Below are positions 1 to 64,000 of a stretch of DNA of 64,000 bases, piece after piece. Numbering within the stretch: position 1 is the stretch's first letter; each line of letters opens with the position of its first letter. Under the pieces are notes generated by a model. That model saw only the letters and a list, made by a program, of their open reading frames with translations. It was not told the DNA's origin and did no database searches. The translations under genes and the position numbers were made by a program. Source of the DNA: Macrostomum hystrix (taxonomy: Eukaryota > Animalia > Platyhelminthes); NCBI GenBank assembly GCA_950097015.1, contig CATNEN010000002.1, positions 2,542,001-2,606,000 of the forward strand. The letters are read 5' to 3'.

Positions 1-414
1 ACGTTCGCTTGCTGGAGCTCTACACCGGTGATGATGTTTACTTTCAATTTTCGAATTACACGCAGGTACCTCTGTACTCCTGCCCTGATGCAGACTAGAG
101 AAGCAGGCGAATATGACTTTCCATCCTGCCACTTCAATTTAAAGTAGAAGTACCTTAAGTACTGATTGAGGGTTTCGGCCGGCACTTCTGAAACGTCTCG
201 TAGTTTCTCACTCGCGAGGAGATTAAGGAAGCGTTCCCCGTGATCTGTCATTACTTAATGCTACTAAAATTAGGCAACCAGTCGACATAGACAAACTTTC
301 AGGCTTTGCTGCAGTGGGCCATAGACAAAGATTTAGGCCTTGATGTGACTCGTACTTATAACAAGTTTCTAGACCTATGTACAAGTCCTATCAACGATAG
401 GAACGGCGATTCTG

Positions 415-850
415 GTGTGGCCGTCAATGACAAAGGACGTGGAGGACTTCGTAGCAACGTGTGACAAGTGTCAGAAGACGGCTCGAATCCCGATCAGCCA
501 CCGGGTGCAGCTTGTGCTAGTGCCTCGAGTGGAGGAGGCCTTCACTAAAGTTATCATCGACCTAAGCGGGCCGTATCCAAGGACGGCGAGCGGTCACCAG
601 TACATCCTGTCAGTTATCGACGCGGTTTCCAGAAGGATTCCCTCTGCGTAAGATCGACGCGGAGTCGCAGGAACGAGAGCTAAAGCCCGTAGATCAGGTG
701 CTGCTGCTGTTGCCATCGACAGCCAAGAAGCTCCCCGCTAAATGGCGCGGCCCCTATGAAGTACTGGAGAAGTGCCGCGAGGTGAACTAACGAATTCGGA
801 TTGGCTCGGCAACCAACACGTTCCACATCTGCTCAAGAAATACAACGCGC
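415..850 (+). pseudogene. Integrase fragments: Zn-binding C-terminal half and start of the core, fused directly to the GPY/F C-terminal domain
   Basis: WPSMTKDVEDFVATCDKCQK and VIIDLSGPYPRTASGHQYILSVID. After a frameshift: FPEGFPLRKIDAES|QERELKPVDQVLLLLPSTAKKLPAKWRGPYEVLEK...FHI. Confidence 0.85.
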
Positions 851-909
851 GACAGTCGATTCTGATGCAGCTGTCAGCGGCAACGACGGGTGCTCCTGCG
901 CTGTCCGAC

Positions 910-1800
910 CGTCTGAGCCCGGACGAGAGGGACCGTCTCCAGCAGCTGGTGCTGGACTTCGCGAACGTCTTCAGTGAGATGCGGTGAAGCACCGAATCTG
1001 GACGACATCTGACCGCGTTGTGCGCATCCAGCCTCTGCGGGAGCTGCAGGCGCATCGATCAACAGGTGCTCCAACAGGAGTTCCAAAGCATGCTGGACCT
1101 CGAGTGATCGGACCGTCAGAAAGTGACTACTGTTCTTCTGTCTAGTGGCCAAGACGGACGACTCGGTCCGATTCACTGTCAACTTCAAGGTGCTGAATAA
1201 GCTGGTGGCTTTCGATTCCTACCCAATGAAGAACATCGAGGATCTGCTGGAGCGAGTCGCCAAGGCCAAGTTCATGTCTAAGCAAGGGCTACTGGCAGAT
1301 TCCTCTGTCCGAGAACTCAAAGCGGCTGACGGCATTCGCGGCCGGTGGCAGGCTCTACCAATTCACCGTATACCCGTGTGTTTAAACGACAGAAGTGCAA
1401 CGCACCAGAGGGCTGGTCCAAACTGTTCCAAGGGCTGGGCAACGCAGACTCATACCTCGACGACATTGCCGTGTTCAGCGATCTTTGAACAGCACGTCCA
1501 CGACCTGAGGGAGGTGTTAGGCCGTTTCCAGGCTGCCTTTCTGACGGTGCAGCCACGCAAATGCTACCTGGGCGGCAACTCGGGGGACTACCTCGGCTTC
1601 AAGCTCGGCGGAGGCCAGATCGGCACGAGCGAGGATCGAGTGCGGACTGCACAGGCTCGACCCCTGACTAAGGCCCAGCTGCGATCAGTGCTCGGAGTGC
1701 TCAACCAATACCATCGGTTCGTGCCCGGCTACTCCGACAAGGTGGCAGCCCTGACGGACCTCACGAAGATGTCGGCGCCTGAGGACCTAAGAGCGGCCTG
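910..1800 (+). pseudogene. Reverse transcriptase remnant (Gypsy type)
   Basis: Linker LSPDERDRLQQLVLDFANVFSE; VRFTVNFKVLNKLVAFDSYPMKNIEDLLERVAKAKF; GYWQIP in a shifted frame; YLDD encoded at 1453-1464 (tacctcgacgac); KCYLG and YLGFKLG; thumb motif LRSVLGVLNQYHRFVPGYS. Confidence 0.9.
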
Positions 1801-1849
1801 GGGAGAACAACAGACTCGAGCCTTCGAGAAAGTGAAGTCTCTGCTGGCG

Positions 1850-2124
1850 AGCGAGCCGGTACTACGCGCGCCGGATTGCAGTCGGCCATTCATTCTGGAG
1901 ACGGACAGCTCGGAGACCGGCATCAGCGCGGTGCTAACGCAAGAGTTCCAGGACGGCAATCATCCTGTGCTATTCGTGTCACGGCGTACCTGCAGATGGA
2001 CCACACAAACCCGCGGCTCCAACGGTGGGCCTTCTATCTGTCTGGCTACGACTACGAGATCCGGTACTAGCCAGGCAGAAGCAATACGGTGGCCGACGGT
2101 CTCAGCCGCATCTGGACTGATTGA
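1850..2124 (+). pseudogene. RNase H (RT_RNaseH-like) remnant, last domain of pol
   Basis: EPVLRAPDCSRPFILETDSSETGISAVLTQE...HPVLFVSR, then NPRLQRWAFYLSGYDYEIRY*PGRSNTVADGLSR (premature TAG at 2068-2070). Confidence 0.88.
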
Positions 2125-2583
2125 TTGACCAAATGATTTACTGACTGACTCAGGATTGAGTGACTGTCCACGTGATTTATTGTACCAGACGGCTCAGTAA
2201 CTGACTTTGCATTGCTGCTTGTTTAATCGATTTTGCAGGACTGTGGGATCGATTGATTTGTAGTGTCTTAGTTTGACCGATTTTGCGTTGCCGATTTGAA
2301 CTCAAGTTTTACTGGTTCCTGCGATTCAATTCTGACTTGAATTATGGTCCGGATTCCTACTTGCGGTGCAGAAATTAACGTCAACTTTTTTGTACATGCC
2401 CGTGGAGTCGTTGCTATAAATAGATGTGTGGTGTGCTCAGAGGCGGTTTGGGCCTCCCTGGCTCAACTTGGAACCTGTGAATCGTGTGTCGATCATTCTT
2501 ACTGGGATCAAAGAATGCAACAAAGTGAAAACGTCATTATTTGATATTACTGCTCGAAGTAAAAACTACGTAAACAAACTTAC

Positions 2584-2743
2584 GAGTACAATCCGTCGAC
2601 TCGGAGCTCATTTTGATCGACCTGGTTTCGTGCGCAACGTCGTTTTTCGCATTGCAAGTGAAGACCAACTGGTGTTCGTCCTTGTCCATAATAAACGTAA
2701 TGTTCGCGTAGCTTCGGTTTCCGATCTGACCCTCGTCAGCCAA
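2584..2743 (-). CDS. Exon of Ig-superfamily gene (C-terminal half of a C2/CD80-like Ig domain)
   Basis: Acceptor ttttaacag|TTG at 2743 and donor C|gtaagt at 2583. Reads LADEGQIGNRSYANITFIMDKDEHQLVFTCNAKNDVAHETRSIKM. Phase 0 start matches the upstream exon ending at 3403. Confidence 0.75.
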
Positions 2744-2920
2744 CTGTTAAAATAAATTCGGAATGTGTGAAGCTAGTCAAAAAGCTACATTGAATTTTGA
2801 GGCTTTCGCAGTGCACCACACTGACAGGGACAAATGTGGAACAGTAATACAACCTGGAGGGAGTTTGCCTGTGCAAGCATCCGTGTCGACTTATACACAG
2901 TCTGTCTGTCTACTGCCCGT

Positions 2921-3276
2921 GGGGGGGTTAGTGGCAGAGCGGTAGCGGTCTAACGCATTTGCCACTCGCACAAAGGTCCCTGAGCTCGATTCCGCGGCGA
3001 GGCCACATTCATTTGGGGCGCAGCCGCAGAGGATGCCCTTGAGGGCCAGCCTCCGAGGCACAGTGAGAGTATACTGCCTGACGATGAGAAATTCAAGGCG
3101 ATGTACACACCTGTGTGGGCGTGTGCATGCGCTCCTGTGTCTGTGTGCTTGTGTGCTCAGGAGTCAGCGGAACGGGCAGAATTGCCTCCTCGCTTGCTGC
3201 AGGTATAGTGTGATTAAATTATATGCTATTGTCTGCAGCCCTCCTGCAATTAATATAATTATTATTATTATTATTA
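2921..3276 (+). mobile_element. tRNA-derived SINE in an intron of the Ig gene
   Basis: Pol III A box TGGCAGAGCGG (2932-2942), B-box-like AGCTCGATTCC (2983-2993), ~260 bp body, (ATT)n tail at ~3258-3276. No clear target-site duplication. Confidence 0.65.
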
Positions 3277-3402
3277 GTATTCTTCTTCTTAATATTTTTT
3301 ATGATTAAGTGTGCATCCTAAACGCATTTTTACTGGCGTTGAATCGAATGTCATCAATTTTGTACAAAATAATTTCAATACTTCAAGATCCAGAACACTT
3401 AC

Positions 3403-3554
3403 AACCACGCCAGGAACGCTTGTGGCATTCTTCCCCAGAACATCCCACCAGACCTTGGCTGGCCGAACAGCGTTTTCATCGTAGCAATACAACCACTGAC
3501 GCCTGCGATCGATGAAAGTCTTCTCCGCCATGATGTATTTCGGTACGGGCTTCC
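3403..3554 (-). CDS. Exon of Ig-superfamily gene (N-terminal half of an Ig domain)
   Basis: Acceptor acaccttcag| at 3554 (phase 1) and donor GTT|gtaagt at 3402 (phase 0). Reads GKPVPKYIMAEKTFIDRRRQWLYCYDENAVRPAKVWWDVLGKNATSVPGVV, with Ig-type Cys and Trp. Confidence 0.75.
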
Positions 3555-3642
3555 CTGAAGGTGTAAATCGAAGCGAAGAGTGCCTATAACAAATACTATA
3601 TGCTTCAAAACTGCCTAGCCAGGGCCACAAGTTTTTTCGTTC

Positions 3643-3707
3643 GGCTGAAGCTCGAACTCCAAACCTCATAGTAAGAAATTCGAAGCTCTAACCATTGAGC
3701 TAAAGCC
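3643..3707 (-). other. Degenerate tRNA-like / SINE-head sequence in an intron
   Basis: Minus strand GGCTTTAGCTCAATGGTTAGAGC...GGAGTTCGAGCTTCAGCC. A box TAGCTCAATGG, partial B box GTTCGA, and only a 4-bp acceptor stem (GGCT/AGCC). The anticodon arm is poor. Confidence 0.4.
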
Positions 3708-3774
3708 ACTAGCTCCAAAGTTACCCCTAGCTCCAGCTCATAAGCTAGCTTTCTTTCAAATTTAGGCCTGGTAC

Positions 3775-4453
3775 CTTCGACTGCAGTGATGAAGACGTTG
3801 TACTCCATGACCTTGGAGAACTGCGCCTCGCGGCCAGGTTGAAAGAAGGTGTGGCAACGGCAATAGTACATGCCAGATCTGTCGTGCTTCGCGCCGGTGA
3901 TGTTCAAATTCGGCTCAGTCTCCGAGTACAATGGAATCATCTTGGGCCAATTGTGTCCGAGCAACTGCCGGGCACTTTTCAGCGGCTTGTACACCCAGGA
4001 ATAGCGATGACATGGCAGCCCGTCGTCATCCAGATTGTTGCTGCTAGGCAGGCATGATAAGATGAGACCTTCACCCTCATTAAGATAGACGTTTCTGGTG
4101 CCTGCGAGTTTTGGAAAAACTTCAATGTCCGCTTTCTTAGAGTCAAAAGTCGCCGATCTTGTTGACTCTGGCTGGCGCTGGCAGCTGAATGTGCCCCAGT
4201 GCTCCACGCCCAGCGGGTTCAGTACAAGATCGTCGCCATCGCGAGACACTCCAGGCGGTAGCAAGTCTGCCTCAGTCTCGTCCATCGAGCTGTAGCGCTG
4301 CTTGTTCTGCGCGCCCAGAGGATTCCCCAGCGATACCGCTGACTTTGCGTTGGCCGGCGTGAACTTCCAGTCGATGGGAATGCTGACCTTGTTTGGACTG
4401 CGGACGATCTTATTGCACTTGAGGCGCACCGCACTGCCCACAGGCTGCTCCAC
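3775..4453 (-). CDS. Large exon of Ig-superfamily gene encoding two Ig-like domains
   Basis: First domain: SAVRLKC...IDWKF...GTFSC. Second: GEGLILSCLP...YSWVYK...NLNITGAKHDRSGMYYC. Donor GAAG|gtacca at 3774 (phase 1, matching the next exon). The 5' boundary is approximate. Confidence 0.8.
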
Positions 4454-4483
4454 CTTGCTGGTTGGTGACGTCAGTTCCCAGAG

Positions 4484-4831
4484 TTAAAGGGCTGCCCTGT
4501 ATACGGGAGACAAAAGAAATACTAAATCCAATGAAGGCATGTCTATATTTGCGATATAATCAAGACATGTGAAGTGGGTGCTCAGATTTGAAACGGTGAA
4601 GTACGAGGACATAATCGCTAAAGAATCATAGTCACGAGGGTCGGGTTTAGGAGCGGAGCAGAGTGCCTTTTTCAGTTGAAAAGACCTCCGGGTACTGAAG
4701 TATTTCAACACAAAATAATATATTTTTCTGCATCTACCTCGTACCAAGATATGATCAATATCTGCTTTTACAGAGAAATGTTTGTTGTCCTTGTCGCCAG
4801 TGTCTTCGACACGAGATTCGTGCGAATTTAT
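4484..4831 (-). other. Unresolved exon/intron segment of the Ig gene
   Basis: Open frame is in phase with the downstream exon but separated by one TAA (4486-4484). Candidate acceptors at 4832, ~4695 and ~4498 could not be joined in a consistent phase by hand. Confidence 0.3.
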
Positions 4832-4894
4832 CTATAGATTGAATATTGAGTACATTCATGAATTCAAATTAAACTGTCTAGTTGGCACACTTAC

Positions 4895-5126
4895 GTGGCT
4901 TAAGAATGATGGGCACTCTTCGACTAATAGTGACATTGTTGACCATGTCGCTGACGTGGCATGTCCAATAGCCGGTGTCATTGTCATTCTTCATGTCGTG
5001 GACGACTGTGCCCGTAAAATTGGCGCCGTTGGCCTGCTGCTTGATGGCTTCGAAGCGCTCCGAAAGACGCCCAGTAGGGAAAGGGAGCCGTGTCAACGTG
5101 GCCCTGAACTGGGCCGGTCGCGACGG
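4895..5126 (-). CDS. Exon of Ig-superfamily gene (second half of an Ig domain)
   Basis: Acceptor caatgcag|CCG at 5126 (phase 0) and donor C|gtaagt at 4894. Reads ...GTVVHDMKNDNDTGYWTCHVSDMVNNVTISRRVPIILKP, with a DxGxWxC F-strand motif. Confidence 0.78.
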
Positions 5127-5204
5127 CTGCATTGTGGAGTGGACGGTTGTGGATTATTGTTAAGTTTCTTAAGTTTTAATGTCATTTAGAGAAGAGCGAC
5201 GAAC

Positions 5205-5590
5205 CTCCATGGGCACAACTGAGCACTTTAGAGTGGTGGTGTCGGGGTCCTTGGGATCGCTTCGCAGCACCACCCTCTTCACCGAGCTGCTTTGCACCGT
5301 CAGGTTAGAAAATGCCACTGCGGACCCGGATCGTCTGTTGAAGCCTTCGCATCTGTACCGACCACTGTCTGACGGGCTGGCGTCCTTGATCACAAGGCGG
5401 GTCGACTTCTCATCGCGCACCTGGTAGATTCGGGACGTATCTGCCAAACGACGTCCATCAGAGTCCTGCCACTCCAGCAGCCAGGCAATGCCGTTGTAGC
5501 CGGGTTTTTGTCGCCTGACCAGGCAAGTCAGCACCACTGTACGACCGGACGGCACATTCAGGGTCTCTGGCTCCACGATTGGAACCACGT
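5205..5590 (-). CDS. Exon of Ig-superfamily gene (complete I-set Ig domain plus start of the next)
   Basis: Acceptor cattcacag| at 5590 and donor GAG|gttcgt at 5204, leaving a 78-nt intron to the next exon. Reads VPSGRTVVLTCLV...WLLEW...TRLVIKDASPSDSGRYRCEG...TTLKCSV. Confidence 0.85.
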
Positions 5591-6531
5591 CTGTGAATGC
5601 ATCGGCCACGGAGTTGACAGTTATGGTACACAACGTGCTGATCCCTGGATAATACACACGGTATAAGATCCCCTCAGATATGAACTGCTTTGAATCTGGC
5701 TTACTTTAAAAAGCTTTTAAAACTTTGGATTTACACTGGACTTGTAAATTTTGTGAACCAACTATTTTTTTCTTGTCCGAGAAGTAGCGTAGTCATGAAG
5801 ACAAGAAGTGCACTTGATATCGCTAGTATATATGCGCTAGTATACTTAGAATATTGAACTCGGCCATTCGATTTGAATGGCAATAATTAGGTCAAGCTTA
5901 AATGGAAACAAAGCTATTGGTTAGCTTACACTCTTTACAATCGGTGAAGAGTTTTGCGTGTTGATCAGACACACGAAACTCCCACTTCTAGACAATGGGG
6001 AACAATTGCCTAGGAATTTATAACAGTCACGTGACACTTACTGCAATTGCTTCTTATTCCTTAAGTAGTTTGTAGTCTTCTGGATCCTTGTAGTCCGGTA
6101 AGTTCTCCTTCTTCTTGTTCTGGTCGACCGTGAGGTTTCGAGTCTGTGTTTCTTGAGTCTTTGTAGTCTTGTCTTCTTTGTCTTCTTGGCAGCTGCTTGA
6201 GTTTGTCTGTTGGCCAATAAATGACGAGAGCGAATCAGATTACTTGTCGGTTTCCTCGAGCTCGGAATTCACAATAGAAACGTGCGCCCTAGTGAACAAT
6301 TGAAATCTCTCTTGTGTCTCTCTAATAGGTCCTCCTGAAGGGCGTCTTCTTCGTTACCTCCGAAAGAAAACGGATAACTCAAATCAAATCAATCAATAAT
6401 CCTCTAGGAATGTATCCTAGGAAACAAGGAGGCCTTTCTCAAATATATCGACGATATGTGGCTCTCGTAAACTTAGTTTGATTCAACAACTATTGCTAGC
6501 AATAAATAACTCTGTCTAATAAAGCGCTTAC

Positions 6532-6627
6532 CACTTGTCTTTCCCTCAGAGATGAGTCCTCTTCTTCGTAAGGTGTTTTGAAGTCCGGTGGACCGCTCCG
6601 AGTCTGAATTTTCAGCTCGGATTTTCG
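6532..6627 (-). CDS. Candidate small exon of unknown product
   Basis: Bounded by aag| and |gtaagc. 96 nt, open in phase 0-0 (RKSELKIQTRSGPPDFKTPYEEEDSSLRERQV). No recognisable motif. Confidence 0.25.
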
Positions 6628-7358
6628 CTTGTATTTATAGTAAAATTTTTGGGAAAAACCGGCTCTACTACCGGGTGTTTACTTAGGTCACACATATTTG
6701 TTTAGTGAGTCATGATTGTGAGTTTTACCATATTTGGAATATTGTGTAAATACAGATACAGAAACCGATGAGTCATAATTGTTTGTTTTACCATATTTGG
6801 AATTCAAGCAAATCCAGCTGTCGAGAACCAGTTCTCCGGTTTCATATCACATGACTTGTTTCTAAAAATAGCGCATGACTCATTCCTAAAAATAGATTAA
6901 ACGTTATGGCTGAGGTTTCCTTGTGGCATTACTTTAAGTAGCGCGTTAAGTAAAAGCATATTTTACAACTCTCTACATCGGGTCGCTGTCCTCATGGTCG
7001 GCCCACAATCTTGTCTGCATAGCCTTCCTCGCAGCTGAAATCGTTGAACAAGGAGAGCAAGCAGCATGCATGAATGAATGCTTGTTTCCTATGTAGAACT
7101 TTCGCTTTTCGAATGTGAAATCTTATCTAACCACAACTCGGCAAGCGTCTATTAGACTCTGCTGAGGTACTGAGGTTTTTTTACTTGATTTTCCTCAATT
7201 ATTCTGTCTGAATTGAACTGTTTTTTGGTCTTACGTGTCACAACCCGGAGAGTTCCTGTAGCCTTCTTTCGCTTTTTTCGTTGCACTTTATGCTCATGTG
7301 GCTTTGTACTTTTAGTATTTTCTTTAGGATGAAACAAAATCTGCAGTCAGCTGCTCAC

Positions 7359-7432
7359 CTTGCAATTGCAGACGTTGTTCTGGCAAATGCCGCCGATGTT
7401 GCAGGTCTTCTTGCAGTCGATGCCAGTGGCGA
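7359..7432 (-). CDS. Short Cys-rich exon, EGF-like module
   Basis: Acceptor gaatttag| and strong donor AAG|gtgagc. Reads ATGIDCKKTCNIGGICQNNVCNCK, with C-x3-C-x2-GG-x-C-x4-C-x-C spacing. Confidence 0.6.
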
Positions 7433-8248
7433 CTAAATTCAGTTATCAAATTGTTGCTCAAACTTTTCTCATTGCTTGCCAAGAGCCAGCTAGTCTTTAA
7501 TCTATATAACTAAAGATGAAAACTATCTATATATATATATGTATGCGCGATCGATTTTCTCAAAAACGGCTTAACTGATTTTCACTATTTCTTCACCAAA
7601 AGATGCCAAATATGGGGACAATTATACACGTATTTTTATTAAGCTTAAATTTATTGCTAAAGGGATTAAATATTCGAAAAACTGTTTTAGATAGGATTTT
7701 TAATGCATTCAATCAGAGCCAGTTTTGTCAACGTGCACACCACTGCCAATTTTAATGATTGCATCAGGGCCAGTTTTGTTAAAAGTGAGTACACTGATAA
7801 GAATTTCACTGTGTCAACCCCACTGGCGAGACAGTCAGTGCGAATTTATTTATAAATAGATTGCATCACATCTTTTCACACCCATGTCAGAATTTCACTG
7901 ACTGCCGCTAAATTGGAATTGCATCGTCAACTTGCGCAACACTCCCTAGCTGACTGAGTTAGAAGCCTGCACGATCTGGACAGAACCTATAAGTGTACTC
8001 TATTTGTACAAAGCCAGAACTTTGAGAATTCATTTTATAAGGCTAATTTTTGCCTCCACAATCCAACAGTCGGAGTAGCCGATGTGTAGGCACTAGGAAT
8101 AGGTTAGGCTAGGCAAGGCGAAGTGTCCTTGGTTCGACTCTGCACTGCGTCAAATATTTGAAATAATTTTCAGTCAGTAGTGATGGATGCAAAGCAAATT
8201 TTTTAATTTTAATTTTGGAAATAAGTGGGAAATTTTTAATTCCCTTAT

Positions 8249-8905
8249 GCCAACCCAGAGTTTGAATCATGGCTAAACCCGAGTTTGAATCAAGGCTAAC
8301 CCAGAGTTTTAATCATGGCTAAACCAGAGTTTGAATCATGGCTAAACAAGCGTCTGAATCATGGCTAAACCAGAGACTAAATCATGGCTACACCAGGGTT
8401 TGAATCATGGCTAAACCAGAGACTAAATGATGGCTACACCAGAGTTTGAATCATGGCTAAACCAGAGACTAAATCATGGCTACACCAGGGTTTGAATCAT
8501 GGCTAAACCAGAGACTAAATGATGGCTACACCAGGGTTTGAATCATGGCTAAACCAGAGACTAAATGATGGCTACACCAGAGATTGAATCATAGCTAAAC
8601 AAGCGTCTGAATCATGGCTAAACCAGAGTTTGAATCATGGCTAAACCAGAGTTTGAATCATGGCTAAACAAGAGTTTGAACCATGGCTAAACCAGAGTTT
8701 GAACCATGGCTAAACCAGAGTTTGAATCATGGCTAAACCAGCGTTTGAATCATGGCTAAACCAGAGCTTGAATCATGGCAAAACCAGAGTTTGAATCATA
8801 GCCAACCAGAGTCTGAATCATGGCAAAACGAGAGTTTGAATCATAGCCCACCAGGGTTTAAAACATGGCGAAATCTGAGTTTGAATCTTGGCTTCCCCAG
8901 CGTTT
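8249..8905 (+). repeat. Minisatellite A, 23-bp unit GGCTAAACCAGAGTTTGAATCAT
   Basis: Direct inspection; about 28 copies. Confidence 0.95.
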
Positions 8906-8916
8906 GAAAAATCAAC

Positions 8917-10986
8917 GTCAACTGGGGAGTCATCATCAAATGGGGGATCATGGTGAACTTGGGGATCATTGTCAACTGGGTGATCATTATCAACTGGGGG
9001 ATCATCATCAACTGGGGGATCTTTGTCAACTGGGGGATCATTGTCAACTGTGGGATCATTGTCAACTGGGGGATCATTGTCAACTGGGGGATCATTGTCA
9101 ACTGGTGGATCGTTGTCAACTGGGGGTTCATTGTCAACTGGGTGATAATCATCAACTGGGGGATCATTGTCAACTGGGGGAACATTGTCAACTGGAGGAA
9201 CATTGTTAACTGGGGATCATCATCAATGGGGAGTCATCATCAACTGGGGGATCATTGTTAACTGGAGGATCTTTGTCAACTGGGGGATCATTGTCAACTG
9301 GGGGATTATTGTCAACTGGGGGATCATTGTCAACTGGGGGATCATTTTCAACTGGGTGATCATCATCAACTGGGGGATCATCATCAACTGGGGGATCATT
9401 GTCAACTGGGGGATCATTGTCAACTCGGGGATCATTGTCAACTGGGGGATCATTGTCAACTGGGGGATCATTGTCAACTGGGTAATCATCATCAACTGGC
9501 GGATCATTGTCAACTGGGGGTTCATTATCATCTGGGGGATCATTATGAACTGGGGGATCATTGTCAGCTGGGTGATCATTATCAAGTGGGGGATCATCAT
9601 CAACTGGGGGATCATTGTCAACTGGGGAATCATTGTCGACTGGGGAATCATTGTCAACTGGGGGGATCATTGTCAACTGGGGGATCATCATCAACTGGGG
9701 GATCATCATCAACTGGGGGATCATTGTCAACTGGGGGATCATTGTCAACTCGGGGATCATTGTCAACTGGGGGATCATTGTCAACTGGGGGATCATTGTC
9801 AACTGGTGGATCGTTGTCAACTGGGGGTTCATTGTCAACTGGGTGATAATCATCAACTGGGGGATCATTGTCAACTGGGGGAACATTGTCAACTGGAGGA
9901 ACATTGTTAACTGGGGATCATCATCAATGGGGAGTCATCATCAACTGGGGGATCATTGTTAACTGGAGGATCTTTGTCAACTGGGGGATCATTGTCAACT
10001 GGGGGATCATTGTCAACTGGGGGATCATTGTCAACTGGGGGATCATTGTCAACTGGGGGATCATTGTCAACTCGGGGATCATTGTCAACTGGGGGATCAT
10101 TGTCAACTGGGGGATCATTGTCAACTGGGTAATCATCATCAACTGGCGGATCATTGTCAACTGGGGGTTCATTATCATCTGGGGGATCATTATGAACTGG
10201 GGGATCATTGTCAGCTGGGTGATCATTATCAAGTGGGGGATCATCATCAACTGGGGGATCATTGTCAACTGGGGAATCATTGTCGACTGGGGAATCATTG
10301 TCAACTGGGGGGATCATTGTGAACTGGGGGATCATCATCAACTGGGGGATCATCATCAACTGGGGGATCATTGTCAACTGGGGGATCATTGTCAACTCGG
10401 GGATCATTGTCAACTGGGGGATCATTGTCAACTGGGGGATCATTGTCAACTGGGGGATCATTGTCAACTGGTGGATCGTTGTCAACTGAGGGTTCATTGT
10501 CAACTGGGTGATAATCATCAACTGGGGGATCATTGTCAACTGGGGGAACATTGTCAACTGGAGGAACATTGTTAACTGGGGATCATCATCAATGGGGAGT
10601 CATCATCAACTGGGGGATCATTGTCAACTGGGTAATCATCATCAACTGGCGGATCATTGTCAACTGGGGGTTCATTATCATCTGGGGGATCATTATGAAC
10701 TGGGGGATCATTGTAAGCTGGGTGATCATTATCAAGTGGGGGATCATCATCAACTGGGGGATCATTGTCAACTGGGGAATCATTGTCGACTGGGGAATCA
10801 TTGTCAACTGGGGGGATCATTGTCAACTGGGGGATCATTGTCAACTGGGGGATCATTGTCAACTGGGGGATCATTGACAACTGGGGGGATCATTGTCAAC
10901 TGGGGGATCATTGTCAACTGGGGAATCATTGTCAACTGGGGGATCATTGTCAACTGGGGGATCATTGTCAACTGGGTGATCATTGT
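8917..10986 (+). repeat. Minisatellite B, 18-bp unit GTCAACTGGGGGATCATT, with ~0.7-kb higher-order repeats
   Basis: Direct inspection. Identical marker blocks at 9167, 9868 and 10533 (spacing 701 and 665 bp). Confidence 0.95.
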
Positions 10987-11050
10987 AGCTTAAAAAAGCT
11001 GAAAATACAGCTGCTAAAAAGTATATACAAGATGAATTAAAAATATTTCT

Positions 11051-11079
11051 GCTCCCCGAAGGGGGGCAAAACTTGCTAG
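11051..11079 (+). other. Helitron 3' terminus type beta (hairpin + CTAG); also ends at 15348, 18337, 28919, 59747
   Basis: GCTCCCC-GAA-GGGGGGC, then 8 nt, then CTAG. Confidence 0.85.
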
Positions 11080-11753
11080 TCTAATATACTAAAAATGAAA
11101 ATCTTGCTTGCTTGCTTGTAATTGATTTTCTCCCGAACGGCTCAACCGATTTTCACAATTTCTTCACCAAAAGATGCCAAATATGGGGACACATATACAC
11201 GTATTTTTTTTAAGCTTAATTCCATTGCCAAGTGGATTAAATATTCGAAAAACAGTTTTAAATAGGCTTTTCTAATGCATTCTTCTTTTCAGCTTGTGCA
11301 CAGTGAGGCTCCAGTGCCAATTTTAATGATTGCATCAGAGCCAGTTTTGATAACGAACTGATAAGAACTCACAGGGAGGCTACCCAGAGGGTAGCGAAGG
11401 CAGCTAGTCTAATATACTAAAAATGAAAATCTTGCTTGCTTGCTTGCTTGTTTGCAATCGACTAGCTCCCGAACGGCTCAACCGATTTTCGCAATTCCTT
11501 CGCCAAAAGATCACAAATGGGCCGGAATCGGTACACGTATTTTTATTAAGCTTAATTTCATTGCCAAGGGGATTAAATATTCGAAAAACTGTTTTAAATA
11601 GGCTTTTCTAATGCATTCTTGTTTTCAGCTTGTGCACAGTGAGGCCTCCAGTGCCAAATTTAATGATTGCATCAGAGCCTGCAGTTTTGATAACGCACGC
11701 GTACTGATAAGAACTCACAGGGAGGCTACCCAGAGGGTAGCGAAGGCAGCTAG
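11080..11753 (+). mobile_element. Two short Helitron-like units (11080-11407, 11408-11753)
   Basis: TCTAATATACTAAAAATGAAAATCTTG(CTTG)n ... GCTACCCAGAGGGTAGCGAAGGCAGCTAG. Confidence 0.88.
11379..11407 (+). other. Helitron 3' terminus type alpha (hairpin + CTAG); ends all 18 short units
   Basis: Perfect 7-bp stem GCTACCC-AGA-GGGTAGC, then 8 nt, then CTAG. Confidence 0.88.
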
Positions 11754-12352
11754 TCCACTATACTAAAAATGAAATGGTTGCTTGGTTGCTTGCTTGGTTG
11801 CTTGTAATTGATTTTCTCCCGAACGGCTCAACCGATTTTGACCATTTCTTCACTAAAATATGCCAAATATGGGCAGAATTTTACACGTATTTTTATTAAG
11901 CTGAACTTTATTGCTAAGGGGATTAAATATTCGAAAAACATTATTTTGTCAAAGGTCAAACCATCTTGGCCTATTGAGAATTTTACTCACTGCCACTGAA
12001 TTAGAATTGCATCGTCAAATTGCGCAACAACCCCTAGCTGATTGAATTTGAAGCCTGCACTCTGGAGACAAATTGAAAATAAATGTACACAACCAACCGC
12101 GAGACTGAGTGTACTCTATTTTCTTACTTCATTGTACAAAGCCAGAACTTTGAGAATTCATTTTATAAGGCTGATTTTTGCGACCACTAACCAACAGTCG
12201 GAATAGCCGATGTGTGAGCACTAGGAATAGGTTAGGCTAGGCTAGGGTTCGATTCTGCACTGCGTCAAATCATTTAGACTAATTTTCAGCCAGTAGTGAT
12301 TGAAGATTATTTTAATTTATTTTTTTCATTTCGTAAATAAAATATCATAAAT

Positions 12353-13318
12353 CATAGCAAACCTGAGTTTGTCAAAGAAAACCTGAGTTTGAATCATGGC
12401 TAAACCATAGTCTGAATCATGGCTAAACCAGAGTTTGAATCATGGCTAAACCAGAGTTTGAATCATGGCTAAACCAGAGTCTGAATCATGGCTAAACCAG
12501 AGTCTGAATCATGGCAAAACTGGAGTCTGAATCATGGCTAAACCAGAGTTTGAATCATGCCTAAACCAGAGTCTGAATCATGGCTACACCAGAGTCTGAA
12601 TCATGGCTAAACCAGAGTTTGAATCATAGCTAAACCAGAGTCTGAATCATGGCTAAACCAGAGTCTGAATCATTGCTACACCAGAGTCTGAATCATGGCT
12701 CATAGCTAAACCAGAGTCTGAATCATGGCTAAACCAGAGTCTGAATCATGGCTAAACCAGAGTCTGAATCATGGCTACACCAGAGTCTGAATCATGGCTA
12801 AACTAGATTCTGAATCATGGCTAAACCAGAGTCTGAATCATGGCAAAACCAGAGTTTGAATCATGGCTAAACCAGAGTTTGAATCATGGCTAAACCAGCG
12901 TTTGAATCATGGCTTAACCAGAGTTTGAATCATGGCTAAACCAGAGTTTGAATCATGGCTAAACCATAGTCTGAATCATGGCTAACCCAGCATTTGAATC
13001 ATGGCTAAACCAGCGTTTGAATCATGGCTAAACCAGAGTTTGAATCATGGCTAAACCAGAGTTTGAATCATGGCCAAACCAGAGTTTGAATCATGGCTAA
13101 CCCAGCATTTGAATCATGGCTAAACCAGCGTTTGAATCATGGCTAAACCAGAGTTTGAATCATGGCTAAACCAGAGTTTGAATCATGGCTAAACCAGAGC
13201 TTGAATCATGGCTAAACCAGAGCTTGAATCATGGCTAAACCAGAGTTTGAATCATGGCTAAACCAGAGCTTGAATCATGGCTAAACCAGAGTTTGAATCA
13301 TGGCAAAACCAGCGTTTG
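12353..13318 (+). repeat. Minisatellite A (23 bp)
   Basis: Direct inspection. Confidence 0.95.
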
Positions 13319-13328
13319 AAAAATCAAC

Positions 13329-15256
13329 GTCAACTGTGGAGTCATCCTCAAAATGGGGATCAAGGTAAACTGGGGGATAATCATCAACTGGAGGATCTTG
13401 GTAAACTGGGGGGATAATTGTCAACTGGGGGATCATTGTCAACTGGGGGATCATTGTGAACTGAGGGATCATTGTCAACTAGGGGGTAATGGTCAACTGG
13501 GGGATAATTGTCAACTGGGGAATCATCATCAAATGGGGGATCATGGTCAACTTGGGGATCATTGTCAACTCGGTGATCATCATCAACTGGGGATCATCAT
13601 CAACTGGGGGATCATCATCAACTGGGGGATCATTGTGAACTGGGGGATCTTTGTCAACTGTGGGATCATTGTCAACTGGGGGATCATTGTCAACTGGGGG
13701 ATCGTTGTCAACTGGGGGTTCATCGTCAACTGGGGGATCATTGTCAACTGTGGGATCATTGTCAACTGGGGGATCATTGTCAACTGGGGGATCATTGTCA
13801 ACTGGGGGTTCATTGTGAACTGGGGGATCTTTGTCAACTGGGGGATCATTGTCAACTGTGGGATCATTGTCAACTGGGGGATCATTGTCAACTGGGGGAT
13901 CATTGTCAACTGGGGGTTCATTGTCAACTGGGGGTTCATTGTCAACTGGGGGATCATTGTCAACTGGGGGATAATTGTCAACTGGGGGATCATTGTCAAA
14001 TGGAGGATCATTGTCAACTGGGGGATAATTGTCAACTGGGGGATAATTGTCACGGGGAAACATCACCAAATGCGGGATCATAATCAACTGGGGGATCATT
14101 GTCAACTAGGGGATCATGTTCAACTGGGGGAACATTGTCAACTGGGATCACCATCAATGGGGGATCATAGTCAACTGAGAGATAATTGTCGACTGGGGGA
14201 TAATCGTCAACTGGGGGATCATGGTCAACTGGAGGATCATTGTCAACGGGGGGATAATTGTCAACTGGGGGATAATTGTCAACTGGGGAGTCATCATCAA
14301 ATGCGGGATCATGGTCAACTGGGGGATAATTGTCAATGTCAACTGGGGGATCATTGTCAACTGGGAGATCATTGTCAATGTCAACTGGGGGATCATTGTC
14401 AACTGGGGATCATTGTAAACTGGGGGATCATTGTCAACTGGGGGATCATTGTCAACTGGGGGTTTATCATCACCCGGAGGATCATTGTGAACTGGGGGGA
14501 TCATTGTCAACTTGTTGATCATCATCAACTGGGGGATCATTGTCAACTTGTTGATCATCATCAACTGGGGGATCATTGTCAACTTGTTGATCATCATCAA
14601 CTGGGGGATCATTGTCAACTTGTTGATCATCATCAACTGGGGGATCATTGTCAACTTGTTGATCATCATCAACTGGGGGATCATTGTCAACTGTGGGAAC
14701 ATTGTCAACTGGGGGAACGTTGTCAACTGGAGATTATCATCAATGGGGAGTCATCATTAACTGGGGGATCATTGTCAACTGCGTGATCATCATCAATTGA
14801 GGGATTATTGTCAACTCGGGGATCATTATCAACTGTGGGAACATTGTCAACTGGGGATCATCATCAATGGGGAGTCATCATTAACTGGGGGATCATTGTC
14901 AACTGCGTGATCATCATCAATTGAGGGATTATTGTCAACTGGGGGATCATAATCAACTGCGTGATCATCATCAATTGGGGGATTATTGTCAACGGGGGGA
15001 TCATAATCAACTGCGTGATCATCATCAATTGGGGGATTATTGTCAACGGGGGGATCATTGTCAACTGGGGGATCATTGTCAACTGGGGGATCATTGTTAA
15101 CTGGGGGATCTTTATCAACTGGGGGATCATTGTCAACTGGGGGATCATTGTCAACTGGGGGATCTTTATCAACTGGGGGATCATTGTCAACTGGGGGATC
15201 ATTGTCAACTGGGGGATCTTTATCAACTGGGGGATCATTGTCAACTGATCATTGTA
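13329..15256 (+). repeat. Minisatellite B (18 bp)
   Basis: Direct inspection. Confidence 0.95.
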
Positions 15257-15956
15257 GCGTAAAAAGGCTGAAAATGCAGCTGCTAAAAAGTGTATACTGG
15301 ACGAATTAAAAATATTTCTGCTCCCCGAAGGGGGGCAAAACTTGCTAGTCCACTATACTAAAAATGAAATGGTTGCTTGCTTGGTTGGTTGGTTGCTTGT
15401 AATTGATTTACTCCCGAATGGCTCAACCGATTTTCACCATTTCTTCACCAAAAGATGCCAAATATGGGGACAATTTTACACGTATTTTTATTAAGCTTAA
15501 CTTTATTGGCAAGGGGATTAAATATTCGAAAAACATGTTTTTTGACCATTTCAAAGGTCAAACTATCTTGGCCTATTGAGAATTTCATTCACTGACTGCC
15601 ACTGAATTAGAATTGCATCGTCAAATTGCGCAACAACCCCTAGCTGATTGAATTTGAAGCCTGCACTCTGGAGACAAATTTGAAATAAATGTACACAACC
15701 AACTGCGAGACTGAGTGTACTCTATTTTCTTACTTCATTGTACAAAGCCAGAACTTTGAAAATTCATTTTATAAGGCTGATTTTTCACCCACTAACCAAC
15801 AGTCGGAATAGCCGATGTGTAGGCACTGGGAATAAGTTAGGCTAGGCTAGGGTTCGATTCTGCACTGCGTCAAATCATTTAGACGAATTTTTAGCCAGTA
15901 GTGATTGAAGATTATTTTAGTTTATTTTTTTCATTTCGTAAATAAAATATCATAAA

Positions 15957-17187
15957 TCATAGCAAACCAGAGTTTGAATCAGTGCAACAATACAGTTTGA
16001 ATCATGGCTAAACCAGAGTCTGAATCATGGCTAAACCATAGTCTGAATCATGGCTAAACCAGAGTTTGAATCATGGCTAAACCAGAGTTTGAATCATGGC
16101 TAAACCAGAGTTTGAATCATGGCTAAACCATAGTCTGAATCATGGCTAAACCAGAGTTTGAATCATGGCTAAACCAGCGTCTGAATCATGGCTAAACCAG
16201 AGTCTGAATCATGGCTAAACCAACGTTTGAATCATGGCTAAACCAGAGTTTGAATCAGTGCAACAATACAGTTTGAATCATGGCTAAACCAGAGTCTGAA
16301 TCATGGCTAAACCATAGTCTGAATCATGGCTAAACCAGAGTTTGAATCATGGCTAAACCAGAGTTTGAATCATGGCTAAACCAGAGTTTGAATCATGGCT
16401 AAACCATAGTCTGAATCATGGCTAAACCAGAGTTTGAATCATGGCTAAACCAGCGTCTGAATCATGGCTAAACCAGAGTCTGAATCATGGCTAAACCAAC
16501 GTTTGAATCATGGCTAAACCAGAGTTTGAATCATGGCTAAACCAGCGTCTGAATCATGGCTAAACCAGAGTCTGAATCATGGCTAAACCAGAGTCTGAAT
16601 CATGGCTAAACCATAGTCTGAATCATGGCAAAATCAGAGTTTGAATCATGGCTAAACCAGAGTTTGAATCATGGCTAAACCAGAGTTTGAATCATGGCTA
16701 AACCAGAGTCTGAATCATGGCTTAACCAGAGTTTGAATCATGGCTAAACCAGCGTCTGAATCATGGCTAAACCAGAGTCTGAATCATGGCTAAACCAGAG
16801 TCTGAATCATGGCTAAACCATAGTCTGAATCATGGCTAAACCAGAGTCTGAATCATGGCTAAACCAGAGTCTGAATCATGGCTAAACCAGAGTCTGAATC
16901 ATGGCTAAACCATAGTCTGAATCATGGCTAAACCAGAGTTTGAATCATAGCCAACCAGAGTTTGAATCATAGCCAACCAGAGTTTGAATCATAGCCAACC
17001 AGAGTTTGAATCATGGCCAAAAACCAGAGTTTGAATCATAGCCAACCAGAGTTTGAATCATAGCCAACCAGAGTTTGAATCATAGTCAACCAGAGTCTGA
17101 ATCATGGCAAAACGAGAGTTTGAATCATAGCCCACCAGGGTTTAAAACGTGGCGAAATATGAGTTTGAATCTTGGCTTACCCAGCGT
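15957..17187 (+). repeat. Minisatellite A (23 bp) with a 276-bp (12-monomer) duplication
   Basis: Marker AGTGCAACAATACAG at 15981 and 16257. Confidence 0.93.
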
Positions 17188-17200
17188 TTGAAAAATCAAC

Positions 17201-18245
17201 GTCAACTGGGGAGTCATCATCAAAATGGGGATCATGGCAAACTGGGGGATAATCGTCAACTGGGGGATCATGGTAAACTGGGGGATAATTGTCAAGTGGG
17301 GAATCATCATCAAATGGGGGATCATGGTCAACTTGGGGATCATTGTCAACTGGGTGATCATCATCAACTGGGGATCATCATCAACTGGGGGATCATCATC
17401 AACTGGGGGTTCATTGTCAACTGTGGGATCATTGTCAACCGGCGGGATCATTGTCAACTGTGGGATCATTGTCAACTGGGGGATCATTGTCAACTGGGGG
17501 ACCATTGTCAACTGGGGGATCATTGTCAACTGGGGGGTAATGTTCAACTGGGGGATAATTGTCAACTGGGTAATCATCATCAAATGGGGGATCATGGTCA
17601 ACTTGGGGATCATTGTCAACTGGGTGATCATCATCAACTGGGGGATCATCATCAACTGGGGGATCGTTGTCAACTGGGGGTTCATTGTCAACTGTGGGAT
17701 CATTGTCAAGTGGGGGATCATTGTCAACTCGGGGATCATTGTCAACTGGGGGATCATTGTCAATTGGGGGAACATTGTCAACTGGAAGAACCTTGTTAAC
17801 TGGGGATCGTCATCAATGGGGAGTCATCATCAACTGGGGGATCATTGTGAACTGGAGTATCATTTTCAACTGGGGGATCATTGTCAACTCGGGGGATCAT
17901 TGTCAACTGGTGGATCGTTGTCAACTGGGGGATCGTTGTCAACTGGGGGTTCATTGTCAACTGGGGGATCATTGTCAACTGGGGGATCATTGTCAACTGG
18001 GGGATCGTTGTCAACTGGGGTTCATTGTCAACTGGGGGATCATTGTCAACTGTGCGATCATTTTCAACTGGGGGATAATTGTCAACTGGGGGATCATTGT
18101 CAACTGGGGGTTCATTGTCAACTGGGGGTTCATTGTCAACTGGGGGATCATTGTCAACTGGGGGATCATTGTCAACTGGGGGATCATCATCAACTAGGGG
18201 ATCATCATTAACTCGGGAATCATTGTCAACTGGGGGTTCATTGTA
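17201..18245 (+). repeat. Minisatellite B (18 bp)
   Basis: Direct inspection. Confidence 0.95.
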
Positions 18246-18337
18246 GCTTTAAAAAGCTGTAAATTCAGCTGCTAAAAAGTATATACTAGACGAATTAAAA
18301 GTATTTCTGCTCCCCGAAGAGGGGCAAAACTTGCTAG

Positions 18338-19858
18338 TCTTAATATACTAAAAATGAAAATCTTGCTTGCTTGCTTGCTTGCTTGTTTGCAATCGACTAG
18401 CTCCCGAACGGCTTAACCGATTTTCACAATTCCTTCGCCAAAAGATCACAAATGGGCCCGAATCGGTACACGTATTTTTATTAAGCTTAATTCCATTGCC
18501 AAGGGGATTAAATATTCGAAAAACTGTTTTAAATAGGCTTTTCTAATGCATTCTTGTTTTCAGCTTGTGCACAGTGAGGCTTCCAGTGCCAAATTTAATG
18601 ATTGCATCAGAGCCAGTTTTGATAACGCACGCGCGTACTGATAAGAACTCACAGGGAGGCTACCCAGAGGGTAGCGAAGGCAGCTAGTCTTTCTATTATA
18701 CTAAAAATGAAAATCTTGTATGTTTGCAATCGACTAGCTCCCGAACGGCTCAACCGATTTTCGCAATTCCTTCACCAAAAGATCACAAATAGGCCGGAAT
18801 CGGTACACGTATTTTTATTAAGCTTAATTCCATTGCCAAGGGGATTAAATATTCGAAAAACAGTTTTAAATAGGCTTTTCTAATGCATTCTTGTTTTCAG
18901 CTTGTGCACAGTGAGGCTCCAGTGCCAACTTTAATGATTGCATCAGAGCCAGTTTTGATAACGAACTGATAAGAACTCCAGTGAGGCTACCCAGAGGGTA
19001 GCGAAGGCAGCTAGTCTAATATACTAAAAATGAAAATCTTGCTTGTCTTCTATCTAATATACTAAAAATGAAAATCTTGCTTGCTTGCTTGCTTGTTTGC
19101 AATCGACTAGCTCCCGAACGGCTTAACCGATTTTCAAAATTCTTTCACTAAAAGATCGCAATCTATCTAATATACTAAAAATGAAAATCTTGTATGTTTG
19201 TATGTTTGTATGTTTGCAATCGACTAGCTCCCGAACGGCTCAACCGATTTTCGCAATTCCTTCGTTAAAAGATCACAAATGGGCCGGAATCGGTACACGT
19301 ATTTTTATTAAGCTTAATTTCATTGCCAAGGGGATTAAATATTCAAAAAACTGTTTTAAATAGGCTTTTCTAATGCATTCTTGTTTTCAGCTTGTGCACA
19401 GTGAGGCTCCAGTGCCAATTTTAATGATTGCATCAGAGCCAGTTTTGATAACGAACTGATAAGAACTCACAGGGAGGCTACCCAGAGGGTAGCGAAGGCA
19501 GCTAGTCTAATATACTAAAAATGAAAATCTTGCTTGCTTGCTTGCTTGCTTGTATGTTTGCAATCGACTAGCTCCCGAACGGCTCAACCGATTTTCAAAA
19601 TTCCTTCGCCAAAAGATCACAAATGGGCCGGAATCGGTACACGTAATTTTATTAAGCTTAATTCCATTGGCAAGGGGATTAAATATTCGAAAAACAGTTT
19701 TAAATAGGCTTTTCTAATGCATTCTTGTTTTCAGCTTGTGCACAGTGAGGCCTCCAGTGCCAATTTTAATGATTGCATCAGAGCCAGTTTTGATAACGCA
19801 CGCGCGTACTGATAAGAACTCACAGGGAGGCTACCCAGAGGGTAGCGAAGGCAGCTAG
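18338..19858 (+). mobile_element. Run of four short Helitron-like units plus two truncated 5' stubs (19015-19161)
   Basis: Units at 18338-18687, 18688-19014, 19162-19505 and 19506-19858. Stubs start at 19015 and ~19049. Confidence 0.85.
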
Positions 19859-20606
19859 TCTATATAACTAAAGATGAAAACTATCTATATATATATATGT
19901 ATGCGCGATCGATTTTCTCAAAAACGGCTTAACTGATTTTCACTATTTCTTCACCAAAAGATGCCAAATATGGGGACAATTATACACGTATTTTTATTAA
20001 GCTTAAATTTATTGCTAAAGGGATTTAATATTCGAAAAACTGTTTTAGATAGGATTTTTAATGCATTCAATCAGAGCCAGTTTTGTCAACGTGCACACCA
20101 CTGCCAATTTTAATGATTGCATCAGGGCCAGTTTTGTTAAAAGTGAGTACACTGATAAGAATTTCACTGTGTCAACCCCACTGGCGAGACAGTCAGTGCG
20201 AATTTATTTATAAATAGATTGCATCACATCTTTTCACACCCATGTCAGAATTTCACTGACTGCCGCTAAATTGGAATTGCATCGTCAACTTGCGCAACAC
20301 TCCCTAGCTGACTGAGTTAGAAGCCTGCACGATCTGGACAGAACCTATAAGTGTACTCTATTTGTACAAAGCCAGAACTTTGAGAATTCATTTTATAAGG
20401 CTAATTTTTGCCTCCACAATCCAACAGTCGGAGTAGCCGATGTGTAGGCACTAGGAATAGGTTAGGCTAGGCAAGGCGAAGTGTCCTTGGTTCGACTCTG
20501 CACTGCGTCAAATATTTGAAATAATTTTCAGTCAGTAGTGATGGATGCAAAGCAAATTTTTTAATTTTAATTTTGGAAATAAGTGGGAAATTTTTAATTC
20601 CCTTAT

Positions 20607-21263
20607 GCCAACCCAGAGTTTGAATCATGGCTAAACCCGAGTTTGAATCAAGGCTAACCCAGAGTTTTAATCATGGCTAAACCAGAGTTTGAATCATGGC
20701 TAAACAAGCGTCTGAATCATGGCTAAACCAGAGACTAAATCATGGCTACACCAGGGTTTGAATCATGGCTAAACCAGAGACTAAATGATGGCTACACCAG
20801 AGTTTGAATCATGGCTAAACCAGAGACTAAATCATGGCTACACCAGGGTTTGAATCATGGCTAAACCAGAGACTAAATGATGGCTACACCAGGGTTTGAA
20901 TCATGGCTAAACCAGAGACTAAATGATGGCTACACCAGAGATTGAATCATAGCTAAACAAGCGTCTGAATCATGGCTAAACCAGAGTTTGAATCATGGCT
21001 AAACCAGAGTTTGAATCATGGCTAAACAAGAGTTTGAACCATGGCTAAACCAGAGTTTGAACCATGGCTAAACCAGAGTTTGAATCATGGCTAAACCAGC
21101 GTTTGAATCATGGCTAAACCAGAGCTTGAATCATGGCAAAACCAGAGTTTGAATCATAGCCAACCAGAGTCTGAATCATGGCAAAACGAGAGTTTGAATC
21201 ATAGCCCACCAGGGTTTAAAACATGGCGAAATCTGAGTTTGAATCTTGGCTTCCCCAGCGTTT
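20607..21263 (+). repeat. Minisatellite A (23 bp), same variant order as 8249-8905
   Basis: Direct comparison. Confidence 0.93.
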
Positions 21264-21353
21264 GAAAAATCAACGTCAACTGGGGAGTCATCATCAAATG
21301 GGGGATCATGGTGAACTTGGGGATCATTGTCAACTGGGTGATCATTATCAACT

Positions 21354-23822
21354 ATTCTATCAATGCTGAGCCTAGATAACTATCAATGCTGAGCCTAGAT
21401 AACTATCAATGCTGAGCCTGGATAGCTATCAATGCTGAGCCTAGACAAATATCAATGCTGAGCCTGGATAGCTATCAATGCTGAGCCTAGACAAATATCA
21501 ATGCTGAGCCTGGATAGCTATCAATGCTGAGCCTAGATAAATTGATAGCTATCCAGGCTCAGCATTGATATTTATCTAGGCTCAGCATTGATAGCTATCC
21601 AGGCTCAGCATTGATATTTGTCTAGGCTCAGCATTGATAGCTATCCAGGCTCAGCATTGATAGTTATCTAGGCTCAGCATTGATAGTTATCTAGGCTCAG
21701 CATTGATAGAAATCTAGGCACAGCATCGATAGTTATCTAGGCTCAGCATTGATAGTTATCTAGGCTCAGCATTGATAGTTATCTAGGCTCAGCATTGATA
21801 GTTATCTAGGCACAGCATTGATATTAATCTAGGCTCAGCATTGATAGTTATCTAGGCACAGCATTGATATTTATCTAGGCTCAGCATTGATAGCTATCCA
21901 GGCTCAGCATTGATAGAAATCTAGGCACAGCATCGAAAGTTATCTAGGCTCAGCATTGATAGTTATCTAGGCTCAGCATTGATAGTTATCTAGGCTCAGC
22001 ATTGATAGTTATCTAGGCTCAGCATTGATAGAAATCTAGGCGCAGCATTGATATTTATCTAGGCTCAGCATTGATAGTTATCTAGGCTCAGCATTGATAG
22101 TTATCTAGGCTCAGCATTGATAGTTATCTAGGCTCAGCATTGATATTTATCTAGGCTCAGCATTGATAGTTATCTAGGCTCAGCATTGATAGTTATCTAG
22201 GCACAGCATTGATATTTATCTAGGCTCAGCATTGATAGCTATCCAGGCTCAGCATTGATAGAAATCTAGGCACAGCATCGATAGTTATCTAGGCTCAGCA
22301 TTGATAGTTATCTAGGCTCAGCATTGATAGTTATCTAGGCTCAGCATTGATAGTTATCTAGGCTCAGCATTGATAGAAATCTAGGCGCAGCATTGATATT
22401 TATCTAGGCTCAGCATTGATAGTCATCTAGGCTCAGCATTGATAGTTATCTAGGCTCAGCATTGATAGTTATCTAGGCTCAGCATTGATATTTATCTAGG
22501 CTCAGCATTGATAGTTATCTAGGCTCAGCATTGATAGTTATCTAGGCTCAGCATTGATAGTTATCTAGGCTCAGCATTGATAGTTATCTAGGCTCAGCAT
22601 CGATATTTATCTAGGCACAGCATCGATAGTTATCTAGGCTCAGCATTGATAGTTATCTAGGCTCAGCATTGATAGTTATCTAGGCTCAGCATTGATAGTT
22701 ATCTAGGCTCAGCATTGATAGAAATCTAGGCGCAGCATTGATATTTATCTAGGCTCAGCATTGATAGTTATCTAGGCTCAGCATTGATAGAAATCTAGGC
22801 ACAGCATTGATATTTATCTAGGCCCAGCATTGATATTTATCTAGGCTCAGCATTGATAGTTATCTAGGCTCAGCATTGATAGTTATCTAGGCTCAGCATT
22901 GATAGTTATCTAGGCTCAGCATTGATAGTTATCTAGGCACAGCATCGATAGTTATCTAGGCTCAGCATTGATAGTTATCTAGGCTCAGCATTGATAGTTA
23001 TCTAGGCTCAGCATTGATATTTATCTAGGCTCAGCATTGATAGTTATCTAGGCTCAGCATTGATAGTTATCTAGGCTCAGCATTGATAGTTATCTAGGCT
23101 CAGCATTGATAGTTATCTAGGCTCAGCATTGATATTTATCTAGGCACAGCATCGATAGTTATCTAGGCTCAGCATTGATAGTTATCTAGGCTCAGCATTG
23201 ATAGTTATCTAGGCTCAGCATTGATAGTTATCTAGGCTCAGCATTGATAGAAATCTAGGCTCAGCATTGATAGAAATCTAGGCGCAGCATTGATATTTAT
23301 CTAGGCTCAGCATTGATAGAAATCTAGGCTCAGCATGGATAGTTATCTAGGCCCAGAATGGATAGATTGCTAGGCTCAGAATCGATAGAAAACTAGGCTC
23401 AGAATCTATAAATATCTAAGCTCAACATTTTTATAGACATCTAGGCTCAGCATTGATAGATATCCAAGCTCAGAATTGATAGATTTCAATGGTTCAGAAT
23501 CGATAGAAAACTAGGCACAGGATTGATAGTTATCTAGGCTCAACATTTTTATAGATATTAAGGCTCAGCGTGATAGTTATGTAGGCTCAACATTTTTATA
23601 GATATCTTGGCTCAGCATTGATAGTTATCTAGGCACATCATTGATAGTTAACTAGGCTCAGCATGGATAGTTATCTAGGCCCAGAATGGATAGATTACTA
23701 GGCTCAGAATCGATAGAAAGCTAGGCTCAGAATCTATAAATATCTAGGCTCAACATTTTTATAGACATCTAGGCTCAGCATTGATAGATATCCAAGCTCA
23801 GAATTGATAGGTTCCAAGGGCC
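21354..23822. repeat. Minisatellite C, 23-bp unit CTAGGCTCAGCATTGATAGTTAT (first ~187 bp in reverse orientation)
   Basis: Direct inspection. The right edge is degenerate. Confidence 0.95.
21355..21711. repeat. Fold-back inverted repeat: 171-bp arms (21355-21525 and 21541-21711) with a 15-nt spacer
   Basis: The reverse complement of the left arm matches the right arm, including the order of monomer variants. I saw one mismatch. Confidence 0.88.
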
Positions 23823-23826
23823 TAGG

Positions 23827-24180
23827 AACAGTATTCTAAATGTGTTTAACAGTTTTCTAAATGTGTTTGCCAGTATTCTAAATGTGTTTAAAAGTTTTCT
23901 AAAAGTGTTTTTTATGTGTTTAACAGTATTCTAAATGTGTTTACCAGTATTTTACGTGTTTAACAGTTTTCTAAATGTGTTTAACAGTATTCTAAAAGTG
24001 TTTAACCGTTTTCTAAATATGTTTATCAGTTTTTTCAATTGTGCTTACCAGTTTTCTAAATGTTTTTACAGTTTTCGTAACGTGTTTAGCATCTTTTAAA
24101 TTTTTTCTAAATTTTTTTAAAAATTTCTATATTTTACCACTTTTGTTAATGCGTTTTAAAGTTTTTAAATATGTTGAACG
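23827..24180 (+). repeat. Degenerate AT-rich 21-bp minisatellite, unit ~AACAGTATTCTAAATGTGTTT
   Basis: Direct inspection; decays rightwards. Confidence 0.8.
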
Positions 24181-24189
24181 GTTAATAAT

Positions 24190-27100
24190 GGTTATTTGCT
24201 GCTGGGGGGGGAATTAGTTCTTTGCTGCTGGGGGGAATTAGTTCTCTGCTGCTGGGGGGGGAATAAGTTCTCTGCTGCTGGGGGGAATTGGTTCTCTGCT
24301 GCTGGGGGGGAATTAGTTCTCTGCTGCTGGGGGGGAATTAGTTCTCTGCTGCTGGGCGGAATTAGTTCTCTGCTGCTGGGGGGGGAATTAGTTCTCTGCT
24401 GCTGGGGGGAATTGGTTCTCTGCTGCTGGGGGGAATTAGTTCTCTGCTGCTGGGGGGAATTGGTTCTCTGCTGCTGGGGGGGAATTAGTTCTCTGCTGCT
24501 GGGGGGGAATTAGTTCTCTGCTGCTGGGCGGAATTAGTTCTCTGCTGCTGGGGGGGGAATTAGTTCTCTGCTGCTGGGGGGAATTGGTTCTCTGCTGCTG
24601 GGGGGGAATTAGTTCTCTGCTGCTGGGGGGAATAAGTTCTCTGCTGCTGGGGGGGAATTAGTTCTCTGCTGCTGGGCGGAATTAGTTCTCTGCTGCTGGG
24701 GGGAATTAGTTCTCTGCTGCTGGGCGGAATTAGTTCTCTGCTGCTGGGGGGGAATTAGTTCTCTGCTGCTGGGGGGAATTGGTTCTCTGCTGCTGGGGGG
24801 GAATAAGTTCTCTGCTGCTGGGGGGAATAAGTTCTCTGCTGCTGGGGGGGAATTAGTTCTCTGCTGCTGGGGGGAATTAGTTCTCTGCTGCTGGGGGGAA
24901 TTTGTTCTCTGCTGCTGGGGGGAATTGGTTCTCTGCTGCTGGGGGGGAATTAGTTCTCTGCTGCTGGGGGGGAATTAGTTTTCTGCTGCTGGGCGGAATT
25001 AGTTCTCTGCTGCTGGGGGGGGAATTAGTTCTCTGCTGCTGGGGGGAATTGGTTCTCTGCTGCTGGGGGGGAATTAGTTCTCTGCTGCTGGGGGGAATAA
25101 GTTCTCTGCTGCTGGGGGGGAATTAGTTCTCTGCTGCTGGGCGGAATTAGTTCTCTGCTGCTGGGGGGAATTAGTTCTCTGCTGCTGGGGGGAATTGGTT
25201 CTCTGCTGCTGGGGAGGAATTAGTTCTCTGCTGCTGGGGGGGAATTAGTTCTCTGCTGCTGGGAGGAATAAGTTCTCTGCTGCTGGGGGGGAATTAGTTC
25301 TCTGCTGCTGGGCGGAATTAGTTCTCTGCTGCTCGGGGGGAATAAGTTCTCTGCTGCTGGGGGGAATTTGTTCTCTGCTGCTGGGCGGAATTAGTTCTCT
25401 GCTGCTGGGGGGAATTAGTTCTCTGCTGCTGGGGGGAATAAGTTCTCTGCTGCTGGGGGGGAATTAGTTCTCTGCTGCTGGGCGGAATTAGTTCTCTGCT
25501 GCTGGGGGGAATTAGTTCTCTGCTGCTGGGGGGAATTGGTTCTCTGCTGCTGGGGGGGAATTAGTTCTCTGCTGCTGGGGGGGAATTAGTTCTCTGCTGC
25601 TGGGGGGAATAAGTTCTCTGCTGCTGGGGGGGAATTAGTTCTCTGCTGCTGGGCGGAATTAGTTCTCTGCTGCTGGGGGGGAATAAGTTCTCTGCTGCTG
25701 GGGGGAATTTGTTCTCTGCTGCTGGGCGGAATTAGTTCTCTGCTGCTGGGGGGAATTGGTTCTCTGCTGCTGGGGGGAATTAGTTCTCTGCTGCTGGGGG
25801 GGAATAAGTTCTCTGCTACTGGGGGGAATAAGTTCTCTGCTGCTGGGGGGAATAAGTTCTCTGCTGCTGGGGGGGAATTAGTTCTTTGCTGCTCGGGGGG
25901 GGGAATTAGTTCTCTGCTGCTGGAGGGAAATAAGTTATTTGCTACTGAGGGGACATTAGTTCTCTGCTGCTGGGCGGAATTAGTTCTCTGCTGCTGGGGG
26001 GGAATAAGTTCTCTGCTGCTGGGGGGGAATTAGTTCTCTGCTGCTGGGCGGAATTAGTTCTCTGCTGCTGGGGGGAATTAGTTCTCTGCTGCTGGGGGGG
26101 GGAATAAGTTCTCTGCTGCTGGGGGGAAATTAGTTCTCTGCTGCTGGGGGGGAATTAGTTCTCTGCTGCTGGGCGGAATTAGTTCTCTGCTGCTGGGGGG
26201 AATTAGTTCTCTGCTGCTGGGGGGAATTAGTTCTCTGCTGCTGGGGGGAATTGGTTCTCTGCTGCTGGGGGGGAATTAGTTCTCTGCTGCTGGGCGGAAT
26301 TAGTTCTCTGCTGCTGGGGGGAATTGGTTCTCTGCTGCTGGGGGGAATTAGTTCTCTGCTGCTGGGGGGAATTTGTTCTCTGCTGCTGGGCGGAATTAGT
26401 TCTCTGCTGCTGGGGGGAATTGGTTCTCTGCTGCGGGGGGGGAATAAGTTCTCTGCTGCTGGGGGGGAATTAGTTCTCTGCTGCTGGGGGGAATAAGTTC
26501 TCTGCTGCTGGGGGGGGAATAAGTTCTCTGCTGCTGGGGGGAATTTGTTCTCTGCTGCTGGGCGGAATTAGTTCTCTGCTGCTGGGGGGAATTGGTTCTC
26601 TGCTGCTGGGGGGAATTAGTTCTCTGCTGCTGGGGGGGGGAATAAGTTCTCTGCTACTGGGGGGAATAAGTTCTCTGCTGCTGGGGGGAATTAGTTCTCT
26701 GCTGCTGGGGGGGAATTAGTTCTTTGCTGCTCGGGGGGGGGAATTAGTTCTCTGCTGCTGGAGGGAAATAAGTTATTTGCTACTGAGGGGACATTAGTTC
26801 TCTGCTGCTGGGCGGAATTAGTTCTCTGATGCTGGGGGGGAATAAGTTCTCTGCTGCTGGGGGGGAATTAGTTCTCTGCTGCTGGGCGGAATTAGTTCTC
26901 TGCTGCTGGGCGGAATTAGTTCTCTGCTGCTGGGGGGAATTAGTTCTCTGCTGCTGGGGGGGGGGAATAAGTTCTCTGCTGCTGTGGGGAAATTAGTTCT
27001 CTGCTGCTGGGGGGAATTAGTTCTCTGCTGCTGGGCGGAATTAGTTCTCTGCTGCTGGGGGGAATTAGTTCTCTGCTGCTGGGGGGAATTAGTTCTCTGC

Positions 27101-28600
27101 TGCTGGGGGGAATTGGTTCTCTGCTGCTGGGGGGGAATTAGTTCTCTGCTGCTGGGGGGGAATTAGTTCTCTGCTGCTGGGCGGAATTAGTTCTCTGCTG
27201 CTGGGGGGAATTTGTTCTCTGCTGCTGGGGGGAATTAGTTCTCTGCTGCTGGGGGGAATTGGTTCTCTGCTGCGGGGGGGGGAATTAGTTCTCTGCTGCT
27301 GGGGGGGAATTAGTTCTCTGCTGCTGGGCGGAATTAGTTCTCTGCTGCTGGGGGGGGAATTAGTTCTCTGCTGCTGGGGGGAATAAGTTCTCTGCTGCTG
27401 GGGGGGAATTAGTTCTCTGCTGCTGGGCGGAATTAGTTCTCTGCTGCTGGGGGGGAATAAGTTCTCTGCTGCTGGGGGGAATTTGTTCTCTGCTGCTGGG
27501 CGGAATTAGTTCTCTGCTGCTGGGGGGAATTGGTTCTCTGCTGCTGGGGGGAATTAGTTCTCTGCTGCTGGGGGGGGAATAAGTTCTCTGCTGCTGGGGG
27601 GAAATTAGTTCTCTGCTGCTGGGGGGGAATTAGTTCTCTGCTGCTGGGGGGGAATTAGTTCTTTGCTGCTCGGGGGGGAATTAGTTCTCTGCTGCTGGAG
27701 GGAAATAAGTTATTTGCTACTGAGGGGACATTAGTTCTCTGCTGCTGGGCGGAATTAGTTCTCTGCTGCTGGGGGGGAATAAGTTCTCTGCTGCTGGGGG
27801 GGAATTAGTTCTCTGCTGCTGGGCGGAATTAGTTCTCTGCTGCTGGGGGGGAATTAGTTCTCTGCTGCTGGGGGGAATAAGTTCTCTGCTGCTGGGGGGG
27901 AATTAGTTCTCTGCTGCTGGGCGGAATTAGTTCTCTGCTGCTGGGGGGGAATAAGTTCTCTGCTGCTGGGGGGAATTTGTTCTCTGCTGCTGGGCGGAAT
28001 TAGTTCTCTGCTGCTGGGGGGAATTGGTTCTCTGCTGCTGGGGGGAATTAGTTCTCTGCTGCTGGGGGGGGAATAAGTTCTCTGCTGCTGGGAGGAAATT
28101 AGTTCTCTGCTGCTGGGGGGGAATTAGTTCTCTGCTGCTGGGGGGGAATTAGTTCTTTGCTGCTCGGGGGGGAATTAGTTCTCTGCTGCTGGAGGGAAAT
28201 AAGTTATTTGCTACTGACGGGACATTAGTTCTCTGCTGCTGGGCGGAATTAGTTCTCTGCTGCTGGGGGGGGGAATAAGTTCTCTGCTGCTGGGGGGGAA
28301 TTAGTTCTCTGCTGCTGGGCGGAATTAGTTCTCTGCTGCTGGGGGGAATTAGTTCTCTGCTGCTGGGGGGAATTAGTTCTCTGCTGCTGGGGGGGGAATA
28401 AGTTCTCTGCTGCTGGGGGGAAATTAGTTCTCTGCTGCTGGGGGGGAATTAGTTCTCTGCTGCTGGGGGGGAATTAGTTCTTTGCTGCTCAGGGGGGAAT
28501 TAGTTCTCTGCTGCTGGAGGGAAATAAGTTATTTGCTACTGAGGGGACATTAGTTCTCTGCTGCTTGTGGGACATTGGTTTTTTACTGCTGAGGGGATAG
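24190..28600 (+). repeat. Minisatellite D, 24-26-bp unit AATTAGTTCTCTGCTGCTG(G)5-9
   Basis: About 175 copies. Marker GGAGGGAAATAAGTTATTTGCTACTGA recurs at ~25922, 26760, 27698, 28192 and 28517. Confidence 0.95.
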
Positions 28601-28644
28601 TATTCACATGTACCTCAGTAGCATTAAGCTGAGTTGTATCAAAC

Positions 28645-28840
28645 GTAAGTTACTTAGGTTATTTTTGCCCCAATGGGGCTCTTGGTGTACTGACCGGATG
28701 TCTCAGAATGTATTCAAGCTCAGACTGACTATTTTTGTATTTAGTGAGAATTCAAATTCTCTTTGATTCGCAATCACGTATATTCGCAAACAGGGAAATT
28801 ATTACTGACGAAATAGGTTTTCGTTTTTGTTTGCTTTCAG
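28645..28840 (+). other. Canonical-looking 196-nt spliceosomal intron inside the Helitron 3' tail
   Basis: AAC|GTAAGT donor, TACTGAC branch-like site at 28803-28809, then TTTTCGTTTTTGTTTGCTTTCAG|G acceptor. Confidence 0.5.
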
Positions 28841-28919
28841 GTGTGTTTTGTCCTTCTGCATTGCACAAGATTTTTTGTCTGACCAGTAGTGCTCCCCGAA
28901 GGGGGGCAAAACTTGCTAG

Positions 28920-29925
28920 TCTAATATACTAAAAATGAAAATCTTGTATGTTTGTATGTTTGCAATCGACTAGCTCCCGAACGGCTTAACCGATTTTCAC
29001 AATTCCTTCGCCAAAAGATCACAATTGGGCCGGAATCGGTACACGTAATTTTATTAAGCTTAATTTCATTGCCAAGGGGATTAAATATTCGAAAAACAGT
29101 TTTAAATAGGCTTTTCTAATGCATTCTTGTTTTCAGCTTGTGCACAGTGAGGCTCCAGTGCCAATTTTAATGATTGCATCAGCGCCAGTTTTGATAACGA
29201 ACTGATAAGAACTCCAGTGAGGCTACCCAGAGGGTAGCGAAGGCAGCTAGTCTAATATACTAAAAATGAAAATCTTGCTTGTTTGCAATCGACTAGCTCC
29301 CGAACGGCTTAACCGATTTTCACAATTCCTTCGCCAAAAGATCACAAATGGTCCCGAATCGGTACACGTAATTTTATTAAGCTTAATAACCATTGCCAAG
29401 GGGATTAAATATTCGAAAAACAGTTTTAAATAGGCTTTTCTAATGCATTCTTGTTTTCAGCTTGTGCACAGTGAGGCCTCCAGTGCCAATTTTAATGATT
29501 GCATCAGAGCCAGTTTTGATAACGCACGCGCGTACTGATAAGAACTCACAGGGAGGCTACCCAGAGGGTAGCGAAGGCAGCTAGTCTAATATACTAAAAA
29601 TGAAAATCTTGTATGTTTGTATGTTTGCAATCGACTAGCTCCCGAACGGCTTAACCGATTTTCACAATTCCTTCGCCAAAAGATCACAATTGGGCCGGAA
29701 TCGGTACACGTAATTTTATTAAGCTTAATTCCATTGCCAAGGGGATTAAATATTCGAAAAACTGTTTTAAATAGGCTTTTCTAATGCATTCTTGTTTACA
29801 GCTTGTGCACAGTGAGGCCTCCAGTGCCAATTTTAATGATTGCATCAGAGCCAGTTTTGATAACGCACGCGCGTACTGATAAGAACTCACAGGGAGGCTA
29901 CCCAGAGGGTAGCGAAGGCAGCTAG
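28920..29925 (+). mobile_element. Three short Helitron-like units (28920-29250, 29251-29584, 29585-29925)
   Basis: TC start, alpha hairpin + CTAG end. Confidence 0.88.
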
Positions 29926-30546
29926 TCTAATATACTAAAAATGAAAATCTTGCTTGCTTGCTTGCTTGTATGTTTGCAATCGACTAGCTCCCGAACGGCT
30001 CAACCGATTTTCGCAATTCCTTCGCCAAAAGATCACAAATGGGCCGGAATCGGTACACGTATTTTTATTAAGCTTAATTTCATTGCCAAGGGGATTAAAT
30101 ATTCGAAAAACTGTTTTAAATAGGCTTCTAATGCATTCTTGTTTTCAGCTTGTGCACAGTGAGGCTCCAGTGCCAATTTTAATGATTGCATCAGAGCCAG
30201 TTTTGTTAGGCGAGCGTACTGATAAGGAATTTCTCACCCAAATGTGCATAGCTGTGTCAACCCCACTGGCGAGATAATTACTGCCCAATGTGCACAGACT
30301 GAGCTGGCTTCTGTTATCTGTTCGGCACTGAGATATTTTTTTATTTTTATTTATTGAGTTTTATTCAAACTCATTTAGCAGATATAGCACATTTCAATTA
30401 TAGCAGATTCATTCATATTACAGCATACTCCAAAGGCAACAGCTGAGAACTGAATTGATTCAAGTGATCGGCCTTTCTTGGCAGCAAGTAGCATTTCTTG
30501 ATTATACTTGCTTACTTACTTGCTTACTTGCTTACTTACTTGCAAA

Positions 30547-33500
30547 AGCATTGATGGATATCTAGGCTTAGAATTAATATTAATAGATTCCTAGGCTCAG
30601 AATCGATCCATATCTAGGCTCAACATTCTTATAGATTTCTAGGCTCAACATTTTTATAGAGATCTAGGCACAGCATTGATAGTTATCTAGGCTCAAAATT
30701 TTTATAGACATCTAGGCTCAGCATTGATAGTTATCTAGGCTCAGCATTGATAGTTATCTAGGCTCAGCATTGATAGTTAACTAGGCCCAGCATTGATAGT
30801 TATCTAGGCACAGGATTGATAGTTATCTAGGCTCAACATTTTTATAGATAACTAGGCTCAGCATTGATAGTTATCTAGGCTCAACATTCTTATAGATTTC
30901 TAGGCTCAACATTTTTATAGAGATCTAGGCACAGCATTGATAGTTATCTAGGCTCAACATTTTTATAGACATCTAGGCTCAGCATTGATAGTTATCTAGG
31001 CTCAGCATTGATAGTTATCTAGGCTCAGCATTGATAGTTAACTAGGCCCAGCATTGATAGTTATCTAGGCACAGGATTGATAGTTATCTAGGCTCAACAT
31101 TTTTATAGATAACTAGGCTCAGCATTGATAGTTATCTAGGCTCAACATTTTTATAGATAACTAGGCTCAGCATTGATAGTATCTAGGCTCAACATTTTTA
31201 TAGATAACTAGGCACAGCATTGATAGTTATCTAGGCACAGCATTGATAGTTATCTAGGCTCAGCATTGATAGTTACCTAGGCTCAGCATTGATAGTTACC
31301 TAGGCTTAGCATTGATAGTTACCTAGGCTCAGCATTGATAGTTACCCAGGCTCAGCATTGATAGTTACCTAGGCTTAGCATTGATAGTTACCTAGGCTCA
31401 ACATTGATAGATATCTAGGCTCAGCATTGATAGATATCTAGGCTCAGCATTGATAGTTATCTAGGCTCAACATTGATAGATATCTAGGCTCAGCATTGAT
31501 AGATATCCAAGCTCAGAATTGATAGGTTCCAAGGGTCAGAATCGATAGAAAACTAGGCTCAGCATTGATAGTTATCTAGGCTCAACATTTTTATAGATAA
31601 CTAGGCTCAGCATTGATAGTATCTAGGCTCAACATTTTTATAGATAACTAGGCACAGCATTGATAGTTATCTAGGCACAGCATTGATAGTTATCTAGGCT
31701 CAGCATTGATAGTTACCTAGGCTCAGCATTGATAGTTACCTAGGCTTAGCATTGATAGTTACCTAGGCTCAGCATTGATAGTTACCCAGGCTCAGCATTG
31801 ATAGTTACCTAGGCTTAGCATTGATAGTTACCTAGGCTCAACATTGATAGATATCTAGGCTCAGCATTGATAGATATCTAGGCTCAGCATTGATAGTTAT
31901 CTAGGCTCAACATTGATAGATATCTAGGCTCAGCATTGATAGATATCCAAGCTCAGAATTGATAGGTTCCAAGGGTCAGAATCGATAGAAAACTAGGCTC
32001 AGCATTGAAAGTTATCTAGGCTCAACATTTTTATAGATAACTAGGCTCAGCATTGATAGTATCTAGGCTCAACATTTTTATAGATAACTAGGCACAGCAT
32101 TGATAGTTATCTAGGCACAGCATTGATAGTTATCTAGGCTCAGCATTGATAGTTACCTAGGCTCAGCATTGATAGTTACCTAGGCTTAGCATTGATAGTT
32201 ACCTAGGCTCAGCATTGATAGTTACCTAGGCTCAGCATTGATAGTTACCTAGGCTTAGCATTGATAGTAACCTAGGCTCAGCATTGATAGTTACCTAGGC
32301 TCAGCATTGATAGTTACCTAGGCTCAGCATTGATAGTTACCTAGGCTGAGCATTGATAGTTATCTAGGCTTAGCATTGATAGTTACCTAGGCTCAGCATT
32401 GATAGTTACCTAGGCTCAGCATTGATAGTTACCTAGGCTCAGCATTGATAGTTACCTAGGCTCAGCATTGATAGTTACCTAGGCTCAGCATTGATAGCTA
32501 TCAAGGCTCAGCATTGATAGTTATCTAGGCTTAGGATTGATAGTTCTCTAGGCACAGCATTGATAGTTATCTAGGCTCAGCATTGATAGTTATCTAGGCT
32601 CAGCATTGATAGTTATCTAGGCTCAGCATTGATAATTATCAAGGCTCAGCATAGATAGTTTTCTAGGCTCAACATTCTTATAGATTTCTAGGCTCAACAT
32701 TTTTATAGAGATCTAGGCTCAACATTGATAGATATCTAGGCACAGCATCGATAGATATCCAAGCTCAGAATTTATATTTATCTAGGCTCAGCATTGATAG
32801 TTACCTAGGCTCAGCATTGATAGTTATCTAGGCTTAGCATTGATAGTTACCTAGGCTTAGCATTGATAGTTATCTAGGCTTAGGATTGATAGTTATCTAG
32901 GCTCAACATTTTTATAGATAACTAGGCTCAGCATTGATAGTTATCTAGGCTCAGCATTGATAGTTATCTAGGCTCAGCATTGATAGTTATCTAGGCCCAG
33001 CATTGATAGTTTTCTAGGCTCAGCATTGATAGTTATTTAGGCTCAGCAATGATAGTTATCTAGGCTCAGCATTGATAGTTATCTAGGCTCAACATTGATA
33101 GATATCTAGGCTCAACATTTTTATAGATAACTAGGCTCAGCATTGATAGTATCTAGGCTCAACATTTTTATAGATAACTAGGCACAGCATTGATAGTTAT
33201 CTAGGCACAGCATTGATAGTTATCTAGGCTCAGCATTGATAGTTACCTAGGCTCAGCATTGATAGTTACCTAGGCTTAGCATTGATAGTTACCTAGGCTC
33301 AGCATTGATAGTTACCCAGGCTCAGCATTGATAGTTACCTAGGCTTAGCATTGATAGTTACCTAGGCTCAACATTGATAGATATCTAGGCTCAGCATTGA
33401 TAGATATCTAGGCTCAGCATTGATAGTTATCTAGGCTCAACATTGATAGATATCTAGGCTCAGCATTGATAGATATCCAAGCTCAGAATTGATAGGTTCC

Positions 33501-36500
33501 AAGGGTCAGAATCGATAGAAAACTAGGCTCAGCATTGATAGTTATCTAGGCTCAACATTTTTATAGATAACTAGGCTCAGCATTGATAGTATCTAGGCTC
33601 AACATTTTTATAGATAACTAGGCACAGCATTGATAGTTATCTAGGCACAGCATTGATAGTTATCTAGGCTCAGCATTGATAGTTACCTAGGCTCAGCATT
33701 GATAGTTACCTAGGCTTAGCATTGATAGTTACCTAGGCTCAGCATTGATAGTTACCCAGGCTCAGCATTGATAGTTACCTAGGCTTAGCATTGATAGTTA
33801 CCTAGGCTCAACATTGATAGATATCTAGGCTCAGCATTGATAGATATCTAGGCTCAGCATTGATAGTTATCTAGGCTCAACATTGATAGATATCTAGGCT
33901 CAGCATTGATAGATATCCAAGCTCAGAATTGATAGGTTCCAAGGGTCAGAATCGATAGAAAACTAGGCTCAGCATTGAAAGTTATCTAGGCTCAACATTT
34001 TTATAGATAACTAGGCTCAGCATTGATAGTATCTAGGCTCAACATTTTTATAGATAACTAGGCACAGCATTGATAGTTATCTAGGCACAGCATTGATAGT
34101 TATCTAGGCTCAGCATTGATAGTTACCTAGGCTCAGCATTGATAGTTACCTAGGCTTAGCATTGATAGTTACCTAGGCTCAGCATTGATAGTTACCTAGG
34201 CTCAGCATTGATAGTTACCTAGGCTTAGCATTGATAGTAACCTAGGCTCAGCATTGATAGTTACCTAGGCTCAGCATTGATAGTTACCTAGGCTCAGCAT
34301 TGATAGTTACCTAGGCTGAGCATTGATAGTTATCTAGGCTTAGCATTGATAGTTACCTAGGCTCAGCATTGATAGTTACCTAGGCTCAGCATTGATAGTT
34401 ACCTAGGCTCAGCATTGATAGTTACCTAGGCTCAGCATTGATAGTTACCTAGGCTCAGCATTGATAGCTATCAAGGCTCAGCATTGATAGTTATCTAGGC
34501 TTAGGATTGATAGTTCTCTAGGCACAGCATTGATAGTTATCTAGGCTCAGCATTGATAGTTATCTAGGCTCAGCATTGATAGTTATCTAGGCTCAGCATT
34601 GATAATTATCAAGGCTCAGCATAGATAGTTTTCTAGGCTCAACATTCTTATAGATTTCTAGGCTCAACATTTTTATAGAGATCTAGGCTCAACATTGATA
34701 GATATCTAGGCACAGCATCGATAGATATCCAAGCTCAGAATTTATATTTATCTAGGCTCAGCATTGATAGTTACCTAGGCTCAGCATTGATAGTTATCTA
34801 GGCTTAGCATTGATAGTTACCTAGGCTTAGCATTGATAGTTATCTAGGCTTAGGATTGATAGTTATCTAGGCTCAACATTTTTATAGATAACTAGGCTCA
34901 GCATTGATAGTTATCTAGGCTCAGCATTGATAGTTATCTAGGCTCAGCATTGATAGTTATCTAGGCCCAGCATTGATAGTTTTCTAGGCTCAGCATTGAT
35001 AGTTATTTAGGCTCAGCAATGATAGTTATCTAGGCTCAGCATTGATAGTTATCTAGGCTCAACATTGATAGATATCTAGGCTCAACATTTTTATAGATAA
35101 CTAGGCTCAGCATTGATAGTATCTAGGCTCAACATTTTTATAGATAACTAGGCACAGCATTGATAGTTATCTAGGCACAGCATTGATAGTTATCTAGGCT
35201 CAGCATTGATAGTTACCTAGGCTCAGCATTGATAGTTACCTAGGCTTAGCATTGATAGTTACCTAGGCTCAGCATTGATAGTTACCCAGGCTCAGCATTG
35301 ATAGTTACCTAGGCTTAGCATTGATAGTTACCTAGGCTCAACATTAATAGATATCTAGGCTCAGCATTGATAGATATCTAGGCTCAGCATTGATAGTTAT
35401 CTAGGCTCAACATTGATAGATATCTAGGCTCAGCATTGATAGATATCCAAGCTCAGAATTGATAGGTTCCAAGGGTCAGAATCGATAGAAAACTAGGCTC
35501 AGCATTGATAGTTATCTAGGCTCAACATTTTTATAGATAACTAGGCTCAGCATTGATAGTATCTAGGCTCAACATTTTTATAGATAACTAGGCACAGCAT
35601 TGATAGTTATCTAGGCACAGCATTGATAGTTATCTAGGCTCAGCATTGATAGTTATCTAGGCTCAGCATTGATAGTTACCTAGGCTCAGCATTGATAGTT
35701 ACCTAGGTTTAGCATTGATAGTTACCTAGGCTCAGCATTGATAGTTACCTAGGCTTAGCATTGATAGTTACCTAGGCTCAGCATTGATAGTTACCTAGGC
35801 TCAGCATTGATAGTTACCTAGGCTCAGCATTGATAGTTACCTAGGCTGAGCATTGATAGTTATCTAGGCTTAGCATTGATAGTTACCTAGGCTCAGCATT
35901 GATAGTTACCTAGGCTCAGCATTGATAGTTACCTAGGCTTAGCATTGATAGTTACCTAGGCTCAGCATTGATAGTTATTTAGGCTCAGCAATGATAGTTA
36001 TCTAGGCTCAGCATTGATAGTTATCTAGGCTCAACATTGATAGATATCTAGGCTCAGCATTGATAGATATCCAAGCTCATAATTGAGAGGTTCCAAGGGT
36101 CAGAATCGATAGAAAACTAGGCTCAGCATTGATAGTTATCTAGGCTCAACATTTTTATAGATAACTAGGCTCAGCATTGATAGTATCTAGGCTCAACATT
36201 GATAGATATCTAGGCTCAGCATTGATAGATATCCAAGCTCATAATTGATAGGTTCCAAGGGTCAGAATCGATAGAAAACTAGGCTCAGCATTGATAGTTA
36301 TCTAGGCTCAACATTTTTATAGATAACTAGGCTCAGCATTGATAGTATCTAGGCTCAACATTTTTATAGTTATCTAGGCTCAGCATTGATAGATTTCCAA
36401 GCTCAGAATTGATAGAAAACTAGGCTCAGCATTGATAGTTATCTAGGCTCAACATTTTTATAGATAACTAGGCACAGCATTGATAGTTATCTAGGCTCAG

Positions 36501-39500
36501 CATTGATAGTTTTCTAGGCTCAACATTTTTATAGAGATCTAGGCTCAACATTGATAGATATCTAGGCACAGCATCGATAGATATCCAAGCTCAGAATTTA
36601 TATTTATCTAGGCTCAGCATTGATAGTTACCTAGGCTCAGCATTGATAGTTATCTAGGCTTGGCATTGATAGTTACCTAGGCTTAGCATTGATAGTTATC
36701 TAGGCTTAGGATTGATAGTTATCTAGGCTCAACATTTTTATAGATAACTAGGCTCAGCATTGATAGTTATCTAGGCTCAGCATTGATAGTTATCTAGGCT
36801 CAGCATTGATAGTTATCTAGGCTCAGCATTGATAGTTTTCTAGGCTCAGCATTGATAGTTATTTAGGCTCAGCAATGATAGTTATCTAGGCTCAGCATTG
36901 ATAGTTATCTAGGCTCAACATTGATAGATATCTAGGCTCAGCATTGATAGATATCCAAGCTCAGAATTGATAGGTTCCAAGGGTCAGAATCGATAGAAAA
37001 CTAGGCTCAGCATTGATAGTTATCTAGGCTCAACATTTTTATAGATAACTAGGCTCAGCATTGATAGTATCTAGGCTCAACATTTTTATAGATAACTAGG
37101 CACAGCATTGATAGATATCTAGGCACAGCATTGATAGTTATCTAGGCTCAGCATTGATAGTTACCTAGGCTCAGCATTGATAGTTACCTAGGCTTAGCAT
37201 TGATAGTTACCTAGGCTCAGCATTGATAGTTACCCAGGCTCAGCATTGATAGTTACCTAGGCTTAGCATTGATAGTTACCTAGGCTCAACATTGATAGAT
37301 ATCTAGGCTCAGCATTGATAGATATCTAGGCTCAGCATTGATAGTTATCTAGGCTCAACATTGATAGATATCTAGGCTCAGCATTGATAGATATCCAAGC
37401 TCAGAATTGATAGGTTCCAAGGGTCAGAATCGATAGAAAACTAGGCTCAGCATTGATAGTTATCTAGGCTCAACATTTTTATAGATAACTAGGCTCAGCA
37501 TTGATAGTATCTAGGCTCAACATTTTTATAGATAACTAGGCACAGCATTGATAGTTATCTAGGCACAGCATTGATAGTTATCTAGGCTCAGCATTGATAG
37601 TTATCTAGGCTCAGCATTGATAGTTACCTAGGCTCAGCATTGATAGTTACCTAGGCTTAGCATTGATAGTTACCTAGGCTCAGCATTGATAGTTACCTAG
37701 GCTTAGCATTGATAGTTACCTAGGCTTAGCATTGATAGTTACCTAGGCTCAGCATTGATAGTTACCTAGGCTCAGCATTGATAGTTACCTAGGCTTAGCA
37801 TTGATAGTTACCTAGGCTCAGCATTGATAGTTACCTAGGCTCAGCATTGATAGCTATCCAGGCTCAGCATTGATAGTTATCTAGGCTTAGGATTGATAGT
37901 TCTCTAGGCACAGCATTGATAGCTATCCAGGCTCAGCATTGATAGTTATCTAGGCTCAGCATTGATAGTTATCTAGGCTCAGCATTGATAGAAATCTGGG
38001 CTCAGCATTGATAGTTATCTAGGCTCAGCATTGATAATTATCAAGGCTCAGCATTGATAGTTTTCTAGGCTCAGCATTGATAGTTATTTAGGCTCAGCAA
38101 TGATAGTTATCTAGGCTCAGCATTGATAGTTATCTAGGCTCAACATTGATAGATATCTAGGCTCAGCATTGATAGATATCCAAGCTCATAATTGATAGGT
38201 TCCAAGGGTCAGAATCGATAGAAAACTAGGCTCAGCATTGATAGTTATCTAGGCTCAACATTTTTATAGATAACTAGGCTCAGCATTGATAGTATCTAGG
38301 CTCAACATTTTTATAGTTATCTAGGCTCAGCATTGATAGATTTCCAAGCTCAGAATTGATAGAAAACTAGGCTCAGCATTGATAGTTATCTAGGCTCAAC
38401 ATTTTTATAGATAACTAGGCACAGCATTGATAGTTATCTAGGCTCAGCATTGATAGTTATCTAGGCTCAGCATTGATAGTTATCTAGGCTCAGCATTGAT
38501 AGTTATCAAGGCTCAGCATTGATAGTTTTCTAGGCTTAGCATTGATAGTTATCAAGGCTCAGCACTGATAGTTATCTAGGCTCAGCATTGATAGTTATCA
38601 AGGCTCAGCATTGATAGTTATCCAGGCTCAGCATTGATAGTTATCTAGGCTCAGCATTGATAATTATCTAGGCTCAGCATTGATAGTTATCTAGGCTCAG
38701 CATTGATAGTTATCTAGGCTCAGGATTGATAGTTAACTAGGCTCAGAATTGATTGTTATCTAGGCTCAACATTTTTATAGATATTAAGGCTCAGCATTGA
38801 TAGATATCTAGGCTCAGCATTGATAGTTATCTAGGCTCAGCATTGATAGATATCTAGGCTCAGCATTGATAGTTATCTAGGCTCAACATTTTTATAGATA
38901 TTAAGGCTCAGCATTGATAGATATCTAGGCTCAGCATTGATAGTTATCTAGGCTCAGCATTGATAGATATCTAGGCTCAGCATTGATAGTTATCTAGGCT
39001 CAGCATTGATAGATATCTAGGCTCAGCATTGATAGTTATCTAGGCTCAGCATTGATAGTTATCTAGGCTCAGGATTGATAGTTAACTAGGCTCAGCATTG
39101 ATAGTTATCTAGGCTCAGCATTGATAGTTATCTAGGCTCAGGATTGATAGTTATCTAGGCTCAACATTTTTTTAGATATTAAGTCTCAGCATTGATAGTT
39201 ATCTAGGCTCAACATTTTTATAGATATCTAGGCTCAACATTTTTATAGATATCTAGGCTCAGCATTGATAGTTATCTAGGCTCAGCATTGATAGATATCT
39301 AGGCTCAGCATTGATAGTTATCTAGGCTCAACATTTTTATAGACATCAAGGCTCAGATTGGATTGATATCCAAGCTCTGAATTGATAGATTCCACGGGTC
39401 AGAATCGAAAGAAAACTAGGCTCAGCATTGATATTTAACTAGGCTCAGCATTGATAGTTATCTAGGCTCAACATTGATAGTTATCTAGGCTCAGCATTGA

Positions 39501-42500
39501 TAGTTATCTAGGCTCAGCATTGATAGTTATCAAGGCTCAGCATTGATAGTTATCCAGGCTCAGCATTGATAGTTATCTAGGCTCAGCATTGATAATTATC
39601 TAGGCTCAGCATTGATAGTTATCTAGGCTCAGCATTGATAGTTATCTAGGCTCAGGATTGATAGTTAACTAGGCTCAGCATTGATTGTTATCTAGGCTCA
39701 ACATTTTTATAGATATTAAGGCTCAGCATTGATAGATATCTAGGCTCAGCATTGATAGTTATCTAGGCTCAGCATTGATAGATATCTAGGCTCAGCATTG
39801 ATAGTTATCTAGGCTCAACATTTTTATAGATATTAAGGCTCAGCATTGATAGATATCTAGGCTCAGCATTGATAGTTATCTAGGCTCAGCATTGATAGAT
39901 ATCTAGGCTCAGCATTGATAGTTATCTAGGCTCAGCATTGATAGATATCTAGGCTCAGCATTGATAGTTATCTAGGCTCAGCATTGATAGTTATCTAGGC
40001 TCAGGATTGATAGTTAACTAGGCTCAGCATTGATTGTTACCTAGGCTCAGCATTGATAGTTATCTAGGCTCAGGATTGATAGTTATCTAGGCTCAACATT
40101 TTTTTAGATATTAAGTCTCAGCATTGATAGTTATCTAGGCTCAACATTTTTATAGATATCTAGGCTCAGCATTGATAGTTATCTAGGCTCAGCGTGATAG
40201 TTATCTAGGCTCAACATTTTTATAGATAACTAGGCTCAGCATTGATAGTATCTAGGCTCAACATTTTTATAGTTATCTAGGCTCAGCATTGATAGATTTC
40301 CAAGCTCAGAATTGATAGAAAACTAGGCTCAGCATTGATAGTTATCTAGGCTCAACATTTTTATAGATATCTAGGCACAGCATTGATAGTTATCTAGGCT
40401 CAGCATTGATAGTTATCAAGGCTCAGCATTGATAGTTTTCTAGGCTCAACATTTTTATAGAGATCTAGGCTCAACATTGATAGATATCTAGGCACAGCAT
40501 CGATAGATATCCAAGCTCAGAATTTATATTTATCTAGGCTCAGCATTGATAGTTACCTAGGCTCAGCATTGATAGTTATCTAGGCTTGGCATTGATAGTT
40601 ACCTAGGCTTAGCATTGATAGTTATCTAGGCTTAGGATTGATAGTTATCTAGGCTCAACATTTTTATAGATAACTAGGCTCAGCATTGATAGTTATCTAG
40701 GCTCAGCATTGATAGTTATCTAGGCTCAGCATTGATAGTTATCTAGGCTCAGCATTGATAGTTTTCTAGGCTCAGCATTGATAGTTATTTAGGCTCAGCA
40801 ATGATAGTTATCTAGGCTCAGCATTGATAGTTATCTAGGCTCAACATTGATAGATATCTAGGCTCAGCATTGATAGATATCCAAGCTCAGAATTGATAGG
40901 TTCCAAGGGTCAGAATCGATAGAAAACTAGGCTCAGCATTGATAGTTATCTAGGCTCAACATTTTTATAGATAACTAGGCTCAGCATTGATAGTATCTAG
41001 GCTCAACATTTTTATAGATAACTAGGCACAGCATTGATAGTTATCTAGGCACAGCATTGATAGATATCTAGGCTCAGCATTGATAGTTACCTAGGCTCAG
41101 CATTGATAGTTACCTAGGCTTAGCATTGATAGTTACCTAGGCTCAGCATTGATAGTTACCCAGGCTCAGCATTGATAGTTACCTAGGCTTAGCATTGATA
41201 GTTACCTAGGCTCAACATTGATAGATATCTAGGCTCAGCATTGATAGATATCTAGGCTCAGCATTGATAGTTATCTAGGCTCAACATTGATAGATATCTA
41301 GGCTCAGCATTGATAGATATCCAAGCTCAGAATTGATAGGTTCCAAGGGTCAGAATCGATAGAAAACTAGGCTCAGCATTGATAGTTATCTAGGCTCAAC
41401 ATTTTTATAGATAACTAGGCTCAGCATTGATAGTATCTAGGCTCAACATTTTTATAGATAACTAGGCACAGCATTGATAGTTATCTAGGCACAGCATTGA
41501 TAGTTATCTAGGCTCAGCATTGATAGTTATCTAGGCTCAGCATTGATAGTTACCTAGGCTCAGCATTGATAGTTACCTAGGCTTAGCATTGATAGTTACC
41601 TAGGCTCAGCATTGATAGTTACCTAGGCTTAGCATTGATAGTTACCTAGGCTCAGCATTGATAGTTACCTAGGCTCAGCATTGATAGTTACCTAGGCTCA
41701 GCATTGATAGTTACCTAGGCTGAGCATTGATAGTTATCTAGGCTTAGCATTGATAGTTACCTAGGCTCAGCATTGATAGTTACCTAGGCTCAGCAATGAT
41801 AGTTACCTAGGCTTAGCATTGATAGTTACCTAGGCTCAGCATTGATAGTTACCTAGGCTCAGCATTGATAGCTATCCAGGCTCAGCATTGATAGTTATCT
41901 AGGCTTAGGATTGATAGTTCTCTAGGCACAGCATTGATAGTTATCTAGGCTCAGCATTGATAGTTATCTAGGCTTAGGATTGATAGTTCTCTAGGCACAG
42001 CATTGATAGTTATCTAGGCTTAGGATTGATAGTTAACTAGGCTCAGCATTGATAGTTATCTAGGCTCAGCATTGATAGTTATCTAGGCTCAGGATTGATA
42101 GTTATCTAGGCTCAACATTTTTTTAGATATTAAGTCTCAGCATTGATAGTTATCTAGGCTCAACATTTTTATAGATATCTAGGCTCAACATTTTTATAGA
42201 TATCTAGGCTCAGCATTGATAGTTATCTAGGCTCAGCATTGATAGATATCTAGGCTCAGCATTGATAGTTATCTAGGCTCAACATTTTTATAGACATCAA
42301 GGCTCAGATTGGATTGATATCCAAGCTCTGAATTGATAGATTCCACGGGTCAGAATCGAAAGAAAACTAGGCTCAGCATTGATATTTAACTAGGCTCAGC
42401 ATTGATAGTTATCTAGGCTCAACATTGATAGTTATCTAGGCTCAGCATTGATAGTTATCTAGGCTCAGCATTGATAGTTATCAAGGCTCAGCATTGATAG

Positions 42501-45500
42501 TTATCCAGGCTCAGCATTGATAGTTATCTAGGCTCAGCATTGATAATTATCTAGGCTCAGCATTGATAGTTATCTAGGCTCAGCATTGATAGTTATCTAG
42601 GCTCAGGATTGATAGTTAACTAGGCTCAGCATTGATTGTTATCTAGGCTCAACATTTTTATAGATATTAAGGCTCAGCATTGATAGATATCTAGGCTCAG
42701 CATTGATAGTTATCTAGGCTCAGCATTGATAGATATCTAGGCTCAGCATTGATAGTTATCTAGGCTCAACATTTTTATAGATATTAAGGCTCAGCATTGA
42801 TAGATATCTAGGCTCAGCATTGATAGTTATCTAGGCTCAGCATTGATAGATATCTAGGCTCAGCATTGATAGTTATCTAGGCTCAGCATTGATAGATATC
42901 TAGGCTCAGCATTGATAGTTATCTAGGCTCAGCATTGATAGTTATCTAGGCTCAGGATTGATAGTTAACTAGGCTCAGCATTGATTGTTACCTAGGCTCA
43001 GCATTGATAGTTATCTAGGCTCAGGATTGATAGTTATCTAGGCTCAACATTTTTTTAGATATTAAGTCTCAGCATTGATAGTTATCTAGGCTCAACATTT
43101 TTATAGATATCTAGGCTCAGCATTGATAGTTATCTAGGCTCAACATTTTTATAGACATCAAGGCTCAGATTGGATTGATATCCAAGCTCTGAATTGATAG
43201 ATTCCACGGGTCAGAATCGAAAGAAAACTAGGCTCAGCATTGATATTTAACTAGGCTCAGCATTGATAGTTATCTAGGCTCAGCATTGATAGTTATCTAG
43301 GCTCAGCATTGATAGTTATCTAGGCTCAGCATTGATAGTTATCAAGGCTCAGCATTGATAGTTATCCAGGCTCAGCATTGATAGTTATCTAGGCTCAGCA
43401 TTGATAATTATCTAGGCTCAGCATTGATAGTTATCTAGGCTCAGCATTGATAGTTATCTAGGCTCAGGATTGATAGTTAACTAGGCTCAGCATTGATTGT
43501 TATCTAGGCTCAACATTTTTATAGATATTAAGGATCAGCATTGATAGATATCTAGGCTCAGCATTGATAGTTATCTAGGCTCAGCATTGATAGATATCTA
43601 GGCTCAGCATTGATAGTTATCTAGGCTCAACATTTTTATAGATATTAAGGCTCAGCATTGATAGATATCTAGGCTCAGCATTGATAGTTATCTAGGCTCA
43701 GCATTGATAGATATCTAGGCTCAGCATTGATAGTTATCTAGGCTCAGCATTGATAGATATCTAGGCTCAGCATTGATAGTTATCTAGGCTCAGCATTGAT
43801 AGTTATCTAGGCTCAGGATTGATAGTTAACTAGGCTCAGCATTGATAGTTATCTAGGCTCAGCATTGATAGTTATCTAGGCTCAGGATTGATAGTTATCT
43901 AGGCTCAACATTTTTTTAGATATTAAGTCTCAGCATTGATAGTTATCTAGGCTCAAAACTTTTATAGATATCTAGGCTCAGCATTGATAGTTATCTAGGC
44001 TCAGCGTGATAGTTATCTAGGCTCAACATTTTTATAGATATCTAGGCTCAGCATTGATAGTTATCTAGGCTCAGCATTGATAGATATCTAGGCTCAGCAT
44101 TGATAGTTATCTAGGCTCAACATTTTTATAGACATCAAGGCTCAGATTGGATTGATATCCAAGCTCTGAATTGATAGATTCCACGGGTCAGAATCGAAAG
44201 AAAACTAGGCTCAGCATTGATATTTAACTAGGCTCAGCATTGATAGTTATCTAGGCTCAGCATTGATAGTTATCTAGGCTCAGCATTGATAGTTATCTAG
44301 GCTAAGCATTGATAGTTATCTAGGCTCAGGATTGATAGTTAACTAGGCTCGGCATTGATAGTAATCTAGGCTCAGCATTGATAGTTATCTAGGCTTAGCA
44401 TTGATAGTTACCTAGGCTTAGCATTGATAGTTACCTAGGCTCAGCATTGATAGTTACCTAGGCTCAGCATTGATAGTTACCTAGGCTCAGCATTGATAGT
44501 TACCTAGGCTGAGCATTGATAGTTATCTAGGCTCAGCATTGATAGTTACCTAGGCTGAGCATTGATAGTTATCTAGGCTCAGCATTGATAGTTATCTAGG
44601 CTCAACATTTTTATAGATAACTAGGCACAGCATTGATAGTTATCTAGGCTCAGCATTGATAGTTATCTAGGCTCAGCATTGATAGTTATCTAGGCTCAGC
44701 ATTGATAGTTATCAAGGCTCAGCATTGATAGTTTTCTAGGCTCAGCATTGATAGTTATCAAGGCTCAGCATTGATAGTTATCTAGGCTCAGCATTGATAG
44801 TTATCTAGGCTCAGCATTGATAGTTATCCAGGCTCAGCATTGATAGTTATCTAGGCTCAGCATTGATAATTATCTAGGCTCAGCAGTGATAGTTATCTAG
44901 GCTCAGCATTGATTGTTATCTAGGCTCAGGATTGATAGTTAACTAGGCTCAGCATTGATTGTTATCTAGGCTCAACATTTTTATAGATATTAAGGCTCAG
45001 CATTGATAGATATCTAGGCTCAGCATTGATAGTTATCTAGGCTCAGCATTGATAGATATCTAGGCTCAGCATTGATAGTTATCTAGGCTCAACATTTTTA
45101 TAGATATTAAGGCTCAGCATTGATAGATATCTAGGCTCAGCATTGATAGTTATCTAGGCTCAGCATTGATAGATATCTAGGCTCAGCATTGATAGTTATC
45201 TAGGCTCAGCATTGATAGATATCTAGGCTCAGCATTGATAGTTATCTAGGCTCAGCATTGATAGTTATCTAGGCTCAGGATTGATAGTTAACTAGGCTCA
45301 GCATTGATAGTTATCTAGGCTCAGCATTGATAGTTATCTAGGCTCAGGATTGATAGTTATCTAGGCTCAACATTTTTTTAGATATTAAGTCTCAGCATTG
45401 ATAGTTATCTAGGCTCAACATTTTTATAGATATCTAGGCTCAGCATTGATAGTTATCTAGGCTCAGCGTGATAGTTATCTAGGCTCAACATTGATAGATA

Positions 45501-48500
45501 TCTAGGCTCAGCATTGATAGTTATCTAGGCTCAGCATTGATAGTTATCAAGGCTCAGCATTGATAGTTATCCAGGCTCAGCATTGATAGTTATCTAGGCT
45601 CAGCATTGATAATTATCTAGGCTCAGCATTGATAGTTATCTAGGCTCAGCATTGATAGTTATCTAGGCTCAGGATTGATAGTTAACTAGGCTCAGCATTG
45701 ATTGTTATCTAGGCTCAACATTTTTATAGATATTAAGGATCAGCATTGATAGATATCTAGGCTCAGCATTGATAGTTATCTAGGCTCAGCATTGATAGAT
45801 ATCTAGGCTCAGCATTGATAGTTATCTAGGCTCAACATTTTTATAGATATTAAGGCTCAGCATTGATAGATATCTAGGCTCAGCATTGATAGTTATCTAG
45901 GCTCAGCATTGATAGATATCTAGGCTCAGCATTGATAGTTATCTAGGCTCAGCATTGATAGATATCTAGGCTCAGCATTGATAGTTATCTAGGCTCAGCA
46001 TTGATAGTTATCTAGGCTCAGGATTGATAGTTAACTAGGCTCAGCATTGATAGTTATCTAGGCTCAGCATTGATAGTTATCTAGGCTCAGGATTGATAGT
46101 TATCTAGGCTCAACATTTTTTTAGATATTAAGTCTCAGCATTGATAGTTATCTAGGCTCAAAACTTTTATAGATATCTAGGCTCAGCATTGATAGTTATC
46201 TAGGCTCAGCGTGATAGTTATCTAGGCTCAACATTTTTATAGATATCTAGGCTCAGCATTGATAGTTATCTAGGCTCAGCATTGATAGATATCTAGGCTC
46301 AGCATTGATAGTTATCTAGGCTCAACATTTTTATAGACATCAAGGCTCAGATTGGATTGATATCCAAGCTCTGAATTGATAGATTCCACGGGTCAGAATC
46401 GAAAGAAAACTAGGCTCAGCATTGATATTTAACTAGGCTCAGCATTGATAGTTATCTAGGCTCAGCATTGATAGTTATCTAGGCTCAGCATTGATAGTTA
46501 TCTAGGCTAAGCATTGATAGTTATCTAGGCTCAGGATTGATAGTTAACTAGGCTCGGCATTGATAGTAATCTAGGCTCAGCATTGATAGTTATCTAGGCT
46601 TAGCATTGATAGTTACCTAGGCTTAGCATTGATAGTTACCTAGGCTCAGCATTGATAGTTACCTAGGCTCAGCATTGATAGTTACCTAGGCTCAGCATTG
46701 ATAGTTACCTAGGCTGAGCATTGATAGTTATCTAGGCTCAGCATTGATAGTTACCTAGGCTGAGCATTGATAGTTATCTAGGCTCAGCATTGATAGTTAT
46801 CTAGGCTCAACATTTTTATAGATAACTAGGCACAGCATTGATAGTTATCTAGGCTCAGCATTGATAGTTATCTAGGCTCAGCATTGATAGTTATCTAGGC
46901 TCAGCATTGATAGTTATCAAGGCTCAGCATTGATAGTTTTCTAGGCTCAGCATTGATAGTTATCAAGGCTCAGCATTGATAGTTATCTAGGCTCAGCATT
47001 GATAGTTATCTAGGCTCAGCATTGATAGTTATCCAGGCTCAGCATTGATAGTTATCTAGGCTCAGCATTGATAATTATCTAGGCTCAGCAGTGATAGTTA
47101 TCTAGGCTCAGCATTGATTGTTATCTAGGCTCAGGATTGATAGTTAACTAGGCTCAGCATTGATTGTTATCTAGGCTCAACATTTTTATAGATATTAAGG
47201 CTCAGCATTGATAGATATCTAGGCTCAGCATTGATAGTTATCTAGGCTCAGCATTGATAGATATCTAGGCTCAGCATTGATAGTTATCTAGGCTCAACAT
47301 TTTTATAGATATTAAGGCTCAGCATTGATAGATATCTAGGCTCAGCATTGATAGTTATCTAGGCTCAGCATTGATAGATATCTAGGCTCAGCATTGATAG
47401 TTATCTAGGCTCAGCATTGATAGATATCTAGGCTCAGCATTGATAGTTATCTAGGCTCAGCATTGATAGTTATCTAGGCTCAGGATTGATAGTTAACTAG
47501 GCTCAGCATTGATAGTTATCTAGGCTCAGCATTGATAGTTATCTAGGCTCAGGATTGATAGTTATCTAGGCTCAACATTTTTTTAGATATTAAGTCTCAG
47601 CATTGATAGTTATCTAGGCTCAACATTTTTATAGATATCTAGGCTCAGCATTGATAGTTATCTAGGCTCAGCGTGATAGTTATCTAGGCTCAACATTGAT
47701 AGATATCTAGGCTCAGCATTGATAGTTATCTAGGCTCAACATTTTTATAGACATCAAGGCTCAGATTGGATTGATATCCAAGCTCTGAATTGATAGATTC
47801 CACGGGTCAGAATCGAAAGAAAACTAGGCTCAGCATTGATATTTAACTAGGCTCAGCATTGATAGTTATCTAGGCTCAGCATTGATAGTTATCTAGGCTC
47901 AGCATTGATAGTTATCTAGGCTCAGCATTGATAGTTATCAAGGCTCAGCATTGATAGTTATCCAGGCTCAGCATTGATAGTTATCTAGGCTCAGCATTGA
48001 TAATTATCTAGGCTCAGCATTGATAGTTATCTAGGCTCAGCATTGATAGTTATCTAGGCTCAGGATTGATAGTTAACTAGGCTCAGCATTGATTGTTATC
48101 TAGGCTCAACATTTTTATAGATATTAAGGCTCAGCATTGATAGATATCTAGGCTCAGCATTGATAGTTATCTAGGCTCAACATTTTTATAGATATTAAGG
48201 CTCAGCATTGATAGATATCTAGGCTCAGCATTGATAGTTATCTAGGCTCAGCATTGATAGATATCTAGGCTCAGCATTGATAGTTATCTAGGCTCAGCAT
48301 TGATAGATATCTAGGCTCAGCATTGATAGTTATCTAGGCTCAGCATTGATAGTTATCTAGGCTCAGGATTGATAGTTAACTAGGCTCAGCATTGATAGTT
48401 ATCTAGGCTCAGCATTGATAGTTATCTAGGCTCAGGATTGATAGTTATCTAGGCTCAACATTTTTTTAGATATTAAGTCTCAGCATTGATAGTTATCTAG

Positions 48501-51500
48501 GCTCAACACTTTTATAGATATCTAGGCTCAGCATTGATAGTTATCTAGGCTCAGCGTGATAGTTATCTAGGCTCAACATTTTTATAGATATCTAGGCTCA
48601 GCATTGATAGTTATCTAGGCTCAGCATTGATAGATATCTAGGCTCAGCATTAATAGTTATCTAGGCTCAACATTTTTATAGACATCAAAGCTCAGATTGG
48701 ATTGATATCCAAGCTCTGAATTGATAGATTCCACGGGTCAGAATCGAAAGAAAACTAGGCTCAGCATTGATATTTAACTAGACTCAGCATTGATAGTTAT
48801 CTAGGCTCAGCATTGATAGTTATCTAGGCTCAGCATTGATAGTTATCTAGGCTCAGCATTGAGAGTTATCTAGGCTCAGGATTGATAGTTAACTAGGCTC
48901 GGCATTGATAGTTATCTAGGCTCAGCATTGATAGTTATCTAGGCTTAGCATTGATAGTTACCTAGGCTTAGCATTGATAGTTACCTAGGCTCAGCATTGA
49001 TAGTTACCTAGGCTCAGCATTGATAGTTACCTAGGCTCAGCATTGATAGTTACCTAGGCTGAGCATTGATAGTTATCTAGGCTCAGCATTGATAGTTACC
49101 TAGGCTGAGCATTGATAGTTATCTAGGCTCAGCATTGATAGTTATCTAGGCTCAACATTTTTATAGATAACTAGGCACAGCATTGATAGTTATCTAGGCT
49201 CAGCATTGATAGTTATCTAGGCTCAGCATTGATAGTTATCTAGGCTCAGCATTGATAGTTATCAAGGCTCAGCATTGATAGTTTTCTAGGCTCAGCATTG
49301 ATAGTTATTAAGGCTCAGCATTGATAGTTATCTAGGCTCAGCATTGATAGTTATCTAGGCTCAGCATTGATAGTTATCCAGGCTCAGCATTGATAGTTAT
49401 CTAGGCTCAGCATTGATAATTATCTAGGCTCAGCATTGATAGTTATCTAGGCTCAGCATTGATTGTTATCTAGGCTCAGGATTGATAGTTAACTAGGCTC
49501 AGCATTGATTGTTATCTAGGCTCAACATTTTTATAGATATTAAGGCTCAGCATTGATAGATATCTAGGCTCAGCATTGATAGTTATCTAGGCTCAGCATT
49601 GATAGATATCTAGGCTCAGCATTGATAGTTATCTAGGCTCAACATTTTTATAGATATTAAGGCTCAGCATTGATAGATATCTAGGCTCAGCATTGATAGT
49701 TATCTAGGCTCAGCATTGATAGATATCTAGGCTCAGCATTGATAGTTATCTAGGCTCAGCATTGATAGATATCTAGGCTCAGCATTGATAGTTATCTAGG
49801 CTCAGCATTGATAGTTATCTAGGCTCAGGATTGATAGTTAACTAGGCTCAGCATTGATAGTTATCTAGGCTCAGCATTGATAGTTATCTAGGCTCAGGAT
49901 TGATAGTTATCTAGGCTCAACATTTTTTTAGATATTAAGTCTCAGCATTGATAGTTATCTAGGCTCAACATTTTTATAGATATCTAGGCTCAGCATTGAT
50001 AGTTATCTAGGCTCAGCGTGATAGTTATCTAGGCTCAACATTGATAGATATCTAGGCTCAGCATTGATAGTTATCTAGGCTCAACATTTTTATACACATC
50101 AAGGCTCAGATTGGATTGATATCCAAGCTCTGAATTGATAGATTCCACGGGTCAGAATCGAAAGAAAACTAGGCTCAGCATTGATATTTAACTAGGCTCA
50201 GCATTGATAGTTATCTAGGCTCAGCATTGATAGTTATCTAGGCTCAGCATTGATAGTTATCTAGGCTCAGCATTGATAGTTATCAAGGCTCAGCATTGAT
50301 AGTTATCCAGGCTCAGCATTGATAGTTATCTAGGCTCAGCATTGATAATTATCTAGGCTCAGCATTGATAGTTATCTAGGCTCAGCATTGATAGTTATCT
50401 AGGCTCAGGATTGATAGTTAACTAGGCTCAGCATTGATTGTTATCTAGGCTCAACATTTTTATAGATATTAAGGCTCAGCATTGATAGATATCTAGGCTC
50501 AGCATTGATAGTTATCTAGGCTCAACATTTTTATAGATATTAAGGCTCAGCATTGATAGATATCTAGGCTCAGCATTGATAGTTATCTAGGCTCAGCATT
50601 GATAGATATCTAGGCTCAGCATTGATAGTTATCTAGGCTCAGCATTGATAGATATCTAGGCTCAGCATTGATAGTTAACTAGGCTCAGCATTGATAGTTA
50701 TCTAGGCTCAGCATTGATAGTTATCTAGGCTCAGGATTGATAGTTATCTAGGCTCAACATTTTTTTAGATATTAAGTCTCAGCATTGATAGTTATCTAGG
50801 CTCAACATTTTTATAGATATCTAGGCTCAGCATTGATAGTTATCTAGGCTCAGCGTGATAGTTATCTAGGCTCAACATTGATAGATATCTAGGCTCAGCA
50901 TTGATAGTTATCTAGGCTCAACATTTTTATAGACATCAAGGCTCAGATTGGATTGATATCCAAGCTCTGAATTGATAGATTCCACGGGTCAGAATCGAAA
51001 GAAAACTAGGCTCAGCATTGATATTTAACTAGGCTCAGCATTGATTGTTATCTAGGCTCAGCATTGATAGTTATCTAGGCTCAGCATTGATAGTTATCTA
51101 GGCTCAGCATTGATAGTTATCAAGGCTCAGCATTGATAGTTATCCAGGCTCAGCATTGATAGTTATCTAGGCTCAGCATTGATAATTATCTAGGCTCAGC
51201 ATTGATAGTTATCTAGGCTCAGCATTGATAGTTATCTAGGCTCAGGATTGATAGTTAACTAGGCTCAGCATTGATTGTTATCTAGGCTCAACATTTTTAT
51301 AGATATTAAGGATCAGCATTGATAGATATCTAGGCTCAGCATTGATAGTTATCTAGGCTCAGCATTGATAGATATCTAGGCTCAGCATTGATAGTTATCT
51401 AGGCTCAACATTTTTATAGATATTAAGGCTCAGCATTGATAGATATCTAGGCTCAGCATTGATAGTTATCTAGGCTCAGCATTGATAGATATCTAGGCTC

Positions 51501-53361
51501 AGCATTGATAGTTATCTAGGCTCAGCATTGATAGATATCTAGGCTCAGCATTGATAGTTATCTAGGCTCAGCATTGATAGTTATCTAGGCTCAGGATTGA
51601 TAGTTAACTAGGCTCAGCATTGATAGTTATCTAGGCTCAGCATTGATAGTTATCTAGGCTCAGGATTGATAGTTATCTAGGCTCAACATTTTTTTAGATA
51701 TTAAGTCTCAGCATTGATAGTTATCTAGGCTCAACACTTTTATAGATATCTAGGCTCAGCATTGATAGTTATCTAGGCTCAGCGTGATAGTTATCTAGGC
51801 TCAACATTTTTATAGATATCTAGGCTCAGCATTGATAGTTATCTAGGCTCAGCATTGATAGATATCTAGGCTCAGCATTGATAGTTATCTAGGCTCAACA
51901 TTTTTATAGACATCAAGGCTCAGATTGGATTGATATCCAAGCTCTGAATTGATAGATTCCACGGGTCAGAATCGAAAGAAAACTAGGCTCAGCATTGATA
52001 TTTAACTAGGCTCAGCATTGATAGTTATCTAGGCTCAGCATTGATAGTTATCTAGGCTCAGCATTGATAGTTATCTAGGCTAAGCATTGATAGTTATCTA
52101 GGCTCAGGATTGATAGTTAACTAGGCTCAGCATTGATAGTTATCTAGGCTCAGCATTGATAGTTATCTAGGCTCAGGATTGATAGTTAACTAGGCTCAGC
52201 ATTGATAGTTATCTAGGCTCAGCATTGATAGTTATCTAGGCTCAGGATTGATAGTTAACTAGGCTCAGCATTGATAGTTATCTAGGCTCAGCATTGATAG
52301 TTATCCAGGTTCAGCATTAATAGTTATCTAGGCTCAACATTTTTATAGATATCTAAGCACTGCATTGATAGTTATCTAATCTCAGCGTGATAGTTATCTA
52401 GGCTCAGCATTGATAGTTATCTAGGCTCAGCATTGATAGTTATCTAGGCTCAACATTTTTATAGATATTAAGGCTCAGCGTGGTAGTCATCTAGGCTCAA
52501 CATTTTTATAGATAACTAGGCTCAGCATTGATAGATTCCTAGGCTCAGCATTGATAGTTATCTAGGCTCAACATTTTTATAGATGTCAAGGCTCAGCATT
52601 GATAGTTATCCAAGCTCAGAATGGATAGATTCCACGGGTCAGAATCGAAAGAAAACTAGGCTCAGCATTGATTGTTATCTAGGCTCAACATTTTCTAGAT
52701 ATTAAGGCTCAGCGTGATAGTTATCTAGGCTCAACATATTTATTGATAACTAGGCTCAGCATTGATAGTTATCTAGGCTCAGCATTGATAGTTATCTAGG
52801 CTCAGCATTGATAGTTATCTAGGCTCAGCATTGATAGTTATCTAGGCTCAGCATTGATAGATATCTAGGCTCAGCATTGATAGTTATCTAGGCTCAGCAT
52901 TGATAGATATCTAGGCTCAACATTTTTTTAGATATTAAGGCTCAGCGTGATAGTTATCTAGGCTCAAAATATTTATAGATAACTAGGCACAGCATTGTTA
53001 TTTATCTAGGCTCAAAATTGATAGATTCCTAGGCTCAACATTTTGATAGATATCTCGGCTCAGCACTGGTAGATATCTAGGCTCAGAATGGATAGATATC
53101 GTACTTTAGATTTGATAGATATCTAGATAACTTCATTGGTTAAAAATCTATAGAAATTTAAGCTAAGAATCGATAGATATTGAAGCTCAGAATTTTTAGA
53201 AATCTAAGGTCAGAATTGATAGAATTCTAAGCTCAGAATTGATAGAAATCTTGGCTCAGCACGGGTAGATATCTAGGCTCAGTGTTGATAGATATTTAGG
53301 CTCAAAGTCGATAGAAAGTTAAGCTCAGAATCAATAGATATCTTAGTTCAGAGTTGATATC
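30547..53361 (+). repeat. Minisatellite C (23 bp), ~22.8 kb, roughly 990 monomers, with layered higher-order repeats
   Basis: Marker GCTCAGAATTGATAGGTTCCAAGGG at 31511, 31951, 33481, 33921, 35451, 36959, 37399, 40886 and 41326. A different marker, GCTCAGATTGGATTGATATCC, at 39351, 42302, 43163, 44140, 46345, 47759, 48690, 50104, 50941 and 51918. Confidence 0.97.
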
Positions 53362-53412
53362 TTTTGACTTACTAAATACTGTTTTATTATTGTAAAGTTG
53401 CCTTCAAGCTAA

Positions 53413-53441
53413 GGTCCCCAAAGGGGGGCCTAAATTGCTAG
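53413..53441 (+). other. Helitron 3' terminus type gamma
   Basis: GGTCCCC-AAAG-GGGGGCC, then 7 nt, then CTAG. Confidence 0.8.
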
Positions 53442-54800
53442 TCTTCTAATATACTAAAAATGAAAATCTTGCTTGCTTGCTTGTTTGCAATCGACTAGCT
53501 CCCGAACGGCTCAACCGATTTTCGCAATTCCTTCGCCAAAAGATCACAAATGGGCCGGAATCGGTACACGTATTTTTATTAAGCTTAATTTCATTGCCAA
53601 GGGGATTAAATATTCGAAAAACAGTTTTAAATAGGCTTTTCTAATGCATTCTTGTTTACAGCTTGTGCACAGTGAGGCCTCCAGTGCCAATTTTAATGAT
53701 TGCATCAGAGCCAGTTTTGATAACGAACTGATAAGAACTCCAGTGAGGCTACCCAGAGGGTAGCGAAGGCAGCTAGTCTAATATATCTAATATACTAAAA
53801 ATGAAAATCTTGCTTGTATGTTTGCAATCGACTAGCTCCCGAACGGCTCAACCGATTTTCGCAATTCCTTCGCCAAAAGATCACAAATGGGCCGGAATCG
53901 GTACACGTAATTTTATTAAGCTTAATTCCATTGGCAAGGGGATTAAATATTCGAAAAACAGTTTTAAATAGGCTTTTCTAATGCATTCTTGTTTTCAGCT
54001 TGTGCACAGTGAGGCCTCCAGTGCCAATTTTAATGATTGCATCAGAGCCAGTTTTGATAACGCACGCGCGTACTGATAAGAACTCACAGGGAGGCTACCC
54101 AGAGGGTAGCGAAGGCAGCTAGTCTAATATACTAAAAATGAAAATCTTGTTTGTATGTTTGTATGTTTGTATGTTTGCAATCGACTAGCTCCCGAACGGC
54201 TCAACCGATTTTCAAAATTCCTTCGCCAAAAGATCACAAATGGGCCGGAATCGGTACACGTAATTTTATTAAGCTTAATTCCATTGGCAAGGGGATTAAA
54301 TATTCGAAAAACAGTTTTAAATAGGCTTTTCTAATGCATTCTTGTTTTCAGCTTGTGCAGTGAGGCCTCCAGTGCCAAATTTAATGATTGCATCAGAGCC
54401 AGTTTTGATAACGAACTGATAAGAACTCACAGGGAGGCTACCCAGAGGGTAGCGAAGGCAGCTAGTCTAATATACTAAAAATGAAAATCTTGTTTGTATG
54501 TTTGTATGTTTGCAATCGACTAGCTCCCGAACGGCTCAACCGATTTTCGCAATTCCTTCGCTAAAAGATCACAATTGGTCCCGAATCGGTACACGTATTT
54601 TTATTAAGCTTAATTCCATTGCCAAGGGGATTAAATATTCGAAAAACAGTTTTAAATAGGCTTTTCTAATGCATTCTTGTTTTCAGCTTGTGCACAGTGA
54701 GGCTCCAGTGCCAATTTTTATGATTGCATCAGAGCCAGTTTTGATAACGAACTGATAAGAACTCCAGTGAGGCTACCCAGAGGGTAGCGAAGGCAGCTAG
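53442..54800 (+). mobile_element. Four short Helitron-like units (53442-53776, 53777-54122, 54123-54465, 54466-54800)
   Basis: TC start, alpha hairpin + CTAG end. Confidence 0.88.
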
Positions 54801-55403
54801 TCTTCCACTATACTAAAAATGAAATGGTTGGTTGGTTGGTTGGTTGGTTGGTTGGTTGTAATTGATTTTCTCCCGAACGGCTCAACCGATTTTCACCATT
54901 TCTTCACCAAAAGATGCTAAATATGGGGACAATTTTACACGTATTTTTATAAAGCTGAACTTCATTGCTAAGGGATTAAATATTCGAAAAACATGATTTT
55001 TTAAAGGTCAAACCATCTTGGCCTATTGAGAATTTCACTGACAGCCACTGAATTAGAATTGCATCGTCAAATTGCGCAACAACCCCTAGCTGATTGAATT
55101 TGAAGCCTGCACTCTGGAGACAAATTTGAAATAAATGTACACAACCAACCGCAAGACTGAGTGTACTCTATTTTCTTACTTCATTGTACAAAGCCAGAAC
55201 TTTGAGAATTCATTTTATAAGGCTGATTTTTGCACCCACTAACCAACAGTCGGAATAGCCGATGTGTAGGCACTAGGAATAGGTTAGGCTAGGCTAGGGT
55301 TCGATTCTGCACTGGGTCAAATCATTTAGACTAATTTTCAGCCAGTAGTGATTGAAGATTATTTTATATTATTTTTTATATTTCGTAAATAAAATATCAT
55401 AAA

Positions 55404-58029
55404 TCATAGCAAATCTGAGTTTGAATCATGGCTAAACCAGAGTTTGAATCATGGCTAAACCAGCGTCTGAATCATGGCTAAACCAGAGTTTGAATCATGG
55501 CTAAACCAGAGTCTGAATCATGGCTAAACCAGAGTTTAAATCATGGCTAAACCAGAGTCTGAATCATGGCTTAACCAGAGTTTGAATCATGGCTAAACCA
55601 GAGTCTGAATCATGGCTAAACCAGCGTCTGAATCATGGCTAAACCAGAGTTTGAACCATGGCTAAACCAGAGTCTGAATCATGGCTAAACCAGAGTTTAA
55701 ATCATGGCTAAACCAGAGTCTGAATCATGGCTAAACCAGAGTTTCAATCATGGCTAAACCAGCGTCTGAATCATGGCTAAACCAGCGTCTGAATCATGGC
55801 TAAACCAGCGTCTGAATCATGGCTAAACCAGAGTTTGAATCATGGCTAAACCAGAGTCTGAATCATGGCTAAACCAGCGTCTAAATCATGGCTAAACCAG
55901 AGTCTGAATCATGGCTAAACCAGAGTCTGAATCATGGCTAAACCAGAGTTTGAATCATGGCTAAACCAGAGTTTGAAACATGGCTAAACCAGAGCTTGAA
56001 TCATGGCAAAACCAGAGTCTGAATCATGGCTAAACCAGAGTCTGAATCATGGCAAAACGAGAGTTTGAATCATAGCCCACCAGGGTTTAAAACATGGCTA
56101 AACCAGAGTTTGAATCTTGGCTAAACCAGAGTTTGAATCATAGCCAACCAGAGTCTGAATCATGGCAAAACGAGAGTTTGAATCATAGCCCACCAGGGTT
56201 TAAAACATGGCTAAACCAGAGTTTGAATCTTGGCTAAACCAGAGTTTGAATCATAGCCAACCAGAGTCTGAATCATGGCAAAACGAGAGTTTGAATCATA
56301 GCCCACCAGGGTTTAAAACATGGCGAAACCTGAGTTTGAATCATGGCTAAACCAGAGTTTAAATCATGGCTAAACCAGAGTCTGAATCATGGCTTAACCA
56401 GAGTTTAAATCATGGCTAAACCAGAGTTTGAAACATGGCTAAACCAGAGCTTGAAACATGGCAAAACCAGAGTCTGAATCATGGCTAAACCAGAGTTTAA
56501 ATCATGGCTAAACCAGAGTTTGAATCATAGCCAACCAGAGTCTGAATCATGGCAAAACGAGAGTTTGAATCATAGCCCACCAGGGTTTTAAAACATGGCT
56601 AAACCAGAGTTTGAATCTTGGCTAAACCAGAGTTTGAATCATAGCCAACCAGAGTCTGAATCATGGCAAAACGAGAGTTTGAATCATAGCCCACCAGGGT
56701 TTAAAACATGGCGAAACCAGAGTCTGAATCATGGCTTAACCAGAGTTTGAATCATGGCTAAACCAGAGTCTGAATCATGGCTAAACCAGCGTCTGAATCA
56801 TGGCTAAACCAGAGTTTGAACCATGGCTAAACCAGAGTCTGAATCATGGCTAAACCAGAGTTTAAATCATGGCTAAACCAGAGTCTGAATCATGGCTAAA
56901 CCAGAGTTTCAATCATGGCTAAACCAGCGTCTGAATCATGGCTAAACCAGCGTCTGAATCATGGCTAAACCAGAGTTTGAATCATGGCTAAACCAGAGTC
57001 TGAATCATGGCTAAACCAGCGTCTGAATCATGGCTAAACCAGAGTCTGAATCATGGCTAAACCAGAGTCTGAATCATGGCTAAACCAGAGTTTGAATCAT
57101 GGCTAAACCAGAGTTTGAAACATGGCTAAACCAGAGCTTGAATCATGGCAAAACCAGAGTCTGAATCATGGCTAAACCAGAGTCTGAATCATGGCAAAAC
57201 GAGAGTTTGAATCATAGCCCACCAGGGTTTAAAACATGGCTAAACCAGAGTTTGAATCTTGGCTAAACCAGAGTTTGAATCATAGCCAACCAGAGTCTGA
57301 ATCATGGCAAAACGAGAGTTTGAATCATAGCCCACCAGGGTTTAAAACATGGCGAAACCAGAGTCTGAATCATGGCTTAACCAGAGTTTGAATCATGGCT
57401 AAACCAGAGTCTGAATCATGGCTAAACCAGCGTCTGAATCATGGCTAAACCAGAGTTTGAACCATGGCTAAACCAGAGTCTGAATCATGGCTAAACCAGA
57501 GTTTAAATCATGGCTAAACCAGAGTTTGAATCATGGCTAAACCAGAGTTTCAATCATGGCTAAACCAGCGTCTGAATCATGGCTAAACCAGCGTCTGAAT
57601 CATGGCTAAACCAGAGTTTGAATCATGGCTAAACCAGAGTCTGAATCATGGCTAAACCAGCGTCTGAATCATGGCTAAACCAGAGTCTGAATCATGGCTA
57701 AACCAGAGTCTGAATCATGGCTAAACCAGAGTTTGAATCATGGCTAAACCAGAGTTTGAAACATGGCTAAACCAGAGCTTGAATCATGGCAAAACCAGAG
57801 TCTGAATCATGGCTAAACCAGAGTCTGAATCATGGCAAAACGAGAGTTTGAATCATAGCCCACCAGGGTTTAAAACATGGCTAAACCAGAGTTTGAATCT
57901 TGGCTAAACCAGAGTTTGAATCATAGCCAACCAGAGTCTGAATCATGGCAAAACGAGAGTTTGAATCATAGCCCACCAGGGTTTAAAACATGGCGAAACC
58001 TGAGTTTGAATCTTGGCTAACCCAGTGTT
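55404..58029 (+). repeat. Minisatellite A (23 bp) with ~113-bp and 641-bp higher-order repeats
   Basis: Marker ACGAGAGTTTGAATCATAGCCCACCAGGG at 56057, 56170, 56671, 57312, 57953 and others. Confidence 0.95.
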
Positions 58030-58041
58030 TGAAAAATCAAC

Positions 58042-59653
58042 GTCAACTGGGGAGTCATCATCAAAATGGGGATCATGGTGAACTGGGGGATAATCGTCAA
58101 CTGGGGGATCATGGTAAACTGGGGGATAATTGTCAACTGGGGGATCATTGTCAACTGGGGGATCATTGTCAACTGGGGGATCATTGTCAACTGGGGGATC
58201 ATTGTCAACTGGGGTATCATTTTCAACTGGGGGATCATTGTCAACTAGGGGATCATTGTCCACTGGGGAATGATTGTCAACTGGGTAATCATGTCAACTG
58301 GGGGATCATTGTCAACTGGGGGATCATTGTCAAATGTAGGATCATTGTCAACTAGGGGATCATGGCCAACTGGGGATCATTGTGAACTTGGTGATCATTG
58401 TCAACTGGGGGATCATCTTCAACTGGGGGATCATTGTCAACTGGGAGATCATTGTAAACTGGGGGATCATCATCAACTGGGGGATCATTGTCAACTGGGG
58501 GATCATTGTCAACTGTAGGATCATTGTCAACTAGGGGATCATGGCCAACTGGGGAACATTGTGAACTGGGTGATCATTGTCAACTGGGGGATCATCTTCA
58601 ACTGGGGGATCATTGTCAACTGGGAGATCATTGTAAACTGGGGGATCATCATCAACTGGGGGATCATTGTCAACTGTGGGATCATTGTCAACTAGGGGAT
58701 CATGGCCAACTGGGGATCATTGTGAACTGGGTGATCATTGTCAACTGGGGGATCATCTTCAACTGGGTGATCATTGTCAACTGGGGTATCATTGTAAACT
58801 GGGGGATCATTGTCCACTGGGGAATGATTGTCAACTGGGTAATCATTGTCAACTGGGGGATCATTGTCAACTGGGGGATCATTGTCAACTGGGGGATCAT
58901 TGTCAACTGGGGGATCATTGTAAACTGGGGGATCATTTTCAACTGGGAGATCATTGTAAACTGGGGAATCATCATCAACTGGGGGATCATTGTAAACTGG
59001 GGGATCATTGTCAACTGTGGGATCATTGTCAACTAGGGGATCATGGCCAACTGGGGATCATTGTGAACTGGGGGATCATTGTCAACTGGGGGAACATTGT
59101 CAACTGGGGGATCATTGTCAACTGGGAGATAATTGTAAACTGGGGAATCATCATCAACTGGGGGATCATTGTAAACTGGGGGATCATTGTCAACTGTGGG
59201 ATCATTGTCAACTAGGGGATCATGGCCAACTGGGGATCATTGTGAACTGGGGGATCATTGTCAACTGGTGGATCATTGTCAACTGGGAGATCATTGTCAA
59301 CTGGGGGATCATTGTCAACTGGGGGATCATTGTCAACTGGAGGATCATTGTCAACTGGGTGATCATTATCAACTGGGGGATCATTGTCAACTGGGGGATC
59401 ATTGTCAACTGTGGGATCATTGTCAACTGGGGGATCATTGTCAACTGGTGGATCATTGTCAACTGGGAGATCATTGTCAACTGGGGGATCATTGTCAACT
59501 GGGGGATCATTGTCAACTGGGGGATCATTGTCAACTGGGGGATCATTGTCAACTGGGGGATCATTGTCAACTGGGGGATCATTATCAACTGGGGGATCAT
59601 TGTCAACTGGGGGATCATAATCAACTGGGGGATCATTGTCAACTGATCATTGT
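58042..59653 (+). repeat. Minisatellite B (18 bp)
   Basis: Direct inspection. Confidence 0.95.
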
Positions 59654-59747
59654 AGCGCAAAAAAGGCTGACAATACAGCTGCTAAAAAGTATATACTGGA
59701 CGAGTTAAAAATATTTCTGCTCCCCGAAGGGGGGCAAAACTTGCTAG

Positions 59748-61462
59748 TCTAATATACTAAAAATGAAAATCTTGCTTGTATGTTTGTTTGCAATCGACTA
59801 GCTCCCGAACGGCTCAACCGATTTTCAAATTTGTGAGCCAAAAGATCACAAATGGGCCGGAATCGGTACACGTAATTTTATTAAGCTTAATTCCATTGGC
59901 AAGGGGATTAAATATTCGAAAAACTGTTTTAAATAGGCTTTTCTAATGCATTCTTGTTTTCAGCTTGTGCGCAGTGAGGCTCCAGTGCCAATTTTAATGA
60001 TGCATCAGAGCCAGTTTTGATAACGAACTGATAAGAACTCACAGGGAGGCTACCCAGAGGGTAGCGAAGGCAGCTAGTCTAATATACTAAAAATGAAAAT
60101 CTTGTATGTTTGTATGTTTGCAATCGACTAGCTCCCGAACGGCTCAACCGATTTTCGCAATTCCTTCGCCAAAAGATCACAAATGGGCCGGAATCGGTAC
60201 ACGTATTTTTATTAAGCTTAATTTCATTGCCAAGGGGATTAAATATTCGAAAAACTGTTTTAAATAGGCTTTTCTAATGCATTCTTGTTTTCAGCTTGTG
60301 CACAGCTTCAGCTTGCTCCAGTGCCAAATTTAATGATTGCATCAGAGCCTGCAGTTTTGATAACGCACGCGTACTGATAAGAACTCACAGGGAGGCTACC
60401 CAGAGGGTAGCGAAGGCAGCTAGTCTAATATACTAAAAATGAAAATCTTGTTTGTATGTTTGTATGTTTGTATGTTTGCAATCGACTAGCTCCCGAACGG
60501 CTCAACCGATTTTCGCAATTCCTTCGCCAAAAGATCACAAATGGGCCGGAATCGGTACACGTATTTTTATTAAGCTTAATTCCATTGCCAAGGGGATTAA
60601 ATATTCGAAAAACAGTTTTAAATAGGCTTTTCTAATGCATTCTTGTTTTCAGCTTGTGCACAGTGAGGCTCCAGTGCCAATTTTTATGATTGCATCAGAG
60701 CCAGTTTTGATAACGAACTGATAAGAACTCCAGTGAGGCTACCCAGAGGGTAGCGAAGGCAGCTAGTCTAATATACTAAAAATGAAAATCTTGTTTGTAT
60801 GTTTGTATGTTTGTATGTTTGCAATCGACTAGCTCCCGAACGGCTCAACCGATTTTCGCAATTCCTTCGCCAAAAGATCACAAATGGGCCGGAATCGGTA
60901 CACGTATTTTTATTAAGCTTAATTCCATTGCCAAGGGGATTAAATATTCGAAAAACAGTTTTAAATAGGCTTTTCTAATGCATTCTTGTTTTCAGCTTGT
61001 GCACAGTGAGGCTCCAGTGCCAATTTTTATGATTGCATCAGAGCCAGTTTTGATAACGAACTGATAAGAACTCCAGTGAGGCTACCCAGAGGGTAGCGAA
61101 GGCAGCTAGTCTAATATACTAAAAATGAAAATCTTGCTTGCTTGCTTGCTTGCTTGTATGTTTGCAATCGACTAGCTCCCGAACGGCTCAACCGATTTTC
61201 GCAATTCCTTCGCTAAAAGATCACAATTGGTCCCGAATCGGTACACGTATTTTTATTAAGCTTAATTCCATTGCCAAGGGGATTAAATATTCGAAAAACT
61301 GTTTTAAATAGGCTTTTCTAATGCATTCTTGTTTTCAGCTTGTGCACAGTGAGGCCTCCAGTGCCAAATTTAATGATTGCATCAGAGCCAGTTTTGATAA
61401 CGCACGCGCGTACTGATAAGAACTCACAGGGAGGCTACCCAGAGGGTAGCGAAGGCAGCTAG
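59748..61462 (+). mobile_element. Five short Helitron-like units (59748-60077, 60078-60423, 60424-60766, 60767-61109, 61110-61462)
   Basis: TC start, alpha hairpin + CTAG end. Confidence 0.88.
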
Positions 61463-64000
61463 TCTAATATACTAAAAATGAAAATCTTGCTTGCTTGCTT
61501 GTATGTTTGCAATCGACTAGCTCCCGAACGGCTCAACCGATTTTCAAAATTCTTTCACTAAAAGATCGCAAATGGGCCGGAATCGGTACACGTATTTTTA
61601 TTAAGCTTAATTCCATTGGCAAGGGGATTAAATATTCGAAAAACAGTTTTAAATAGGCTTTTCTAATGCATTCTTGTTTTCAGCTTGTGCACAGTGAGGC
61701 TCCAGTGCCAATTTTTATGATTGCATCAAAGCCAGTTTTGTTAGGCGAGCGTACTGATAAGGAATTTCTCACCCAAATGTGCATAGCTGTGTCAACCCCA
61801 CTGGCGAGATAATTACTGTCCAATGTGCACAGGCTGAGCTGGCTTCTGTTATCTGTTCGGCACTGAGATATTTTTTTATTTTTATTTATTGAGTTTTATT
61901 CAAACTCATTTAGCAGATATAGCAGATTTCAATTATAGCAGATTCATTCACATCACAGCATACTCCAAAGGCAACAGCTGAGAACTGAATTGATTCAAGT
62001 GATCGGCCTTTCTTGGCAGCAAGTAGCATTTCTTGATTATACTTGCTTACTTACTTGCTTACTTGCTTACTTACTTGCAAAAGCATTGATAGATATCTAG
62101 GCTCAACATTCTTATAGATTTCTAGGCTCAACATTTTTATAGAGATCTAGGCACAGCATTGATAGTTATCTATGCTCAACATTTTTATAGATATCTAGGC
62201 TCAGCATTGATAGTTTTCTAGGCTCAACATTCTTATAGATTTCTAGGCTCAACATTGATAGATATCTAGGCACAGCATCGATAGATATCCAAGCTCAGAA
62301 TTTATATTTATCTAGGCTCAGCATTGATAGTTACCTAGGCTCAGCATTGATAGTTATCTAGGCTTAGCATTGATAGTTACCTAGGCTTAGCATTGATAGT
62401 TATCTAGGCTTAGGATTGATAGTTATCTAGGCTCAACATTTTTATAGATAACTAGGCTCAGCATTGATAGTTATCTAGGCTCAGCATTGATAGTTATCTA
62501 GGCTCAACATTGATAGATATCTAGGCTCAGCATTGATAGATATCCAAACTCAGAATTGATAGGTTCCAAGGGTCAGAATCGATAAAAAACTAGGCTCAGC
62601 ATTGATAGTTATCTAGGCTCAACATTTTTATAGATAACTAGGCTCAGCATTGATAGTATCTAGGCTCAACATTTTTATAGATAACTAGGCACAGCATTGA
62701 TAGTTATCTAGGCACAGCATTGATAGTTATCTAGGCTCAGCATTGATAGTTACCTAGGCTCAGCATTGATAGTTACCTAGGCTTAGCATTGATAGTTACC
62801 TAGGCTCAGCATTGATAGTTACCTAGGCTCAGCATTGATAGTTACCTAGGCTTAGCATTGATAGTTACCTAGGCTCAACATTGATAGATATCTAGGCTCA
62901 GCATTGATAGATATCTAGGCTCAGCATTGATAGTTATCTAGGCTCAACATTGATAGATATCTAGGCTCAGCATTGATAGATATCCAAGCTCAGAATTGAT
63001 AGGTTCCAAGGGTCAGAATCGATAGAAAACTAGGCTCAGCATTGATAGTTATCTAGGCTCAACATTTTTATAGATAACTAGGCTCAGCATTGATAGTATC
63101 TAGGCTCAACATTTTTATAGATAACTAGGCACAGCATTGATAGTTATCTAGGCACAGCATTGATAGTTATCTAGGCTCAGCATTGATAGTTACCTAGGCT
63201 CAGCATTGATAGTTACCTAGGCTTAGCATTGATAGTTACCTAGGCTCAGCATTGATAGTTACCTAGGCTCAGCATTGATAGTTACCTAGGCTTAGCATTG
63301 ATAGTTACCTAGGCTCAACATTGATAGATATCTAGGCTCAGCATTGATACATATCTAGGCTCAGCATTGATAGTTATCTAGGCTCAACATTGATAGATAT
63401 CTAGGCTCAGCATTGATAGATATCCAAGCTCAGAATTGATAGGTTCCAAGGGTCAGAATCGATAGAAAACTAGGCTCAGCATTGATAGTTATCTAGGCTC
63501 AACATTTTTATAGATAACTAGGCTCAGCATTGATAGTATCTAGGCTCAACATTTTTATAGATAACTAGGCACAGCATTGATAGTTATCTAGGCACAGCAT
63601 TGATAGTTATCTAGGCTCAGCATTGATAGTTACCTAGGCTCAGCATTGATAGTTACCTAGGCTTAGCATTGATAGTTATCTAGGCTCAGCATTGATAGTT
63701 ACCTAGGCTCAGCATTGATAGTTACCTAGGCTTAGCATTGATAGTTACCTAGGCTCAGCATTGATAGTTACCTAGGCTCAGCATTGATAGTTATCTAGGC
63801 TCAACATTTTTATAGATAACTAGGCTCAGCATTGATAGTATCTAGGCTCAACATTTTTATAGATAACTAGGCACAGCATTGATAGTTATCTAGGCACAGC
63901 ATTGATAGTTACCTAGGCTCAGCATTGATAGTTACCTAGGCTCAGCATTGATAGTTAACTAGGCTCAGCATTGATTGTTATCTAGGCTCAACATTTTTAT
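61463..64000 (+). mobile_element. Long Helitron-like unit of the same subfamily as 29926-53441; truncated by the window edge
   Basis: Shares the unique segment TTAGGCGAGCGTACTGATAAGGAATTTC...(TACTTGCT)n and then enters satellite C. Confidence 0.82.
62082..64000 (+). repeat. Minisatellite C (23 bp) with a 440-bp higher-order repeat
   Basis: Marker at 62548, 62988 and 63428. Confidence 0.95.

Follow-up and report, generated by a model that had tools for sequence, protein, structure and literature searches.

Twenty-five non-autonomous Helitron units lie head-to-tail on the same (+) strand of Macrostomum hystrix DNA, from position 7501 to past the end of the window (the whole 64,000-nucleotide stretch that was analysed). 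The units are all non-coding and fall into four families. Our preferred reading, to which we give a probability of about one half, is that this train arose by repeated transposase-made end joining of non-autonomous Helitron1-type elements, followed by recombination. In detail, it is best read as the work of a transposase that is supplied in trans and inserts units where resident copies begin with their 5’ TC, with satellite growth and recombination coming later; the data suggest that incoming copies are placed at the starts of those already present.

Composition of the train

The initial annotation had listed 24 exact junctions at which a hairpin and CTAG run directly into the TC of the next unit, and our recount agreed, giving exactly 24 hairpin+GCTAG/TC junctions on the + strand (a slash within a motif marks the join). 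GCTAGTC occurred 46 times in the window, against 8.9±2.9 in shuffles. The 26 occurrences on the + strand comprised the 24 junctions, the left edge of the train and one host site, and all 20 on the - strand were an inverted copy within the short-unit head. Short “mini” units, each ~340 bp, account for 18 of the 25. Minisatellite inside the long units makes up 44.6 of the 56.5 kb (79%), and U14 by itself occupies 23.5 kb. The features are as follows.

2591..7433, - strand: Ig/EGF gene copy (exons), with Macrostomum lignano Mlig028090 as homologue
7489..7500, + strand: left edge, GCTAG/TCTTTAA ahead of U01
7501..11079, + strand: U01, long unit with an a-type head, an L-type terminator and minisatellites of 23-mers and 18-mers
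11080..11753, + strand: U02 (short, a/b-like tract in head) and U03 (short S)
11754..18337, + strand: U04 and U05, long, b-type head, 23-mer and 18-mer satellites, L terminator
18338..19858, + strand: U06-U09, short S units
19015-19165, + strand: stacked 5’ stubs before U08 (31 nt, TCT, TCTA, 109 nt, TCTA)
19859..28919, + strand: U10, chimeric long unit
28920..29925, + strand: U11-U13, short S units
29926..53441, + strand: U14, with an S-type head and a K-type terminator on either side of a 22.5-kb 23-mer minisatellite
53442..54800, + strand: U15-U18, short S units, with stub TCT on U15 and stub TCTAATATA on U16
54801..59747, + strand: U19, long b-type unit, L terminator, TCT stub
59748..61462, + strand: U20-U24, short S units, two of which (U22 and U23) are identical
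61463..64000 (window end), + strand: U25, of the family of U14 (96% over ~665 nt), incomplete because the window stops here
Next-unit starts at the first 12 junctions, + strand: 11080, 11408, 11754, 15349, 18338, 18688, 19015, 19506, 19859, 28920, 29251, 29585
Next-unit starts at the last 12 junctions, + strand: 29926, 53442, 53777, 54123, 54466, 54801, 59748, 60078, 60424, 60767, 61110, 61463

Single polarity, as initially described, held for the units, with neither unit heads nor terminators on the - strand of the array, but 184 bp of U10 satellite (21357-21540) is inverted. Similarly, no host DNA was found at the 24 junctions, but the joins are not all bare, as 6 of them carry 1-151 extra nt. 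Neighbours do often come from different subfamilies, with 10 of the 24 pairs differing in family. Among the long units, the U04 and U05 heads are 95% identical, and the first 1.49 kb of U10 is 99.9% identical to U01, an identity that starts exactly at the TC. Beyond this, U10 holds inverted and direct 23-mer, 21-mer and 24-mer satellites, followed by a unique stretch of 290 bp, and it closes with the final ~30 nt of the L terminator. A decayed S-type terminator inside the long units, as a sign of end-bypass origin, was considered and rejected (p=0.36 and 0.85).

The Helitron1-type ends named in the initial annotation were recovered throughout: the 5’ terminus was TC in 25/25 units and the 3’ terminus GCTAG, of CTRR type, in 24/24 visible ends. 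Three different end families carry 3’ hairpins with 7-8-bp stems stopping 7-8 nt short of CTAG (z-scores of -2.8 for S, -1.6 to -1.9 for L and K, and -0.4 for U05, weakened through one substitution). The array holds 32 ORFs of at least 100 aa. All but one of them, a 107-aa frame in a unit head, lie on minisatellite tracts, and judged by length even the longest, at 477 aa, falls far short of RepHel. By TC start, CTRR end, hairpin and lack of coding capacity, the units are non-autonomous Helitron1-type elements. Helitron2/Helentron (DINE-1/HINE) identity was rejected, as it needs T-run termini and a TT target and the units have TC and CTAG ends. Helentrons also have subterminal inverted repeats of 11-15 bp; in the S family only, the 3’ end pairs with sequence in the head through two shorter blocks, of 8 and 7 bp (GACTAGCT and CCTTCGC), and such blocks are absent for a- and b-type heads. 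No tRNA or Rfam RNA was found inside the units, and pattern searches of metagenomic DNA and viral contigs gave no matches.

Joins, stubs and the left edge

Head type and terminator type were perfectly linked within units (5/5 versus 0/19, p=2e-5) and unlinked across junctions (p=1). Seven joins are exact and non-cognate (L/s four times, S/b twice, S/a once). All 24 junction contexts were distinct within ±60 nt; a span of ±30 nt resolved them into 13 types. The longest exact repeat spanning a junction was 402 nt (U22/U23). Unit order was indistinguishable from that of shuffled units, and no multi-unit block was repeated in the array. The seven non-cognate joins, the random-looking order, neighbours that are not closest relatives (see below) and the lack of a repeated block together fit neither roll-out from one donor nor block duplication. 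This upholds the initial argument that roll-out from one donor is insufficient, and runs counter to large segmental duplication of one ancestral block, the alternative it had raised.

The extra letters at the six junctions are mostly copies of a unit’s 5’ start, and most of these stubs are 3-9 nt long. Nine of 11 stub breakpoints fell in the first 10 nt of the ~340-nt unit, a post hoc count of partly non-independent events. No junction was followed by a 5’-truncated unit, and stubs were not enriched at non-cognate junctions (p=1). At internal junctions, recognition of a resident 5’ start and recognition of a resident 3’ end would cut the same bond; the 5’-derived stubs point to the 5’ start as the recognised site.

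Under our preferred reading, a RepHel encoded elsewhere would nick the + strand immediately before the TC of a resident unit, on its 5’ side, which would be the usual initiation site by analogy with Helraiser, whose plus-strand cleavage at the RTS/LTS junction is precise and reversible, with leading-strand synthesis beginning at that nick (PMC5876387). The free 3’-OH, on the host A at the left edge or on the junction G of CTAG, would take the transposase-bound 5’-TC of the incomer, whose CTAG would then be sealed to the resident TC. Each insertion would thereby add one new exact CTAG/TC and keep polarity. A 5’ stub could be left if the 3’-OH were first extended by a few bases, or if an earlier self-insertion moved as a composite. 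Homologous exchange or gene conversion would later scramble the short units, which are mosaic, and now and then duplicate one, and the internal minisatellites would expand to the 79% of length now seen. Against this reading, Helraiser shows no local hopping and ~97% A/T targets (PMC4778049). The 13 S/S junctions could also arise by rolling-circle multimers or unequal crossing-over, and the recombination among short units likewise weighs against it. A stub would, moreover, be expected to copy the unit that follows it; this was only weakly true for U19, whose TCT stub mismatches its own TCC start, and failed for the 109-nt stub.

The “self-renewing landing pad” of the initial annotation is a reasonable hypothesis. 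Its stronger form, which we hold as a tentative possibility, is that the Macrostomum Helitron transposase strongly prefers the CTAG/TC junction (or any resident TC start) as target, across families. Each insertion would then add a target and trains would renew their own landing sites, possibly aided by pairing of the joined ends with the S-family head.

The transposase might instead recognise the resident 3’ end (CTAG/T), nick it and join the incoming TC, the train growing at 3’ ends; we regard this as rather unlikely. The left edge reads cagCTAG/TCTTTAA/TC, so that the train starts at 7494 or 7501. Its CAGCTAG/TCT resembles an S-type junction minus the hairpin (none precedes this CTAG, z=+1.0), and the chance of GCTAGTCT within 20 positions is ~3e-4, which would fit a founding insertion at host CTAG/T. 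The last four letters of the 31-nt stub are CTTG, which can serve Helraiser as an alternative end, and Helraiser RTS cleavage is precise in vitro. However, the stubs copy 5’ starts and not 3’ ends, and the canonical A/TC rule is also satisfied at 7500/7501. Nor does a G before TC require a special target: the initial annotation had taken G rather than A as an argument against normal insertion, an argument that fails because insertion between a host A and a resident T also gives CTAG/TC (PMC2267711). An A precedes 7501, yet CTAG/TC sits 7 nt upstream, and the right end of the train lies beyond the window; the left edge is a host A/T site at 7500/7501 or else a CTAG that lacks a hairpin and has a 7-nt stub behind it.

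The train begins ~60 nt upstream of an EGF exon of the Ig/EGF gene copy, which lacks ~277 residues, has an in-frame stop at 6994-6992 and is probably dead. With its exons used singly as queries, protein searches returned only M. lignano, and no same-species locus or empty site was found. Five M. lignano loci were 69-91% identical to the gene copy, in exons only, and the element queries gave a single weak 45-nt match (E=0.006). There is no indication of a host function for the train.

Relatedness among units and other routes to a train

Adjacent units differed by a mean of 10.8 differences, versus 10.8 overall (p=0.53), and neighbours are not, as the initial annotation had asked, each other’s closest relatives. 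U22 and U23 form the only identical adjacent pair, and the nearest relative was a neighbour in 5 of 25 units, partly via ties. The short units are recombinant mosaics, a feature that the initial annotation overlooked: 82 of 136 site pairs were four-gamete incompatible, and linkage decayed within ~60 nt (Mantel p=0.007). Because in-unit linkage is at background beyond 60 nt, linkage across S/S junctions is uninformative, and recombination this heavy would have erased the neighbour signal of any concatemer. The mosaicism also means that recombination contributed to the train.

We also think it improbable that off-chromosome rolling-circle multimers and circle-circle joins (by terminator read-through and strand exchange between families) supplied blocks inserted en bloc at ordinary A/T sites, even though circles with exact junctions replicate and act as donors (PMC5876387), end bypass and composite transposition are documented, and tandem arrays of plants and Drosophila are attributed to the rolling-circle route. 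U22/U23 is the exact tandem pair that such multimers predict, but identical units are joined at only 1 of the 13 S/S junctions, few units have a neighbour as nearest relative, and one donor cannot yield seven non-cognate joins.

A small seed cluster, formed when a few insertions happened to land side by side and enlarged like a complex satellite by unequal crossing-over and gene conversion, would account for mosaic S units that are almost without private changes. It would also suit the a/b-like tract in U02, the U14 head core, which equals that of S units U03/U15/U21 and differs from that of its sister U25, and the exact duplications of up to 2.2 kb inside satellite tracts. We nonetheless judge it quite unlikely. 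Homologous exchange cannot make new junction classes when only GCTAG/TC is shared, yet there are ~12 (7 with stubs ignored); multi-unit blocks do not recur, and the U04, U05 and U19 heads differ pairwise by 4-5%. Crossing-over in the shared head would produce chimeras of a/b tip with S body or s tip with L body, and we found none.

It is very unlikely that assembly or polishing produced a false unit order or length. The 22.5-kb 23-mer tract with its 2.2-kb exact repeats may exceed read length, and, should this be the published M. hystrix assembly (42 contigs; Canu, Arrow, Pilon), polishing with short reads could have blended copies. Each junction context, however, is unique within 120 nt, blocks of short units are under 2 kb, and variants recur between units at intermediate frequency and have not collapsed to one consensus. 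An integron-like cassette array was rejected, there being no recombinase ORF in the window, no age gradient along the train (rho 0.00) and a random order.

Relation to known Helitrons and significance

At maize r1, an exact CTAG/TC (G/T) junction lies between unrelated adjacent Helitrons, for which consecutive insertion was inferred, and both a G/T model and a host-A/resident-T model were proposed (Du et al. 2008, PMC2267711). With both models already stated for that pair, the landing idea is not new and junction sequence cannot decide between them. The maize case, however, comprises two elements; the Macrostomum train draws on four families for its 25 or more units and has seven non-cognate joins and stubs. 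Tandem Helitron arrays with such same-strand head-to-tail junctions are known from Myotis bats, from plant centromeres and from the Drosophila pseudoobscura Y (PMC5876387, PMC5148889, bioRxiv 2021.06.02.446622); these sources present single-family arrays ascribed to rolling-circle concatemers, whereas the Macrostomum families are mixed and in random order. Shorter Helitron chains are already known.

Fusarium FoHeli also has short duplicated 5’ ends (31-85 nt), and its multiple 5’ termini were explained by self-insertion and composite transposition (PMC5148889), but it is Helitron2-type and not in long trains, and the stubs here are mostly shorter. Insect Hel-2/Lep1 (PMC4344730) and DINE-1/HINE Helentrons (PMC4067079, PMC7492417) resemble our units in being non-coding, with a microsatellite just inside the 5’ end and a 3’ stem-loop; they also have subterminal inverted repeats, to which the paired blocks of the S family may correspond, and some DINE-1/HINE have internal tandem repeats, as in our long units. 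DINE-1/HINE have T-run ends and TT targets, whereas the train units run TC...CTAG like Hel-2, a likeness in the form of the ends.

Concatemer formation versus consecutive insertion has been debated for head-to-tail Helitrons since 2007-2008, on pairs and homogeneous arrays (PMC2267711). The mixed train, with its exact non-cognate joins and its spectrum of 5’ stubs, is better test material: it allows counts of junction classes, of stub lengths and of allelic differences, and with the reconstituted Helraiser system one can ask whether a resident start or junction is a preferred target. Should preferred targeting prove false, the train would be a clear example of a known array class. If true, it would show target selection by a eukaryotic HUH transposase, explain one way in which transposons turn into complex satellites, and offer a hint for aiming Helitron vectors.

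Units, satellite tracts and host locus

Scanning for CTAG|T together with head and terminator motifs identified exactly 24 junctions, between 11080 and 61463, at which TC comes immediately after a GC-rich hairpin and GCTAG. All lie on the + strand, bearing out the number and single orientation reported in the initial annotation; the motif count is far above chance, and the train is a real observation. Counting the first at 7501, there are 25 units (U01 to U25 in order), with U25, from 61463, cut by the window end; the right end of the array falls outside the window. Three terminator (3' end) sequence families, S, L and K, each have a stem of 7-8 bp that stops 7-8 nt short of CTAG, and three head (5' start) types, s, a and b, share ~84-88% identity across their first 200-300 nt. 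Short S minis of ~330-350 bp account for 18/25 units; the other 7 are long, their length being minisatellite (23-, 18-, 21- and 24-mers), which totals 44.6 kb or 79% of the array. Judged by sequence, the units satisfy the terminal definition of a non-autonomous Helitron1. No transposase ORF, tRNA or Rfam RNA was present by ORF inspection of the array and by tRNA and Rfam searches.

The 22.5-kb 23-mer tract at 30591-53100 has exact internal repeats of up to 2243 nt and shares a 439-nt exact match with the U25 tract; its assembled length may be uncertain. Within U10 (21353-21560), the 18-mer satellite gives way, at short microhomology, to an inverted 23-mer stretch of 184 bp. This stretch meets the direct 23-mer array in a fold-back at 21540/21541, and the arrangement looks like a template-switch scar. 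At 8060-8150, and in the same segment of b-type units, A-box/B-box-like words (GGTTCGA) surround short AGGCT repeats; the segment 8060-8150 had no tRNA or Rfam match.

Features of the host locus
400-2130, + strand: degenerate LTR-retrotransposon pol fragment (RNase H-like domain, Pfam RT_RNaseH_2, E=2.6e-19)
2591-7433, - strand: Ig/EGF gene copy, homologue of Macrostomum lignano Mlig028090 (exon matches)

The sole match of an upstream exon was an M. lignano Ig/EGF/laminin-B protein (69%), and at the DNA level five M. lignano loci share 69-91% identity with the exons; each host exon was searched separately by reference. The start of the train lies ~60 nt upstream of the EGF exon (7433-7353, - strand), where M. 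lignano has a ~1-kb intron. Missing from the gene copy are ~277 residues (~82-358, covering laminin EGF/laminin B), and a TGA stop lies in frame at 6994-6992; the copy is probably a pseudogene within a local gene family, and selection where the train sits is therefore probably relaxed. A short segment at 2925-3070, with tRNA-like A-box/B-box words judged by eye and no tRNA by ARAGORN, may be a SINE-like insertion within the host gene.

Joins between families and exchange among units

Within a unit, the head type goes perfectly with the terminator type (p=2e-5); across junctions the two show no association. Seven junctions are non-cognate (L to s in four, S to b in two, S to a in one), against 8.0 expected from random ordering; the units act as independent objects. 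One circle alone could not have given rise to these joins. Nor can homologous exchange produce them, because cross-family junctions share only GCTAG|TC, and crossing-over within shared heads would yield tip/body chimeras, none of which were seen among the array's units. At least 7 junction classes (~12 with stubs, the extra letters described below) therefore need separate precise end-joining events, for which a transposase would be the simplest source.

A single concatemer or duplicated block was rejected on neighbour distances, junction contexts and repeat lengths. Adjacent S units differ by a mean of 10.8 events, equal to the all-pairs value (p=0.53), same-block units are no closer than different-block units, and only U22 and U23 are identical. 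In the head core, across all 25 units, the neighbour is the nearest relative in 5 cases, partly via ties; the initial annotation had proposed this comparison, and neighbours are not in general each other's closest relatives. It had also named segmental duplication as an alternative: each of the 24 junctions has its own sequence within ±60 nt, and exact repeats across a junction reach at most 402 nt, in the U22/U23 pair. The 99.9% identity of U01 and U10 across 1.48 kb begins exactly at TC, as expected of transposed copies. Long and short units are randomly ordered by a runs test, and no age gradient was found along the train.

Recombination among units is real. Among 17 S units, 82/136 informative site pairs failed the four-gamete test, most units have no private change, and linkage falls with distance, to background level within ~60 nt (Mantel p=0.007). 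An a/b-like tract lies within U02, and U14 shares an identical head core with S units, unlike U25, the sister of U14. The exchange may have occurred within the present train, in other trains or on circles; short-read polishing is a conceivable source of mixed variants. Exchange of this kind blunts the neighbour test at the 13 S|S junctions, and some of them may be concatemer or unequal-crossover products.

Insertion sites, stubs and origin of the train

The initial annotation offered a model in which a transposase nicks a resident CTAG|T end and joins an incoming 5' TC to it, pointing to G rather than A before TC. The G is no bar to canonical insertion: a host A and the resident first T form an A|T site, and insertion there yields CTAG|TC. 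Both the host-A|resident-T and the G|T models were offered for a heterologous maize pair (Du et al. 2008, PMC2267711). In the reconstituted Helraiser system, plus-strand junctions are cleaved precisely and reversibly (PMC5876387), making junction targeting chemically plausible; in cells, A|T was chosen in about 97% of events and local hopping was absent (PMC4778049). At the left edge, A|TC at 7500/7501 fits the canonical rule, and CAGCTAG|TCT 7 nt upstream of 7501 (chance about 3e-4), with no hairpin before its CTAG, would suit the model of the initial annotation; the edge is ambiguous between A|T and CTAG|T insertion.

Extra letters precede the complete unit at 6/24 junctions.

Stubs between a CTAG end and the next complete unit
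U06: single extra T
U07: TCTT
U08: stack of 31 nt, TCT, TCTA, 109 nt, TCTA
U15 and U19: TCT
U16: TCTAATATA

The majority are prefixes of a unit start, and 9/11 stub breakpoints (a post hoc count) fall within the first 10 nt; no unit that follows one of the 24 junctions is truncated at its 5' end. For Fusarium elements, multiple 5' termini were ascribed to self-insertion and then composite transposition (PMC5148889). Alternatively, a nick at the resident TC would leave a 3'-OH from which a few bases are synthesised, in line with the Helraiser model (PMC5876387), before the incoming end is accepted; the downstream unit would then stay intact. The TCT stub of U19 mismatches that unit's own TCC start, and the 109-nt stub resembles the U25 head. 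The prediction that each stub is a copy of the unit after it holds weakly for U19 and fails for the 109-nt stub. Under either origin, the 5' starts of resident units have the look of hot spots.

In the s-type head, two blocks of 8 and 7 bp (GACTAGCT at about +55 and CCTTCGC at about +100) are complementary to the final 16 nt of the S end together with TC, as at 60062-60185 and likewise at every S|s junction. Found post hoc, the interaction is -13.7 kcal/mol against -5.3±1.6 in shuffles (0/300 equal), and S-end pairing with a or b heads is absent. Insect non-autonomous Helitrons are known to carry subterminal inverted repeats (PMC4344730, PMC4067079, PMC7492417); the complementarity here may reflect a functional pairing of the ends or the scar of a quasi-palindrome template switch.

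We found no paper, within an incomplete coverage of the literature, on long mixed-family Helitron trains or on Macrostomum Helitron trains. Serial addition at resident starts, combined with recombination, is the most likely way in which the train was built, with a probability of about one half. Tandem Helitrons are known in bats, plants and flies (PMC5876387, PMC5148889, bioRxiv 2021.06.02.446622), and an exact heterologous pair is known in maize (PMC2267711).
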